32,000 nucleotides of DNA, from NCBI GenBank assembly GCA_048886185.1, contig JBHLKY010000003.1, forward strand, positions 30,001-62,000, in the 5' to 3' direction. Positions 1 to 32,000 of the stretch are shown piece after piece. The notes beneath the pieces are model-generated. The model saw nothing but the letters and a program-made list of their open reading frames with translations. It ran no database searches and was not told the DNA's origin. The position numbers and the translations under genes were made by a program. Positions within the stretch are counted from its first letter, which is position 1, and each line of letters begins with the position of its first letter. The stretch comes from Candidatus Hermodarchaeota archaeon (lineage in GTDB: Archaea > Asgardarchaeota > Heimdallarchaeia > Hodarchaeales > Hodarchaeaceae).

Positions 1-1731
1 TTTTGGAGAGCCTCTGTTAAAATTTCTACCGTGGAAGACCCTTTATTTTTAGATTGGAAAGAAAATCCAATAAAAGACGAAAAAATCATTAATTCCTTAA
101 TTTCTAAACTGAATAGAACTGCAGAAGGAATTATCACTGATTATAATGAAGAGTCAGCAACTATCAAGCGGCCTCTTCCATTAGACACCGATACTCTTGA
201 AGCGGAATGTGCTCAGTTCTTTAGAATCAGTCCCAAACAAGTTGCAGACATTGCTGAGAAATTATATAATAATGGTCATATCACCTATCCTAGGACAGAG
301 AGCTCTTTTTATCTTGAAAAAGACCTGACTAAATTAGCAGAGAAGTTTATTTCACATGATGAGTTTGGGTCTGTTGCTAAAGAGTGCATTGAGCTGGGGG
401 GTACTAAAAATCCCAGCAAAGGGAGATTTACAAAAGATCATGAGCCAATAAAGCCAGTTAAGGCATCAAAACAACCTGAAATTGAAAAAATATTTGAAAA
501 AACACCTGCAATAGCAAATCTAGCATGGAATATCTATTCATACATTGTTTGGAGATTCTTAGCTACCGTTCACTCTGATGTGGCTATAGTGAATCAATAT
601 ATTATACTTAGTAGTGCATCTGAAGAATTCTATGCTAAGGGACGAAAAATCGTCGATTTAGGGTATTTAAGCTTCTATAAATTCAAAAGAGTAACGGGTA
701 AAGTGCTACCTCCATTAGAGAAAGGGAGTAAGCACACTATTGAAGCCTTTAAACATCAGGGTTACACAACTCCACCTCCATTATGGAGTGAATCTCAATT
801 AATCCGAGAAATGTCAGCATTAAACCTAGGAACTGATGCAACACGCTCGACTCACATTGATACTGTTCAAAAACGGATGTACACAACAAATAGAGGATCA
901 AGGAGACTGTTAGAACCTACCAGTTTAGGAATGGCGCTCTATCACATATTTACAGAAAACGCTGAAGATCTGATTCTTCCCGAAATTCGAGGGAAAGTTG
1001 AATCTTGGACCCAGCAAATCAGAGACCACGAAAAAACTCCAGAAGATGTTGATAAGCTTGTGATTGAGTTGACAACTCATAGCTTGCAGAAAATGAAGGG
1101 AAATCAGGAGGAAATTTTTTCGACTCTAGTTCAAAGCATTGAGACAATGACGGGGATTGGTAAAACTTTTGGAATTTGTCCTGAATGTCAGGGAGATCTT
1201 GTTCTCCATCAGGGAAAGGGAAGCTCACGATTCTTGAAATGCTCCAATTCTCTGTGTAAAATAAGTCTTCCCTTACCAAAAAAAGGAGATTTGTCGGCAA
1301 TCGAGGGTGAAAATTGTCGTATCTGTAACGCGACTCCTCTTTTGGTTACATCTCAATCATACAATTGGATCATGTGTCCTGTTTGTTGGACAGGAAAGGC
1401 AGTAGAAGATCATCCATGGTTTTGCACAGAGTGTACCCGAACTGATTGTCCTTTCTCTGGCTCATGGGAAACTAATTCGCCTGGACAGTCTCTAGGGAGT
1501 TGTTCTGAATGCGGAGGAGACGTTCTCTTAAAATTTGATCAACAGGATACTCAAGTAATGTGCTCCAAGTGTAACCGAACTTGGAAAGCACCCAATCTTC
1601 GTAAGGGAACAACAGTTACTCCCAGTGATCCCTGTGAGAATTGTGGGCGCCAAACATTGTTTATTGCAAAACGAGGAAAAAAACCATACCGTTTATGCGT
1701 GTTCTGCTCCCTTTTCTTTTTCCAAGAGTAG
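1..1731 (+). CDS. Type IA DNA topoisomerase (Top3-like), 5'-truncated, with multi-zinc-finger C-terminal domain
   Basis: Frame is open from base 1. Catalytic Tyr motif GHITYPRTES, DHEPIKP, LGTDAT and LEPTSLG are present, followed by a series of CxxC pairs in the last ~190 aa. Confidence 0.95.
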   Translation, partial: FWRASVKISTVEDPLFLDWKENPIKDEKIINSLISKLNRTAEGIITDYNEESATIKRPLPLDTDTLEAECAQFFRISPKQVADIAEKLYNNGHITYPRTESSFYLEKDLTKLAEKFISHDEFGSVAKECIELGGTKNPSKGRFTKDHEPIKPVKASKQPEIEKIFEKTPAIANLAWNIYSYIVWRFLATVHSDVAIVNQYIILSSASEEFYAKGRKIVDLGYLSFYKFKRVTGKVLPPLEKGSKHTIEAFKHQGYTTPPPLWSESQLIREMSALNLGTDATRSTHIDTVQKRMYTTNRGSRRLLEPTSLGMALYHIFTENAEDLILPEIRGKVESWTQQIRDHEKTPEDVDKLVIELTTHSLQKMKGNQEEIFSTLVQSIETMTGIGKTFGICPECQGDLVLHQGKGSSRFLKCSNSLCKISLPLPKKGDLSAIEGENCRICNATPLLVTSQSYNWIMCPVCWTGKAVEDHPWFCTECTRTDCPFSGSWETNSPGQSLGSCSECGGDVLLKFDQQDTQVMCSKCNRTWKAPNLRKGTTVTPSDPCENCGRQTLFIAKRGKKPYRLCVFCSLFFFQE

Positions 1732-1950
1732 TGATTACTGCATATTTCTTAGATTTTTAACCAGTCAATCAATTTTCTATATATTTTCTTCAACGAGAGG
1801 TTTATGTGTATAAAAGTATTCATAACAAGATAATCTAAAATGCCATAACTTATAAGTTATGGGAATAACATGATATAAAATACTTTAATTTATTCTTATG
1901 ATAACTTCCAACAACTTAATATGAAAAAGAGATCCTGTTTGGTGAAATAG

Positions 1951-4362
1951 ATGAGTACAGAAACCCTAGAAAAGGACCCTGCGCCATCAGCAATTCGTTA
2001 CCTTGTATTAGCAAGCGCTTTCACTTGCTTAATAACAGCTATCTCCTTTGTTCAAGCTCAAATTGGCACAAGTACTCAGGAGGAGCAATTTTACCAAGGT
2101 GCCTTTTTAGGGTTTACTCTTGTCTCAGGCGTCACCCTGATAGAATGGTTCCTTCTTAGGCGCTCACGAAAAATGATTGGACCATATGGCATAACGATTA
2201 TGCTGGAAGTTATTAAAACTGTATTATTCAGTATAGCTACAACTGAATATATTCAAACTGTTTCTGGAAGCTCTTCTGATCCCTTTTTCCTCCACCGCCT
2301 TCTTTCTCTCGGTACTCTCTTCTTACTTGCATTAACCAAGGTTGCTCGTACTAGAATTGATCAACTTGCTCAGAGGGAAATTAGCAGAAATATATTGAAC
2401 CTTTTACCCACAATTCTAATCGCTGCTTTATTCTTGGGGACGTATGTTACAGAAATTGCGGGATTAGGAACTCCAAGACAACGGAGTAGTTTTGAAGATT
2501 ATACGGACAAATACTATGATTGGGAACTATACAATACACCTACATGGGATGCTACGTATCTCCTAGAAAATCTACTGGATCAGTTTACTGCAGGAATCCA
2601 AAATCCTTACGATGTCCTATTTACTGTAAGAAGTGATAATTCAGATCCAACTTCACCTCCAGCTTATTGGCGTCTAGGTAGCCTTGGTACTTATGAATTC
2701 TTTAATAAAGGTGACGATCCCACTACAAGATGGACTTCTACAGATCCAGGTTATCGGGAATTAACTCCTAGTCCATCGGTGAATAGTTATTCGCAAAGAA
2801 TTGACGCTTCTGAGAGAGCAGCTCGTTTTACTGTCCGAGTTCCCCTAGATCATAGTGATTCTATTGCAGATGTGTCTGTGAATCCAAGCTTTGTTAATCA
2901 TCTCCCTACAACTTGGAACGGGGAGGATGGCTCTTTCGTTGACGCTGTGTCCTTTAAGCTGTATGATGCTTTAGAAAATGAGTTAACTCCCACAACAACA
3001 AAGACCCAAGAGATTTATCCTGTGAATTATGCCGCATTTAGAGATTTAAGGGGGATTTATGCCGATATCAGGGGAGTTGAGACATCTTCAGAAGAAGGGA
3101 TCCTTGAGTACACCATGGATTACAAGGATATATCTAATACTCTTTATGACGCAGCAATTTTTTCTAGAACCAAGTCTGAATACTTAAGTTGCTTGAATAA
3201 TGATCTAATAGCTTGGAACGATATAAAAGATCTCTACTTACATTTACCAAACACTTCATCAGAATTACCATCCACTGCATATGTTTCAGGCATTGGAACC
3301 ATTTCCAATCCACAAGTATACTCTGACTGGGCTCCTGAAGTAGTAGCTGCAGCCGATACCTGCACTATAGAAGGTCAGACTGTTTTCTCTCAAGCCTATG
3401 CTGAAATGTTGAGACTTGCTCCCAATTCTTACTTAAATACTCAATTGACTCAAATTCCTGGACTTGGAGTAAGTCCAGACCCCCAAGAAGATCCCGATTC
3501 TACTGGAGAATATGACCTTATATTTGACTTTGACATGTGGCTAGGAAACCAAAATCCGTTACAGCCCATGGCCCATCCAAGAGCATATGAGGATTATAAT
3601 GAATGGTTCATGGTTAATAAAAACGGTGTTTCCCTTCATTTTGCTTCACTCTTCGTTACTTTAATGCGCTTACGGGGAATTCCAAGTCGTGTAGTAATAG
3701 GTTATTTAGGAGGCCAAAATTCAGAAGATAATACCAGACGAGAAATTACTAATATGATGCTCCATGCTTGGGCAGAAGTCCTGATTCCCATCAGAGAAAT
3801 TCTTCCAGTCGAGCCTTTTATCGATAAACGAGTAGAATGGGTCAGCTTTGATCCTCTCCTTAAATTCTTGTCAGATAGACTTCAGATTGGTACTCCTCTG
3901 GACATGCCAATTCTATCACAAGTAGCGAATACTGTTTTTATTGGATCTGATGTTGACTACCAAACAATCGGACCTGAGGCTCTCCCCGCGCCATCTTATG
4001 TTACCACAAACGTTTCTGGAGTTCCTGGAGTCCCTAAGATTATTAGCTTTCAAGAAACGATTAACCTCTCTGTTCGTATAATGATGATCACTAGCCCTAC
4101 CACCTGGATGCCCTGGCAACCAGGGTGTGAGTACCTCATGACAAATGTTACATTTTATTGGGGAAACTCTCGAGATATAAACTCTGCAACACCAATCCAA
4201 GATTCCAGTATCGATGGTTCTGGTTACGCAAGCTGTATATTCCCGTATAGCATCTTTGATCATGGAGATACCGTTTGGTTCTTTGCTGAAGTCATATTTG
4301 ACGAAGGTGAACCGCAAGAGGTGGTTAAAACAACCAGATCTGTGAAACACAGTATCTCTTAA
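1951..4362 (+). CDS. Membrane-anchored transglutaminase-like (TgpA-type) domain protein; nucleophile position is Ser
   Basis: N-terminal hydrophobic helices, then GVSLHFA..LMRLRGIPSRVVIGY, HAWAEV and WVSFDP, matching the TGc core layout. Confidence 0.8.
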   Translation: MSTETLEKDPAPSAIRYLVLASAFTCLITAISFVQAQIGTSTQEEQFYQGAFLGFTLVSGVTLIEWFLLRRSRKMIGPYGITIMLEVIKTVLFSIATTEYIQTVSGSSSDPFFLHRLLSLGTLFLLALTKVARTRIDQLAQREISRNILNLLPTILIAALFLGTYVTEIAGLGTPRQRSSFEDYTDKYYDWELYNTPTWDATYLLENLLDQFTAGIQNPYDVLFTVRSDNSDPTSPPAYWRLGSLGTYEFFNKGDDPTTRWTSTDPGYRELTPSPSVNSYSQRIDASERAARFTVRVPLDHSDSIADVSVNPSFVNHLPTTWNGEDGSFVDAVSFKLYDALENELTPTTTKTQEIYPVNYAAFRDLRGIYADIRGVETSSEEGILEYTMDYKDISNTLYDAAIFSRTKSEYLSCLNNDLIAWNDIKDLYLHLPNTSSELPSTAYVSGIGTISNPQVYSDWAPEVVAAADTCTIEGQTVFSQAYAEMLRLAPNSYLNTQLTQIPGLGVSPDPQEDPDSTGEYDLIFDFDMWLGNQNPLQPMAHPRAYEDYNEWFMVNKNGVSLHFASLFVTLMRLRGIPSRVVIGYLGGQNSEDNTRREITNMMLHAWAEVLIPIREILPVEPFIDKRVEWVSFDPLLKFLSDRLQIGTPLDMPILSQVANTVFIGSDVDYQTIGPEALPAPSYVTTNVSGVPGVPKIISFQETINLSVRIMMITSPTTWMPWQPGCEYLMTNVTFYWGNSRDINSATPIQDSSIDGSGYASCIFPYSIFDHGDTVWFFAEVIFDEGEPQEVVKTTRSVKHSIS

Positions 4363-4695
4363 ATATGAGGAGGATTTTGGGCACAGTATTGAAAAAATAA
4401 GCTCTTTATGAAGGATTTAAAGAGTGAATCAACCATAGATGGCTTTTCAGGGCGATTAAACCTCATTAAGGAAATTTAATTTGGCAATTATTGAATAAAT
4501 TCCCTTATTTCTGAGTGGTCTTTTCAATGGTTTGAGTAAAACAATTGATTAAGCCCAAAAAAATAATCAAAAGAAAAATAAATAATTATAAAAAAGAAGC
4601 CTATATATCCTTTTTACTAGATAAACTCGCATTCATTACTTTTGCAAGTAGGAATGAGGAAAAATAGAACATTAATACTGGAGAATGAATTAATA

Positions 4696-5067
4696 ATGTC
4701 AAAAGACAAGATTTATGGATATGGGATCTTTTTTCTAACAATTATTTTCTTGATTCTATATACTGTTTATGTTCCTGTCCAACAATATCTGGGAAGTATG
4801 ATTGGCACCACTGAAGGGCCACTTTATAATATACTAAACTCTGTTGATGGTACTTTGAATCCTTTTCACATCACGGTGATAGATGGTTTACTCTGGCCAG
4901 TGTTTCTTGCAACTCTAATGATTGGATTCATAATTGCCTGGATTGGAATCACAATGGCTACAACCCCTCCTCCAGAGCCTATTGATCTCGATGATTTAAA
5001 TCTTGATGAGGAGGAGTTTGAGGAAGAAAAAGAAGACGATGACAACGACAACGACGATGATGATTAG
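4696..5067 (+). CDS. Small two-TM membrane protein with acidic tail, DPM2-like by motif spacing
   Basis: ATG at 4696 (MSKDKIYGYG) is preferred over the track start at 4642. Two hydrophobic helices, WIGITMATTPPP motif, D/E-rich tail. Confidence 0.7.
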   Translation: MSKDKIYGYGIFFLTIIFLILYTVYVPVQQYLGSMIGTTEGPLYNILNSVDGTLNPFHITVIDGLLWPVFLATLMIGFIIAWIGITMATTPPPEPIDLDDLNLDEEEFEEEKEDDDNDNDDDD

Positions 5068-5270
5068 CTGTTAGAATTATAGTAATCTCTTTTTCATCTT
5101 CCTTCACCTTTTTCTTTGTAATATGATATTTACTTTCAGGATATCGATTATCTTTTATCAAGTGACATCTCTCAGTTCAAATGGGTGTCAATGATTAGTT
5201 GATTAGTTTGTATTAGTCGATTTCTGTACTTTCCCGAGAAAAAGAATCCATTGGTGCCTCAGTATTTTTT

Positions 5271-6326
5271 TTATGGTATAGGATCTGAAATTCCCAATAA
5301 ATCATCAAGAAAATTAGGAAAATAAATTGCGATGAAAAACAGGAGTATAATTGTTACTCCAACTAATAAGAGCTGTTTATCAAAGAACAACCTTTCAGCT
5401 CTACGGCCTATAACATTATTGGTGGAAACGAGAAATAAATAGCGGAAAATTGCGAAAGTAAATAAGGGAAGTGCGAGTACTATGAAAACTGTTTCGTTTG
5501 GATGACGTTCTACCAAATAAATAAACACAGCCAAAAGTTCAATTGCAGTGATTGTTGCCAAACTTTGATCCAAAAGTTCGGGAGTATACATGGAAAAAAC
5601 TTCTTTATGTTTACTTGCCTTTTCCTTTAATACCGCGAAATCTCCTTTTCGTTTAGCTAAGGAAAGCATCATAGCTGTAATGAAGCAAAGAATAATAAGC
5701 CAAGGAGAAACATATACGTTAATAATTACAGCACCAGCTATTGCTCGCCAAACATAGTTTACAGAAATCATGATTGTATCAGCAAAGACAATTCGTTTTA
5801 GAAATAGAGAATAAACTTGACTAGTAACGAAGAATCCTCCTAAAACAAGAATAAACGCGGTTTTTGAGGGGATAGAAATACTTGCATGTTCTGTTATCTC
5901 TTCTTGTTCTCCTGGGTATAATGAAATCTCTTCAGTGGTGTATGGGAAGATTGGGGAGGGGGGAAGAATTATTAAGAGAATAATTATTATTAGAAACAAG
6001 GATAAAGCCACAACAACACCCAAAAAACTAGAAATTTGCCCCGAGGGGAAGGGACGATTGCATTTTTCAGGATGATAACGATCTCTTTCTCTATCCCGAA
6101 GATCATTCACAAGATAGTTTAACGAGGAAGTAAAACAAAGAATAATAAAGGCCAATAAGATTGGAAACCAAAGATCAACTCTAAACAAATTCTTAGAAAA
6201 GAATAGCCCAAAAAATATAAGAAAATTCTTGTAATACTGCTGTGGTCTTAAAACAATGGCTATTGCACTAAGACGGTCACTTAAAGTGATGTTTGATTGT
6301 TCTGGTGTTGAAGATTTAGAATTCAT
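5271..6326 (-). CDS. UbiA-family prenyltransferase, decaprenyl-phosphate phosphoribosyltransferase-like
   Basis: RPQQYYKN, NDLRDRERDRYHPEKCNRPFPSG and KRKGD motifs; multi-TM. Start may be 6326 or 6353. Confidence 0.85.
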   Translation of the reverse strand: MNSKSSTPEQSNITLSDRLSAIAIVLRPQQYYKNFLIFFGLFFSKNLFRVDLWFPILLAFIILCFTSSLNYLVNDLRDRERDRYHPEKCNRPFPSGQISSFLGVVVALSLFLIIIILLIILPPSPIFPYTTEEISLYPGEQEEITEHASISIPSKTAFILVLGGFFVTSQVYSLFLKRIVFADTIMISVNYVWRAIAGAVIINVYVSPWLIILCFITAMMLSLAKRKGDFAVLKEKASKHKEVFSMYTPELLDQSLATITAIELLAVFIYLVERHPNETVFIVLALPLFTFAIFRYLFLVSTNNVIGRRAERLFFDKQLLLVGVTIILLFFIAIYFPNFLDDLLGISDPIP

Positions 6327-6361
6327 TGAATTTTCAGCTCGTTTTCTATGCATTCTAAGAT

Positions 6362-6862
6362 TTAGCTGTTTAGATTCTCTTTATAATTTTTATAGAATTG
6401 TAAAAGCTCGAATAAAATAATCCCTGGGTCTAAATCATCTCCAATTGCTGCTAATACATTATTGACATCTAATCGTAAGGCAACGAGATAACGATTAGCT
6501 CGTCCTTCTTTAGCAACAATTCCTCTATCGTTACGTAAGATCATTTCATAAATTTCATTGTTTGAGAGTCGAATTGGCATGGGAGGCATATCGGACCGAA
6601 GAACAACAAGGAAATTGGAATTGATTAGGGCATCACCAAGAGGATTATCACCAGTCCTTTCGACTACACTTCCTTTCATCTCGAAATGAATGAGTACTTG
6701 TAATTGCAGCTCTTTTAGCATATAATTCAAAGGGTATGTTGATTTTTGTGCCATATCAATCCTCTGAACGATAGTTAAAAAGGTTGTAAAAAATGTTTTA
6801 TCAGTCATATAAGCCAAGTTTTTATCCTTTATTAAATTCAATAAATATCGCTCTGTAGCCAT
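6362..6862 (-). CDS. Hypothetical soluble protein (166 aa)
   Basis: ATG start, protein-like composition, fills the gap directly upstream of the UbiA gene on the same strand; no family recognised. Confidence 0.7.
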   Translation of the reverse strand: MATERYLLNLIKDKNLAYMTDKTFFTTFLTIVQRIDMAQKSTYPLNYMLKELQLQVLIHFEMKGSVVERTGDNPLGDALINSNFLVVLRSDMPPMPIRLSNNEIYEMILRNDRGIVAKEGRANRYLVALRLDVNNVLAAIGDDLDPGIILFELLQFYKNYKENLNS

Positions 6863-6881
6863 TATTTAGAGGAACTTTTAT

Positions 6882-7298
6882 TTGATAACACTGACATCGT
6901 TTCAAAGGTTTGAGCTGGTGTTGATTCCGAGTTCTTTTTTATTTAGTCAAATTTTAGTATTTATATTCGGATTCACAATCATTGGAAGCGAAACGTGGAT
7001 TATTATGGGAATTCCAGTACTGGTAGGTTTAAACATCAGTCTACCTATTGGGTACATTTTCCAACGAAAGAAAAAGATCACTAACTTCAAGCAGCTTGAA
7101 TCAATATTCCGATTTCTCGTTTTAATAGGAGCAGGAGGATTAATCCCACTGTTAATAGCTCAATATTTTGAACTTTTATCCATTTATTCCATCTTTTCAA
7201 TTCTGTCTTTTATTCTATCACTCTTGGGCTGTACCATGACAATTTCATGCATTCTTTTACTCTGGTATTCACGAACGATTAAAGATCCTTCAGAATAA
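6882..7298 (+). CDS. Hypothetical membrane protein (about 4 TM)
   Basis: TTG start; four hydrophobic segments; 20-nt convergent overlap with acdB. Confidence 0.5.
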   Translation: MITLTSFQRFELVLIPSSFLFSQILVFIFGFTIIGSETWIIMGIPVLVGLNISLPIGYIFQRKKKITNFKQLESIFRFLVLIGAGGLIPLLIAQYFELLSIYSIFSILSFILSLLGCTMTISCILLLWYSRTIKDPSE

Positions 7299-7977
7299 TC
7301 CGTGCATCCACAACCGATACACCATTCTCTGTAGCGAAAACTGGATTTAAATCCAGTTCTTTGATCTCAGGGTGACTATCAATAAAGTTAGAGGTTTTCA
7401 TCAAGAGATCGACTAATGATTTTTTGTCTACAGGTGGCTGACCACGAATTCCATCTAATATTTTCGCTGCTTTAATTTCAGAAAGCATCTCTGTTGCATC
7501 CTCTCGTTGAACGGGAATTAGTCGAAAAACCACGTCTTTTAAGATCTCAACATAAATTCCTCCCAGACCAAATGCTAATATCGGCCCGAACATAGGATCT
7601 AAAGTCGAGCCAACTAAGAGTTCAATACCAGATTCCATTTTTTCTACAATATATCCATCTATTTGTGCATCAGGGATTTTCTGGGCGATTTTTTGTTCCA
7701 TGATCGCATATTGCTCCTTAAGGTCCTGAATATTACGGATTCCAGTAACAACACCCCCAAAATCTGATTTATGGATAATATTTTGAGAACTGACCTTAAG
7801 CACTACTGGAAATCCAATTTTTTCAGCTTCAGCTAGAACCTCATCTAAATTAGTTCCAAAACCTGTCGGATTCACAGGAAAATCTTCTTGTAATAGTATT
7901 TTCTTGGATTCCTGAACAGTTAGAACTGTTCTTTTTTGCTGTATTGCATTTTTTATTAATTGTTGAGCTTCAGACAC
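7279..7977 (-). CDS. acdB: Acetate--CoA ligase (ADP-forming) beta subunit, ATP-grasp
   Basis: GFPVVLKV, HKSDFGG, ELLVG, DPMFGPILAFGLGGIYVE and ELDLNPV motifs. Confidence 0.92.
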   Translation of the reverse strand: MSEAQQLIKNAIQQKRTVLTVQESKKILLQEDFPVNPTGFGTNLDEVLAEAEKIGFPVVLKVSSQNIIHKSDFGGVVTGIRNIQDLKEQYAIMEQKIAQKIPDAQIDGYIVEKMESGIELLVGSTLDPMFGPILAFGLGGIYVEILKDVVFRLIPVQREDATEMLSEIKAAKILDGIRGQPPVDKKSLVDLLMKTSNFIDSHPEIKELDLNPVFATENGVSVVDARIILKDL

Positions 7978-8084
7978 CCTAATACCATCTCTTCATCAAA
8001 TTTATCTGCATGATAAATAAAAATGAGCTCTAAATTGACAACTTACAACACATTATCTCTCCACTTAAAAATTCCGACTAATCA

Positions 8085-8987
8085 CTAATCTAAAGGTAAG
8101 GACTTTCTCATGATCTTGGTTACTCCGTTAACACGAATTCCATCTTGACTTTTTCCTTTCAGTATTGTTATAAATTCAGTTCCTCCTTCTACCATTTCAC
8201 AATGATCGGAAACGATAGCGTAAATTGCTGCCTGAGTTCCCAAACTACCTACACCTGCTAGAATGAGAACCCAGAAGTTAGGTGCCTCAGGATTCTTAAA
8301 TAATGTTACTAAACCATGTGTAGGATGGGGAAAAACTTCAGTATCGCTTCTTATTTGACTCTCACTAAAATAAATATTAAACTTTGATTTTAGAAAAGAA
8401 TTGTAATGCGCGGTGAGGGTATTGGTGATATGCCCTCCGATTAATATCAAATTAGTTTTTTTCTTCCCATTACCTTTTTCATGGTTCAAATCTGTACTGA
8501 TATAACGGGGTACAACGCCTCTTTGCATTGGGAGGTGATTTCCTAAATACCAACAGAGCTCTCCGGTGAGAAAACCGTCACGTGAGATTGCATCATATCT
8601 ACCGTGTGGTTGAGCACTTCCAACAACAATTTTACCGATGAATTTTTGACGTTTACAAAAAGCTTTTAGAAATATTTCATTAAATACTGATTTATCGCTA
8701 TTAGAGTTGTGTTTTGACAGGGATAATATGAAATGGTTTGCTATAGGCTTGAAAAGTTTTGCTCGTCCTCTTTTTATCGATTTAACTCCGATAGGAACAA
8801 GTAAACCTGCATCACGCAATTGAGTCATGTGATAATGGACTTTTTGCTCTGAAAGCTTTAAGATTTTTGCAATAGTTTTTGCATACAGGGTTTCATCGGT
8901 AGATAATAGTTCCATGATTTGCCATCGTATATTGTGAGCTAAAGTATGCGCTATTTTGGGTGATATTTTATGAGCATTCCGTATCAA
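8085..8987 (-). CDS. ArsR/HTH_20-type transcriptional regulator with C-terminal alpha/beta domain
   Basis: N-terminal wHTH (RWQIMELL..AKILKLSEQKVHYHMTQLRDAGLL); C-terminal IVVGSAQPHG and NLILIGGHITN motifs. Confidence 0.75.
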   Translation of the reverse strand: MIRNAHKISPKIAHTLAHNIRWQIMELLSTDETLYAKTIAKILKLSEQKVHYHMTQLRDAGLLVPIGVKSIKRGRAKLFKPIANHFILSLSKHNSNSDKSVFNEIFLKAFCKRQKFIGKIVVGSAQPHGRYDAISRDGFLTGELCWYLGNHLPMQRGVVPRYISTDLNHEKGNGKKKTNLILIGGHITNTLTAHYNSFLKSKFNIYFSESQIRSDTEVFPHPTHGLVTLFKNPEAPNFWVLILAGVGSLGTQAAIYAIVSDHCEMVEGGTEFITILKGKSQDGIRVNGVTKIMRKSLPLD

Positions 8988-9331
8988 TCAAATTTCATCC
9001 CCTAGGGAGATATTTATGAGATTTTGAGCCAGTTTAGATTCTTCAAATTATCACTGATCCAAAAATAACTAGATCAGTGGGATCTAAAGTTTAGTCTTGA
9101 TACCTTATTCTTTAATTAAAAATGATTTGTATAAGGAAAGGACTTGTAAAGTATATTCTTACCTCTTTGGAAGCTTTTTTCTACATCCTCCTAAATGAAG
9201 TTTTATGAATACTTCAAGAAAAGCTAAAGCGAAAACATTTAAATCCTTTCGTATGGGTATAATATGTTTTCACTATTCTTTTAATTATCAACCTTTCTAT
9301 CCAAACGAAAACCAGGGCTGAAGCAGAGAAA

Positions 9332-11161
9332 ATGTGTGGAATCATTGCAATAACAACTAGTACCAAGACCAATGTTTCTAAGATGATCACTAGTAGTCTA
9401 AAAAAACTTGAATATCGTGGTTATGATAGTGTAGGTGTTGCCACTATTCATAATGGAAAGATTGAAGTATTAAAAGATGTTGGAGCTATAGATAAGGTCA
9501 ATAAAAGACTAATTTTAGAGAGTCTCCAAGGATCTATTGGAATTGGTCACACTCGTTGGGCTACTCATGGGGCAATTAGTCGAGAAAATGCTCACCCACA
9601 TTTGGATTGTACAGGAAACATTATACTTGTACATAATGGTATTATTGAAAATTACCTTGAGCTAAAAGAAGACCTTCGAAATAAGAGTCATAAATTTTCA
9701 TCAGAAACTGACTCAGAGGTTATTGCTCATCTAATGGAGGAAGAATTAAACAATGTTGATCTTAACTTATCAGTCATTCAAGCCTTCAAAAGGGTCATAG
9801 CCAAGCTAGAGGGAACATACGCTATCACTTTAATCCATTCTAAAGAACCTGATAAGATTTTTTTAGCCCGAAAAGACAGTCCATTGGTGATTGGCGTCCG
9901 AGATGATACAAAATTTGCTGCAAGTGATATTCCAGCGTTTCTAGAGTACACAAAAAAGGTAATCGTACTTAAAAATGGTGAAATTGCTACATTAACCCCA
10001 CAAGCCGTCCATATCGAAAAAGATGGCTACAGAATTCAACCTAATCCAGTCATTATATCTTGGACAGCTGAAAGCGCTCAAAAAAGTGGTTATCCCCATT
10101 TCATGCTGAAAGAAATTCATGAACAACCAATTGCTCTAAAAAATACTTTAAATATTGATTCAGCAACGATCGAAAAGGCCTCTAATAAAATACTACAGGC
10201 AGAAAGGATCATCTTTTTGGCTTGTGGGACGAGTTATCACGCAGGACTGACGGGTTATAATCAGTTTCAACGAATTCTAGGGAAAAAGCCATTATATAAG
10301 GTAATTGCTTCAGAATATAAAACCTACGAGAATCTGGTTGATAAAGATACTTTAATCATTGCTATTAGCCAATCTGGGGAAACACTTGATGTAATGAAAA
10401 GTGTATCACCTGCTCGTAATTTAGGCGCCTCAATTATTTCAATAGCAAATGTGATTGATTCTTCCATCCCACGATTAAGCCACATTGCTCTCTATACTAA
10501 AGCAGGACCAGAAATTGGTGTTGCTGCAACAAAAACTCATACTGCGCAGGTGACTCTCCTTGCCCGCCTAGCACTTCAATTAGAGTATGATGCTGGTCTT
10601 TTAAACACAACTGAATATTCTCAAACTGTCAACAATTTAGTTACGAAGACACCTCAGATTACTCGTACGATTATTAATCAAAATGAGTTCAAAGCCAAAC
10701 GATTAGCATCACTGATTTCAAACCAGAGACATGCCTATTTTCTTGCTCGGGGATTAAATATGCCAGTTGCTCTAGAAGGCGCTTTGAAATTAAAAGAAAT
10801 TTCATATATCCATGCTGAAGCTTTTCCTGCAGGCGAAAGTAAACATGGACCTATAGCAATAGTGGAGCCTGGTTTTCCAGTTATTATAATTGCTCCAAAT
10901 GATTGGACAGCTAAAAAAATGTTAAGTAGTACTGAGGAAATGAGAGCTCGAGGCGCTTACATCATCTCTGTAACAGAAGGGTATCATAATATTATAAACC
11001 GATCTGATTATTCTTTTTCTCTACCCACCGCATTTATACCACAGCTTAGGCCAGTAACACACATTTTACCTCTTCAAATGCTAGCCTATTATGCTGCCGT
11101 TAGACGTGGTTTTGATCCTGATAAGCCAAAGAATTTAGCCAAGACTGTGACTGTTGAGTAA
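9332..11161 (+). CDS. glmS: Glutamine--fructose-6-phosphate aminotransferase (isomerizing)
   Basis: MCGII N-terminus, LEYRGYDS, GHTRWATHG, SQSGET, GPEIGVAATK, KLKEISY, KNLAKTVTVE. Confidence 0.98.
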   Translation: MCGIIAITTSTKTNVSKMITSSLKKLEYRGYDSVGVATIHNGKIEVLKDVGAIDKVNKRLILESLQGSIGIGHTRWATHGAISRENAHPHLDCTGNIILVHNGIIENYLELKEDLRNKSHKFSSETDSEVIAHLMEEELNNVDLNLSVIQAFKRVIAKLEGTYAITLIHSKEPDKIFLARKDSPLVIGVRDDTKFAASDIPAFLEYTKKVIVLKNGEIATLTPQAVHIEKDGYRIQPNPVIISWTAESAQKSGYPHFMLKEIHEQPIALKNTLNIDSATIEKASNKILQAERIIFLACGTSYHAGLTGYNQFQRILGKKPLYKVIASEYKTYENLVDKDTLIIAISQSGETLDVMKSVSPARNLGASIISIANVIDSSIPRLSHIALYTKAGPEIGVAATKTHTAQVTLLARLALQLEYDAGLLNTTEYSQTVNNLVTKTPQITRTIINQNEFKAKRLASLISNQRHAYFLARGLNMPVALEGALKLKEISYIHAEAFPAGESKHGPIAIVEPGFPVIIIAPNDWTAKKMLSSTEEMRARGAYIISVTEGYHNIINRSDYSFSLPTAFIPQLRPVTHILPLQMLAYYAAVRRGFDPDKPKNLAKTVTVE

Positions 11162-11184
11162 AAATTCAACCGAAAAATGATCCA

Positions 11185-11514
11185 TTAGAACATATGTACT
11201 AGTTTTATGGGAGGAACAGATTTTTCTCCTTCTTCTTCCCCTTCTACCGGAATTCTATAAAATTTATTTTCATTTCCTACCTGAACACATATTGCTCCTG
11301 GAAGATGGTGCCGAGGATCTAATTTTTCGGAAATATCATGGAAATGATTTACAATTTCATCTCGAGATTCAGACACAGCAATTACTCGGCTGCCATAAAG
11401 CAATACCCATTTCCCCTTACAAATTGCCTTTCTTAGAAGAGCCTGTATGCTCCAATAAGATTTCTCCTCTTGAAGATAATGATCTAGAAGCGTCAAACGA
11501 TTTCTTCCTAACAA
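11185..11514 (-). CDS. Small DUF5678-like protein
   Basis: KGKWVLLYGSRVIAVSES..VQVGNE resembles the GKWVAI..GxVVA pattern; start codon uncertain (TTG). Confidence 0.55.
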   Translation of the reverse strand: MLGRNRLTLLDHYLQEEKSYWSIQALLRKAICKGKWVLLYGSRVIAVSESRDEIVNHFHDISEKLDPRHHLPGAICVQVGNENKFYRIPVEGEEEGEKSVPPIKLVHMF

Positions 11515-11741
11515 TTGATTACAATTGCAAAGACAGGAAAAAAATCATGTGACTTTCAGAGTAGCTATTAAAAAAGCTTATGGTTGGATGGTTTTTTCAA
11601 ATCAAGGAAAACTCATCTAGTTGGCAGAAAATATGATTAACTGTCAAAAAAGAGTGTGTTTAGACAAATCGGTTTTAGATATGAAGTTATTTCTTATTAT
11701 TCACTGCTTGAGGTTTTGATTCCAAGGGATAAAAAGGGATA

Positions 11742-12263
11742 TTAAATTGGTTCAAAAAGAATCCAGAAAAATAGAGCGAGACTTAAAAATAGACTCATAA
11801 AAACAAGCCGAATTGTAGATCCAATAATTCGCTCTCGAATTGTTCTTTCTTTACTTGTTTCTACAAAGAAAATTAGCCATAGGGTTGATAAAATGCCTAA
11901 TATGGAGAAAAGTAGAGCAAGAGGATAGAAGAGATTTTTGTCATACAGATATAATTTATTCCCTAGTATATTTATATGAGGTTTCCAAGGGGGATAAGCT
12001 TCAGTTTCTGTTTCATTTGTCCCTTCTGTCATTTCTGTTGTTGTATTAGTTATTACTGTAGTGGTATTTTGTAAAATCGCTTTCTCTATTTTAATTTCGG
12101 TAGGTAAGATTCTTGATTGAGTATTAGCATCATCTTGGAAAATTTGGATTCTGTTGCTGCCTGAATGTAGTAGAGTGAAAGTCATTATGCTGGTGATGAC
12201 ATTGCAAATGAGAATCAACGAAACAATACCAGTAATTAAGCAGCGGGTACGATTTAGGGACAT
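11742..12263 (-). CDS. Hypothetical membrane protein with Thr/Glu-rich extracellular linker
   Basis: N-terminal TM/signal helix, TTTVITNTTTEMTEGTNETETE linker, two C-terminal TM helices. Confidence 0.7.
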   Translation of the reverse strand: MSLNRTRCLITGIVSLILICNVITSIMTFTLLHSGSNRIQIFQDDANTQSRILPTEIKIEKAILQNTTTVITNTTTEMTEGTNETETEAYPPWKPHINILGNKLYLYDKNLFYPLALLFSILGILSTLWLIFFVETSKERTIRERIIGSTIRLVFMSLFLSLALFFWILFEPI

Positions 12264-12781
12264 TATTTTTCCTTACTCCAGAGATTGGGTTCAAATTACG
12301 GCCTTATTAATCGAACTTGCCTTAAAAAAGGGAGTTTAAAAAAAGTTCCATAAGAACGTCTTTCTTTGACTTTTTTAGAAGATTTTATTATAATTGAAAT
12401 AAGTCAGTATGAGTAATTCAAAAAGAATTGAAAGAAATAAATGTAAAAGTTTTGTTTTGTGAGGCGGATTTCATATTTTATCTATTTACAGAAATGTCTC
12501 TGCCTTAAACAGGCATAAAAACATCAAAATATAGTTAGAAAATTACTTACGAAATGAGAAGTTGCGTTTAAAGTGTATATGCATGATAAAAAGGATTCCT
12601 AATTCTCAGCTCAATTCAGCTATGAATTTTTATAAAGCTAATAATGAAAAGAATACAAACTACCTTAAATAAGTAATAATCCTTAAGAATTACCATTATA
12701 CTATCTTAAATTGAAGGAAAAACCCAAAAAACATAATATATTCCTTTTAAACTCTAAAAAGGAAATATAACTCAATTCCTA

Positions 12782-12874
12782 GCGCTGATAGTCTAGTCTG
12801 GTTAGGACTCCAGCCTTCCATTCCCATTAAAGAGGAGATAGCTGGCTACCCGGGTTCAAATCCCGGTCGGCGCA
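12782..12874 (+). tRNA. tRNA-Gly(TCC), one 19-nt intron at 37/38 (12821-12839)
   Basis: Acceptor GCGCTGA/TCGGCGC, anticodon stem CCAGC/GCTGG, T-arm CCGGG-TTCAAAT-CCCGG; BHB central helix CUUC/GGAG. Confidence 0.95.
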
Positions 12875-12894
12875 TTTCTTCTTTGTAAGAATTT

Positions 12895-14136
12895 TTAAGA
12901 AGAAACATACCGTAAAATTGCACAAATTCCTCCGAAACTTTGTATCTGCCGTCCTTCTTCAGTTTGTGGGCTAATAATTTCTATAATTGCCCCAGTTTTC
13001 TCTGCTAAATCACCCAAATCCATGATAAGATCTTTCTGGTTTATTTCCCACTTGTTTACTCTACATCGAGAACATTGTTGCTTACTTAGCTGGGTTAAAT
13101 AATTCTCCACCTCGGAGGTCTTCAATGTTTTTTCTTCCCTATAATTACAATTTTGGCATTCAGCTTCTACTCGGACTAAATCTATACCTTTAGAGATTAA
13201 TAAAATATCAACAGCTCCCATTAAAAGATTTTCACGAACTTCCTTCTCCCCATAATTCGCTTTTCCCTCTGTTAACGCATCAAGGAATTGACGTACCAGT
13301 TGTTTTTCCTTGATGAGAGTCACCCCTTCCAGAATATCTTGTGATTCTGCAACAAGTTCATTAATCCCACTTTTATCTCCTCCATATCCTAAATCCTTAA
13401 TCCCCAGAGTTTTCTCTTTCAAGCGCGGATCAAAATACTCAATAATTTGATCTTTTATCTGTCCAGGTCCCCCAATAATCACACCATTTAATTCAAAACG
13501 AGTATCCTCAATGAAGAACTGTTTCATATCATCTGCGACACGTTTTAAAAAACGTGCAACTGCCTCTTCCCTCAATCTCGCAAACCGGACGCTACTCTGA
13601 CCTCCTTTACGATGCTTTTTTGCAGCGCCGCTTCGGGTACTCTTCAAAATCTCGATTTGATCCCCTTTCAGTGTTGCTATTGTGGCTTTTGCGCTATCAA
13701 TAGCCAATAAGGCATATGTTTCTTTTTCAACCAAACGATCAATGAGATATTCAACATGAAAGCGATTATCACACACATACAACTTACGAGAAATAGGTTG
13801 GGGAGGTTCGAATATATATGACTCAATCTTGTAGTCCTTATGTCCTGAATCCGCGGTTGCGCCTGCAAAAATTGCTATCCCTGATGCTGGTGATTTATGC
13901 CCATATAACTTAAGCTTTCCAATAACATTTCGTAATGCTGAGATGACATTCTTCTGTGTAAATTTACTCCGAATATTAGTGGCAGTACCTACCTCATCAG
14001 TTAATTCTTGGACAAAATCGGCTATCGTTCGATCAGGGGGCACATATAGGGAAATTAAACACGTACTTCCATCAGGAGATTCCTTTTCCTGTAAATTGGT
14101 GAGCATTCTTTCAAGTTTGTATTGTTTAAAGCTCAT
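12895..14136 (-). CDS. prf1: Peptide chain release factor aRF1
   Basis: GGQSS, NIRS (NIKS variant), YVCDNRF motifs and a CxxC/CxxC mini-domain; ATG at 14136 preferred. Confidence 0.97.
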   Translation of the reverse strand: MSFKQYKLERMLTNLQEKESPDGSTCLISLYVPPDRTIADFVQELTDEVGTATNIRSKFTQKNVISALRNVIGKLKLYGHKSPASGIAIFAGATADSGHKDYKIESYIFEPPQPISRKLYVCDNRFHVEYLIDRLVEKETYALLAIDSAKATIATLKGDQIEILKSTRSGAAKKHRKGGQSSVRFARLREEAVARFLKRVADDMKQFFIEDTRFELNGVIIGGPGQIKDQIIEYFDPRLKEKTLGIKDLGYGGDKSGINELVAESQDILEGVTLIKEKQLVRQFLDALTEGKANYGEKEVRENLLMGAVDILLISKGIDLVRVEAECQNCNYREEKTLKTSEVENYLTQLSKQQCSRCRVNKWEINQKDLIMDLGDLAEKTGAIIEIISPQTEEGRQIQSFGGICAILRYVSS

Positions 14137-14581
14137 TGTTATAAGGGTACCTCCTTTACACGAGGTTATTGCGTTCAAATCTTCTTATCTCAAACCTTAG
14201 ACCCTTCTACCATCATCAGTTCAAGAAACAGCAATTAGAGGCTTATGTGTGCAGTTTCCCTCATTTTTATTAAAGGTGAGGTCTTGCACTAACAAGTTGG
14301 CGAGTACGAGTAGATGGTTTTGTAGGGGAATATATCAATGGTGTAATGATTCATTTAATTGTTTTAATTCCGTATTGTTCTATACGTACATATACAAATT
14401 CCATATGTTTGCTTCTGTGACCTCCTTTAACCTGTTTTTTTCAAGAAATTTCGCAAATTCTTGAGGATTTCTAATTTTTCACTTTAGACTTGCCTAATTT
14501 GTTATTGTTGACATTAAATAAAGTTATTTGATCATGTTCTAGAATATTTCTCGTATTTAGTGTATCATAAAGAATCATTAG

Positions 14582-15586
14582 TTAGGAATTAAATACTGCA
14601 AGGTATTTTTGATAATTTTCTATTAATTCAGTAATCGTCAGTTGTTGCCAATCACACACGGGAGAGTATTCAACTAGGTCAATACAGAGAGGAGTAGCCG
14701 AGGTTTTGCGTAATAACTGCATTAGAGCTCTTAATGTTGTTAATATATTGTCTGTTTGATTTTTTAAGCTGGTTTTCTTAAGTCGAATAAAAGTTTCTAG
14801 ATTCGAAAAAAAACCCAAGAATTTCCCCAAGAGATATGGTCTTGATAATTGATTTTTAATATTCTTTTCTGCAAGCATCTGTTTTAAATTCATCGAATGA
14901 CCAATGACCTTGTTCCTATGCCAATAATTTGAGTACCCTAAGAAATTGATTTGAGATTCTTGACAATAATCTAAGTCAAAACTGATGTATATCTTTTTTC
15001 CTCTCAACCAATTAAGAAATTCAGCATTTTTACCTATTTGTTTTAGATTTGGCTCAATGAAAGCAAAGGAAGATGTAAGTGTATCAAAATCATGATGAGT
15101 TTCAGCCCAACCTCCAATTACAGTAGTTATCCCTGCTAGCTCTTTGATAATCCAAGCTCCATGTGGAGAAAGTGACTCTGTAAAATCAAAATGAGCATCA
15201 AATGTGACAATACCAAATTCATCTCTAAATCTTCGCTTATAGTTTTGAGCTATATAACGAGAGGGAGCGTGTGAAGTTGCGATATTAATGAATTGGCGTT
15301 TATCCTCCCATTTGAATTTTATAATATCGTTAAATTTATTTGTACCAATGATGCTACTGTGGATAGGTTGTACAAGATAGGAGAATAATTCTTTTGTGAA
15401 ATATGGATCAAAAAGTCCTGAAAAATCAACATATGGATAAATCTTTTTAAACTCTTGAATTTGCATAACAGCCCAGTATTCTTCAGCCCAAAATAATGTT
15501 GTTCCGTATGTTTGTGCGGGAAGACAATAAGGATATACTGTTGGGGGCTTTGAATCACCACAAGGAATGTGATTTTTGGAGAACAT
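14582..15586 (-). CDS. Divergent arginase/ureohydrolase-fold protein
   Basis: FDAHFDF and ISFDLDY metal-binding motifs; starts 7 nt after the pyrH stop. Confidence 0.6.
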   Translation of the reverse strand: MFSKNHIPCGDSKPPTVYPYCLPAQTYGTTLFWAEEYWAVMQIQEFKKIYPYVDFSGLFDPYFTKELFSYLVQPIHSSIIGTNKFNDIIKFKWEDKRQFINIATSHAPSRYIAQNYKRRFRDEFGIVTFDAHFDFTESLSPHGAWIIKELAGITTVIGGWAETHHDFDTLTSSFAFIEPNLKQIGKNAEFLNWLRGKKIYISFDLDYCQESQINFLGYSNYWHRNKVIGHSMNLKQMLAEKNIKNQLSRPYLLGKFLGFFSNLETFIRLKKTSLKNQTDNILTTLRALMQLLRKTSATPLCIDLVEYSPVCDWQQLTITELIENYQKYLAVFNS

Positions 15587-15593
15587 CAGCTTT

Positions 15594-16277
15594 TCATAGA
15601 TTCTGTATTACAGTCCCAACATCTTTTCCTTGGATTGCTTTTTTGATTTTTTCCACATTTGCATCAGTAATAATGACACGAATATTTGTTCGTTCACATA
15701 TTTTAGCAGCAATAAGAGTAAACGGAGCATTTGACCCAGCTTTTAATGAGAGGGGAGACACAATTTCATAAAACTGATAATATGTTAAATTGCTGTATTT
15801 TTTGGCATCAGAGTATTGATTTGGATCTTTATCATAAATACCATCAACATTCGTGACATTCACAAGAATTGGAGACCCAAATAAGTCTGCTAAAATGGCA
15901 GCATCTTCATCTGTTTTAATAGCTGTTAAAAATCCTCCTGATACTCCAATATTGTACGATTGAAGGTGTTCCATTAAATTTTTCACAGATGTAGGTAAAA
16001 TTGGAGAACTGTACCCTTTAAAATAGTAAGATAATAAACGAGCATTTAACCAAGTTGCAGCAATTCCCATATAGTCCCGTTCACCTTCAGTTAATTCTTC
16101 AGGTAGTCCTTTAATGTATTCTCGAGCAACTTTCCCCCCACCGCAAACAATCATAAATTTATATTGATTTATGAGCTCTTTAATCATGATAGAGAAGCTC
16201 TTAAGAAATTTTTTATTAATTTCGCCAGGATTGATGATACTTCCACCTAAAGAGAATGTAATAAGAGGTTTCGTCAT
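15594..16277 (-). CDS. pyrH: Uridylate kinase
   Basis: SLGGSII, VCGGGKVAREYI, RDYMGI, TNVDGIYDKDP motifs; ATG at 16277. Confidence 0.95.
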   Translation of the reverse strand: MTKPLITFSLGGSIINPGEINKKFLKSFSIMIKELINQYKFMIVCGGGKVAREYIKGLPEELTEGERDYMGIAATWLNARLLSYYFKGYSSPILPTSVKNLMEHLQSYNIGVSGGFLTAIKTDEDAAILADLFGSPILVNVTNVDGIYDKDPNQYSDAKKYSNLTYYQFYEIVSPLSLKAGSNAPFTLIAAKICERTNIRVIITDANVEKIKKAIQGKDVGTVIQNL

Positions 16278-16449
16278 ACAAGGCACCCAAAAATTCAACA
16301 GCAGGATGCTTTAATTCTCTTTATGTAATTTCTATCCTTTAAGAAAACTATTCCAATCAAATTTTTTCTTTCTAATCTTAGCTCATACTTGTTTCTGTAC
16401 AAAGAAACTGAGATTGTTTCAATTTTATTTGTCAGAAGAAAAGGAAGTA

Positions 16450-16608
16450 TGCCGAGGGTGCGATTTGAACGCACGACAACTGGATCTCCATCATGCAGAT
16501 AAATCCATGACTTCAGTCCAGCGCTGACGGGATAATAGACCAATAAAGGATGGTGATTCTCCCGGGTTTCTCATTTACTTATGAAAGCAAACTCTAAGCT
16601 ACCTCGGC
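16450..16608 (-). tRNA. tRNA-Phe(GAA), three introns: 15/16 (16567-16593, 27 nt), 22/23 (16526-16558, 33 nt), 37/38 (16486-16510, 25 nt)
   Basis: Removing them gives a 74-nt cloverleaf GCCGAGGTAGCTTAGCCCGGGAGAGCGCTGGACTGAAGATCCAGTTGTCGTGCGTTCAAATCGCACCCTCGGCA; each junction folds as a BHB or relaxed BHB. Confidence 0.88.
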
Positions 16609-16693
16609 AGTAGCAAATACGAAGTAAGTCAGTCAATACTAGCAAGTGATTAAAAATTTTTACTTTTATGGGAGTATAAAACTAAGAGTATTC

Positions 16694-16882
16694 TTAATCG
16701 ATCCGCCGGTATTTGTTAAAATTTTTTCGTGCCCAAGAATATCGTCGTAATTTTGGGCTGGGATACCCACAATATGCGCATTTCTGCTTTCGTTTGTGGT
16801 ATGAGTGATTACCACATCTTCGACATTGCATATGAGTTCGTTTGGCTGTGTGTTTTCCCCGTGCTGCAGTTCCTTTTGTCAT
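16694..16882 (-). CDS. rpl37e: 50S ribosomal protein L37e
   Basis: MTKGT..HMQCRRCG.HSYH..KCAYCGY zinc finger. Confidence 0.97.
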   Translation of the reverse strand: MTKGTAARGKHTAKRTHMQCRRCGNHSYHKRKQKCAYCGYPSPKLRRYSWARKNFNKYRRID

Positions 16883-16937
16883 CTTTTACAACTCGTTATT
16901 TAGTGAATTGATATGATAATAAACAATCAAATTCTCT

Positions 16938-17177
16938 CTAAGGTGGAGAAATAAGTATTACATTATCTCCTCTAAGGATAATATTTCCTAATGTTTCAGT
17001 TACTGACTCCTGATCATCTTCTTCTTGAGAAGGATAAATCATTTCCGCGTCTTCAAGGTATAAGTTTAGATGCGGATCGTAACTTCGTAAGATCCCACGG
17101 ATTTCACGATGACCGCGTACTTTAAGGATTACTTTTTTATTGAGGGCGGCTGTTAATACATCTAACGGTCTACTCAT
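16938..17177 (-). CDS. Sm/Lsm-family RNA-binding protein (SmAP)
   Basis: RPLDVL, GILRSYDPHLNLYL, IILRGDNVILISP; upstream of rpl37e as is usual in archaea. Confidence 0.95.
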   Translation of the reverse strand: MSRPLDVLTAALNKKVILKVRGHREIRGILRSYDPHLNLYLEDAEMIYPSQEEDDQESVTETLGNIILRGDNVILISPP

Positions 17178-17221
17178 ATTTAATCACTTTGAGATAAGGG
17201 GAGTTTTTATACGAAAAGGAA

Positions 17222-17361
17222 TGCTCCGACCGGGATTTTCCGACTACAAACGATCTGTTTGTTTCCTTTGAACCCGGGTCCTTCCGCGTGGATTCAATAT
17301 CGAATTCAGCCAGATTCGGGGCGAAAGCCCGGAATGATGGGCCGAGCTACACTATCGGAGC
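17222..17361 (-). tRNA. tRNA-Glu(TTC), two non-canonical introns: about 43/44 (17282-17315, 34 nt) and 59/60 (17236-17266, 31 nt)
   Basis: Acceptor GCTCCGA/TCGGAGC; T-arm CCGGG-TTCAAA|T-CCCGG. The 75-nt mature form has a C27.A43 mismatch, so the first junction is less certain. Confidence 0.82.
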
Positions 17362-17560
17362 AGATCCTCATGAAATACAGCCCTTTATCGGCAATACAAC
17401 CCCCCTTGCTTCAAATTAAAAAGGTTTGTTAGCAAAAAGATAAACTATGAAACAAGAGCTAAAAGAGTTAAGCAAGATTTTAGGTTTTGTAGAATAGCAA
17501 ATCAAAAACATATTAAATCTGATTAAACCTTGTATCCCTTAACTAGGAACTGAAAAAGAG

Positions 17561-17914
17561 GTGTTCATTGATCTGGTATCGTCCCATCGTCGAAAAAGAC
17601 GGAAAAGGTCTCAGGAGAAACAAGAAATTCGGTTTCTTACTCAAGAAGCGATAACATTTTTTACAGAGGAGAGTCTGAAGATTCGCTTAACTGATCCATT
17701 ACATTCTCAAGAGTTATTCCGTTCAGCTCGAAAAATCGGGAAAAGAAGCCGGTTTCATATTCCACGACAATATCGTTTTTTGTTTTGTCGGTCATGCTGT
17801 TCACCTTTAAGCATCAAAACTGCTAAAATTCGCTTAAATAGTAAAAAACAACAAATTCAATATTTATGTTTGAATTGTAAGAAGGTACACCGGTTTGGAT
17901 ATTTAAAAAAGTAA
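17561..17914 (+). CDS. rnp4: Ribonuclease P protein component 4 (Rpp21)
   Basis: ARKIGKRSRFHIPRQYRFLFCRSC..KIRL..CLNCKKVHRFGY zinc ribbon. Confidence 0.88.
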   Translation: MFIDLVSSHRRKRRKRSQEKQEIRFLTQEAITFFTEESLKIRLTDPLHSQELFRSARKIGKRSRFHIPRQYRFLFCRSCCSPLSIKTAKIRLNSKKQQIQYLCLNCKKVHRFGYLKK

Positions 17915-17931
17915 AATTAGAAGGAATAGGT

Positions 17932-18258
17932 ATGCATGTAACAATTTACACCACATTTGATGATTTAGATGAAGCAAAAAAGTTTTCACGCCTCTTACTA
18001 GAGAGAAAACTTGCAGCTTGTGTGAATTTGATTCAGGGGGTTCATTCGATTTATCGGTGGAAAGGAGAAATTGAAGAAGCAACAGAAGTAATTCTATGGG
18101 GTAAAACTCAAGATTTTTTAGTTGAAAAAATCCAATCCATGATCCAAGAGTCTCATTCCTACAGTTTACCTGCTTTTGTGGTTTATCCAATTCAGACAGG
18201 AAGTAAAGCATATTTAAAATGGATAAGTGATGAAACACAACTAGCTAAACATCAATAG
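17932..18258 (+). CDS. cutA: Divalent-cation tolerance protein CutA
   Basis: LLERKLAACVN, SIYRWKGEIE, HSYSLP motifs. Confidence 0.93.
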   Translation: MHVTIYTTFDDLDEAKKFSRLLLERKLAACVNLIQGVHSIYRWKGEIEEATEVILWGKTQDFLVEKIQSMIQESHSYSLPAFVVYPIQTGSKAYLKWISDETQLAKHQ

Positions 18259-19279
18259 AAACCTTAAATCGAGTATCAAGCTTCTCTGTGGTAATAACAA
18301 CTCCTAATAATTCTTCTATCAGCTTGATATTAGTTTTGGTATGGTTGGATAAATATGGGGTGTAAAAAACACTCGATGTTGAAGCTGTTGCTATAATAGG
18401 TAGAATTTGATCTGCTAAAAACGGATCAATAGTACTTTGACTATTAAGAGTTGTAATATAACGTTCAAAAGCTTTTTTACCCACTGTTTCTGCAGATAGC
18501 TTACGTTCACCTATAAAATCCCCACCAATCACATTATTTTCGGCTTTTGAGAAGACTAAAACTCCTGAACCAGGATTATCTGCTTCAACAGATTCCATTA
18601 CCACTTCGGAATCTATAGACTGTTTTTGCAGGTTTGTGACAATTGTGTTTGCTTGTCTTTCTGCAACTCGCGCTCTTTGAAGATGTTTTGTTTCGAAGGA
18701 TAGAACATTTGCGATTTTTGGCTTTTTAAATACTTCAAGATTCAATCCTTTAAAAGAAGAAGGAGAGTGAATTGTAGCTAAAACTTTTGCTCCTCCCTTA
18801 GGAAAAAACCCATGGCGAAGAATGTTAATCTCAAGATTGTAATTCAATTGACGAAGGATTTCCCAAGTGACATGATTAACATAGGGAATAGTAGGAGCCC
18901 ATTTTCCAAAAGTTGCCCCACCTCGAATCTGTACCTTAAGAGAATGATTCTTGACTCCAAGAATAGCCACCTGAAGAGACTGCAAAATCAATCCAATACT
19001 ACCAGCTGTTGTAACAGAAATCTTCAAATCTGAATTCCAAGAGTTAGCTGGGGTGAAGAAAACTGTTCCTGATCCAATATGATCCCCTTCTAATTCACCA
19101 CCACAAAAATCAGCTAATGCACGAAGTCCCACAAGATGTTGTGTTTGGAGTCCAGGGTTTGGGCGATTTTTGCGGATATCAACAATTTTGACGGGTTCTT
19201 GCATCACAAGAGCAAAGGAGGTCACTAAGCGAAGAATAGATCCTCCCCCTTCCCCTAAACTTCCATCATAAACACGCAA
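18245..19279 (-). CDS. rtcA: RNA 3'-terminal phosphate cyclase
   Basis: DGSLGEGGGSILR, RPNPGLQTQHL, RHGFFPKGG, ADQIL and catalytic HTKTN motif. TTG at 19279 matches the usual N-terminus; the track start 19369 is also possible. Confidence 0.92.
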   Translation of the reverse strand: MRVYDGSLGEGGGSILRLVTSFALVMQEPVKIVDIRKNRPNPGLQTQHLVGLRALADFCGGELEGDHIGSGTVFFTPANSWNSDLKISVTTAGSIGLILQSLQVAILGVKNHSLKVQIRGGATFGKWAPTIPYVNHVTWEILRQLNYNLEINILRHGFFPKGGAKVLATIHSPSSFKGLNLEVFKKPKIANVLSFETKHLQRARVAERQANTIVTNLQKQSIDSEVVMESVEADNPGSGVLVFSKAENNVIGGDFIGERKLSAETVGKKAFERYITTLNSQSTIDPFLADQILPIIATASTSSVFYTPYLSNHTKTNIKLIEELLGVVITTEKLDTRFKVSIDV

Positions 19280-19375
19280 ATGGAGACCCCAAACAAATTC
19301 AGCATGCTGATCAAGGCGACAACGAGGGAGATTATAAGGATTACGGCTTTTCCTATCCTTATACAGCAAAAAGAG

Positions 19376-19537
19376 CTATCCTGCTCTCTCTTTTCTCTTG
19401 GGACGTAGTCTTCTAGAGCGGCATCGACGACATTTCGTCGCACCTGGAGGATTTCGAGCATAGCATTTTCTACATATCGTCATCTCAAGTAATGCTTTTC
19501 GTACAATGTCTCGCTTCTCAGGATCGGTGATTGGCAT
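19376..19537 (-). CDS. rpl40e: 50S ribosomal protein L40e (53 aa, absent from ORF track)
   Basis: My translation: MPITDPEKRDIVRKALLEMTICRKCYARNPPGATKCRRCRSRRLRPKRKERAG. Confidence 0.95.
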   Translation of the reverse strand: MPITDPEKRDIVRKALLEMTICRKCYARNPPGATKCRRCRSRRLRPKRKERAG

Positions 19538-20004
19538 CGTTTTAAGTTCCTTTTCTATAGACCACCTATAATTATAGAATCGAAAGGTAGTTTTTGAAAA
19601 TGGTGATTAAATGTGACTATTTCAAGAGATTTTATAAAAATTTATATTCTTTCTTGTGAAAAGGAAGCCTAATTTACAGGTTTAGAGTAAAAATCAACGC
19701 CTTCTAAATCATAAATGTTTATAATAACCTAAAATCATCATTATCATATAAGAGACAATTCATAATGAACATCAGGCTAGAAATAACGAGAATAATGGTG
19801 ATGAAGCTATCTCGTAAAAACACTATTCAATATAAGAGTGTATTTCAATTCTTCTCTCTATTACTTGCAAGATAAACATGAATTATTTACAAAACGCACC
19901 TCGATGTTTTTTAATAATCTACAGATTGTTTATCCTGCTTCAAAAATAAACTGCTACTGTATATCATCCAATCCTTTTGGAAGGATTGACTTGTTACCCC
20001 CCCG

Positions 20005-20027
20005 CCCCCTCGATTTCGAGTGTAGAA
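20005..20027 (-). promoter_or_regulatory. ORB-like motif (candidate Orc1/Cdc6 binding box)
   Basis: Minus strand TTCTACACTCGAAATCGAGGGGG resembles the archaeal ORB pattern TCCA-nnn-GAAA-nnnn-G-string, inside a 639-bp AT-rich intergenic gap. Only one clear copy, and no cdc6 gene nearby. Confidence 0.3.
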
Positions 20028-20176
20028 TATGAGTTACAACGACAAAAAAGAGGAATAAATCCAAATCGCAACCTGTGGTATGTTTAGTTATCTCCATACT
20101 ATTTCCAGAAAACATTAATAAATGAGAAAAATCCATAGGAGAAATGAAACAATAATTCGGATATGGTGAAACCCCA

Positions 20177-20464
20177 ATGCAGTATTACATGAGTGTATCA
20201 GAGATTCAAGATCGAGTAAGAACATTGATTAATCATTTCACAGGAAGTTATAGTTTGAAATCCCCCTTTTTCAATCCAAGATTGGTGAATTCTCTCCAAA
20301 AAATGGTGGATCCCAACCTTCTAAACAACGAGAAAGTAGCTGAAGAAATTATAACGGCTTTTTTAAATTCTATCATCTTAGCTGGGCAATTGGGCATTGA
20401 TATTGAAACAAAAGTAAATGAGTATCTTATCCAGCTTGAAAGAGAAGCTCTCTTTGCGATGTAG
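20177..20464 (+). CDS. Degenerate MazG-like (all-alpha NTP-PPase fold) small protein
   Basis: SEIQDRV and VAEEIITAFLNSIILAGQLGIDIE resemble the family pattern; acidic metal ligands are largely missing. Confidence 0.5.
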   Translation: MQYYMSVSEIQDRVRTLINHFTGSYSLKSPFFNPRLVNSLQKMVDPNLLNNEKVAEEIITAFLNSIILAGQLGIDIETKVNEYLIQLEREALFAM

Positions 20465-20509
20465 AAGTTAAAGAATAGTATGTTTTGAAAAGATAAGTAT
20501 AGCTTTAGT

Positions 20510-21586
20510 TTAGCCAAAGAGAGCCATAATTGAATCAAGAGTTGAAAAACCTAATACTAGAGATATTAAGACACCTAATACCAAACATCCTAATCCTCCA
20601 AAAATAGGAAGTGGGAGGCCAGGTAAAGCTCTTTCTTTTTTCAAAAACTTGAAAGTATAATACGCACCCACAAAAAGTCCAGTGAGCGCTGTGATGAGAG
20701 GAATTGGAGTAACTAATTCAACGCCTATCACAACAGCAACACTTATCAGCATGCTGAAAAATGCAAAATCACCAAGGCCTATATTTATTAAAGGAGTGGA
20801 ATAGACTGGAAGAGCTGGTAACAAAGGAACTTTCTCATATTCATACCCATTTTGAGAATTCATGGCTTTTTCATATTCCTCAGCAGTTTCCCGGCCGTGG
20901 TCAATAATTCCTTTCAAAGGACCACGAAAAACAGCATAAATGTCATATAATGACAACCCTACTAAGATTAATATAGTAGTAAGGAGACCAAGATGTATAG
21001 CTAACATTGAGCCAATCATAGCACCAAAAAAGATCATCATCAGGTTACGAAACCAGATTCTATCGAAACTCTGGATACCAAATGAGATGATACCTAATAC
21101 TCCTAAAATTATTGCAAAAAGGTATAGTAATGGTATAAAAAGTGTGTTGATCCAACCTCTTATGAGATTGGGTAAATATTTCCACAAGAAGTTGATAACA
21201 TTAAAAGAAATGATTCCCCCATAAAATGCTCCAAAGACAAACCAGCTGAATCCCATCATCGCAGCGAAGAAATAGACCAATAACTGCATGAATCCTTTCT
21301 TTATTATAATTAAGACTACGATCCCACCAATAAAGGCTAATGTAACGTAAAAAATCATATTTAGAATTGCTCCGTAAGCAATTCCACCTGGATCCTCTGG
21401 ATTTTCTGGAATTGGGGAAATATCAGGGCGAGTATAATTTGGGTTATCCTGTTCTATCATTGCGTAGTAATCAAGTGTGAATAATGATAAGACAATAGCA
21501 ATCACAAGGACGAAAACTATCGGCTGAATAAATGCCCTTAACTTAGCTTCGGAGGTTTCATGGCTTTCGGTTGTACTTTCACTCAT
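20510..21586 (-). CDS. Presenilin-family (A22) intramembrane aspartyl protease
   Basis: LYDIYAV (YD), IGLGDF (GxGD) and C-terminal ALPGLP motifs; multi-TM. Confidence 0.9.
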   Translation of the reverse strand: MSESTTESHETSEAKLRAFIQPIVFVLVIAIVLSLFTLDYYAMIEQDNPNYTRPDISPIPENPEDPGGIAYGAILNMIFYVTLAFIGGIVVLIIIKKGFMQLLVYFFAAMMGFSWFVFGAFYGGIISFNVINFLWKYLPNLIRGWINTLFIPLLYLFAIILGVLGIISFGIQSFDRIWFRNLMMIFFGAMIGSMLAIHLGLLTTILILVGLSLYDIYAVFRGPLKGIIDHGRETAEEYEKAMNSQNGYEYEKVPLLPALPVYSTPLINIGLGDFAFFSMLISVAVVIGVELVTPIPLITALTGLFVGAYYTFKFLKKERALPGLPLPIFGGLGCLVLGVLISLVLGFSTLDSIMALFG

Positions 21587-21653
21587 TTACTTTCACGTAA
21601 ACTGTGAACAAAAAGTGAAAATAAAAATACTGGAACGAGAACCATGTATGCAA

Positions 21654-22655
21654 ATGGAAAAACTTGAGAATTTGGGAGAATCGAAGATCATTAATCTCCT
21701 ACAACAATATATTGATGTTTCTACCCTTCTTGGAACCAATGAAGATGCTTACCTGTATAATAATGTCCATCCGTATGTTATTGTGAATGTTGATACGATG
21801 TCGAGGGATTCAGATTTTTTACCACAACAGACGTGGAAACAATTGGGAGTAAAACTAGTAGCAATAACATTTTCGGATCTAGCAGCGAAAGGGGCGACAC
21901 CTAAATTATTCATATCATCGTTAGTCTTAGAAGGATCTATGAAAGAAAACGAACTCAGAGAACTGGTAGCTGCAATCCAAAACACTAGTCATAAATATGG
22001 CGCAAAATTCTTTGGCGGCGATCTGGGCTCTTCAGCCGAAACTGTCTTAACTGGAGTAGGAATAGGCTCTATAGAAACGGGAAAAATCTTAACTAGAAGA
22101 GACGCAAAAAACGGAGACTTAGTCTGCGTTACAGGCCATTTTGGATTGACCTCTATCGGATTGGATTATCTATTATCTCCCATGGCCAACAAACATGATA
22201 TTTTCCCTGACAGCCTTCTTGAACTCAGTAAAACGCGGCTTTACGAGCCCCAACCGAAGCTAAGAGAAGGATTATTACTTAGTGAATATGAAATTGCCTC
22301 ATCTTCGATAGATAGTTCTGATGGATTAGCAATTTCATTACATTGGTTATCTCAGGCTTCCGATACAGGTATTGTCATATATAACCTACCTATCCACCCT
22401 GAAGTAGAACCTCTTCTGGGTTCATTTAATGCAATCTTAGAAACAACAATGTTTGGTGGTGAGGAGTATGAGCTCATTTTTACTGTTCCCCCTTCTAAAT
22501 TAAATAAGTTAGAAAATGTTTTCAACCAAAATAACTGCCAATTCTTTATTATAGGAAAATGTATAGAAGCACAAGGTGTCTTCGTGTCTCAAAATGAGAA
22601 GCTAATCCCTGTACCCATGCGCGGATGGGATTCCTTTCGAAAAAAGGTGTTTTGA
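21654..22655 (+). CDS. thiL: Thiamine-monophosphate kinase
   Basis: LGESKII, EDA, FSDLAAKGATP, GGDL, IDSSDGL, GGEEYELIFT; start is 21654 or 21648. Confidence 0.93.
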   Translation: MEKLENLGESKIINLLQQYIDVSTLLGTNEDAYLYNNVHPYVIVNVDTMSRDSDFLPQQTWKQLGVKLVAITFSDLAAKGATPKLFISSLVLEGSMKENELRELVAAIQNTSHKYGAKFFGGDLGSSAETVLTGVGIGSIETGKILTRRDAKNGDLVCVTGHFGLTSIGLDYLLSPMANKHDIFPDSLLELSKTRLYEPQPKLREGLLLSEYEIASSSIDSSDGLAISLHWLSQASDTGIVIYNLPIHPEVEPLLGSFNAILETTMFGGEEYELIFTVPPSKLNKLENVFNQNNCQFFIIGKCIEAQGVFVSQNEKLIPVPMRGWDSFRKKVF

Positions 22656-22709
22656 AGGTTAAAGTTTAATATAATAGGAAATTCCTTCTGAGATAGAAAA
22701 AAGGGCTCA

Positions 22710-22782
22710 TGCGCCGACTGGGATTTGAACCCAGGTCACCTGTGTGGCAGACAGGAGTCTTACCAGGCTGGACTATCGGCGC
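22710..22782 (-). tRNA. tRNA-Gly(GCC), intronless
   Basis: 73-nt cloverleaf: GCGCCGA/TCGGCGC, CCTGT-CTGCCAC-ACAGG, CTGGG-TTCAAAT-CCCAG. Confidence 0.97.
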
Positions 22783-22976
22783 TAGATAAGGTTGTCAAGT
22801 CAAGGTAATTTATATAATTTCCTTCTTCCATAAACGTCTCCATTATAGGTGGGACTCTATATAATCACCGTTTTCCTATTTGTCATTAATTTTTTCATTA
22901 ATTTTTTCTTTGATCACCCTAAGGCAAAAAGGTGAATAGTGACATTTTTTATCTAAAGGTATAATTTCTTGCTTTA

Positions 22977-23771
22977 CTAATAAATTCTTTTATTCCTTTG
23001 GAGGCTATTCTGAAGTTTAAGTTCTACCCATTTCAAAACTCCCATCATTGTACTAAGTTCACGCCCTGTGACATATCCTCGCGAAATTATATTCGTAAAT
23101 GCTTGTAATGCAACATGCTGTTTTTCAGGATGGTATCCAGTGATTTTAATTACCTTTTCAAAGTAATTCATCAGTAATTGCCTTTCTTTATGAGAAGCTG
23201 CACGATATTTTAGTTTACCTTCAGAATCATTAAGGGATATTTCCTGGAGCTTTTGGTTAAGAAAATACAATATAATAGCGACCGCGTGTGAAATATTCAT
23301 TGAAGAATAAGCCATATGGGTAGGAATAGTAACCAGTAGATCACATAAATCTATTTCTTCATTAGATAATCCTGATTGTTCTCTACCAAATACAATTCCC
23401 AGTTTATTGTACCAAAAATCCTCTTTCCACAACTGTTCTGGGGAAATTGCTACCCTTTTTAAATTATAGTCACTCCCTATTCGAGCTGTTGTGCCAATTA
23501 AGAATTCAAATTCGTCACGTACATCCTGAAGATGCATAGCAAGCTGAGCTTGATTAATGATCACTTCAGCACGGCGGGCTACAATTTTTATCTCTGAATC
23601 TGACAATTCAAGTTTAGGATTTATTAGAAGAAGATTTGAAAAACCAAAGTTCATCATAGCTCTTGCAATATTACCTAAGTTTTGAGGTTTACTTGGTTCG
23701 ACTAGAATAATGTACAAAGAATCCCACTTGAACTTCTTCTTTAAATTATTATTGCGAGAATTATTACTCAT
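22977..23771 (-). CDS. trmJ: SPOUT tRNA C32/U32 2'-O-methyltransferase, TrmJ family
   Basis: LVEPSKPQNLGNIARAMMNFG, VFGREQSGLSNEE, YSSMNISHAV motifs. Confidence 0.88.
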   Translation of the reverse strand: MSNNSRNNNLKKKFKWDSLYIILVEPSKPQNLGNIARAMMNFGFSNLLLINPKLELSDSEIKIVARRAEVIINQAQLAMHLQDVRDEFEFLIGTTARIGSDYNLKRVAISPEQLWKEDFWYNKLGIVFGREQSGLSNEEIDLCDLLVTIPTHMAYSSMNISHAVAIILYFLNQKLQEISLNDSEGKLKYRAASHKERQLLMNYFEKVIKITGYHPEKQHVALQAFTNIISRGYVTGRELSTMMGVLKWVELKLQNSLQRNKRIY

Positions 23772-24059
23772 GAAATCATCTCAACATTGAATGACTTTTT
23801 ATATCCAGTAATGATGAGAATTACATCCTATTCGCTAATAAAAATGGATAATAGGGGTAATGCCATTTAACCTACTCTAAAGACCTATTCTGATCTGATT
23901 AACCTAGATTATGCAATATTGACACATTAATGGTAAAGATATTCTTTTTAACAAAGTATTATTGATTTACTAATCAAGAGTCACACCTTAAAAAAGATAA
24001 ATATTGATGTTCATACTGCGTGTCTTGCCCCCTCGGTGGAAATATTACACCTCTAAAAT

Positions 24060-24222
24060 GCGGGGGTAGCCAAGCTAGGTCAAAGGCGGCATTCATTGGG
24101 CTAGATGATAGCTTAGTATATCATATCATGTCGCGCCGTCCAAAGGCGCTGGACTTAAGATCGCTTTTTGATAAGCAATCCAGTCATATAGATGTACGTG
24201 GGTTCAAATCCCATCCCCCGCA
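24060..24222 (+). tRNA. tRNA-Leu(TAA), two introns: 21/22 (24084-24143, 60 nt) and 37/38 (24160-24177, 18 nt)
   Basis: Acceptor GCGGGGG/CCCCCGC and long variable arm; 85 nt after splicing. Anticodon BHB CUUA/UAAG is perfect; D-loop BHB GGUC/GUCC has outer helix GGCG/CGCC. Confidence 0.88.
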
Positions 24223-24230
24223 TTTTTCTT

Positions 24231-25559
24231 TCAATAGAAATCACGAGAATTTTTTTCTCTTTCCCCGATTAGATAAGTAGACCCAATATCTGTTACCTGG
24301 GCTTTCAAAAACTGTCCGAGTGAAAGATTTCCATCTTCTATCAATATCGGTAAATATGATGGATTTCTACCAATGAATTGCTTGGAGTGTTTTCCAAATT
24401 CATCAATCAGAATTATTCCCTTCCATCCCAGCCATTTTTTCAGTTCTTTTTGAGTGATCGAATGTACTAATTTGGTCAATTCCCTACTACGGCTAGCTTT
24501 GACTTGTGTTGGGATCTTGGGTGAAAACTGTGATGCTAATGTTTCTGGACGATCAGTGTATTTTGAAATATTTACAATTAAAGGTTTAATTTCACGTATA
24601 AGTCTTTTAGTTGCCTCGAAATCGTTTTGAGTCTCTCCAGGAAAACCAGCTATTATATCGGTTGCTAGGACAAATTCATCGACTTTTTGTTGCAATTGAG
24701 AAACGAGGTCAATGAAATATTGACTGGTCTCTTTTCTTCTCATTTTCTCTAGAATTGGGTCAGATCCAGACTGAATCGGTAAATGAAGAAAGGAAAACAC
24801 TTTTGGGTTGCATAATTGCTGGACTAAGGGATCAAAGAAGTTTTTTAATGTATTTGGAGTCATCATTCCTAATCGTATGAAAAAATCTCCTTTTAATTGG
24901 GTAATAGATTTAATTAGATCTGGAATTTGTAATTTAGGTGAAAGATCCCACCCGTAAACGCCTGTATCTTGCGAAGTGAGCCATATTTCTTTACTTCCAT
25001 TTGTTGTTGCAGCCTGTATTTCCGCTATGATTGATTCTTGGGAGCGTGAGCGAACATTGCCCTTAATATTTTTAACAATACAAAAAGCACATGAACCCAA
25101 ACACCCCCGAGCTATCTCGATCGTTGTGATTACTGGATTGTAGCGAAATCGTTCTTCTGTGTAGAGTTGAGACCATACTTGAGGGCTACTTATCTTGATT
25201 TCTTGCACAGACTTACTTTCTAAAAGGTCTTGAATTTGATTCGCAGCTTCTGGGAACAGAATTCTCGCGCGTGGTAAGTTTTTTGTAACCCAATTCCGCA
25301 TAACAACAGGTAAACAGCCAGTTACAATGATTTCTTTAGTCTCTGATAAAGATAAAAGCATACTTTTCATTTTATGCTCTGTATTTTGTTTTACAACGCA
25401 TGTGTTAGCGATGATTACTTCAGCATCTTTAATAGATTTAGTTAGAGGGTATCCATGTCTTTCTAAAATACCGATTATCCCTTCTGCGATGGCCCGATTA
25501 GCACTACAACCATAATTTAGAATATGAATTGATTTTTTGCCCTTTTCTAACGTTTTCAT
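24231..25559 (-). CDS. tRNA t6A37 methylthiotransferase (MiaB-like, archaeal e-MtaB/CDKAL1 type radical SAM)
   Basis: NYGCSAN, ANTCVVK, GCLGSCAFC, TDIIAGFPGET motifs and C-terminal TRAM domain. Confidence 0.88.
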   Translation of the reverse strand: MKTLEKGKKSIHILNYGCSANRAIAEGIIGILERHGYPLTKSIKDAEVIIANTCVVKQNTEHKMKSMLLSLSETKEIIVTGCLPVVMRNWVTKNLPRARILFPEAANQIQDLLESKSVQEIKISSPQVWSQLYTEERFRYNPVITTIEIARGCLGSCAFCIVKNIKGNVRSRSQESIIAEIQAATTNGSKEIWLTSQDTGVYGWDLSPKLQIPDLIKSITQLKGDFFIRLGMMTPNTLKNFFDPLVQQLCNPKVFSFLHLPIQSGSDPILEKMRRKETSQYFIDLVSQLQQKVDEFVLATDIIAGFPGETQNDFEATKRLIREIKPLIVNISKYTDRPETLASQFSPKIPTQVKASRSRELTKLVHSITQKELKKWLGWKGIILIDEFGKHSKQFIGRNPSYLPILIEDGNLSLGQFLKAQVTDIGSTYLIGEREKNSRDFY

Positions 25560-25654
25560 CTTAATATAATCCGAACTACTTTACTCTGCAAAACATTTTT
25601 TTAAGATCTGAGACATTTTTACAGCTGTGTTATTCATTCCTGAAGGTGTAAAAG

Positions 25655-25804
25655 ATTCGAACTGTAACCCTTTATATAGAAGAAGAGTTAATAGATGCCA
25701 TGGCTGAACTTGTTAGGAATGGAAAATATCCAAATCGTTCTGAATTTGTACGTTCAGCCATTCGAGACTTAATTGACAAATATCAAAATAACCATGAATC
25801 CTGA
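25655..25804 (+). CDS. Ribbon-helix-helix (CopG/Arc/MetJ) regulator, 49 aa, apparent ATT start (absent from ORF track)
   Basis: My translation: (I/M)RTVTLYIEEELIDAMAELVRNGKYPNRSEFVRSAIRDLIDKYQNNHES; in-frame TAA two codons upstream. Confidence 0.8.
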   Translation: MRTVTLYIEEELIDAMAELVRNGKYPNRSEFVRSAIRDLIDKYQNNHES

Positions 25805-25839
25805 TTTTTCTTTTTAAGAAGTATTATTATGATACTTCA

Positions 25840-26772
25840 TTAAGTATTTTCTTTAATCCAGTTACTAAGGAGAGGAATAACACTTATTGTTGTAAGTCCA
25901 CTTAAATCGGTCATAATTGTATCAGTTGCGATAGTATGAGTAGGATTGACTTCTTGCATTATTGAAAAGTTCTTAGAAGTATGAACTGCATGAATATAAG
26001 CGAAAATCACATTTTTTGCACCCTTTTCTTTTACTATTTGCGCAGCGCCAATCATGGTCTTTCCAGAGCTGACTATATCGTCAATGATGACAATAGACTG
26101 ATTTTCAATCTCAAAAGCTATATTTTCTAATTTTTGTGATATTTCTCCGGTATCTGGGTTTCTGAACTTTTGAATGGCAGTAAAGAATGGCGTATTTATA
26201 GAATTTGCAAGTTCCTCAGCCAAAAAAAGTGCACCTTCATCTGGAGCAAGACAAATGGCCTCCTGAGGAGACGAAAGAAGGGATTTTAGTTCATTTCCCA
26301 AAACTGGAATTGCCGAGAGGTCGAATGCACGAGACTTGGTGAAAATCTGATTAATCTCTCTCTTACCATAAATATGTGAGTTGAATGTCACATAAGTATT
26401 AACACCTGCAGACTCCAGAGCTGAAGCTAGATAATGATAAGATATGGGTTCCCCCTTCCGAAATTCCTCATCTTGTCTCGAATAGAGAGGATAAGGCATA
26501 ATGCAAGAGATTCGTGCAGGTTTGTATCGTTTCACATTATAGAGTGTCCAGAGAAGTGAAATTAGGTATTGGTTCTTTGGTTGGCATGCCTTTAGCTGCA
26601 TAGCAATGACAGCATGAGCCCCCTTTAGTTGCTCTTCATTTGATATTAACAATCGTGGACAAACTTCCTCATCAGGAAAAGTTCTCTCCTCAACTTCAAT
26701 AAAAACCGACTCTGAAACAGCTTTTGCAATCATTCCTGCGAAATTTGATTTTCCTATCAATGTAACTTTCAT
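25840..26772 (-). CDS. prs: Ribose-phosphate pyrophosphokinase
   Basis: FPDEE, YSRQD, LAPDEGA, IIDDIVSSGKT motifs; ATG at 26772 preferred. Confidence 0.92.
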   Translation of the reverse strand: MKVTLIGKSNFAGMIAKAVSESVFIEVEERTFPDEEVCPRLLISNEEQLKGAHAVIAMQLKACQPKNQYLISLLWTLYNVKRYKPARISCIMPYPLYSRQDEEFRKGEPISYHYLASALESAGVNTYVTFNSHIYGKREINQIFTKSRAFDLSAIPVLGNELKSLLSSPQEAICLAPDEGALFLAEELANSINTPFFTAIQKFRNPDTGEISQKLENIAFEIENQSIVIIDDIVSSGKTMIGAAQIVKEKGAKNVIFAYIHAVHTSKNFSIMQEVNPTHTIATDTIMTDLSGLTTISVIPLLSNWIKENT

Positions 26773-26948
26773 CGTAAAGACTGCTCCTTGAGAATAGTTT
26801 AACAGCTGTTTTTCTAAAATGATATATAAGCCACTTGAGTGGAAAATAATTATTAATATCGAGTGAGTCTTTTTTGATTTGTTTTTCAAGGATTAATCAG
26901 CTTTTTGAATACTATAGTGCCATTGTATCATTTAATAAACACTTAGAG

Positions 26949-28241
26949 ATGAGAGTTTTGAATAAGATTGAGCATATAAAGGATACGCAGAACAATAACA
27001 CTCGTGCATGGTTTACAGGAAATGTACTACTACTAGGATTTGTTTCTTTCTTTGCGGACATTTCTGGGGAAATGATGACTCCAGTATTACCTCTTTTCAT
27101 TGCTGCTTTAGGTGGTTCTAGCATTGTAATTGGATTTATTGGGGGTTTAGGAGATGCAATCGCAAATATTGTGAAAGTTTTTTCTGGATACCTTGCTGAT
27201 AAGACTGGTAGGAGAAAAGGGTTAATAGCGGTAGGTTATGGTGTCCCATTTTTAGCGAAACTGGGGATAGGCTTATCGAACTCTTGGGAGCAGGTGTTAG
27301 TCTTAAAACCAACTGAAAGATTGGGAAAAGGAATTCGAGGTGCACCCCGCGACTCCCTACTAGCTGATTCTATATCATTAGAAATGAGAGGAAAGGCTTT
27401 CGGATTTCATAGAATGATGGACACCGCAGGAGCAATTATTGGATCATTTCTTGCGTTAATAATTGCTTTTTTCTTCTTTAATGTTTTAATTAGTGAACTT
27501 GAAGTTCTCAAAATCATTATCATCATTTCTGCGTTTATATCGCTACTTGCTGTTATTCCGATATTTTTCCTATCAGAATCAACAGGTATCATTCCTGAGG
27601 AAGAGAGGCATAAGGGAAGTTTGCTTCAAAATATCAGGGAGTTACCTAAAAGTTATTACAAGTTCTTAATAGTCTCCATTATCTTTGGGTTGGGTAATTT
27701 TACTATTCTTCTTTTCATCCTCCATTCTAAAACTGTTGTTTTAGGAATTGATGAGACAGCTCCAGCTATCATTCTGATAACCGTTCCAATAATCATTTTC
27801 ATTTGGTTTAATATTATATATACAGTTTTATCCATTCCCTTTGGAAGTTGGTCTGATAAATATGGACGAAAGCCTGTTTTTGCTATTGGTTTAACTCTTT
27901 TTGCCATTACATGTTTTGGTTTCCTCTTTACAACAAATTTTATACTTCTTTTCTTATTCTTTGGAATATATGGTGCTTTTAATGCAGCAACAGATGGTAT
28001 TCAGAAAGCATTTGCAGTTGATTTACTTCCTCAAGATCTTAAAGGGACGGGACTAGGGTTATTACAGACTCTGGTGGGATTTGCCGGAATCATAGGGGGA
28101 GTGATTGCTGGATACTTATATGATTTAGAAGTTAATTTTGCATTCATGTATGGAGGGATTATGACAATAGTTGCACTATTATTACTATTAATAATAAAAT
28201 TACCTTCCTATGAGAGCACGACACAACAGACTCAGATTTGA
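26949..28241 (+). CDS. Major facilitator superfamily transporter
   Basis: GYLADKTGRRK and WSDKYGRKP MFS loop motifs, GKGIRGAPRD; about 12 TM; ATG at 26949. Confidence 0.92.
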   Translation: MRVLNKIEHIKDTQNNNTRAWFTGNVLLLGFVSFFADISGEMMTPVLPLFIAALGGSSIVIGFIGGLGDAIANIVKVFSGYLADKTGRRKGLIAVGYGVPFLAKLGIGLSNSWEQVLVLKPTERLGKGIRGAPRDSLLADSISLEMRGKAFGFHRMMDTAGAIIGSFLALIIAFFFFNVLISELEVLKIIIIISAFISLLAVIPIFFLSESTGIIPEEERHKGSLLQNIRELPKSYYKFLIVSIIFGLGNFTILLFILHSKTVVLGIDETAPAIILITVPIIIFIWFNIIYTVLSIPFGSWSDKYGRKPVFAIGLTLFAITCFGFLFTTNFILLFLFFGIYGAFNAATDGIQKAFAVDLLPQDLKGTGLGLLQTLVGFAGIIGGVIAGYLYDLEVNFAFMYGGIMTIVALLLLLIIKLPSYESTTQQTQI

Positions 28242-28345
28242 TACCAACAAAACTAGAGATTAAAACACTTCTCTACTCTGAAAATGCATTAAATCAGAGT
28301 AATATATATAGTCTTAAATTTACTTTCTAAAGTTCATAATTAGAA

Positions 28346-28450
28346 CGGGCGCAGAGGGATTTGAACCCCCGACCAACAGGTATCTTTAGGTTAAATATAG
28401 AAACTTAATCATTAAAAGCCTGTCGCTCTACCTGGCTGAGCTATGCGCCC
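28346..28450 (-). tRNA. tRNA-Lys(TTT), one 31-nt intron at 37/38 (28382-28412)
   Basis: GGGCGCA/TGCGCCC, ACAGG/CCTGT; perfect BHB central helix CUUU/AAAG. Confidence 0.95.
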
Positions 28451-28459
28451 TTAGGTGTC

Positions 28460-28567
28460 TGGCGCCCCGGTCGGGATTTGAACCCGAGTCGGATGGGATC
28501 AGCAGACTATCAGGCTTGATACACCTTTGACAGCCATCAATGCTAGGCCAGACTACACCACCGGGGC
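28460..28567 (-). tRNA. tRNA-Asp(GTC), one 30-nt intron at 37/38 (28498-28527); CCA encoded
   Basis: GCCCCGG/CCGGGGC, GATGG/CCATC, TCGGG-TTCAAAT-CCCGA; relaxed BHB with 3 of 4 central pairs. Confidence 0.95.
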
Positions 28568-28766
28568 TATATTTGAAATAAAGGCCTCTATTACCTTTTT
28601 GTTAAATATGCCTTCAAGTCTGTCCCTTCTTTCTCAATTTTTTAAATTAATCCTCTCTTAAAGATATTCAACATCTAGTTCCTGCATAACCTTAAAATCC
28701 TAGACACAATGCAAGGAAAATTGCTAGATACCCCTTCGTGTAGGGTCTTATCCCCGAATCATATGT

Positions 28767-28987
28767 GCTGGGGTGGCTTAAATGGTAATAACAATATTAT
28801 CATGGCGATGCCTGGTATAATCATACTGTCTATAGTCAGAATGCCGATAGCGCGGGACTCATAATCTGAGATGAATACTCATAACTTTCCAAGGGCAAGA
28901 ATCGCGCTTTCAGACGAGACATCCCGAAGTCGGGGGTTCAAAATAAGGTAAATTGCGATTTACTTTTTGAAAATCCCCTCCCCAGCA
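28767..28987 (+). tRNA. tRNA-Met(CAT), elongator-like, four introns: 14/15 (28781-28809), 22/23 (28819-28848), 37/38 (28864-28920), 59/60 (28943-28973)
   Basis: Removal gives a 74-nt cloverleaf GCTGGGGTGGCTTAGCCTGGTATAGCGCGGGACTCATAATCCCGAAGTCGGGGGTTCAAATCCCCTCCCCAGCA; all four junctions fold as BHB-type motifs. Confidence 0.87.
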
Positions 28988-29085
28988 TCTATTCGACTTC
29001 CCTTAGCATAAACAGATGTATATTTGCAGCACAACTCAATTAAGACCAATCACGTTCAGAATTGATATGTAAAGAAAAGCCCACT

Positions 29086-29225
29086 GCTCCGATAGTGTAG
29101 CTCGGCCCATCATTCAGGGCTCTCAATGAAGTCCACTAGATATGGGGCTCTCAGGAGTTCCCCTGTGACCCGGGTTCAAAGGAAACAAACAGGCCGTTTG
29201 TAGTCGGAAAATCCCGGTCGGAGCA
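29086..29225 (+). tRNA. tRNA-Glu(CTC), two introns: 37/38 (29126-29159, 34 nt) and 59/60 (29181-29211, 31 nt)
   Basis: GCTCCGA/TCGGAGC, CAGGG/CCCTG; anticodon BHB CUCU/GGAG; 75 nt mature. Confidence 0.92.
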
Positions 29226-29288
29226 TTCTCTATTTTTCCTAATATTGTTTGTAATTTTCCTTTCCTAGCATCCTTTATTCCTTGTTTT

Positions 29289-30653
29289 TCAACCAAATAA
29301 TCCCTCCATCCCTGGCGGGATTCCTCCTGGAGGAGCTCCTCGGCGACCCCGTATCTTTCGCATCATTTTTAGCGACTTCGCAGCCTGGTTAAATTGATTT
29401 AAGAGTAGTTTAACTTCTTGAGGTGAAGTACCTGACCCCTTGGCTATTCTCTGGATACGCTTGCCTTTGATTATCCGAGAATTATCTAATTCTTCGTCAG
29501 TCATTGAATTACAGATTGCAATGAATCGTTTCATGTTTTTTTGGCTTTCTGCTTCTAACATGGGCTGATTTCCAGTCAATGCACTGACACCAGGTATTTT
29601 TGAAACTATTTTTCCTATCGAAGACTGTTTACTTGCATTTTCTATTTGTATTTTGAAATGTCGTAAGGTTAATTTTCCTTTTTTAAGGGCATCACGAAGT
29701 TCTGCTGTGTCTTCTTCATCAAAAGCTTCATTTACACTTTGCAATAATCCCTCGATATCTCCCATACCCAAAAGAGAACCCACAAACCGTGTTGGATTAA
29801 ATTCCTCTAAGTCTTGAATCCTTTCCCCATCACCGTAGAATCGTATTTTTGCTCCTGTTATTGCGACAGCAGAGACAGCTCCTCCACCTTTAGCGGATCC
29901 ATCCATCTTTGTTAAAATAATTGACCCAATGGGTGTTGATCGGTTAAAAGCATCAGCTTGGGCTTGAGCTTGCTGCCCTATCGTCGCATCAACTACAAGA
30001 ATTATCTCTGTTGGTTTTGCAATCTTTGAAATATCCTGCATTTCTTTTAATAAGGCTTTTTCCTCTTTATGTCGGCCAGCAGTATCTATTAAAATGAGAT
30101 TAATACTTTTTTTCTCCGTAAAGTATTTTAATCCGTTTTTGATGACTTTAGAGGAATTTTTCTCTTTTTCATCTCCAAACACTTCAACATTAATAGGTGC
30201 AAGATATTGTTGGAGCTGAGCTAAAGCACCTGGTCTAAATGTGTCTCCTCCTATGACACCGACATTGTATCCTCTTTTTTGGAAATAATTCGCAGTTTTT
30301 CCAATAGATGTTGTTTTACCTGATCCTTGTATGCCAATAAACATTAAAATTGATTTCTCAGTTGGATTTAGTCGTAATGGAGCATATTGTTTGCCTAATA
30401 GTTTTGAAAGTTCATCATAAATCACTTTTAGAGTGTAATCTTTCCGACTAACGGCCATGGGAATGATGTCTTTGAGTGCTCTTTTACGGACTTCTTCAGT
30501 TACATTAAGTACTAAATCAAGGTTAACATCAGCTGCAAGAAGAGCATTTTCTAAATCTTGAATAAGTTCATTGATCAATTTTTCGTCAACAATCGGTGCT
30601 CCACGGATTTTCATGATTGTTTTCCGTAATGATGAGCCTAAAGAATCAAGCAT
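29289..30653 (-). CDS. srp54: Signal recognition particle 54 kDa protein
   Basis: GIQGSGKTT, DTFRPGA, DTAGRH, TKMDGSAKGGGA motifs and M domain RIQRIAKGSG. Confidence 0.97.
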   Translation of the reverse strand: MLDSLGSSLRKTIMKIRGAPIVDEKLINELIQDLENALLAADVNLDLVLNVTEEVRKRALKDIIPMAVSRKDYTLKVIYDELSKLLGKQYAPLRLNPTEKSILMFIGIQGSGKTTSIGKTANYFQKRGYNVGVIGGDTFRPGALAQLQQYLAPINVEVFGDEKEKNSSKVIKNGLKYFTEKKSINLILIDTAGRHKEEKALLKEMQDISKIAKPTEIILVVDATIGQQAQAQADAFNRSTPIGSIILTKMDGSAKGGGAVSAVAITGAKIRFYGDGERIQDLEEFNPTRFVGSLLGMGDIEGLLQSVNEAFDEEDTAELRDALKKGKLTLRHFKIQIENASKQSSIGKIVSKIPGVSALTGNQPMLEAESQKNMKRFIAICNSMTDEELDNSRIIKGKRIQRIAKGSGTSPQEVKLLLNQFNQAAKSLKMMRKIRGRRGAPPGGIPPGMEGLFG

Positions 30654-30866
30654 ATGTCATAATCTCCTTTCTTGATAAAGATGAATTTTTCCCTACTTTC
30701 TCCATTAAATTCTCGCGTTGAATATTTATATCAATGATATTAGTTCTAATCAGAGTGATTCAAGGTTCTGTACAATAATTAATAAATCTTATTTTGCAAG
30801 TCAGACGAATTTCTAACTTCATCCTGTTTGATTTATGAACCATACCATTCTTAGATCTATAGGAAA

Positions 30867-31415
30867 TCATACCTTTGATTTAAAATTATCTAGAAGATAG
30901 TTAAGAATTGTAATAGTTTGAGAGCTTAAATATATTTGAGACCCAAGGGAAATTTTTGGTAATTGATTAAAGATCTCATAATGTTCCTCTAGGAACCCTA
31001 TTTGATCTCCAATTAAGAAGGAATCATGTTCTTCAAATAAATGAGATAAATGTTCGCCTTTACTATCTAATAAGATATAGTTATGTTTGTTAAGACAATG
31101 ATTCAGATTTTGGGCATAAAATCTTATCCCAGAATAAGAATAACCCTTAAAAACTCGTTTTAGTACACCTGCTATCGCTCTTTCATCTGGATTTATCCCC
31201 CGAACTTTTTCACCAGAAATCTCTAGTAATTTACCGTTAATCTGAAAATATATTTCGAGGATGACATCTTTCCTGAAATGATCAGAGAGAAAGAAAGCTG
31301 CAGTCACACATCGGCAAAGAACATCCAAGCGACCATATCCAGTAAGCGAATTGAGAGAAAGAGGTTTTGAAGTATCTACAGTATTAGATATGATAAAAAA
31401 ACGTCTTATCATCAT
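30867..31415 (-). CDS. trmY: tRNA (pseudouridine54-N1)-methyltransferase
   Basis: GRLDVLCRC, FFLSDHFRKDV, INPDERAIA, IGDQIGF, ISLG motifs. Confidence 0.88.
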   Translation of the reverse strand: MMIRRFFIISNTVDTSKPLSLNSLTGYGRLDVLCRCVTAAFFLSDHFRKDVILEIYFQINGKLLEISGEKVRGINPDERAIAGVLKRVFKGYSYSGIRFYAQNLNHCLNKHNYILLDSKGEHLSHLFEEHDSFLIGDQIGFLEEHYEIFNQLPKISLGSQIYLSSQTITILNYLLDNFKSKV

Positions 31416-31617
31416 TTCTCAACTTCTTATGGCTGAATCATTTTATTTAATTTGTATTTTTACTTATTTTTCCTTTAGAAAAAAGTAAAAAAAATTCTTG
31501 AAAGTGAAAAAATTGAATCACTGGAGAAGTAAATCCAGAAAATACAGTTGATCATTACGAAACTCTGAAACCACCCATGATATGATTCTTAATCAGTATA
31601 ATTGAAGGATTTTACTA

Positions 31618-32000
31618 ATGGAACAGTCAATCCTAAATAAGGTTAAGCAACTAACAAAAGAAGTCCATTGTTGTAATTCATGTCTTGGACGGCAATTTGG
31701 AAATTTATTGACAGGATTGACAAATTTTAAACGAGGTGAGGCACTTAAAATTTTATTATTAATGGAATGGGAGATGGATCATCGGTTATCTAAGAAAGAA
31801 CCTCCTAACTATTCATCATTACTTTCTAAAGATTTTGATATCGGGAGAATGTCAATTCAACGATTTTATCCAGAATTCAAAGCTAATGATTCAGAATGTG
31901 AAATTTGTCACAGTCTTCTTTCTCCTCAAAACTTGAATAACTTAGTTACGAAGGCTCTTAGCGCGCTTGAAGAGTATGAGTTTTCATCTTTTCTTGTCGG
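31618..32000 (+). CDS. pus10: tRNA pseudouridine(54/55) synthase Pus10, 3'-truncated (absent from ORF track)
   Basis: My translation: MEQSIL..CCNSCLGRQFGNLLTGLTNFKRG..CEIC..YEFSSFLV; frame open to the window end. Confidence 0.88.
   Translation, partial: MEQSILNKVKQLTKEVHCCNSCLGRQFGNLLTGLTNFKRGEALKILLLMEWEMDHRLSKKEPPNYSSLLSKDFDIGRMSIQRFYPEFKANDSECEICHSLLSPQNLNNLVTKALSALEEYEFSSFLV

Follow-up and report, generated by a model that had tools for sequence, protein, structure and literature searches.

The window analyzed here, a 32,000-nt stretch (contig C3:30001-62000) of a Candidatus Hermodarchaeota genome (Hodarchaeales, Asgard archaea) of 4.84 Mb that is 96% complete, begins within a gene that probably encodes a working Top3-family type IA enzyme of the small prokaryotic clade closest to the common ancestor of eukaryotic TOP3A and TOP3B. 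The initial annotation had proposed an archaeal type IA topoisomerase and, more specifically, a Top3beta-type ortholog. The family assignment was borne out by a Toprim domain, a Topoisom_bac core and the catalytic Tyr345, whereas the assignment to TOP3B did not hold: the Hodarchaeales enzyme is best seen as a cousin of the TOP3A/TOP3B common ancestor, not as an archaeal TOP3B.

The open reading frame is cut by the left edge of the window and ends with a stop codon at positions 1729-1731; all of the strings quoted in the initial annotation (LGTDAT, LPLPKKG, CPVC, CTECTRTDC, GSCSEC, CSKCN, CENC and CVFCSLFFFQE) were found in frame 1. The complete gene has 825 codons with a GTG start (L001:754-3231 on contig C3). 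It starts 747 bases upstream of the window, with residues 1-249 encoded at C3:29254-30000, and its product is identical to the 825-aa protein record P0003. Pfam searches yielded two matches above the cut-off, namely Toprim (PF01751, residues 7-165, E = 5.5e-10) and Topoisom_bac (PF01131, residues 183-599, E = 4.7e-84). The acidic Toprim residues, which lie in the upstream part outside the window, are intact (E10 in AEKPS and D134/D136 in TDWDGHGE). Both marks of a type IA enzyme, Toprim together with the Topoisom_bac core and the tyrosine motif together with the acidic Toprim residues, were thus found. The gene is intact, with its domains and catalytic residues present, and the latter suggest that the product would act as a topoisomerase on DNA. 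The neighboring genes (an AAA_18 kinase-like protein, a transglutaminase-like membrane protein, UbiA, ATP-grasp_5, HTH and GlmS) revealed no functional link to the topoisomerase. The features within the window are summarized in Table 1.

Table 1. Features of the topoisomerase gene, in coordinates of the window
Feature	Position	Strand	Remark
Type IA topoisomerase gene, 3' 576 codons and stop (residues 250-825)	1..1731	+	Frame 1 open from the first base
Topoisom_bac catalytic core, part in the window	1..1050	+	Pfam PF01131, residues 183-599
Catalytic Tyr345 codon, motif ITYPRTES	286..288	+	Opposite ISYPRTE of human TOP3B
GTDAT motif, residues 526-530	829..843	+	Motif comparison across Topo III/TOP3
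Two-helix linker from core to zinc tail, residues 600-641	1051..1176	+	Model helices at tail positions 2-17 and 19-34, pLDDT about 75-95
Predicted metal site 1, C4: C642, C645, C663, C668 (CPEC ... CSNSLC), then conserved LPLPKKG	1177..1257	+	
Predicted metal site 2, C4: C688, C691, C708, C711 (CRIC ... CPVC)	1315..1386	+	
Predicted metal site 3, C3-type: C724, C727, C732 (CTECTRTDC)	1423..1449	+	Opposite CNECTHPSC of human TOP3B
Predicted metal site 4, C4: C750, C753, C770, C773 (CSEC ... CSKC)	1501..1572	+	
Predicted metal site 5, C4: C794, C797, C815, C818 (CENC ... CVFC)	1633..1707	+	

The core is followed by a tail of ~190 aa, in which 19 cysteines that are invariant within the close clade make up five sites of the types C4, C4, C3 (CxxCxxxxC), C4 and C4. 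The arrangement of these cysteines suggests that the tail binds metal. The protein terminates 7 residues after the last CxxC, that of site 5, and carries no RGG box, in agreement with the initial annotation. We compared 34 tails from all groups that possess the full set of sites, and found that 14 cysteines were invariant and 4 more were nearly so; the sole varying knuckle cysteine was the second one of site 2 (tail C92), which is Asp in TOP3B. An AlphaFold model of the tail based on these 34 diverse sequences reached a pLDDT of 84. In a fold search with the model, the only significant matches were E. coli Topo I and the human TOP3B-TDRD3 complex, with low global TM-scores (0.17-0.38) because the ribbons are arranged as beads on a string. 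We took this search to confirm only that the modeled tail would be a type IA topoisomerase zinc-ribbon array.

We compared the protein with all solved chains using phmmer. Human TOP3B was the first match (3.2e-66), followed by TOP3A (5.4e-63; PDB 4cgy), to which the core is equally close, whereas the matches to E. coli TopA (1e-33), Sulfolobus Topo III (2e-32) and E. coli TopB (1e-20) were far weaker. The alignment with human TOP3B covered sites 1-3 and stopped only where the solved construct ends, and no other solved chain was aligned into finger 3. When the tail alone (residues 630-825) was used as the query against the solved chains, nothing significant was obtained; this result says nothing about homology, because the solved TOP3B chains all end at or before residue 718. 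In a large protein collection, the next full-length matches after the enzyme's own clade were eukaryotic TOP3B proteins with 97-99% query coverage, including those of Cryptosporidium, Ulmus, Albugo and Galdieria. The Ulmus protein (P0236) is a genuine TOP3B (6.8e-263 to human TOP3B versus 1.7e-120 to TOP3A); its BLASTP alignment with the archaeal protein was collinear (residues 4-822 versus 6-818, E = 2e-75) and kept the five Cys motifs in register throughout. Judged from these alignments, the likeness to TOP3B is not due to chance.

The claim that the tail follows the motif order of TOP3B was accordingly upheld, with five sites in register with real eukaryotic TOP3B. Among the human motifs given in the initial annotation, CPYC and CNECTHPSC were right, whereas YTLPQNG reads YTLPNNG in PDB 9cah. 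Solved human chains end by residue 718, and the positions of the distal tail motifs were confirmed in TOP3B proteins of plants, apicomplexans, oomycetes and others. The archaeal enzyme shares with TOP3B (PDB 9cah and 5gve) the Toprim and Topoisom_bac core, the GTDA motif, the catalytic tyrosine, the order and spacing of the five Cys-rich sites (among them the C3 site, an unusual type), the LP.(K/Q/N).G motif that follows site 1 and a similar total length (825 versus about 830-870 aa). However, several differences were also observed. Site 2 of the archaeal protein begins with CxxC, whereas all sampled TOP3B proteins have CxxD or a similar non-Cys residue; in human TOP3B, the D1C3 metal site at finger 2 holds C666 (PMC12585913). 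TOP3B continues into RG-rich stretches, whereas the archaeal protein has no extension past site 5. The Pfam family PF23546 (Zn_ribbon_TOP3B), which covers the first zinc ribbon of TOP3B, did not match the archaeal protein at E<=1, although it was found in P0236 and P0235.

We further analyzed the tail by profile searches. A word-based search gave matches in Asgard proteins only. An exhaustive profile search gave full-length matches in two Hodarchaeales clades, Njordarchaeia, the orphan metagenomic protein P0053 and Naegleria, and most of its matches were limited to fingers 1-2. The Naegleria match is an ortholog of TOP3A (1.7e-206 to human TOP3A), not of TOP3B. In profile-profile comparisons, the tail was aligned with eukaryotic TOP3B over 184 columns (98.1%), with protist TOP3A over 189 columns (97.9%), with Njordarchaeia Topo III over 196 columns (99.2%) and with P0053 over 189 columns (99.0%). 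The alignment with Loki-type Asgard Topo III covered 116 columns, corresponding to fingers 1-3 only, but was very strong (99.5%, E = 6e-23). Weaker or shorter matches were obtained with the second type IA enzyme of the same genome (77 columns, 97.4%) and fish TOP3A (90 columns, 60.5%), and that with E. coli TopA was not meaningful (21 columns, 23.3%). A mixed TOP3A profile (fish, fungal and protist) was matched at one finger only, whereas protist TOP3A alone was matched over the whole tail. Because its match to TOP3B is no fuller than its matches to protist TOP3A and Njordarchaeia Topo III, the tail should be regarded as an older, shared feature that is not specific to the beta type.

The Naegleria TOP3A proteins P0126 and P0138 likewise possess all five sites of the tail; their site 2 is of the C4 type, and the end reads CVFC. 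TOP3A carries GRF zinc fingers (PF06839) after the Topo zinc ribbons, which were detected in P0240 and P0126, whereas the archaeal protein gave no match to this family. Only part of the tail is left in animal TOP3A, and none in fungal Top3.

These profile results bear on the possibility that the enzyme is an ordinary archaeal Topo III, and that its likeness to TOP3B reflects only generic zinc ribbons that all look alike. The strong match of fingers 1-3 with Loki-type Topo III and the predominance of matches to fingers 1-2 are in line with this possibility, as is the Pfam search, which recognized in the tail only a weak Zn_ribbon_Top1 (residues 641-676, below threshold). Nevertheless, the alignment with TOP3B is collinear over five sites and the LP.P..G motif, and the zinc tail of E. 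coli TopA gave no meaningful profile match. Ordinary Asgard and archaeal Topo III proteins (e.g. the enzyme's own paralog and Sulfolobus Topo III, PDB 6k8n) belong to the same family and have the same catalytic residues; their tails share fingers 1-3 in the Loki type and all five sites in Njordarchaeia, but are mostly shorter (about 130-190 aa). The initial annotation had named two outcomes contrary to its own reading, a tail equally similar to generic archaeal zinc ribbons and a core grouping with ordinary archaeal Topo III. The first was found in part, in that fingers 1-3 fit ordinary Asgard Topo III better than TOP3B, whereas the core stands apart, as described below. We therefore consider it extremely improbable that the enzyme is merely an ordinary Topo III.

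To place the catalytic core, we constructed trees from the region equivalent to residues 1-600. The sequences comprised both Hodarchaeales clades, eukaryotic TOP3B and TOP3A, the second type IA gene of the same genome and its relatives, Topo III of other Heimdallarchaeia and Asgard archaea, Nitrososphaerota proteins and E. coli TopA and TopB; the eukaryotes were represented by a small sample of 10 TOP3B and 8 TOP3A, with no human sequences. A quick tree of 92 rows and a careful maximum likelihood tree of 50 rows (LG+C20 PMSF) were obtained, the latter omitting near-duplicates and the long or unplaced rows L011, P0262, P0267, P0261, P0263, P0259, P0265 and P0266. One of these rows, P0265, was considered as a reverse gyrase, and this identification was rejected.

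In the careful tree, TOP3A (100/100) and TOP3B (100/100) were each other's sisters with support of 100/100, and the archaeal clade fell outside them. The Hodarchaeales clade (100/100) was joined by P0053 (93/90), and both together were sister to TOP3A and TOP3B jointly with moderate support (93/84). Nitrososphaerota enzymes were placed next to this assemblage, in a clade supported at 100/99. The core clade is hence not purely Asgard, as it also contains the Nitrososphaerota enzymes and the orphan P0053, for which no close relative was found among 400 Asgard genomes at E<=1e-120. The quick tree recovered the same clades in an unsettled order, as a four-way polytomy. In AU tests on the 50 rows, a tree in which the Hodarchaeales enzyme was forced together with TOP3B was rejected (dlnL 42.9, p-AU 0.001), as was a tree in which it was forced together with ordinary Asgard Topo III (dlnL 41.6, p-AU 0.007).

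The distribution of a short motif agreed with these clades. GTDA(S/T), which occurs as LGTDATRS at residues 525-532 of the archaeal enzyme, is common to TOP3A, TOP3B, P0053 and Nitrososphaerota, exactly the clade supported at 100/99. All other Asgard Topo III proteins, including the paralog in the same genome, carry GTK(S/A) at this position; the corresponding motif is GTEA in E. coli TopB and GRPS in TopA. The earlier suggestion that GTDA is typical of eukaryotic Top3 is thus valid in a wider sense, in that the motif marks the eukaryote-type Top3 clade with Nitrososphaerota and P0053 included, and it sets the enzyme apart from ordinary Topo III.

These results also bear on the possibility that the enzyme is a true archaeal ortholog of TOP3B, in which case the TOP3A/TOP3B duplication would have occurred in archaea and this gene would be the beta copy. 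The ranking of human TOP3B among the solved chains and of eukaryotic TOP3B after the own clade favors this view, and the genome does contain two type IA genes. However, the second gene, which encodes a 755-aa protein on contig C17, falls among ordinary Asgard Topo III proteins instead of beside TOP3A, and its motif is GTKS in place of GTDA. In addition, TOP3A and TOP3B together exclude the Hodarchaeales enzyme, the protist TOP3A tail fits equally well, and the RGG box, the D1C3 site and a match to PF23546 are all missing. An archaeal TOP3B is therefore very improbable, and we retain the interpretation of a cousin of the common ancestor.

We investigated the distribution of the enzyme in 400 Asgard genomes. 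The full tail was present in 20 of the 21 genomes of the enzyme's own family and in both genomes of a sister family of the same order. It was also present in one distant genome, where according to the tree it is of the Njordarchaeia type, and the remaining proteins had fingers 1-2 or 1-3 only. The eukaryote-type enzyme with the full tail is thus confined to Hodarchaeales (22/23 genomes sampled), and it was absent from the other Heimdallarchaeia families in this survey. Hodarchaeales genomes typically contain two type IA genes, one for the full-tail enzyme and one for an ordinary Topo III paralog of ~690-775 aa, whereas other Heimdallarchaeia mostly contain a single type IA gene of a third type.

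The absence from other Heimdallarchaeia is equally compatible with a gain by transfer and with loss. The kinship to eukaryotic Top3 might therefore be real but due to horizontal transfer instead of vertical descent, either from a proto-eukaryote that preceded the TOP3A/TOP3B duplication to the ancestor of Hodarchaeales, or from a Hodarchaeales-like or other archaeal donor to the eukaryotic stem. That the enzyme is an extra gene alongside the ordinary paralog, and that its clade includes Nitrososphaerota proteins, would accord with such an event, and transfers of this kind around eukaryogenesis have been argued for in PMC12395588 and PMC12680538. However, the eukaryotic proteins are monophyletic (100/100) with the archaeal clade outside, and hence any transfer must be older than the LECA duplication. 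The gene is also order-wide and tree-like within Hodarchaeales: in both trees, the other Hodarchaeales sequences form a grade within which the genus-level clade is placed, as expected under vertical inheritance inside the order. Furthermore, Njordarchaeia Topo III combines an ordinary core with the five-site tail, which argues that the tail is native to Asgard archaea. Although a transfer deserves to be taken seriously, we consider it rather unlikely, and the descent into eukaryotes may have been vertical, from a Hodarchaeales-like ancestor.

The likely activity of the enzyme can be outlined from its family. Tyr345 would cut one single nucleic-acid strand with Mg2+ held by the acidic Toprim residues, a second strand would go through the protein-bridged gate, and the break would then be resealed. 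The C-terminal chain of five small zinc ribbons may hold the single-stranded substrate beside the catalytic center, in the manner of E. coli Topo I and human TOP3B. The substrate would be single-stranded DNA, possibly also RNA. Type IA enzymes across all of evolution are able to use RNA in vitro (review PMC10969213); because of this general ability, RNA activity is possible for the archaeal enzyme but would not be diagnostic of TOP3B.

The five-site tail is probably an old feature of Asgard Topo III that predates the TOP3A/TOP3B split. It would have been kept in TOP3B and some protist TOP3A and shortened in Loki-type Topo III, whereas in animal and fungal TOP3A it would have been remodeled (GRF fingers) or lost. 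Eukaryotic TOP3B would later have gained the RGG box and turned site 2 into D1C3.

RMI1 and TDRD3 bind their TOP3 partners through an OB fold of the RMI1_N/DUF1767 type. A search of the 96% complete genome for this fold (PF08585) gave no match, and a divergent partner would escape such a search. With neither an RGG box nor an RMI1_N/DUF1767 match, nothing in the sequence argues for a role on mRNA. More speculatively, the tail could be an ancestral module for guiding nucleic acids, such that the Hodarchaeales enzyme already acts on RNA or R-loops in addition to DNA, for which we see a small chance. If this were true, the dual DNA/RNA role of TOP3B would be older than eukaryotes, and the pair of type IA genes in Hodarchaeales would represent an archaeal division of labor that foreshadows the TOP3A/TOP3B split without being homologous to it.

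A recent study described a eukaryotic Top3 clade related to Top3 of the 'Heimdall clan, Sifarchaeia and Wukongarchaeia' (PMC12680538, 2025, legend of Extended Data Fig. 4f). The relation is stated there at the level of a tree, with an extra, polyphyletic Top3 copy in part of the Asgard archaea branching next to a eukaryotic Top3 clade, and Top3 is regarded as a probable case of HGT. The 'Heimdall clan' Top3 is very probably the same clade as the Hodarchaeales enzyme; the text of that study does not describe the zinc tail, the comparison with TOP3B and TOP3A, GTDA as a marker or the confinement to Hodarchaeales. None of the reviews on archaeal or type IA topoisomerases consulted here describes an enzyme of this kind. 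Our addition is thus a modest one, consisting of the homology and polarity of the tail, the use of GTDA as a marker and the finding that the enzyme is limited to Hodarchaeales.

The Hodarchaeales enzyme may serve as a concrete prokaryotic stand-in for the eukaryotic Top3 before its duplication, and it implies that the ancestral C-terminal domain was retained by TOP3B, not by TOP3A. Under this interpretation, human TOP3B would have derived its disease-linked D1C3 site (C666) from an ordinary C4 site, and eukaryotes would have added the RGG box. The gene is one more for which Hodarchaeales are the nearest archaeal relatives, and it bears on the debate on the position of eukaryotes among Heimdallarchaeia, which it does not settle because it is a single gene for which transfer is possible. 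As a small, mesophilic and RGG-free archaeal protein, the enzyme could also be a more convenient model for studying how the zinc tail guides DNA or RNA substrates.

The C-terminal tail with five predicted metal sites appears to be older than the split between TOP3A and TOP3B. Direct evidence is provided by P0126 of Naegleria gruberi, a TOP3A ortholog that retains a TOP3B-like five-site tail at residues 643–850, in which site 2 is C4 and the end reads CVFC, followed by a GRF finger.

The tail and the core do not always occur in the same combination. In the Njordarchaeia-type Topo III, represented by the proteins P0098 and P0118 and by locus L008 (contig C155 of another Asgard genome, G286), the five-site tail is complete, yet the core is that of ordinary Asgard enzymes with the motif GTKS. 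This combination suggests either that a long tail was the ancestral state of Asgard Topo III, or that the histories of the tail and the Top3-like core are partly separate. The short type IA topoisomerases of Nitrososphaerota (P0243–P0251; 589–597 aa) contain GTDA and belong to the clade (100/99) that includes eukaryotic Top3 and the Hodarchaeales enzyme, and they lack any zinc tail. In the core tree, the sister of the Hodarchaeales clade (93/90) was P0053, an orphan protein of 851 aa encoded on a metagenomic contig of 160,940 bases, which has a complete five-site tail followed by one additional CxxC at the terminus. A search of 400 Asgard genomes (E ≤ 1e-120) found no close relatives of P0053.

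The source genome encodes a second type IA topoisomerase, with two Zn_ribbon_Top1 repeats and the motif GTKS. In the core tree, this paralog formed one group (100/100) with short enzymes from a different Heimdallarchaeia family, and the Loki/Thor-type Topo III was the sister of that group. The kinase-like gene and the main topoisomerase gene diverge from each other, with 13 bases between the former and the start of the latter; no functional connection of the downstream transglutaminase-like protein to the topoisomerase gene was evident.

Coordinates of the second topoisomerase gene and of the genes flanking the main one
Feature	Location	Strand	Length	Position
AAA_18 P-loop kinase-like gene	L001:135-740	-	201 aa	upstream of window
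Predicted membrane protein, transglutaminase-like core	window 1951-4362	+	803 aa	directly downstream of topoisomerase gene
Second type IA topoisomerase gene, G000	C17:103377-105641 (L003:1015-3282)	+	755 aa	

Among metagenomic proteins, P0265 (1115 aa), P0266 and P0259 join a Top3 core to DEAD/ResIII helicase domains. Their domain architecture resembles that of reverse gyrase, and the core is of the TOP3B type, with the motifs GTDAS and LWLDCD, and was placed on the eukaryotic TOP3B side in the 92-row tree. Four long metagenomic proteins of the TOP3B clade (P0253, P0254, P0256 and P0257; 1144–1274 aa) carry approximately 300 residues of added N-terminal sequence, and in at least P0253 the tail is RG-rich and remains alignable despite substitution of most cysteines.

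Follow-up and report, generated by a model that had tools for sequence, protein, structure and literature searches.

A heavy load of tRNA introns, together with a splicing endonuclease (EndA) of the (alpha-beta)2 type, has already been published for Asgard archaea (PMC11291895; Goswami et al. 2026, bioRxiv 10.64898/2026.10.13.758758). In Sulfolobus, tRNA genes and core genes cluster in early-replicating regions of the chromosome (2010, PMC3091651), and the mode of replication is said not to be the same in all published complete Asgard genomes (PMC11291895). In this study, we analysed a 32,000-nt stretch of DNA from a Candidatus Hermodarchaeota archaeon (the window), in which nine tRNA genes lie among genes for translation and RNA processing. 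As in the published Asgard tRNAs, most genes are interrupted and many contain several introns; D-arm, variable-region and T-arm sites are used besides 37/38; many of the genes, chiefly those with D-arm introns, escape standard annotators; intron number varies among close relatives; and two EndA paralogues are present. The window adds one more case to a type already described.

The tRNA genes were identified by a custom T-arm scan and a spliced-cloverleaf solver, for which tRNA-Lys served to calibrate the bulge-helix-bulge (BHB) geometry. Eight of the nine genes carry introns, 16 in all: seven at 37/38, three at 59/60, two at 22/23 and one each at 14/15, 15/16, 21/22 and 44/45 (Table 1). In the same window, default ARAGORN reported one tRNA, Rfam at its gathering score four, and ARAGORN with introns allowed five, including one mis-parsed. 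Solver scores were 52 to 70 for the genuine genes and at most 42 for other matches in the genome; in a control of 1.63 Mb of reversed sequence the top match scored 46. All nine spliced sequences (73-84 nt) were recognised by ARAGORN as complete intron-less tRNAs with the expected anticodons. The BHB central helix has at least three of four pairs in all 16 introns and the flanking helix at least 2 bp in 15 of them. These results agree with the gene and intron counts of the preliminary description and with its intron positions, except that the site given there as about 43/44 is 44/45. The BHB of this 34-nt tRNA-Glu(UUC) intron is weak (3/0/1), and its position could be fixed without recourse to the motif because the orthologue L024 has no intron in the anticodon/variable region. 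The boundary of the D-arm intron of tRNA-Leu(UAA) is ambiguous across an 8-nt direct repeat, and this gene was wrongly called Lys by ARAGORN with introns allowed. An 86-aa ORF overlapping it (24020-24280) was rejected as spurious; an 82-aa ORF overlapping the tRNA-Phe gene (16295-16543) had no match in the family-profile search. Congeners carry the same tRNAs in the same places with different numbers of introns: two to three in tRNA-Phe orthologues, one to four in those of tRNA-Met/CAU, a 32-nt intron in tRNA-Gly(GCC) of one congener, and no T-loop intron in tRNA-Glu(CUC) of one congener.

Table 1 tRNA and protein-coding features of the window, numbered from its first nucleotide
Feature	Position	Strand	Introns (tRNA) and evidence
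tRNA-Gly(UCC) (anticodon TCC)	12782..12874	+	12821-12839 (19 nt, 37/38); Rfam 54.4 bits; solver 67; BHB H4/h5/h'2; spliced 74-mer = tRNA-Gly (ARAGORN)
aRF1 (peptide chain release factor)	12895..14178	-	Pfam eRF1 domains 1-3
UMP kinase PyrH, unrelated to tRNA	15594..16298	-	TIGR02076, 198 bits
tRNA-Phe(GAA)	16450..16608	-	16567-16593 (27 nt, 15/16), 16526-16558 (33 nt, 22/23), 16486-16510 (25 nt, 37/38); undetected by Rfam and ARAGORN; solver 62; spliced 74-mer = tRNA-Phe (ARAGORN)
Ribosomal protein L37e	16694..16882	-	PF01907, 76.5 bits; segment conserved across genus
LSm/Sm-like archaeal protein	16938..17177	-	PF01423, 68 bits
tRNA-Glu(UUC) (anticodon TTC)	17222..17361	-	17281-17314 (34 nt, 44/45), 17236-17266 (31 nt, 59/60); spliced 75-mer = tRNA-Glu (ARAGORN)
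Probable RNase P protein component 4 (Rpp21)	17561..17914	+	PF04032, 28.4 bits (cut-off 29.3); NF003045, 37 (cut-off 162)
RNA 3'-terminal phosphate cyclase RtcA	18245..19369	-	TIGR03399, 283 bits
Ribosomal protein L40e	19376..19537	-	PF01020, 36.7 bits
tRNA-Gly(GCC)	22710..22782	-	Intron-free; default ARAGORN, Rfam, solver
TrmJ/YjtD-family SPOUT 2'-O-methyltransferase	22977..23771	-	TIGR00050, 201.6 bits (cut-off 167)
tRNA-Leu(UAA) (anticodon TAA), class II	24060..24222	+	~24084-24143 (60 nt, 21/22), 24160-24177 (18 nt, 37/38)
MiaB-like-B radical-SAM methylthiotransferase (t6A37 to ms2t6A37 type)	24231..25559	-	TIGR01578, 381 bits (cut-off 315)
tRNA-Lys(UUU) (anticodon TTT)	28346..28450	-	28382-28412 (31 nt, 37/38); Rfam 60.1 bits; BHB H4/h6
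tRNA-Asp(GUC) (anticodon GTC)	28463..28567	-	28498-28527 (30 nt, 37/38); Rfam 43.3 bits
tRNA-Met/CAU (anticodon CAT)	28767..28987	+	28781-28809 (14/15), 28819-28848 (22/23), 28864-28920 (37/38), 28943-28973 (59/60); solver 58; spliced 74-mer = tRNA-Met (ARAGORN)
tRNA-Glu(CUC) (anticodon CTC)	29086..29225	+	29126-29159 (34 nt, 37/38), 29181-29211 (31 nt, 59/60)
SRP54	29289..30653	-	Pfam SRP54, SRP_SPB, SRP54_N
TrmY-family methyltransferase (m1-pseudouridine 54)	30867..31415	-	PF04013, 89 bits; NF002560, 119 bits (cut-off 183)
Pus10, N-terminal part	31618..32000	+	TIGR01213, 482 bits on full ORF

The heavy intron load is a property of the whole genome and not of the window alone. We found 48 tRNA genes in the genome, which make up one standard set with all 46 anticodons and two additional Gln genes; 38 (79%) of the 48 are interrupted, by a total of 59 introns. 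At 1.23 introns per gene, both values are lower than those of the intron-richest Asgard families (92-98% of genes interrupted, ~2.0-2.4 intervening sequences per gene). The clustering argument finds little support in intron density: the share of interrupted genes (8/9) is similar to that elsewhere (30/39, P=0.66), and only the mean load is marginally higher in a post hoc comparison (1.78 versus 1.10 introns per gene, P=0.047). At least 10 tRNA genes, dispersed over four contigs, have an intron at 59/60. No near-identical intron family was found between different tRNA species, the top cross-gene pair (77% identical) belonging to two tRNA-Thr genes, and there is thus no sign of intron transposition.

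As the preliminary description had stated, the endonuclease gene lies outside the window: two EndA paralogues of ~200 aa, each with an N-terminal and a catalytic-type domain, are encoded on another contig (C8). The alpha paralogue has the Tyr-His-Lys catalytic triad and, among PDB entries, best matches two crenarchaeal catalytic subunits, 3P1Z_B and 3AJV_B (E=3e-41); the beta paralogue lacks the His and most closely matches the enzymes of ARMAN-2 and M. kandleri, its fourth match being NEQ261, a Nanoarchaeum subunit. The pair is thus predicted to form a two-subunit (alpha-beta)2 enzyme, in line with the heteromeric endonuclease expected earlier. The RtcB gene is on a third contig, neither that of the window nor that of EndA. 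Transcription of each tRNA gene probably begins from a separate AT-rich region upstream of it; two pairs of the genes are tandem. In the precursor, four nucleotides of the intron would pair with exon nucleotides -6 to -3, counted from the 5' splice site, to give the 4-bp central helix, the (alpha-beta)2 endonuclease would cleave within the two bulges, RtcB would join the exons, and the loop modifications at 32, 37, 54 and 55 would then become possible; we infer both the splicing itself and the order of modification. The central BHB helix of all three 59/60 introns is formed by U54-A57 and the intron 3' end, and that of the 37/38 introns by positions 32-35 and the intron 3' end; therefore, the T-loop and anticodon-loop targets would be sequestered before splicing. 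That introns gate these modifications, as proposed earlier, is plausible but unproved, and the sequestering applies to any such intron genome-wide, independently of where the enzyme genes lie.

The protein genes named in the preliminary description are confirmed by family profiles, although L37e and L40e had been overlooked. RtcA, the TrmJ/YjtD family protein, MiaB-like-B, Pus10, TrmY (PF04013) and LSm score above curated cut-offs, and Rpp21 falls slightly under. The Pus10 gene (451 aa) continues for 973 bases beyond the window end and is followed by L21e and RpoF. Eight of the 19 protein genes have no link to RNA or translation, and unrelated genes (ThiL, PyrH, presenilin-like, PRPP synthase, MFS, CutA) are interspersed on both strands. 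With aRF1, SRP54, L37e, L40e, L21e, RpoF and the eight unrelated genes, the neighbourhood is a general translation/RNA one and is not tRNA-specific.

We consider it likely that ordinary archaeal BHB intron-containing tRNA genes lie here in a tRNA-dense sector rich in genes for translation and RNA processing. Nine tRNA genes occur in 19.2 kb, compared with 0.19 expected (P ~8e-13), and contigs C3 and C8 carry 23 and 12 of the 48. The closed genome of a congener has Orc1/Cdc6 genes at 2.62 and 2.72 Mb, and the segment surrounding them (2.60-2.82 Mb) contains 13 of 28 model-detected tRNAs; a second closed genome, from a different family, has 38 of its 40 detected tRNAs in 40% of the chromosome. 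The best Cdc6 match of the genome studied (C3:95976) is likewise in the tRNA-dense sector. GC skew on C3 is weak and alone fails to locate an origin, and an Orc1/Cdc6 gene is only a proxy for one; we infer both where replication starts and what causes the sector bias. The interleaving of the tRNA genes with Rpp21, TrmJ, MtaB, TrmY and Pus10 would then be an outcome of general chromosome organisation and of one linkage, or two, also present in other groups (SRP54-Pus10 and, as a pair generally conserved in archaea, LSm-L37e), the present order having probably been fixed within one genus.

A functional tRNA-biogenesis district, in which selection holds tRNA and maturation genes together, for example for the sake of co-regulation or of local coupling between transcription, splicing and modification, appears unlikely. 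It would account for the five clearly tRNA-specific maturation genes that, with LSm and RtcA, stand beside the nine tRNA genes, and for a gene order conserved in more than 10 congeneric species at 50-90% protein identity. However, the order is kept within the genus only, and other families retain at most SRP54-Pus10: none of it is kept in family f4 (where one genome has, at most, SpoU next to an MtaB-like gene), and SRP54-Pus10 near SpoU is the sole retained part in family f3. SRP54-TrmY-Pus10 recurs in one distant family, which favours a district, and SRP54-Pus10 in one f22 genome, but, of 28 loci examined in other genera, only one has TrmY next to Pus10. The weak form of the co-location proposed earlier does hold. 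When genes no more than 10 kb from a tRNA gene were counted (such space makes up 9.8% of the genome), 8 of 13 maturation genes outside the window qualified (P=7e-6), with Trm1 149 bp and one Trm5 516 bp away, bearing in mind that the counted genes share sectors and are not fully independent and that the families tested were few and chosen by us. All five translation GTPases (GTP_EFTU factors) also lie within this distance, so that the co-location, although real, is not specific to tRNA-maturation genes. Of eight maturation genes in the closed genome G028, only two are within 10 kb of a tRNA gene (P=0.41), and in another family of the class the enrichment is reduced to a bias at the level of sectors. 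Genes on both strands, unrelated genes in between, T-loop introns spread over several contigs, and the location on other contigs of EndA and RtcB, the enzymes that the introns need, also argue against a district, and no evidence was found for a dedicated, co-regulated tRNA-biogenesis unit. The preliminary description had made its clustering argument depend on intron density and gene order; density is largely the same elsewhere, and the order is kept in no relatives beyond the genus.

Pure historical accident, with no organising cause other than rearrangements that became fixed in the ancestor of a single genus, seems quite unlikely; the synteny confined to the genus and the many genes unlinked to RNA or translation are consistent with it, but it leaves unexplained the sector concentration of tRNA genes in both closed genomes and the strong enrichments and depletions near tRNA genes, which run in both directions (0 of 12 aminoacyl-tRNA synthetases and 3 of 104 ABC domains within 10 kb). 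The absence of the synthetases, which are core translation genes, also makes the label of a general translation sector incomplete, and an argument from dosage or expression fits the tRNA-modification enzymes poorly, because high expression is not anticipated for these. That the cluster is an artefact of assembly or binning, or an array of tRNA genes of mobile or viral nature, is highly improbable: the genome is a 75-contig draft with an estimated contamination of 4.96% and tRNA genes on only eight contigs, but the same region with the same tRNAs is found inside single-contig genomes of congeners, which contradicts this reading, the tRNA complement is exactly one set with two extra genes, and no integrase or phage gene was found in the stretch by profile search.

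LSm-L37e and the SRP54/Pus10/L21e/RpoF neighbourhood are conserved informational linkages in archaea; here, LSm is followed by L37e, and SRP54-(TrmY)-Pus10-L21e-RpoF are contiguous, but it is only in this genus that tRNA genes stand between these blocks and that the blocks form a single 20-kb stretch. As in Thermoproteales (Sugahara 2008; Fujishima 2010), judging from the account of them in the 2026 preprint, several BHB introns per gene, non-canonical sites and a heteromeric endonuclease occur together; unlike in that account, no family of near-identical introns common to different tRNA species was found here. The two ~200-aa EndA paralogues, with the triad in one only, resemble the (alpha-beta)2 enzymes of Crenarchaeota and Nanoarchaeum (PDB 3P1Z, 3AJV, 2ZYZ, 3IEY; PMC3241643, PMC5829648), and the alpha subunit is closest to crenarchaeal catalytic subunits, whereas beta, judged from its sequence, is closest to the ARMAN-2 enzyme (epsilon2) and that of M. 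kandleri. As in Sulfolobus (PMC3091651), tRNA genes and conserved informational genes are, in the genome sequence, concentrated in limited chromosome regions with orc1/cdc6 genes, whereas the aminoacyl-tRNA synthetases of this archaeon lie outside the tRNA-near space.

By hand parsing and a purpose-written T-arm scan with a spliced-cloverleaf parser that permits several introns per gene (the solver), we recovered nine tRNA genes in the window, spanning positions 12782-29225. Eight of the nine are interrupted, by 16 introns in total, in agreement with the tRNA and intron inventory of the preliminary description. Seven introns lie at 37/38 and nine at 14/15, 15/16, 21/22, 22/23 (twice), 44/45 and 59/60 (three times). 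Intron excision yields canonical cloverleaves, and ARAGORN, a program independent of the solver, calls all nine spliced sequences (73-84 nt) complete, intron-less and of the expected anticodon. The intron of tRNA-Lys, a canonical one, served to calibrate the bulge-helix-bulge (BHB) geometry: positions -6 to -3 of the exon, counted from the 5′ splice site, pair with positions -6 to -3 of the intron, counted from the 3′ site, cleavage follows the second bulge base, and the full motif consists of a 4-bp central helix, two 3-nt bulges and outer helices. Three or four of the four central pairs are present in 16 of 16 introns, a count that is partly circular because the solver itself demanded at least three, and flanking helices of 2 bp or longer accompany 15 of the 16.

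Standard tools proved inadequate for genes with several introns, seeing one to five of the nine: default ARAGORN reported one, the Rfam tRNA model at its gathering score four, and ARAGORN with introns allowed five, one of them mis-parsed. Solver scores were bimodal across the genome (real genes 52-70, other hits at most 42), and the top score in 1.63 Mb of reversed sequence was 46. The eight window genes parsed by the solver scored 58-67; tRNA-Glu(UUC) was parsed by hand, and its orthologues scored 51-59. Genes with a weak BHB or unusual features were missed by the solver and parsed by eye, namely Glu-UUC in the window and Gln, Ile, Ala-CGC, Ser-GGA, Arg-UCU, Arg-CCU, His, initiator Met, Tyr, Cys and Trp elsewhere.

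Features of the window and, where a contig number (C) precedes the position, of other parts of the same 75-contig draft genome (the window lies on C3)
Feature	Position	Strand	Remarks
tRNA-Gly(UCC)			1 intron
tRNA-Phe(GAA)			3 introns
tRNA-Glu(UUC)	17222-17361		2 introns
tRNA-Gly(GCC)			0 introns
tRNA-Leu(UAA)			2 introns
tRNA-Lys(UUU)			1 intron
tRNA-Asp(GUC)			1 intron
tRNA-Met(CAU)			4 introns
tRNA-Glu(CUC)			2 introns
tRNA-Leu(UAA) D-arm intron	24084-24143		60 nt; 8-nt direct repeat (CAAAGGCG) at both ends
ORF	16295-16543		mere overlap of a tRNA gene
ORF	24020-24280		mere overlap of a tRNA gene
L37e	16694-16882	-	62 aa; directly after LSm; kept across the genus
L40e	19376-19537	-	53 aa; 7 nt before RtcA; kept across the genus
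95-aa protein	20177-20464	+	67-96% identity across the genus
Presenilin-family protease homologue	20510-21586	-	PF01080, 49 bits
Interval from MtaB to PRPP synthase	25560-25839		220 nt conserved at 72-83% across the genus
Weak repeat match	12411-12434		no surrounding repeats; CRISPR rejected
Intron-less tRNA-Gln pair	C12:160175-160364		CUG and UUG, adjacent
Intron-containing tRNA-Gln pair	C3:137779-137892; C14:26674-26782		
Initiator-type tRNA	C14:55186-55280		A1-U72; three G-C anticodon-stem pairs
Trm1	C14:67651-69000		gene end 149 bp before tRNA-Pro(UGG)
Trm5-type gene and GCD14-like methyltransferase	C11:97042-98688		0.5-1.3 kb from tRNA-Lys(CUU) and tRNA-Val(UAC)
Best Orc1/Cdc6	C3:95976-96260		in the tRNA-dense sector, 34 kb past the window end

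Congeneric species share these tRNA genes and their places but differ in the numbers of introns: one to four in Met-CAU, two to three in Leu-UAA, Phe and Glu-UUC, one to two in Glu-CUC and Asp, and none to one in Gly-GCC. The 44/45 intron of Glu-UUC has a poor BHB (helix pair counts 3/0/1), with three of four central pairs and a nearly absent flanking helix. Because the orthologue of one congener lacks the variable-region insert, the mature sequence is fixed and this 34-nt intron can be placed without recourse to the motif; the comparison is thus a motif-free proof of a weak-BHB intron. The same comparison showed the C27-A43 mismatch to be native to this tRNA; it is conserved in the window and at four loci in related genomes (L016, L017, L023 and L024). 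Congeners also possess different combinations of Glu-UUC introns in the D-loop, variable region and T-loop. The DNA of Leu-UAA shows an unbroken D-arm, and the boundary of the D-arm intron is ambiguous because of the flanking direct repeat: nine placements of the splice site are equivalent, and that at 21/22 gives the best BHB. The corresponding insert of one congener was parsed as two introns (19 and 37 nt).

The genome-wide census, which joined solver calls to those of ARAGORN and Rfam and to hand parsing, gave 48 tRNA genes: one for each of the 46 standard anticodons and a further two for Gln. Of these, 38 are interrupted, by 59 introns, about a dozen of the intron counts outside the window being less certain (e.g., one or two for Cys, and four for Trp in the automatic parse). 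The window holds 16 introns in nine genes versus 43 in the remaining 39, a load reached by 4.7% of random nine-gene draws, and the window and the rest show no difference in the proportion of interrupted genes (P = 0.66). With no such difference, and with the 59/60 introns spread over four contigs, in at least 10 genes, intron richness is a property of the genome and not a peculiarity of this stretch, and the argument for clustering drawn from an intron-saturated tRNA set is largely removed. Intron transposition was also considered and rejected, as no cross-isotype family at 80% identity or more exists among the tRNA introns of the genome. As the 46-anticodon set is single-copy, its genes must be functional, which indirectly supports the view that the introns are excised from the precursors. 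The two extra Gln genes form an intron-less pair besides an intron-containing one (table), and the intron-less pair is also found at 2.446 Mb in a closed congener genome (G010), so it is not contamination. An initiator-type tRNA unreported by Rfam has an irregular T-stem, apparently with one extra base.

The richness of Asgard tRNA genes in introns is already published. In three complete Asgard genomes, 92-95% of tRNA genes are interrupted (Valentin-Alvarado et al., 2024; PMC11291895), and a census of 90 Asgard genomes described hidden D-arm introns and repeated gains (Goswami et al., 2026; bioRxiv 10.64898/2026.10.13.758758), which the presence or absence of introns at one locus between congeners fits. 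Our data add carefully checked, exactly mapped, multiply interrupted tRNA genes from another Asgard lineage, including one with four introns.

Two EndA paralogues (PF01974) are encoded on contig C8, and a single RtcB gene (PF01139, 534 bits) on C9, confirming that the endonuclease gene lies outside the window; two EndA paralogues have been reported in 44 of 60 genomes (Goswami et al., 2026; bioRxiv 10.64898/2026.10.13.758758). The paralogues (206 and 212 aa) share 28% identity over 105 residues, and both match PF02778 and PF01974, each having an N-terminal and a catalytic-type (C-terminal endonuclease-type) domain. When they were aligned with each other and with M. jannaschii EndA (1A79), alpha was seen to retain Tyr, His and Lys (...AVY..IDHS..SVRK....), whereas beta lacks the His (...RIY..GESIS..IDRK...). 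Crenarchaeal heterotetramers supply the closest matches of alpha, namely their catalytic subunits (3P1Z_B, E = 3e-41). Beta most resembles the enzymes of ARMAN-2 and Methanopyrus and matches NEQ261, the Nanoarchaeum subunit, less strongly. About nine Lys/Arg-rich residues in the N-terminal domain of alpha, missing in beta, are a possible counterpart of the crenarchaeal specificity loop. Judged by these sequences, the pair is of the predicted (alpha-beta)2 architecture, one of two types able to cut non-canonical introns (PMC5829648).

A plausible course of maturation may be outlined. Each tRNA gene apparently has its own AT-rich upstream region and downstream T-run (seen for most), and the precursors would fold into BHB motifs, to be cut by the (alpha-beta)2 EndA and ligated by RtcB. 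The central helix would use U54-A57 for the 59/60 introns and positions 32-35 for those at 37/38. Because base pairing in the precursor would occupy the target loop bases, Pus10, TrmY and TrmJ very probably do their work once splicing is complete. Such gating of modification is reasonably inferred from intron position alone, independent of where the genes are located.

The protein genes named in the preliminary description were upheld, RtcA, a TrmJ/YjtD-family methyltransferase, a MiaB-like-B t6A37 methylthiotransferase (the MtaB-type enzyme), Pus10, TrmY (Pfam) and LSm being above curated cut-offs and Rpp21 slightly under; the small genes of ribosomal proteins L37e and L40e had been missed. 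These two account for two of the conserved 'intergenic' stretches in which a hidden noncoding RNA was considered. Pus10 (451 aa) extends past the window end and is followed by L21e and RpoF, and aRF1 and SRP54 also lie within the stretch. Eight genes have no link to RNA: those for an arginase-fold protein, PyrH, CutA, a small MazG-like protein, a presenilin-like protease, ThiL, PRPP synthase and an MFS transporter. The 95-aa protein is the most conserved of the stretch and has a weak MazG-like match only, its nearest language-model neighbours being small phage and bacterial MazG-like proteins. The presenilin-family intramembrane protease homologue lies mid-stretch, in a position kept across the genus. 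The sole ORF in the conserved interval between MtaB and PRPP synthase is 34 aa long and gives a weak ribbon-helix-helix match. Genes occur on both strands; possible same-strand runs are tRNA-Glu, LSm, L37e and tRNA-Phe, and MtaB, TrmJ and tRNA-Gly.

A locus search with the TrmJ protein returned only distant Woesearchaeota, Thorarchaeota and bacterial matches, of no use for synteny, and genome searches were therefore used: the TrmJ gene was found in 40 related genomes, and the surrounding 20 kb were fetched in 20 of them. The order from aRF1 to Pus10 is kept within the genus in every long-enough contig (50-90% protein identity), with two genomes rearranged, and the complete order was found in the same genus only. 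One other family (f3) retains only SRP54-Pus10, 4-6 kb from the TrmJ (SpoU) gene; another (f4) retains essentially nothing, an MtaB-like gene standing beside the TrmJ (SpoU) gene in one genome; and other families have zero to two tRNA genes within the 20 kb. Phylum-wide, a TrmY-family gene adjoins Pus10 at one of 28 loci outside the genus, L062 in a genome of a distant Asgard family (f22), which repeats SRP54-TrmY-Pus10; the other 27 do not. This may be either an old linkage mostly lost or convergence.

Co-location was further assessed with a few families of our own choice, fixed beforehand and counted only outside the window (EndA alpha and beta, RtcB, ArcTGT, Trm1, two Trm5-type, TrmI and a relative, Trm56, Pop5, Rpp29 and Rpp30). 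Eight of these 13 maturation genes have a tRNA gene within 10 kb (DNA so close to a tRNA gene amounts to 9.8% of the genome; P = 7e-6, same-sector genes not being independent), or 7 of 11 when counted as separate loci; individual distances for Trm1 and the Trm5-type gene are listed in the table. The corresponding counts were 0 of 12 for aminoacyl-tRNA synthetase genes and 3 of 104 for ABC domains, and all five GTP_EFTU translation factors lie within 4 kb of a tRNA gene. In a closed genome from another family of the class (G028), only two of eight maturation genes have a tRNA gene inside the 10-kb limit (P = 0.41). Co-location is thus present but not specific to maturation genes, since the GTP_EFTU factors share it and it does not replicate at 10 kb in G028. 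That the stretch is a selected tRNA-biogenesis district, as had been proposed, is therefore unlikely: the gene order is lost beyond the genus, and proximity to tRNA genes is common to translation factors.

A coarser pattern is seen along the chromosome. Of the 48 tRNA genes, 23 are on C3 (42-202 kb) and 12 on C8, so that 35 lie on two contigs making up 10% of the genome, and the best Orc1/Cdc6 gene is in the tRNA-dense sector of C3. In G010, 13 of 28 tRNA genes detected by covariance model lie at 2.60-2.82 Mb, a sector that includes Cdc6 genes at 2.62 Mb (2620489) and 2.72 Mb (2720361), the latter being the best. The G028 interval 1.10-2.33 Mb, 40% of the chromosome, takes in 38 of the 40 tRNA genes detected and 7 of 8 maturation genes (P = 0.008). 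GC skew on C3, with a cumulative minimum near 80-95 kb, is too weak to serve as an origin marker. In Sulfolobus, tRNA and core genes are concentrated around origins (PMC3091651). Taken with the synteny results, G010 and G028 indicate that the fine interleaving is a genus-level feature and the sector bias a class-level one.

We consider it probable that the neighbourhood combines part of a tRNA-dense, translation-gene-rich sector with one or two linkages also seen beyond the genus. Pure historical accident has a slim chance of accounting for the arrangement, and an artefact is barely credible. The only advance beyond the searchable literature is the statistical bias of maturation and translation-factor genes, but not of aminoacyl-tRNA synthetase genes, towards tRNA genes; this is a lead, not a result, and if upheld by a proper survey it would bear on chromosome organization in the archaea closest to eukaryotes. 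It is a long shot that the genus (and, at sector level, the class) keeps tRNA, processing/modification and translation-factor genes as a spatial domain from which aminoacyl-tRNA synthetases are excluded. If true, this would be a linear equivalent, in an archaeon closely related to eukaryotes, of the way tRNA genes cluster with early pre-tRNA processing in eukaryotic nuclei.

Follow-up and report, generated by a model that had tools for sequence, protein, structure and literature searches.

A predicted tRNA-Phe(GAA) gene with three introns and an 8-nt D-loop micro-exon in a Hodarchaeales-like Asgard archaeon

Introduction

In three complete Asgard genomes, introns interrupt 92-95% of the tRNA genes, and more than half carry several introns (PMC11291895). 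Up to five intervening sequences per gene are known from published Asgard genes, and insertions in the D-arm are systematically missed by annotators (PMC11291895; 10.64898/2026.10.13.758758), as they also were in the gene described here. The worked example in the preprint 10.64898/2026.10.13.758758 is itself a tRNA-Phe(GAA) with three intervening sequences, one of which lies in the D-arm. For several Heimdallarchaeia lineages, the same preprint gives fewer than one insert per gene, in a count that covers only genes detected by tRNAscan-SE. Multi-intron Asgard tRNA genes with D-arm introns overlooked by annotators are thus already published (PMC11291895; 10.64898/2026.10.13.758758), and since the phenomenon is published, the gain from a further tRNA-Phe locus is incremental.

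In the Thermoproteales, which belong to a different phylum from this Asgard archaeon, tRNA genes likewise carry up to three motif-bounded introns, with relaxed hBH and HBh' motifs and at non-canonical positions (Sugahara et al., 2007, 2008, as far as they are summarized in PMC4033280 and PMC4090602). In the same two accounts, these introns are likewise tied to a broad-specificity (alpha-beta)2 endonuclease. As far as these accounts go, Thermoproteales introns form sequence families common to several tRNA genes, which was taken as transposition, whereas the introns described here are without a paralogue in their genome; some Thermoproteales introns are also nested with an obligatory order of removal, unlike those described here. 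Cyanidioschyzon merolae, a eukaryotic nuclear system with a Sen-type endonuclease and without direct relationship to this locus, likewise has introns in the D-loop and D-stem, up to three per gene, with motifs that fold independently, and their processing order has been studied by RT-PCR (PMC3728597).

The locus under study lies in a 32,000-nt stretch of DNA (hereafter the window, about 36% G+C) from a 4.84-Mb draft genome of 75 contigs that is 96% complete. It resembles the published Asgard cases in carrying several bulge-helix-bulge introns in one gene, many of them non-canonical, in the two EndA paralogues encoded by this genome as by most published Asgard genomes, and in intron copies that are not common to different tRNA genes (PMC11291895; 10.64898/2026.10.13.758758). 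It differs from them in its lineage, a Heimdallarchaeia/Hodarchaeales-like genus, and in having two D-arm introns that flank an 8-nt exon. In contrast to the tRNAscan-SE-detected genes of the preprint census (10.64898/2026.10.13.758758), it is wholly missed by ARAGORN and the Rfam tRNA model. The locus is read here, with a probability of about 93%, as a functional and apparently the only tRNA-Phe(GAA) gene of this archaeon, the transcript of which would follow the splicing pathway proposed below.

Structure of the gene and its spliced product

The tRNA-Phe gene occupies window positions 16608-16450 on the minus strand and consists of four exons (15, 8, 15, and 36 nt) separated by three introns (27, 33, and 25 nt) at tRNA positions 15/16, 22/23, and 37/38. 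The 159-nt locus opens with an acceptor strand; at its other end, a T-arm precedes the complementary acceptor strand and a final A. In-silico joining of the exons yields a 74-nt cloverleaf that ARAGORN calls tRNA-Phe(GAA). The first-pass annotation had proposed a three-intron tRNA-Phe(GAA) gene from the sequence alone, and its exon and intron coordinates agree with those of the reanalysis, as does the spliced product. Once the inserts are removed, the cloverleaf is canonical and has the universal nucleotides U8, A14, G18, G19, A21, U33, G53, U54, U55, C56, A58, and C61, as expected for archaeal EndA-spliced introns. G15 with C48, and also G20, G37, and A73, were likewise read directly from the spliced sequence. 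G20 and A73, together with the anticodon GAA, are identity elements of tRNA-Phe, and the spliced sequence thus combines all of these with G37. The four exons are colinear on one strand within the 159 nt, and the gene is thus neither split nor permuted.

Exon 1 (16594-16608, minus strand, as for all parts of the gene) covers tRNA positions 1-15, including the acceptor 5' strand, U8, A9, the D-stem 5' strand GCUU, A14, and G15. It is followed by intron 1 (16567-16593), which consists of one nucleotide, an 8-bp hairpin, GAGA, which pairs with the D-stem strand GCUU, and AA. Exon 2 is the 8-nt micro-exon CCCGGGAG (16559-16566), corresponding to positions 16, 17, 17a, and 18-22, and supplies the D-loop with G18, G19, G20, and A21, as well as G22. 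Intron 2 (16526-16558) carries at its 3' side the CCCG that pairs with exon CGGG (17a-20). Exon 3 (16511-16525) comprises positions 23-37, with the remainder of the D-stem, G26, the 5' strand of the anticodon stem, and the loop nucleotides C32, U33, G34, A35, A36, and G37. Intron 3 (16486-16510) lies at the canonical position 37/38. Exon 4 (16450-16485) comprises positions 38-73, with the 3' strand of the anticodon stem, the variable loop, the T-arm, the acceptor 3' strand, and the discriminator A73; it reads to A73, and CCA is not encoded at the 3' end.

An A/T-rich box, AAAAATTTTTAATCAC (16646-16661, minus strand), is located 38-53 nt before the mature 5' end; it is near-identical in 10 orthologous loci, and a related box is found in most others. 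Its position and composition suggest that it is likely an archaeal BRE/TATA promoter, from which a precursor of about 180 nt would be transcribed. Downstream, a T-rich 3' trailer containing CCTTTTCTTCT (16431-16449, minus strand) was read directly and is likely to act as a termination signal.

The gene lies beside genes for an LSM (Sm-like) protein, an RNase P Rpr2/Rpp21-like subunit, and an RNA 3'-terminal phosphate cyclase (window 16938-19369). The match to the Rpr2/Rpp21-like subunit falls just below the Pfam cut-off, and the RNA 3'-phosphate cyclase gene (18245-19369) is 1.6 kb from the tRNA-Phe gene.

Detection and uniqueness

The unspliced gene was not detected by ARAGORN or by the Rfam tRNA model, the latter applied to a 461-nt slice with E-values up to 10; a gene with two D-arm introns is beyond the reach of either. 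The gene is thus hidden from standard annotation. Across the whole genome, ARAGORN called 31 tRNA genes, several of which are doubtful (three 'Pyl', His-atg, and Tyr-ata), and no gene for Phe, Cys, Trp, or Thr was among the calls; the Rfam model gave 28 matches at E up to 1, of which 23 reach or exceed the family gathering score. So few calls, with Phe, Cys, Trp, and Thr missing, indicate that a large part of the tRNA set of this genome is probably hidden by non-canonical introns.

Whether the genome holds another tRNA-Phe had been raised as a check on the gene. A scan for a GAA anticodon arm, either uninterrupted or interrupted at 37/38, followed by a T-arm returned the present gene as the sole locus with a paired T-stem, and no other tRNA-Phe(GAA) with such an anticodon arm was found in the 96%-complete genome.

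Elsewhere in the window, at 24061-24221 on the plus strand, ARAGORN calls a tRNA-Lys with a 71-nt intron, and the Rfam model gives no match. By eye, this sequence resembles a class II tRNA with a UAA anticodon loop, probably tRNA-Leu, with at least two inserts. Inspection of the minus strand at window positions 28767-28987 revealed no tRNA-like sequence.

Bulge-helix-bulge motifs

The geometry scored at each junction was a 5' bulge made of the two terminal nucleotides of the exon plus the first of the intron, a 3' bulge made of the two terminal nucleotides of the intron plus the first of the following exon, and a central helix formed by pairing between the four nucleotides preceding each bulge. 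All three junctions show the 3-nt bulges, the 4-bp exon-intron helix, and at least one flanking helix, in hBHBh', hBH, or HBh' form. At 15/16, the central helix GCUU/GAGA has three of four pairs and is flanked by the 8-bp intron hairpin (h'), without an exon-exon helix. The 8-bp helix had been noticed at first pass, and its place in the motif is that of the intron-internal flanking helix h'. At 22/23, the central helix CGGG/CCCG is perfect (4/4 pairs), as initially proposed, with the bulges AG/A and UC/A (the slash marking the junction), a 2-bp inner helix (h'), and one outer pair, C17-G24. At 37/38, the central helix CUGA/AUGG again has three of four pairs, the outer helix (h) is the 6-bp anticodon stem, and the inner helix (h') has 4 bp. 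Introns 1 and 3, each with one central mismatch (G-A and A-A, respectively), belong to the relaxed class in this genome.

At exactly the predicted positions, all three junctions have at least 3/4 central pairs plus a flanking helix, a level that only 5% of all possible intron placements in the precursor reach by chance; the permissiveness of this class was likewise pointed out in the preprint (10.64898/2026.10.13.758758). Four of four central pairs with a flank are reached by 0.8% of all possible placements. The strict shapes of motifs 2 and 3 are thermodynamically disfavoured, with non-strict folds better by about 8 kcal/mol.

A C/D-box or other guide function of the introns was considered and rejected: the introns are too short, and the conserved GAUGG of intron 3 is the strand that pairs with C32-A35.

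Splicing enzymes and order of intron removal

The two EndA paralogues of this genome, encoded at 47 kb and 80 kb on contig C8, are 206 and 212 aa long, both with an N-terminal domain and a catalytic C-terminal domain. The nearest solved chains to the first are 3p1z_B, 3ajv_B, and 2cv8_A, which we take to be crenarchaeal catalytic alpha subunits. The second is nearest to beta-type or structural units, namely the N-terminal part of 5x89_A, 3iey_B (NEQ261), and the N-terminal part of 4fz2_A. The pair thus appears alpha-like and beta-like, which fits an endonuclease of the (alpha-beta)2 type. EndA of this type has been linked to relaxed motifs and non-canonical introns (PMC4090602; PMC4033280; PMC5829648). 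The genome also encodes the ligase RtcB, and the enzymes for the proposed pathway, an EndA predicted from sequence to be of (alpha-beta)2 type and RtcB, are both present.

In the precursor, the D-arm would be unable to form, and two neighbouring exon-intron hairpin modules would stand in its place; the anticodon arm would be lengthened by the third module. Each module would display a bulge-helix-bulge with two 3-nt bulges and a 4-bp helix between them, half exon and half intron. The heteromeric (alpha-beta)2 EndA would cut within each bulge, and RtcB would ligate the exons.

The first-pass annotation had held that the two D-arm motifs share nucleotides and that the splicing order is probably constrained as a result. 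The motifs turn out to be separate: exon positions 10-16 belong to the 15/16 motif and positions 17-24 to the 22/23 motif, with C17 alone separating the two. All three motifs co-occur in the minimum-energy fold of the full precursor. When each strict motif was forced in all seven combinations of retained introns and compared with the unconstrained ensemble, the cost of forming it came to 0.9-1.1 (motif 1), 7.7-7.9 (motif 2), and 8.65-8.67 kcal/mol (motif 3), whichever introns were retained. The introns are thus not nested, every motif being available in the full precursor at a cost that stays unchanged in partially spliced states. Since the motifs are un-nested and would fold independently, structure should impose no fixed order of removal.

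A different constraint may come from the micro-exon. Before ligation it would be held only by its pairing to intron 2, so that one D-arm intron would probably have to be cleaved and ligated before the other is cut. Cutting at all four D-arm sites ahead of any ligation would leave the 8-nt exon attached by only 4-5 pairs to an excised intron, and the exon would probably be lost.

An obligatory order arising from interference between the two D-arm motifs, with intron 1 removed first or the reverse, in a gene otherwise as described, is an unlikely alternative to this scheme. With only C17 between the motifs, two endonuclease complexes may not fit together, and after removal of intron 2 the restored D-stem strand GAGC could compete with GAGA of intron 1 for GCUU. 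In C. merolae, the order of processing follows motif stability even though the motifs fold independently (PMC3728597), and in the present precursor the strict motifs of the isolated modules 1, 2, and 3 have unequal energies (-5.5, -0.7, and -6.5 kcal/mol). Against interference speak the separate exon positions of the two motifs and their joint formation in the minimum-energy fold, the constancy of each formation cost over the seven partially spliced states, and the lack of nesting of the kind reported from some archaea (PMC3728597). Under the preferred scheme of independent motifs with one D-arm intron processed at a time, a kinetic order of splicing is possible.

Conservation and covariation among relatives

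When 40 related genomes were searched at the DNA level, the locus turned up in 19 of 21 congeners, and the full gene was parsed in 18 congeneric genomes, including one (G006) from a later search. The flanks are constant in the congeners, with genes for the RNase P Rpr2 subunit, the LSM protein, and an amino-acid kinase, and the tRNA-Phe orthologue sits between the LSM and amino-acid-kinase genes in all 18 genomes. The gene order Rpr2-LSM-tRNA-Phe-kinase is kept across the genus.

In-silico splicing of every orthologue leads to a near-identical tRNA. The exons are near-invariant across the 18 orthologues and the introns variable: the micro-exon differs in a single orthologue, at position 16, with varying introns on both of its sides, and exon 3 is invariant save for one compensated stem change. 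The 36-mer of exon 4 recurs unchanged in seven public records of Asgard archaea (Hodarchaeota, Heimdallarchaeota or Promethearchaeota archaeon). Exons 1 and 4 covary in the acceptor stem, positions 4-6 and 67-69 reading GAG/CUC, GAU/AUC, UUG/CAA, UAG/CUA, or GCG/CGC. Within the introns, exon-pairing nucleotides show little or no variation, and the remainder of each intron varies.

On the alignment, 92% of the motif cells are paired, versus 32-40% when the partners are slid by 1-3 columns, part of this excess being expected since the structure was taken from one of the aligned sequences. Nine pairs have changed on both sides, versus 3.9 in shuffles, and four of the nine fall in the 8-bp hairpin of intron 1, in which four of the eight pairs show compensatory double changes and 96% of the cells are paired. 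The motif geometry is kept at every junction of every orthologue. The central helix of intron 2 has 4/4 pairs in 18/18 orthologues. The central mismatch of intron 1 (G10 opposite A) becomes G-C or G-U, giving 4/4 pairs, in 8 of 16 orthologues, and that of intron 3 becomes A-U in 6 of 18, likewise giving 4/4 (UCAG or UUGG).

These patterns make it very improbable that the locus is a pseudogene in decay or a tRNA-like mosaic arisen by chance, with the working tRNA-Phe in an unassembled part of the genome. The draft state of the assembly, with 75 contigs at 96% completeness, leaves room for such a gene, and the present gene is unseen by ARAGORN and Rfam. However, the exons have stayed near-invariant in 18 species while introns and flanks diverged, compensatory changes occur in the tRNA stems as well as in the intron helices, the intron nucleotides that form the motifs are all conserved, and a second tRNA-Phe was not found in the genome.

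Intron-free alleles and the placement of the junctions

By sequence alone, some junctions can slide without any change in the mature sequence, the second between 22/23 and 23/24 and the third among 37/38, 36/37, and 35/36. ARAGORN accepts hundreds of single-deletion products as tRNA and is too permissive to rank parses of the D-arm, so intron-free alleles were used to place the junctions. For the 15/16 site, two congeners (G011 and G006) read GCTTAG followed directly by CCCGGGAG, a third (G016) reads GCTTAG and then ACCGGGAG, and a sister-family genome (G022) reads GCTCAG and then CCTGGGAG. For the 22/23 site, family-f3 genomes read GGGAG joined to AGCGC. For the 37/38 site, G006, G022, and several family-f3 genomes read CTGAAG joined to ATCC. 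All three predicted junctions thus exist as contiguous DNA in relatives, which is the strongest test of the parse and is independent of the motifs. Since the micro-exon is fused to exon 1 in relatives free of intron 1, it is an exon and not part of one long intron, and the claim of an 8-nt micro-exon made at first pass holds. A cloverleaf with a single D-loop intron, which had been set beforehand as the refutation of that claim, fails on the same three congeners and one sister-family genome.

The shifted junctions 23/24, 36/37, and 35/36 leave at most 2/4 central pairs, and the placements at 22/23 and 37/38 are settled by motif geometry together with relatives whose intron ends cannot slide. 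It is thus highly unlikely that a different parse is right, be it one long D-arm intron or shifted junctions, in spite of the slidable ends and of the many single-deletion products that ARAGORN accepts: a single long intron would remove G18 and G19 and conflicts with the fusion of the micro-exon to exon 1 in relatives, and the shifted junctions are impossible in relatives with differing intron ends. Equally little speaks for a protein gene in the 82-aa ORF at 16543-16295 on the minus strand. This ORF starts inside intron 2, and its first 31 codons are tRNA gene sequence. Its alignment to the three or four closest relatives, at about 85% DNA identity, spans the whole ORF, as that of a neutral spacer also would; it matched no Pfam family, and in more distant relatives only the part overlapping the tRNA gene is conserved. 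The ORF is most likely spurious, in line with the first-pass annotation, and the four-exon, three-intron parse is retained.

Possible intron turnover in the genus

The 22/23 intron is present in all genus members examined (19-33 nt) and in the sister-family genome (28 nt), and is absent in family f3. The 15/16 intron is present in 16 congeners and absent in three congeners and the outgroups, and the 37/38 intron is absent within the genus only in G006 and is also absent in the outgroups. An intron at 59/60 is found in seven congeners, five of which thus have four introns. In these five (G020, G018, G013, G002, and G004; L013:1502-1695, L014:1501-1695, and L015-L017:1451-1645), the fourth intron is 36 nt long and lies in the T-loop; its central helix, UUCA/UGAA, is perfect, and the T-stem serves as the outer helix. 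The 59/60 intron also occurs in G011, G006, and family-f3 genomes. The intron sets observed among close relatives include 22/23 with 59/60, 22/23 with 37/38, 22/23 only, 59/60 only, and none, as seen in L052 (G006), L018 (G016), L019 (G011), L020/L032 (G022), and L037-L058 (family f3). In G038, the tRNA-Phe gene is interrupted past the anticodon loop by an insert.

The three flanking proteins gave a tree (422 columns; 19 species, G012 not among them; without an outgroup locus) that leaves the deep branches unresolved and places G011 and G016 on long branches. The data would fit a 15/16 intron gained once within the genus. No paralogue of any of the three introns was found elsewhere in the genome, where only chance-level matches of 12-17 nt occur.

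In G012, the LSM gene is adjoined by a partial copy that holds just the 5'-terminal 130 nt of the tRNA-Phe gene, to position 43 (L062, contig C424:4500-7263; L063). Beyond it come an inserted methyltransferase gene and a second copy, which is inverted and reaches the end of the contig. A third tRNA-Phe copy also ends a contig. These copies could be due to rearrangement, to insertion at the tRNA gene, or to strain mixing in the assembly.

Implications

Without this gene, the genome would seem to have no phenylalanine tRNA, and the locus offers a concrete example of an essential gene that is hidden from standard annotation and overlapped by a spurious ORF. Its local value lies in the series of intron presence and absence in congeners and in the 8-nt exon as a test substrate. 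Placed between two motifs, this exon makes the precursor a demanding natural substrate for the coordination of EndA and RtcB.

A wider reading is put forward tentatively, with the balance leaning slightly against it: the genus may represent another lineage in which tRNA genes are heavily interrupted, some of them invisible to ARAGORN and Rfam, the tRNA-Phe locus may record recent intron turnover, and the 8-nt exon may force strictly alternating cleavage and ligation in place of concerted excision. The lineage is among the closest archaeal relatives of eukaryotes, and the series of filled and empty single-intron sites in close species is the kind of material that the preprint asks for to study intron arrival (10.64898/2026.10.13.758758). 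If the wider reading is true, the preserved empty sites would make the origin of tRNA introns directly approachable.

Follow-up and report, generated by a model that had tools for sequence, protein, structure and literature searches.

Introduction

tRNA introns are unusually numerous in Asgard archaea, and the question of how they come and go is not settled. In the papers considered here, introns of the kind treated below come mainly from Atabeyarchaeia and Jordiarchaeia (Freyarchaeia), not from Hodarchaeales. A census of Asgard tRNA introns left open the way in which they arrive, and gene conversion was not among the routes tested (preprint 10.64898/2026.10.13.758758).

Two processes described elsewhere can make the introns of different tRNA genes alike. 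Concerted evolution of tRNA copies by intergenic gene conversion, introns included, is known in yeasts (PMC4090602) and in primates and flies (PMC4981973). For Thermoproteales, a transposition of introns has been proposed, with hosts that are distinct tRNA species of unrelated body (Fujishima et al., 2010, after the summaries in PMC4090602 and PMC4033280).

Here, we analyse a pair of tRNA-Glu isoacceptor genes, A (anticodon UUC) and B (anticodon CUC), that lie in inverted orientation in a Hodarchaeales (Asgard) MAG. Both are found in a stretch of 32,000 nucleotides, referred to below as the window, and each one carries an intron in the T loop. The coordinates of the features are listed in Table 1.

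Organization of the two tRNA-Glu genes

Table 1. Features of the tRNA-Glu locus (positions counted from the first nucleotide of the window)
Feature	Position	Strand	Description
tRNA-Glu(UUC) gene, A	17222..17361	minus	140 nt, 2 introns
A T-loop intron	17236..17266	minus	31 nt, between tRNA positions 59 and 60
A first intron	17281..17314	minus	34 nt, 44/45 (variable loop), relaxed BHB
Segment between inverted genes A and B	17362..29085		11.7 kb
tRNA-Met(CAU) 59/60 intron	28943..28973	plus	31 nt, unrelated sequence; gene 28767-28986
tRNA-Glu(CUC) gene, B	29086..29225	plus	140 nt, 2 introns
B first intron	29126..29159	plus	34 nt, canonical 37/38 site
B T-loop intron	29181..29211	plus	31 nt, 59/60, 2 differences from A intron

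After removal of the introns, ARAGORN recognizes A and B as 75-nt tRNA-Glu(ttc) and tRNA-Glu(ctc) genes with a canonical cloverleaf. The unspliced genes, together with that of tRNA-Met, went undetected by ARAGORN and Rfam on the raw window because of their T-loop introns.

The comparison of A and B bore out what a sequence-only reading of this DNA had described: the two T-loop introns are told apart by two loop bases alone, the 5' ends of the genes are identical, and the T-arm sequence around the intron is the same in both. The two loop bases are neighbors (AT versus GC), and the acceptor exons are the same as well; 30 nt at the start and 31 nt at the end of the genes are identical, and the flanking DNA is unrelated beyond 2-3 bases; with these adjacent bases included, the exact common runs reach 32 and 34 nt. 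The T-rich trailers 3' of the two genes, identical over 3-9 nt, were considered as an extension of the shared tract and rejected, since such runs are expected at terminators.

The same reading was also right that the other intron differs between the genes in both position and sequence. The first intron of B forms a perfect bulge-helix-bulge (BHB) motif (4/4 central, 4/4 outer, and 3/4 inner helix pairs in the scan). That of A was not placeable by hand or by scripted BHB scans; its junction, between CCCGAA and GAC, was fixed by means of the homologous UUC gene of genome G006 (L076), which has no intron there. The first intron of A is conserved among congeners, with 2/34 differences from that of G017.

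Introns of 29-32 nt at the 59/60 site were found in at least 10 tRNA genes of the MAG, using a T-arm scan that was tightened before the listing, the permissive version having returned about 1000 false candidates. All of them have the 29-32-nt layout in common and end in GAAA, and the remaining nine differ in sequence. Among these is the tRNA-Met intron, which, as had been noticed, matches the Glu introns in length and differs from them in sequence; its layout is like theirs (a hairpin, then GAAAA). A genome-wide search for the Glu intron in other tRNAs had been proposed and returned nothing further: by BLAST, there is no third copy in the whole 4.84-Mb assembly, where the best other match is 13 nt long. 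The number of such 31-mer matches expected by chance is zero (100 shuffles).

Predicted structure and splicing of the T-loop introns

The Glu T-loop intron can be folded into a relaxed BHB, composed of the T stem, a UUC(A)/(G)GAA central helix, two 3-nt bulges, and the intron hairpin. On 18 sequences, 89.5% of the cells of this structure are paired, versus 21-57% when the partners are slid, and three pairs present compensatory changes. Compared with a strict BHB (two 3-nt bulges and a 4-bp helix), the bulges and the outer helix fit, and the central helix has here three pairs and an A.G mismatch; the fourth central pair (A-U) is present in 3 of the 18 sequences. Judged from these sequences, the predicted Glu 59/60 intron fits the relaxed motif and not the strict one.

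The genome encodes two divergent EndA paralogues (206 and 212 aa, 28% identity), each with the PF02778 and PF01974 domains. The tRNA splicing endonuclease is probably a two-subunit enzyme of the (alpha-beta)2 type, and the two paralogues point to the broad-specificity type. At the RNA level, the intron hairpin, the UUC/GAA helix, and the two bulges would make up the relaxed bulge-helix-bulge; the endonuclease would release the intron by cleaving 3' of A59 and 5' of U60, leaving the exons to be joined by a ligase. We infer that the Glu introns are actually spliced, with excision at 59/60 as the predicted outcome.

Comparison among congeneric genomes

Full-length 140-nt orthologues of A occupy the syntenic site in 8 congeners (85-93% identity), and orthologues of B adjoin the SRP54 gene in 11 congeners. 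The first introns, the anticodon arms, and the flanks are gene-specific, tracking orthology rather than genome: from species to species, the flanks are about 75% identical, and those of A bear no relation to those of B. Homologous 59/60 introns occur in both Glu genes across the clade, whose SRP54 proteins differ by 12-18% from that of this genome.

The T-loop introns follow the opposite pattern. In 8 congeneric genomes, the Hamming distances between the 31-nt introns of A and B of the same genome were 2, 2, 4, 4, 2, 1, 2, and 3 (mean 2.5), whereas the mean distances between genomes were 10.0 (A-A), 9.3 (B-B), and 9.8 (A-B) out of 31. Every A intron is closest to the B intron of its own genome, with one tie. 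Re-pairing the A and B introns at random 100,000 times gave a summed distance as low as that of the true pairing in a fraction of 1e-5. Coherently, in the maximum likelihood (ML) intron tree, the A and B labels are wholly interleaved (8 label changes, which is the maximum), and a tree forcing all the B (CUC) introns into one clade was rejected (71.7 log-likelihood units worse, p-AU 1e-50); these statistics are based on just 31 informative columns from related species, so that independence is overstated. The intron groups agree with the SRP54 species tree. The intron trees proposed in the earlier reading thus speak for exchange between the genes, and the observation that it had named as counter-evidence, an intron as conserved across relatives as the exons are, was not made in these genomes: between species, the exons do not vary, and 6-17 of the 31 intron positions do, loop and unpaired bases included.

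In both Glu genes of a ninth genome, G006 (Ca. Hodarchaeum mangrovi), there is a 29-nt intron that cannot be aligned with the others, with 1 difference between its two copies. The sharing of its own intron by both genes indicates that the intron variant spread between the copies. Five genomes (G010, G012, G016, G001, and G005) present the intron in one Glu gene only, and their T-arm exons are identical; in two of these species (G010 and G012), the T-loop intron has been lost exactly from the CUC gene.

In G015, the two Glu genes lie 114 kb apart and their T-loop introns differ by 1 base. The breakpoint that accounts for this spacing is located about 340 nt into SRP54, not in a tRNA gene, and the spacing may be due to a rearrangement or to an assembly join.

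Probable gene conversion and alternative explanations

The near-identity of the T-loop introns is very probably the result of concerted evolution of the 3' half of the two Glu genes by gene conversion. In eight genomes and in G006, the paralogues are closer within a genome than the orthologues are between genomes, and the homogenized tract is bounded, with neighboring sequence that is syntenic and gene-specific. Both are hallmarks of concerted evolution. This pattern, the extent of the tract that the genes have in common, and the conservation of the structure are what the comparison shows; from them, we infer a mechanism of recombination, of which neither chimeric alleles nor intermediates were seen. 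A and B would be old paralogues, isoacceptors that each carry a BHB-type T-loop intron, and non-reciprocal homologous recombination at the DNA level would repeatedly copy the 3' part between the two inverted genes. The copied tract, about 60 nt long, would begin at the variable loop and take in the rest of the gene, with the intron included between identical T-arm and acceptor exons. Such repeated copying would explain why the intron is near-identical in each genome and drifts from one species to the next. The anticodon arm and the first intron would fall outside the homogenized tract, presumably because selection keeps two anticodons. Since the intron is present in only one gene of five genomes, conversion would be neither constant nor always able to carry a 31-nt heterology, and the case of G015 suggests that close linkage is not needed.

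The earlier reading had offered a recent intron transfer or gene conversion, or strong structural selection. Of the first proposal, gene conversion stands, as the introns pair by genome, and a recent new insertion does not, given the homologous introns across the clade; only the latest homogenization is recent. The second holds as regards the conserved hairpin and UUC/GAA splice helix, but not for the identity at freely varying positions. Selection accounts solely for the conserved hairpin and splice motif.

The best surviving alternative, which we nevertheless consider improbable, is that a mobile intron was repeatedly transferred afresh into both Glu genes in each lineage, by a transposition of the type proposed for Thermoproteales and not by homologous conversion of the 3' half. 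There, such transposition is recognized by introns that are almost identical and occupy the same site in different tRNA genes (summarised in PMC4090602 and PMC4033280), and the different intron sequence found in both genes of G006 would suit it as well. However, the intron position is always the same, the intron variants track the species tree, and the intron has no hosts but two isoacceptors whose flanking exons are identical. Moreover, the genome holds no other copy of the intron (in the 4.84-Mb assembly, the same intron was not found in tRNAs of other types with unrelated bodies), and the Asgard census reports almost no cross-type intron families (preprint 10.64898/2026.10.13.758758).

It is very unlikely that A and B derive from an ancient duplication without exchange, their introns being kept alike by selection on sequence or structure alone. 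The conservation of the hairpin and of the UUC/GAA helix with compensatory changes, and the 29-32-nt layout ending in GAAA common to the 59/60 introns of the genome, are what such selection would produce, but it leaves unexplained why introns that differ at 6-17 of 31 positions between species, loop and unpaired bases too, differ at only 1-4 within genomes. A control pair is provided by the unlinked tRNA-Thr(UGU) and tRNA-Thr(CGU) genes, which are subject to the same constraints and have homologous introns in their T loops: these differ by 7 bases within the genome and by 3-18 between genomes, and they are not homogenized. Thus, identical exons and splice constraints alone do not equalize introns.

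Reciprocal crossing-over between the inverted repeats, with flip-flop inversion of the 11.7-kb segment, has even less chance of being the main route of exchange. The inverted orientation of the genes and their exact common runs of 32 and 34 nt would suit it, and the repair of heteroduplexes during crossovers would homogenize the genes too. Against this, collinearity extends over the whole segment of about 12 kb and its flanks in G010, G007, and G008; five further genomes (G003, G012, G014, G015, and G017) show it on both sides of each gene. The suggestion that the inverted repeat could invert the intervening segment hence found no counterpart in any of the 8 relatives examined, which show one orientation throughout. 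The segment encodes housekeeping and RNA-processing genes, and no recombinase domain is encoded in it.

The sequence-only reading had also asked whether the assembly had collapsed the two copies. Eight further species of the genus have these two genes, each between matching flanks, and three of their genomes consist of a single contig. The locus is listed in four DNA runs (probably the source samples) and in no RNA run. The Logan contigs of the four, in which rare variants are dropped, contain the A and B gene bodies separately; in two runs, X1 and X2, they are separate 139-nt contigs. Although the contigs break at the 30-mers shared by both gene ends, so that short k-mer graphs cannot join the gene bodies to their flanks, a chimera or collapsed repeat is hardly conceivable for two copies that are 2 bases apart, assemble separately, and recur in this architecture in eight other assemblies, and the A/B arrangement is not an assembly artefact.

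Comparison with known systems

Gene conversion between isoacceptors could tentatively be proposed, as a possibility with less than even chances, as a DNA-level route for the spread, the replacement, and the exact removal of non-canonical introns in the sister gene in Asgard archaea. The proposal is made because of G006, with a different intron in both genes, and of G010 and G012, with an exact loss from one gene. The locus is a clean case replicated in nine species, in which a T-loop intron is probably equalized by recombination, sometimes replaced in both genes, and sometimes lost exactly from one. It separates what selection keeps (splice motif and hairpin) from what recombination would keep (all the rest), and it suggests a simple test for isoacceptor pairs in general, namely the comparison of intron similarity within and between genomes.

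The Glu introns resemble the non-canonical Asgard introns described so far in being short hairpin introns at a non-canonical site with a relaxed BHB, in genes with several introns and in a genome with two EndA paralogues. They differ in their host, a genus of Hodarchaeales; their interest lies in the near-identity of one 59/60 intron across both genes of an isoacceptor pair in the same genome. With the Thermoproteales introns, as these are summarised, they share high similarity, the same position, and presence in more than one tRNA gene per genome; unlike those, they sit in isoacceptors, between exons that are identical in the two genes, and have no further copy in the assembly. As in the conversion known from yeasts, primates, and flies, copies and introns cluster by genome, and the exchange would be non-reciprocal, between highly similar tRNA genes. 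The difference is that the host is an archaeon, that two different isoacceptors are involved, and that only the 3' part is affected, the anticodon arm and the first intron remaining distinct. The locus is neither a new type of element nor a new mechanism, but a new case of a known process acting on an unusual archaeal intron.

The T-loop introns of the two tRNA-Glu genes

The tRNA-Glu(UUC) gene (A) and the tRNA-Glu(CUC) gene (B) were undetected by ARAGORN and Rfam on the raw window; without its two introns each measures 75 nt, and ARAGORN then calls tRNA-Glu(ttc) and tRNA-Glu(ctc). A sequence-only reading had reported a near-identical 31-nt T-loop intron in both genes, and its coordinates proved exact, the mismatches being two adjacent bases. 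No comparable 31-mer match arose in shuffled sequence, and the search for the intron in other tRNAs, which that reading had suggested, found no third copy in the whole 4.84-Mb assembly. The genes are also identical over their first 30 and last 31 bases, and outside them the DNA is unrelated except for two or three bases.

The claim that the other intron differs between the genes held as well (44/45 in A, 37/38 in B). A scripted search for the bulge-helix-bulge (BHB) motif placed that of B at the canonical site, with a length of 34 nt and a perfect 4-bp central helix. In A, the motif alone gave no placement. The UUC gene of Ca. Hodarchaeum mangrovi (L076) has no intron at this site, and its intronless junction, CCCGAA|GAC, thus places the first intron of A in the variable loop. 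The conserved bases of this intron lie mostly within the predicted splice-site helices.

Coordinates of the genes and introns considered (window positions, except for tRNA-Thr)
Feature	Position	Strand	Details
A, tRNA-Glu(UUC)	17222-17361	minus	140 nt
B, tRNA-Glu(CUC)	29086-29225	plus	140 nt
T-loop intron of A	17236-17266	minus	31 nt
T-loop intron of B	29181-29211	plus	31 nt
First intron of A	17281-17314	minus	34 nt, 44/45, variable loop
tRNA-Met(CAU)	28767-28986	plus	59/60 intron at 28943-28973
SRP54	29289-30653		after B
tRNA-Thr(UGU)	C14:61692-61795 (L088)		same genome
tRNA-Thr(CGU)	C8:90748-90884 (L089)		same genome

T-loop introns in other tRNA genes

In this Hodarchaeales (Asgard) genome, a tightened scan found at least 10 tRNA genes with 59/60 introns of 29-32 nt, including tRNA-Met(CAU), whose own intron of different sequence had been correctly recognized. 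Every one is a hairpin followed by GAAA and one base, and their sequences all differ; their equal length is a design constraint and not a sign of shared descent. Published work already describes Asgard tRNA genes with heavy intron loads (PMC11291895; preprint 10.64898/2026.10.13.758758).

Genes for tRNA-Glu whose T arm is the same but whose 59/60 introns (25-38 nt) are unrelated were also seen in Micrarchaeota MAGs, one Methanosarcinales-labelled MAG and one unclassified archaeal MAG (L067; the other loci are L057, L061, L068 and L073). The 59/60 site in tRNA-Glu has apparently been used repeatedly. In the congener G019, the tRNA-Glu(UUC) gene (L048:1417-1612) reaches 196 nt, a length that implies four introns, of which two fall in the D region and one each in the variable loop and the T-loop. 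In another tRNA gene of the window (28346-28450, minus), 47 nt of the intron region (28376-28424) are replaced by 16 other letters in two metagenome runs, at a contig depth of ~8; this looks like an intron-length variant of a co-occurring strain or relative.

Within- and between-genome comparison

A and B were also located in the other species of their genus. Eight genomes carry alignable 31-nt introns in both A and B. The intron of A differs from that of B in the same genome by 2, 2, 4, 4, 2, 1, 2 and 3 bases, against between-genome means of 10.0 (A-A), 9.3 (B-B) and 9.8 (A versus another genome's B). The nearest intron of every A is its own B, with one tie. Among 100,000 random re-pairings, the fraction whose summed distance was no greater than that of the true pairing was only 1e-5. 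The maximum-likelihood intron tree interleaves A and B to the greatest possible degree, and a constraint that unites all B introns in a single clade lowers the log-likelihood by 71.7 units (p-AU 1e-50). Since the alignment has 31 columns and the species are related, these statistics overstate independence; the pattern is clear all the same. In Ca. Hodarchaeum mangrovi, both genes carry a 29-nt intron that cannot be aligned with the others, and its two copies show one difference.

Unlike the T-loop introns, both the anticodon arm and the first intron of each gene track orthology, and the first intron of A is much better conserved among species than its T-loop intron: between the A genes of this genome and G017, the first intron differs at 2/34 positions and the T-loop intron at 8/31. 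The flanking DNA of the Glu genes is ~75% identical between species, and the intron groups agree with the tree of SRP54, the gene adjoining B.

Could splice constraints and identical exons produce such a pattern alone? The tRNA-Thr pair, on different contigs, has near-identical exons and a homologous 31-nt T-loop intron; its introns differ by 7 bases within the genome versus 3-18 to other genomes, so the pair is not homogenised and these two factors alone are insufficient for identical introns. The Glu pattern therefore needs exchange between copies. Over the whole gene, tRNA-Thr(UGU) orthologues are 88-94% identical in most of the genus.

Gene conversion between the isoacceptor genes, one of the explanations offered from sequence, is thus very probably the right reading, with comparative support in the pairing of introns by genome; a recent transfer in the sense of a new gain is not supported.

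Gain and loss across the genus

In G010 and G012, B lacks exactly the T-loop intron and A retains it. Since the sisters of G010 (G014 and G017) have the intron in B, exact loss is the simpler reading. The tRNA-Gly(UCC) gene (window 12782-12874) has no T-loop intron and shares 22 nt of T arm with spliced tRNA-Glu; as pure speculation, ectopic conversion with this gene as template could conceivably remove the intron exactly.

Among more distant congeners, G016, G001 and G005 have the intron only in A, and G002, G004 and G013 only in B, where the T stem is altered; in G011 both genes have introns, which are unrelated, and their T stems differ. Homogenisation thus accompanies identical T-arm exons, but not constantly.

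Junction structure and splicing enzyme

The predicted intron site lies between A59 and U60. The outer helix is the T stem; G-A-A close to the intron 3' end pairs with U54-U55-C56, and at the fourth position this genome has an A.G mismatch, where 3/18 sequences have an A-U pair. The predicted cut sites sit in two 3-nt bulges, and the intron hairpin (6-9 bp) forms the inner helix. Across 18 aligned sequences, 89.5% of cells are paired, versus 21-57% with partners slid, and compensatory changes occur in three pairs. Two EndA paralogues that have diverged from each other are encoded in the genome, and each contains both Pfam domains; this fits the two-subunit enzyme type, tolerant of relaxed motifs.

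The segment between the genes

The proposed inversion of the intervening segment was not supported. The 11.7-kb segment and its flanks are collinear in G010, G007 and G008, and the flanks of A and B, on both sides, in G003, G012, G014, G015 and G017; no fixed inversion was seen in these genomes, and no recombinase is encoded in the segment. Its genes (17561-28241) include many for RNA processing (an Rpp21-like RNase P subunit scoring just below the Pfam cut-off, RtcA RNA 3'-phosphate cyclase, a SpoU-family methylase and a MiaB-like radical-SAM methylthiotransferase), together with presenilin-like, ribose-phosphate pyrophosphokinase-like and MFS transporter genes.

Both gene bodies were recovered in Logan contigs of four metagenome runs from the probable source study; these contigs break at shared 30-mers, which puts linkage and inversion beyond their reach. 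In G015 (CP070760, a single contig; L004 and L038), A and B lie 114 kb apart and their introns differ by 1 base. Synteny beside B ends there ~340 nt into SRP54, which reflects a rearrangement or else a join made during assembly.

Comparison with known systems

Concerted evolution of tRNA genes, introns included, is a known process in yeasts, and similar introns occur in several tRNA genes of Thermoproteales (PMC4090602, PMC4033280). A conversion route is absent from those tested in the recent Asgard intron census (preprint 10.64898/2026.10.13.758758). What is new here is the host, an Asgard archaeon, and the target, a T-loop intron.

Follow-up and report, generated by a model that had tools for sequence, protein, structure and literature searches.

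A 221-nt locus on the + strand of the window (positions 28767-28987), by which we mean the whole 32,000-nt stretch of DNA analysed (G000:C3:30001-62000), is made up of five GC-rich segments (14, 9, 15, 22 and 14 nt) alternating with four AT-rich inserts (29, 30, 57 and 31 nt), and it raises the question of whether a sequence broken into such small pieces can still give rise to a working tRNA and, if so, to which one. The nearest named relatives of the MAG harbouring the locus (4.84 Mb, 96% complete, 35% GC) are MAGs assigned to Candidatus Hodarchaeum, Hodarchaeota and Heimdallarchaeota, three of them closed chromosomes; the genome therefore belongs to the Hodarchaeales, in keeping with its preliminary description as Asgard-like. 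Our analysis indicates that the locus is most likely the sole working gene for elongator tRNA-Met(CAU) in this genome, interrupted by four BHB introns that would be spliced by proteins.

Five exons and four inserts

When the inserts (28781-28809, 28819-28848, 28864-28920 and 28943-28973) were taken out, ARAGORN read the joined 74-mer as a perfect tRNA-Met(cat) cloverleaf extending from nucleotide 1 to 74, with acceptor, anticodon and T stems of 7, 5 and 5 bp, a D stem of 3 bp plus a U13.U22 mismatch, the anticodon loop CUCAUAA, a variable loop of 5 nt, the T-loop UUCAAAU and A as discriminator. The collapse of the 221 nt to a regular 74-nt cloverleaf, proposed in the preliminary description from the letters of the DNA, was thus recovered by an independent program, and the coordinates and lengths given there for exons and inserts were exact on re-extraction.

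All parts of the gene lie on the + strand. Exon 1 (28767-28780, 14 nt) supplies the 5' strand of the acceptor stem, nucleotides 8-9, the 5' strand of the D-stem and A14, and is followed at 14/15 by intron 1 (28781-28809, 29 nt), a relaxed HBh' motif with three of four central pairs formed and an intron hairpin of 9 bp. Exon 2 (28810-28818) is a micro-exon of 9 nt which makes up the D-loop and has the same letters in all alleles of the gene. It is separated by intron 2 (28819-28848, 30 nt, at 22/23), an HBh' motif with 4/4 central pairs, two of them G-U, and an outer helix of 2 bp, from exon 3 (28849-28863, 15 nt), which contributes the 3' strand of the D-stem, G26, the 5' strand of the anticodon stem and loop nucleotides 32-37 including CAT. 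Intron 3 (28864-28920, 57 nt) occupies the canonical position 37/38 as an hBHBh' motif composed of the anticodon stem, a central helix with 3/4 pairs and an intron helix of 7 bp. Exon 4 (28921-28942, 22 nt) spans nucleotide 38, the 3' strand of the anticodon stem, the variable loop, the 5' strand of the T-stem and T-loop nucleotides 54-59; intron 4 (28943-28973, 31 nt) interrupts the T-loop at 59/60 as an hBH motif formed by the T stem and 4/4 central pairs, with an internal hairpin of 7 bp; and exon 5 (28974-28987, 14 nt) closes the gene with T-loop nucleotide 60, the 3' strands of the T-stem and the acceptor, and the discriminator A73, CCA not being encoded 3' of it.

Some features of the introns deserve mention in their own right. 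Introns 1 and 2 are alike at their ends, both starting with AAT and ending with ATG(G/C)CGAT, a likeness that could come from their similar exon partners (GGCT and TGGT) or from a shared origin. Intron 3, found in every allele with a length of 49-62 nt, begins with 8 nt that never vary and contains the conserved blocks GGGCA and CGCGC; it is unusually conserved over all 20 alleles compared (alignment A1) and includes a small invariant hairpin, TGAG / CTCA. This hairpin was the only structure that RNAalifold retrieved from the exon 3-intron 3-exon 4 region of the 20 alleles, with zero compensatory pairs and no recovery of the BHB. A search by eye revealed no box C/D motifs in intron 3 that were conserved across alleles, and Rfam matched none of the introns to a known RNA family at E values up to 10. 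A function of intron 3 of its own is possible.

The locus escapes the usual annotation tools, as had been anticipated for standard tRNA finders. On the genomic sequence ARAGORN reported no tRNA, whether its intron option was switched on or off, and RF00005, the Rfam model for tRNA, remained below its gathering score at 28767-28987, where it gave no match even at E values up to 10. The failure of RF00005 is due to the four long insertions that break the model and is not evidence against tRNA identity; an ortholog retaining the canonical intron alone, which a Candidatus Hodarchaeum mangrovi contig matches exactly, scored 50.6 bits on the same model against a cut-off of 29.

Exon joins and BHB motifs across orthologous alleles

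The comparison of orthologous loci in related MAGs that the preliminary description had recommended was carried out through a DNA search of 40 related genomes and pattern scans of GTDB species genomes and JGI metagenomes, which together recovered the gene as 23 distinct DNA alleles. If each insert is coded as present (1) or absent (0) in the order 14/15, 22/23, 37/38 and 59/60, the alleles show five patterns: 1111 (n=9, the gene of the window counted), 1011 (n=2), 1010 (n=5), 0110 (n=5) and 0010 (n=2). Sister species of the same genus thus carry this gene with one, two, three or four of the inserts. At each missing insert, the exons on either side meet exactly at the boundaries previously proposed, and this holds in every such allele: exon 1 abuts exon 2 in the orthologs that have no intron 1 (L011, L017, L019 and L020), intron 2 is missing in L013-L016, L029 and L039, where exon 2 is directly followed by exon 3, and 11 of the 22 alleles parsed in full lack intron 4. 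Insert-free alleles therefore prove the four exon joins without appeal to any splicing motif, and the genus provides a natural series of one-, two-, three- and four-intron versions of one gene.

The mature sequences deduced from alleles with all five patterns are nearly identical, differing at few positions, and some of the differences are compensatory: G28-C42 is replaced by A28-U42 in L017, L041 and L042, and G50-C64 by A50-U64 in L011 and L043. Among the alleles sampled the exons are near-invariant and the introns are diverged by ~15-25%. The five presence/absence patterns require at least three or four events of gain or loss, and the series makes a clean data set on the gain and loss of BHB introns. 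Since the single-gene tree of RtcB, intended to order these events, is poorly resolved, we claim no direction of change. As a separate observation, the RtcB proteins of loci L045-L061, all from one GTDB genus, are of two deep types with ~47% and 75-84% identity, respectively, to the protein of this genome, which suggests paralog replacement or transfer.

The same data bear on the suspicion that the gene is an artefact or chimera of a MAG that, after all, is distributed over 75 contigs with 5% contamination. The architecture recurs in independent assemblies from several studies, among them the single-contig chromosomes CP070665, CP070695 and CP070760. The assembly is further supported by DNA contigs of two studies which are identical to the locus where they overlap it: over 28300-29113, zero differences separate it from a 6.4-kb contig of run X1, which may be the source sample, and the same is true over 28531-28861 for contig X5, from another study. 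An assembly error can hardly be credited in the face of these observations.

The geometry of the junctions agrees with the joins. In the layout used, the central helix is formed by the four nucleotides of the exon that precede the 5' bulge and the four of the intron that precede the 3' bulge, and the cut falls after nucleotide 2 of each of the two 3-nt bulges. All four junctions fit this BHB arrangement, two of them in relaxed form with 3 of 4 central pairs; the pairs in the central, exon-side outer and intron-side outer helices amount to 3/0/9 at 14/15, 4/1/2 at 22/23, 3/5/7 at 37/38 and 4/5/0 at 59/60, so that the central-helix counts of the preliminary description (3/4, 4/4, 3/4 and 4/4) and its 9-bp outer helix at 14/15 are reproduced under standard geometry. 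None of the alternative registers giving the same product scores equally well. Across orthologs, the central helices hold 3-4 pairs in every allele, the one at 22/23 having 4/4 in 11 of 12. The fit exceeds chance: when the real exons were kept and each intron was shuffled, 0 of 100,000 sets gave an equally good central helix and an outer helix of at least 2 bp at all four sites together. For random genomic sites, the corresponding frequencies were 5% for at least 3 central pairs plus an outer helix and 0.7% for 4 pairs plus an outer helix.

Covariation was detected in two of the introns. In the intron 1 hairpin, 6 of the 9 pairs are maintained via two-sided changes in 14 alleles, with 87% of the cells paired as compared to 26-60% with slid partners. 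In intron 4, position 57 of the exon T-loop is either A or G and its partner in the intron changes along with it (GC in 6, AU in 3 and GU in 1), and 99% of the cells are paired. The unconstrained minimum-energy fold of the precursor (-67.4 kcal/mol, versus -63.2 for the cloverleaf-plus-BHB fold) keeps the acceptor stem and the hairpins of introns 1 and 4 but not the whole cloverleaf, and the 5' bulge at 59/60 could be closed in this species by extra A-U pairs.

It may be asked whether the gene is real but one of its D-arm inserts is not removed by EndA, either staying in the tRNA as an enlarged D-loop or leaving by another route. The first pair of the central helix at 14/15 is unformed in 12 of 14 alleles, which makes this helix effectively 3 bp long in most of them, the outer helix at 22/23 has just 0-3 bp across alleles, and relaxed BHB classes often arise by chance according to a 2026 preprint (10.64898/2026.10.13.758758). 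Species devoid of either insert have, however, a normal 9-nt D-loop, and an enlargement by 29-30 nt would therefore represent an unusual functional state; the exon-pairing 3' ends of both introns are conserved; and the joint shuffling of all four junctions described above did not produce a single equivalent set. A retained or differently processed D-arm insert thus seems quite improbable, and the reading of all four inserts as BHB introns is the one followed below.

Identity of the tRNA and its place in the tRNA gene set

The intron-tolerant cloverleaf search found exactly three tRNAs with a CAU anticodon in the genome. One of them, on contig C14, is a clear initiator with A1-U72, G29-31:C39-41 and one intron. 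The four-intron gene has G1-C72 and the anticodon stem CGGGA/TCCCG, without the initiator features A1-U72 and G29-G31:C39-C41. The third gene (G000:C3:201822-201947, +) lies directly upstream of tRNA-Asn(GTT), has two introns, one of ~29 nt in the D-loop and one of 21 nt at 37/38, and bears a U50.C64 mismatch in its T-stem. As the genome encodes TiaS, one tRNA-Ile2 is expected, and the problem is reduced to which of the two non-initiator genes it is. The rules of IleRS identity are established in bacteria. The third CAU gene shares with tRNA-Ile(GAT) of the same genome G1-G3, the acceptor pairs 1-5, including C4-G69 and C5-G68, as well as C29-G41 and G31-C39; the four-intron gene has none of these pairs. 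Judged by the bacterial rules and by the likeness to tRNA-Ile(GAT), the four-intron gene is probably the elongator tRNA-Met and not tRNA-Ile2, and the third CAU gene is the likely tRNA-Ile2. Of the preliminary assignment to a tRNA-Met(CAU) with four BHB introns, the CAU anticodon and the four BHB-type introns at 14/15, 22/23, 37/38 and 59/60 thus stand firm, and methionine is the likely identity deduced for it.

The reverse assignment would make the four-intron gene the tRNA-Ile2, with C34 converted to agmatidine by TiaS and charging by IleRS, and the gene at G000:C3:201822-201947 the elongator. Besides the presence of TiaS, it can draw on the D-arm of the four-intron gene, which over nucleotides 8-21 matches that of tRNA-Ile(GAT) almost completely, on its U12-A23 and A73, and on the published four-intron CAT tRNA of Freyarchaeia, which tRNAscan-SE typed as Ile2 and which has inserts at ~15/16, 38/39 and 60/61. 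A similar D-arm is found, however, in tRNA-Thr(GGT), where nucleotides 8-15 are identical, and hence the D-arm is not Ile-specific. The four-intron gene lacks C4-G69 and C29-G41 and its acceptor departs from that of tRNA-Ile(GAT) at 6 of 7 pairs; pairs 1-5 and 29-31 of tRNA-Ile(GAT) are found in the other CAU gene instead. The A38-U39 context of the four-intron gene may also resemble that in the elongator tRNA-Met of other domains, which would speak against Ile2. Our search of the literature on archaeal TiaS or Ile2 identity determinants found nothing usable. On balance an exchange of the two identities is unlikely, and elongator tRNA-Met remains our preferred assignment.

With either identity the four-intron gene is the sole one for its function, and this argues against the view that it is a decaying tRNA pseudogene, riddled with insertions, from which no working tRNA is made. 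Such a view would be in line with the blindness of standard finders to the locus and with its two imperfect central helices, and neither mature, fully spliced RNA nor circular introns were seen in the metatranscriptome contigs. It has to contend, on the other hand, with exons that stay almost unchanged while the introns diverge, with compensatory changes in both the mature stems and the BHB helices, with the lack of an alternative elongator tRNA-Met gene in a genome that is 96% complete, and with the persistence of the four-intron form in nine alleles, three closed chromosomes among them. We consider a pseudogene very improbable and continue to regard the locus as a functional gene.

The gene is an extreme member of a generally fragmented set. 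The custom search identified ~46 tRNA genes, a lower bound obtained with a search relaxed for T-stem mismatches and variable-region introns, as compared to 22 recognized by the Rfam tRNA model; standard annotation would therefore deliver an incomplete set with no elongator tRNA-Met. To judge from the lengths of the insertions, 35 or more of the ~46 genes are interrupted, with ~60 inserts in total or ~1.3 per gene. Four inserts occur only in the gene described here, three in those of tRNA-Trp and tRNA-Thr(GGT), and two or three, by length, in those of tRNA-Phe, tRNA-Leu(TAA) and tRNA-Ser(TGA). Inserts of ~31 nt at 59/60 recur in many tRNA genes of the genome. Side observations were made on several of these genes. 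The neighbouring tRNA-Glu(CTC) gene (29086-29224, +) is interrupted twice, by a 34-nt intron at 37/38 and a 31-nt intron at 59/60, and a paralog with 77% identity is located at positions 17219-17363 (-) of the window. The tRNA-Ile(GAT) gene (G000:C3:168038-168139, -) carries an insert of ~28 nt at the junction of anticodon stem and variable loop (~43/44), a rare position. The tRNA-Trp(CCA) gene (G000:C3:182112-182309, -; 198 nt) has three inserts, one of which is a 63-nt anticodon-loop intron with the motifs CTGA and ATGATGA, which recall the box C/D guide that tRNA-Trp introns of euryarchaea contain.

Proposed splicing of the precursor and relation to known systems

The genome encodes two EndA proteins, each with both Pfam domains, in the regions G000:C8:47026-47280 and C8:79836-80096, together with RtcB and TiaS. 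The first EndA has its nearest counterparts in the catalytic (alpha) subunits from Aeropyrum pernix and Sulfolobus tokodaii, with which it aligns gap-free through the region of the Crenarchaea-specific (L1) loop, and by eye it has Tyr, His and Lys in the expected motifs. The second EndA is beta-like, apparently without the histidine when inspected by eye, and closest to the ARMAN-2 enzyme, the beta-alpha fusion of M. kandleri, the homotetrameric EndA of M. jannaschii (1A79) and the beta subunit NEQ261 of N. equitans. To go by its sequence, the pair fits the (alpha-beta)2 type with an L1 loop, which has been reported from Asgard archaea and tied to a broad substrate range (Kaneta et al. 2018, PMC5829648). 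A broad-specificity endonuclease had been postulated for the splicing of this gene, and a putative enzyme of that type, with an alpha-like and a beta-like EndA, is indeed encoded. It is tempting to propose that the 221-nt gene is transcribed as a single precursor in which the introns would present BHB or relaxed BHB motifs (HBh' at 14/15 and 22/23, hBHBh' at 37/38 and hBH at 59/60). A heterotetrameric (alpha-beta)2 endonuclease with the Crenarchaea/Asgard L1 loop in its alpha subunit would then cut in the two 3-nt bulges, RtcB would presumably ligate the five exons to the 74-nt tRNA, and CCA would be added after the exons had been joined.

The preliminary description held that four introns imply ordered splicing. 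This does not follow from the structure, because all four BHB motifs score equally with the other introns present or removed, and no order is structurally required; a single RNA contig nevertheless hints that the intron at 59/60 goes first. Pieces of alleles of close relatives were found in two wetland metatranscriptome runs (X20 and X21). The contig from X21 is unspliced and spans 28752-28918 with a leader of at least 25 nt, and it may represent DNA carry-over. The one from X20 (163 nt, from one assembly with a low depth of 3.6) covers 28797-28939, starting in the last part of intron 1 and running through exon 2, intron 2, exon 3 and intron 3 into exon 4, after which come 17 letters corresponding to the end of the T-loop, the 3' strands of the T-stem and the acceptor, and the discriminator, where the contig stops. 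Exons 4 and 5 are thus directly joined where the 59/60 junction is predicted, and intron 4 is absent. With an exon 4 of only 22 nt and an assembler working with 31-mers, sequence from intron 3 through exon 4 into exon 5 must lie within individual reads.

The allele nearest to the X20 contig is L006, within the four-intron group. An unsampled strain that has lost intron 4, or DNA carry-over in the RNA library, could also account for the contig. The corresponding pattern with intron 4 alone missing (1110) occurs in none of the DNA alleles. A scan of metagenomes for the joined form of exons 4 and 5 with the TTCGAAG T-loop returned 0 contigs, a weak negative, given that this gene is represented by only 6 contigs in that collection. 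We regard the X20 contig as a probable splicing intermediate, a candidate contributed by a relative, and this one RNA contig suggests early removal of the T-loop intron at 59/60. Should it be genuine in vivo, the T-loop intron might, tentatively, leave before the D-arm and anticodon introns and after trimming of the 3' end. A possible intermediate of this kind is a lead toward the order of processing, and if it is a true one, splicing order and intron turnover become directly testable in a lineage often placed closest to the eukaryotes.

Multiple interruption of tRNA genes has precedents. According to the tRNAscan-SE 2.0 paper, the tRNA genes of archaea have up to three introns, and the maximum of three quoted in the preliminary description was accordingly fair for 2021. 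Its suggestion that a four-intron Asgard tRNA may be undescribed does not hold up. Valentin-Alvarado et al. 2024 (PMC11291895) reported introns in 92-95% of the tRNA genes of three Atabeyarchaeia and Freyarchaeia genomes, and their Supplementary Data 4, in which the columns allow for four introns, lists such genes, among them Ile2-CAT and Arg-TCT of Freyarchaeia and Lys-TTT and Trp-CCA of Atabeyarchaeia. In an October 2026 preprint, Goswami et al. (10.64898/2026.10.13.758758) counted 2.2 inserts per gene in three focal families, with a maximum of five in one gene, repeated gains, and D-arm inserts that are frequently missed by software. The gene described here is therefore a well-documented further case and not a new kind, and the accepted picture of archaeal tRNA splicing is left unchanged by it. 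We found no paper on four-intron genes or heavy tRNA fragmentation in Hodarchaeales.

A close counterpart is the tRNA-Ile2(CAT) gene of Freyarchaeia (1804120-1804286; PMC11291895), likewise an Asgard CAU tRNA broken by four short inserts of BHB type, of which three sit at roughly equivalent sites (D-loop 14-16, 37/38 and T-loop 59-61); the four-intron genes of Freyarchaeia and Atabeyarchaeia, like ours, are partly missed by standard software. The two genes differ in class, Jordiarchaeia for Freyarchaeia and Heimdallarchaeia/Hodarchaeales here, in the place of the second insert (~31/32 versus 22/23) and in identity, Ile2 as opposed to probably Met, and the joins of the present gene are verified by insert-free orthologs. 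The census of Goswami et al. agrees with our data in the occurrence of multi-intron Asgard tRNAs with inserts at BHB boundaries, those of the D-arm escaping software. Its focal families are, however, Freyrarchaeaceae, Jordiarchaeaceae and Atabeyarchaeaceae, with Hodarchaeales unnamed in the main text, and its Heimdallarchaeia mostly have less than one insert per gene, whereas this genome is higher with ~1.3. Heavy fragmentation of tRNA genes, highlighted until now for Jordiarchaeia and Atabeyarchaeia, thus reaches the Hodarchaeales too.

Likenesses extend beyond the Asgard archaea. The disrupted nuclear tRNA genes of Cyanidioschyzon merolae (PMC3728597) also contain ectopic and multiple BHB-like introns, but in a eukaryote, a red alga, that employs the Sen complex and has some of its genes permuted; no permutation was seen in the present gene. 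In the accounts available for Thermoproteales (Pyrobaculum and Thermofilum; Sugahara 2008), several non-canonical BHB introns per gene are combined with an (alpha-beta)2 EndA bearing the L1/CSL loop and with ligation by RtcB, as may be the case here. The maximum reported in these accounts is three introns per gene, in hyperthermophilic members of TACK, whereas the gene of the window contains four and belongs to a mesophilic sediment lineage.
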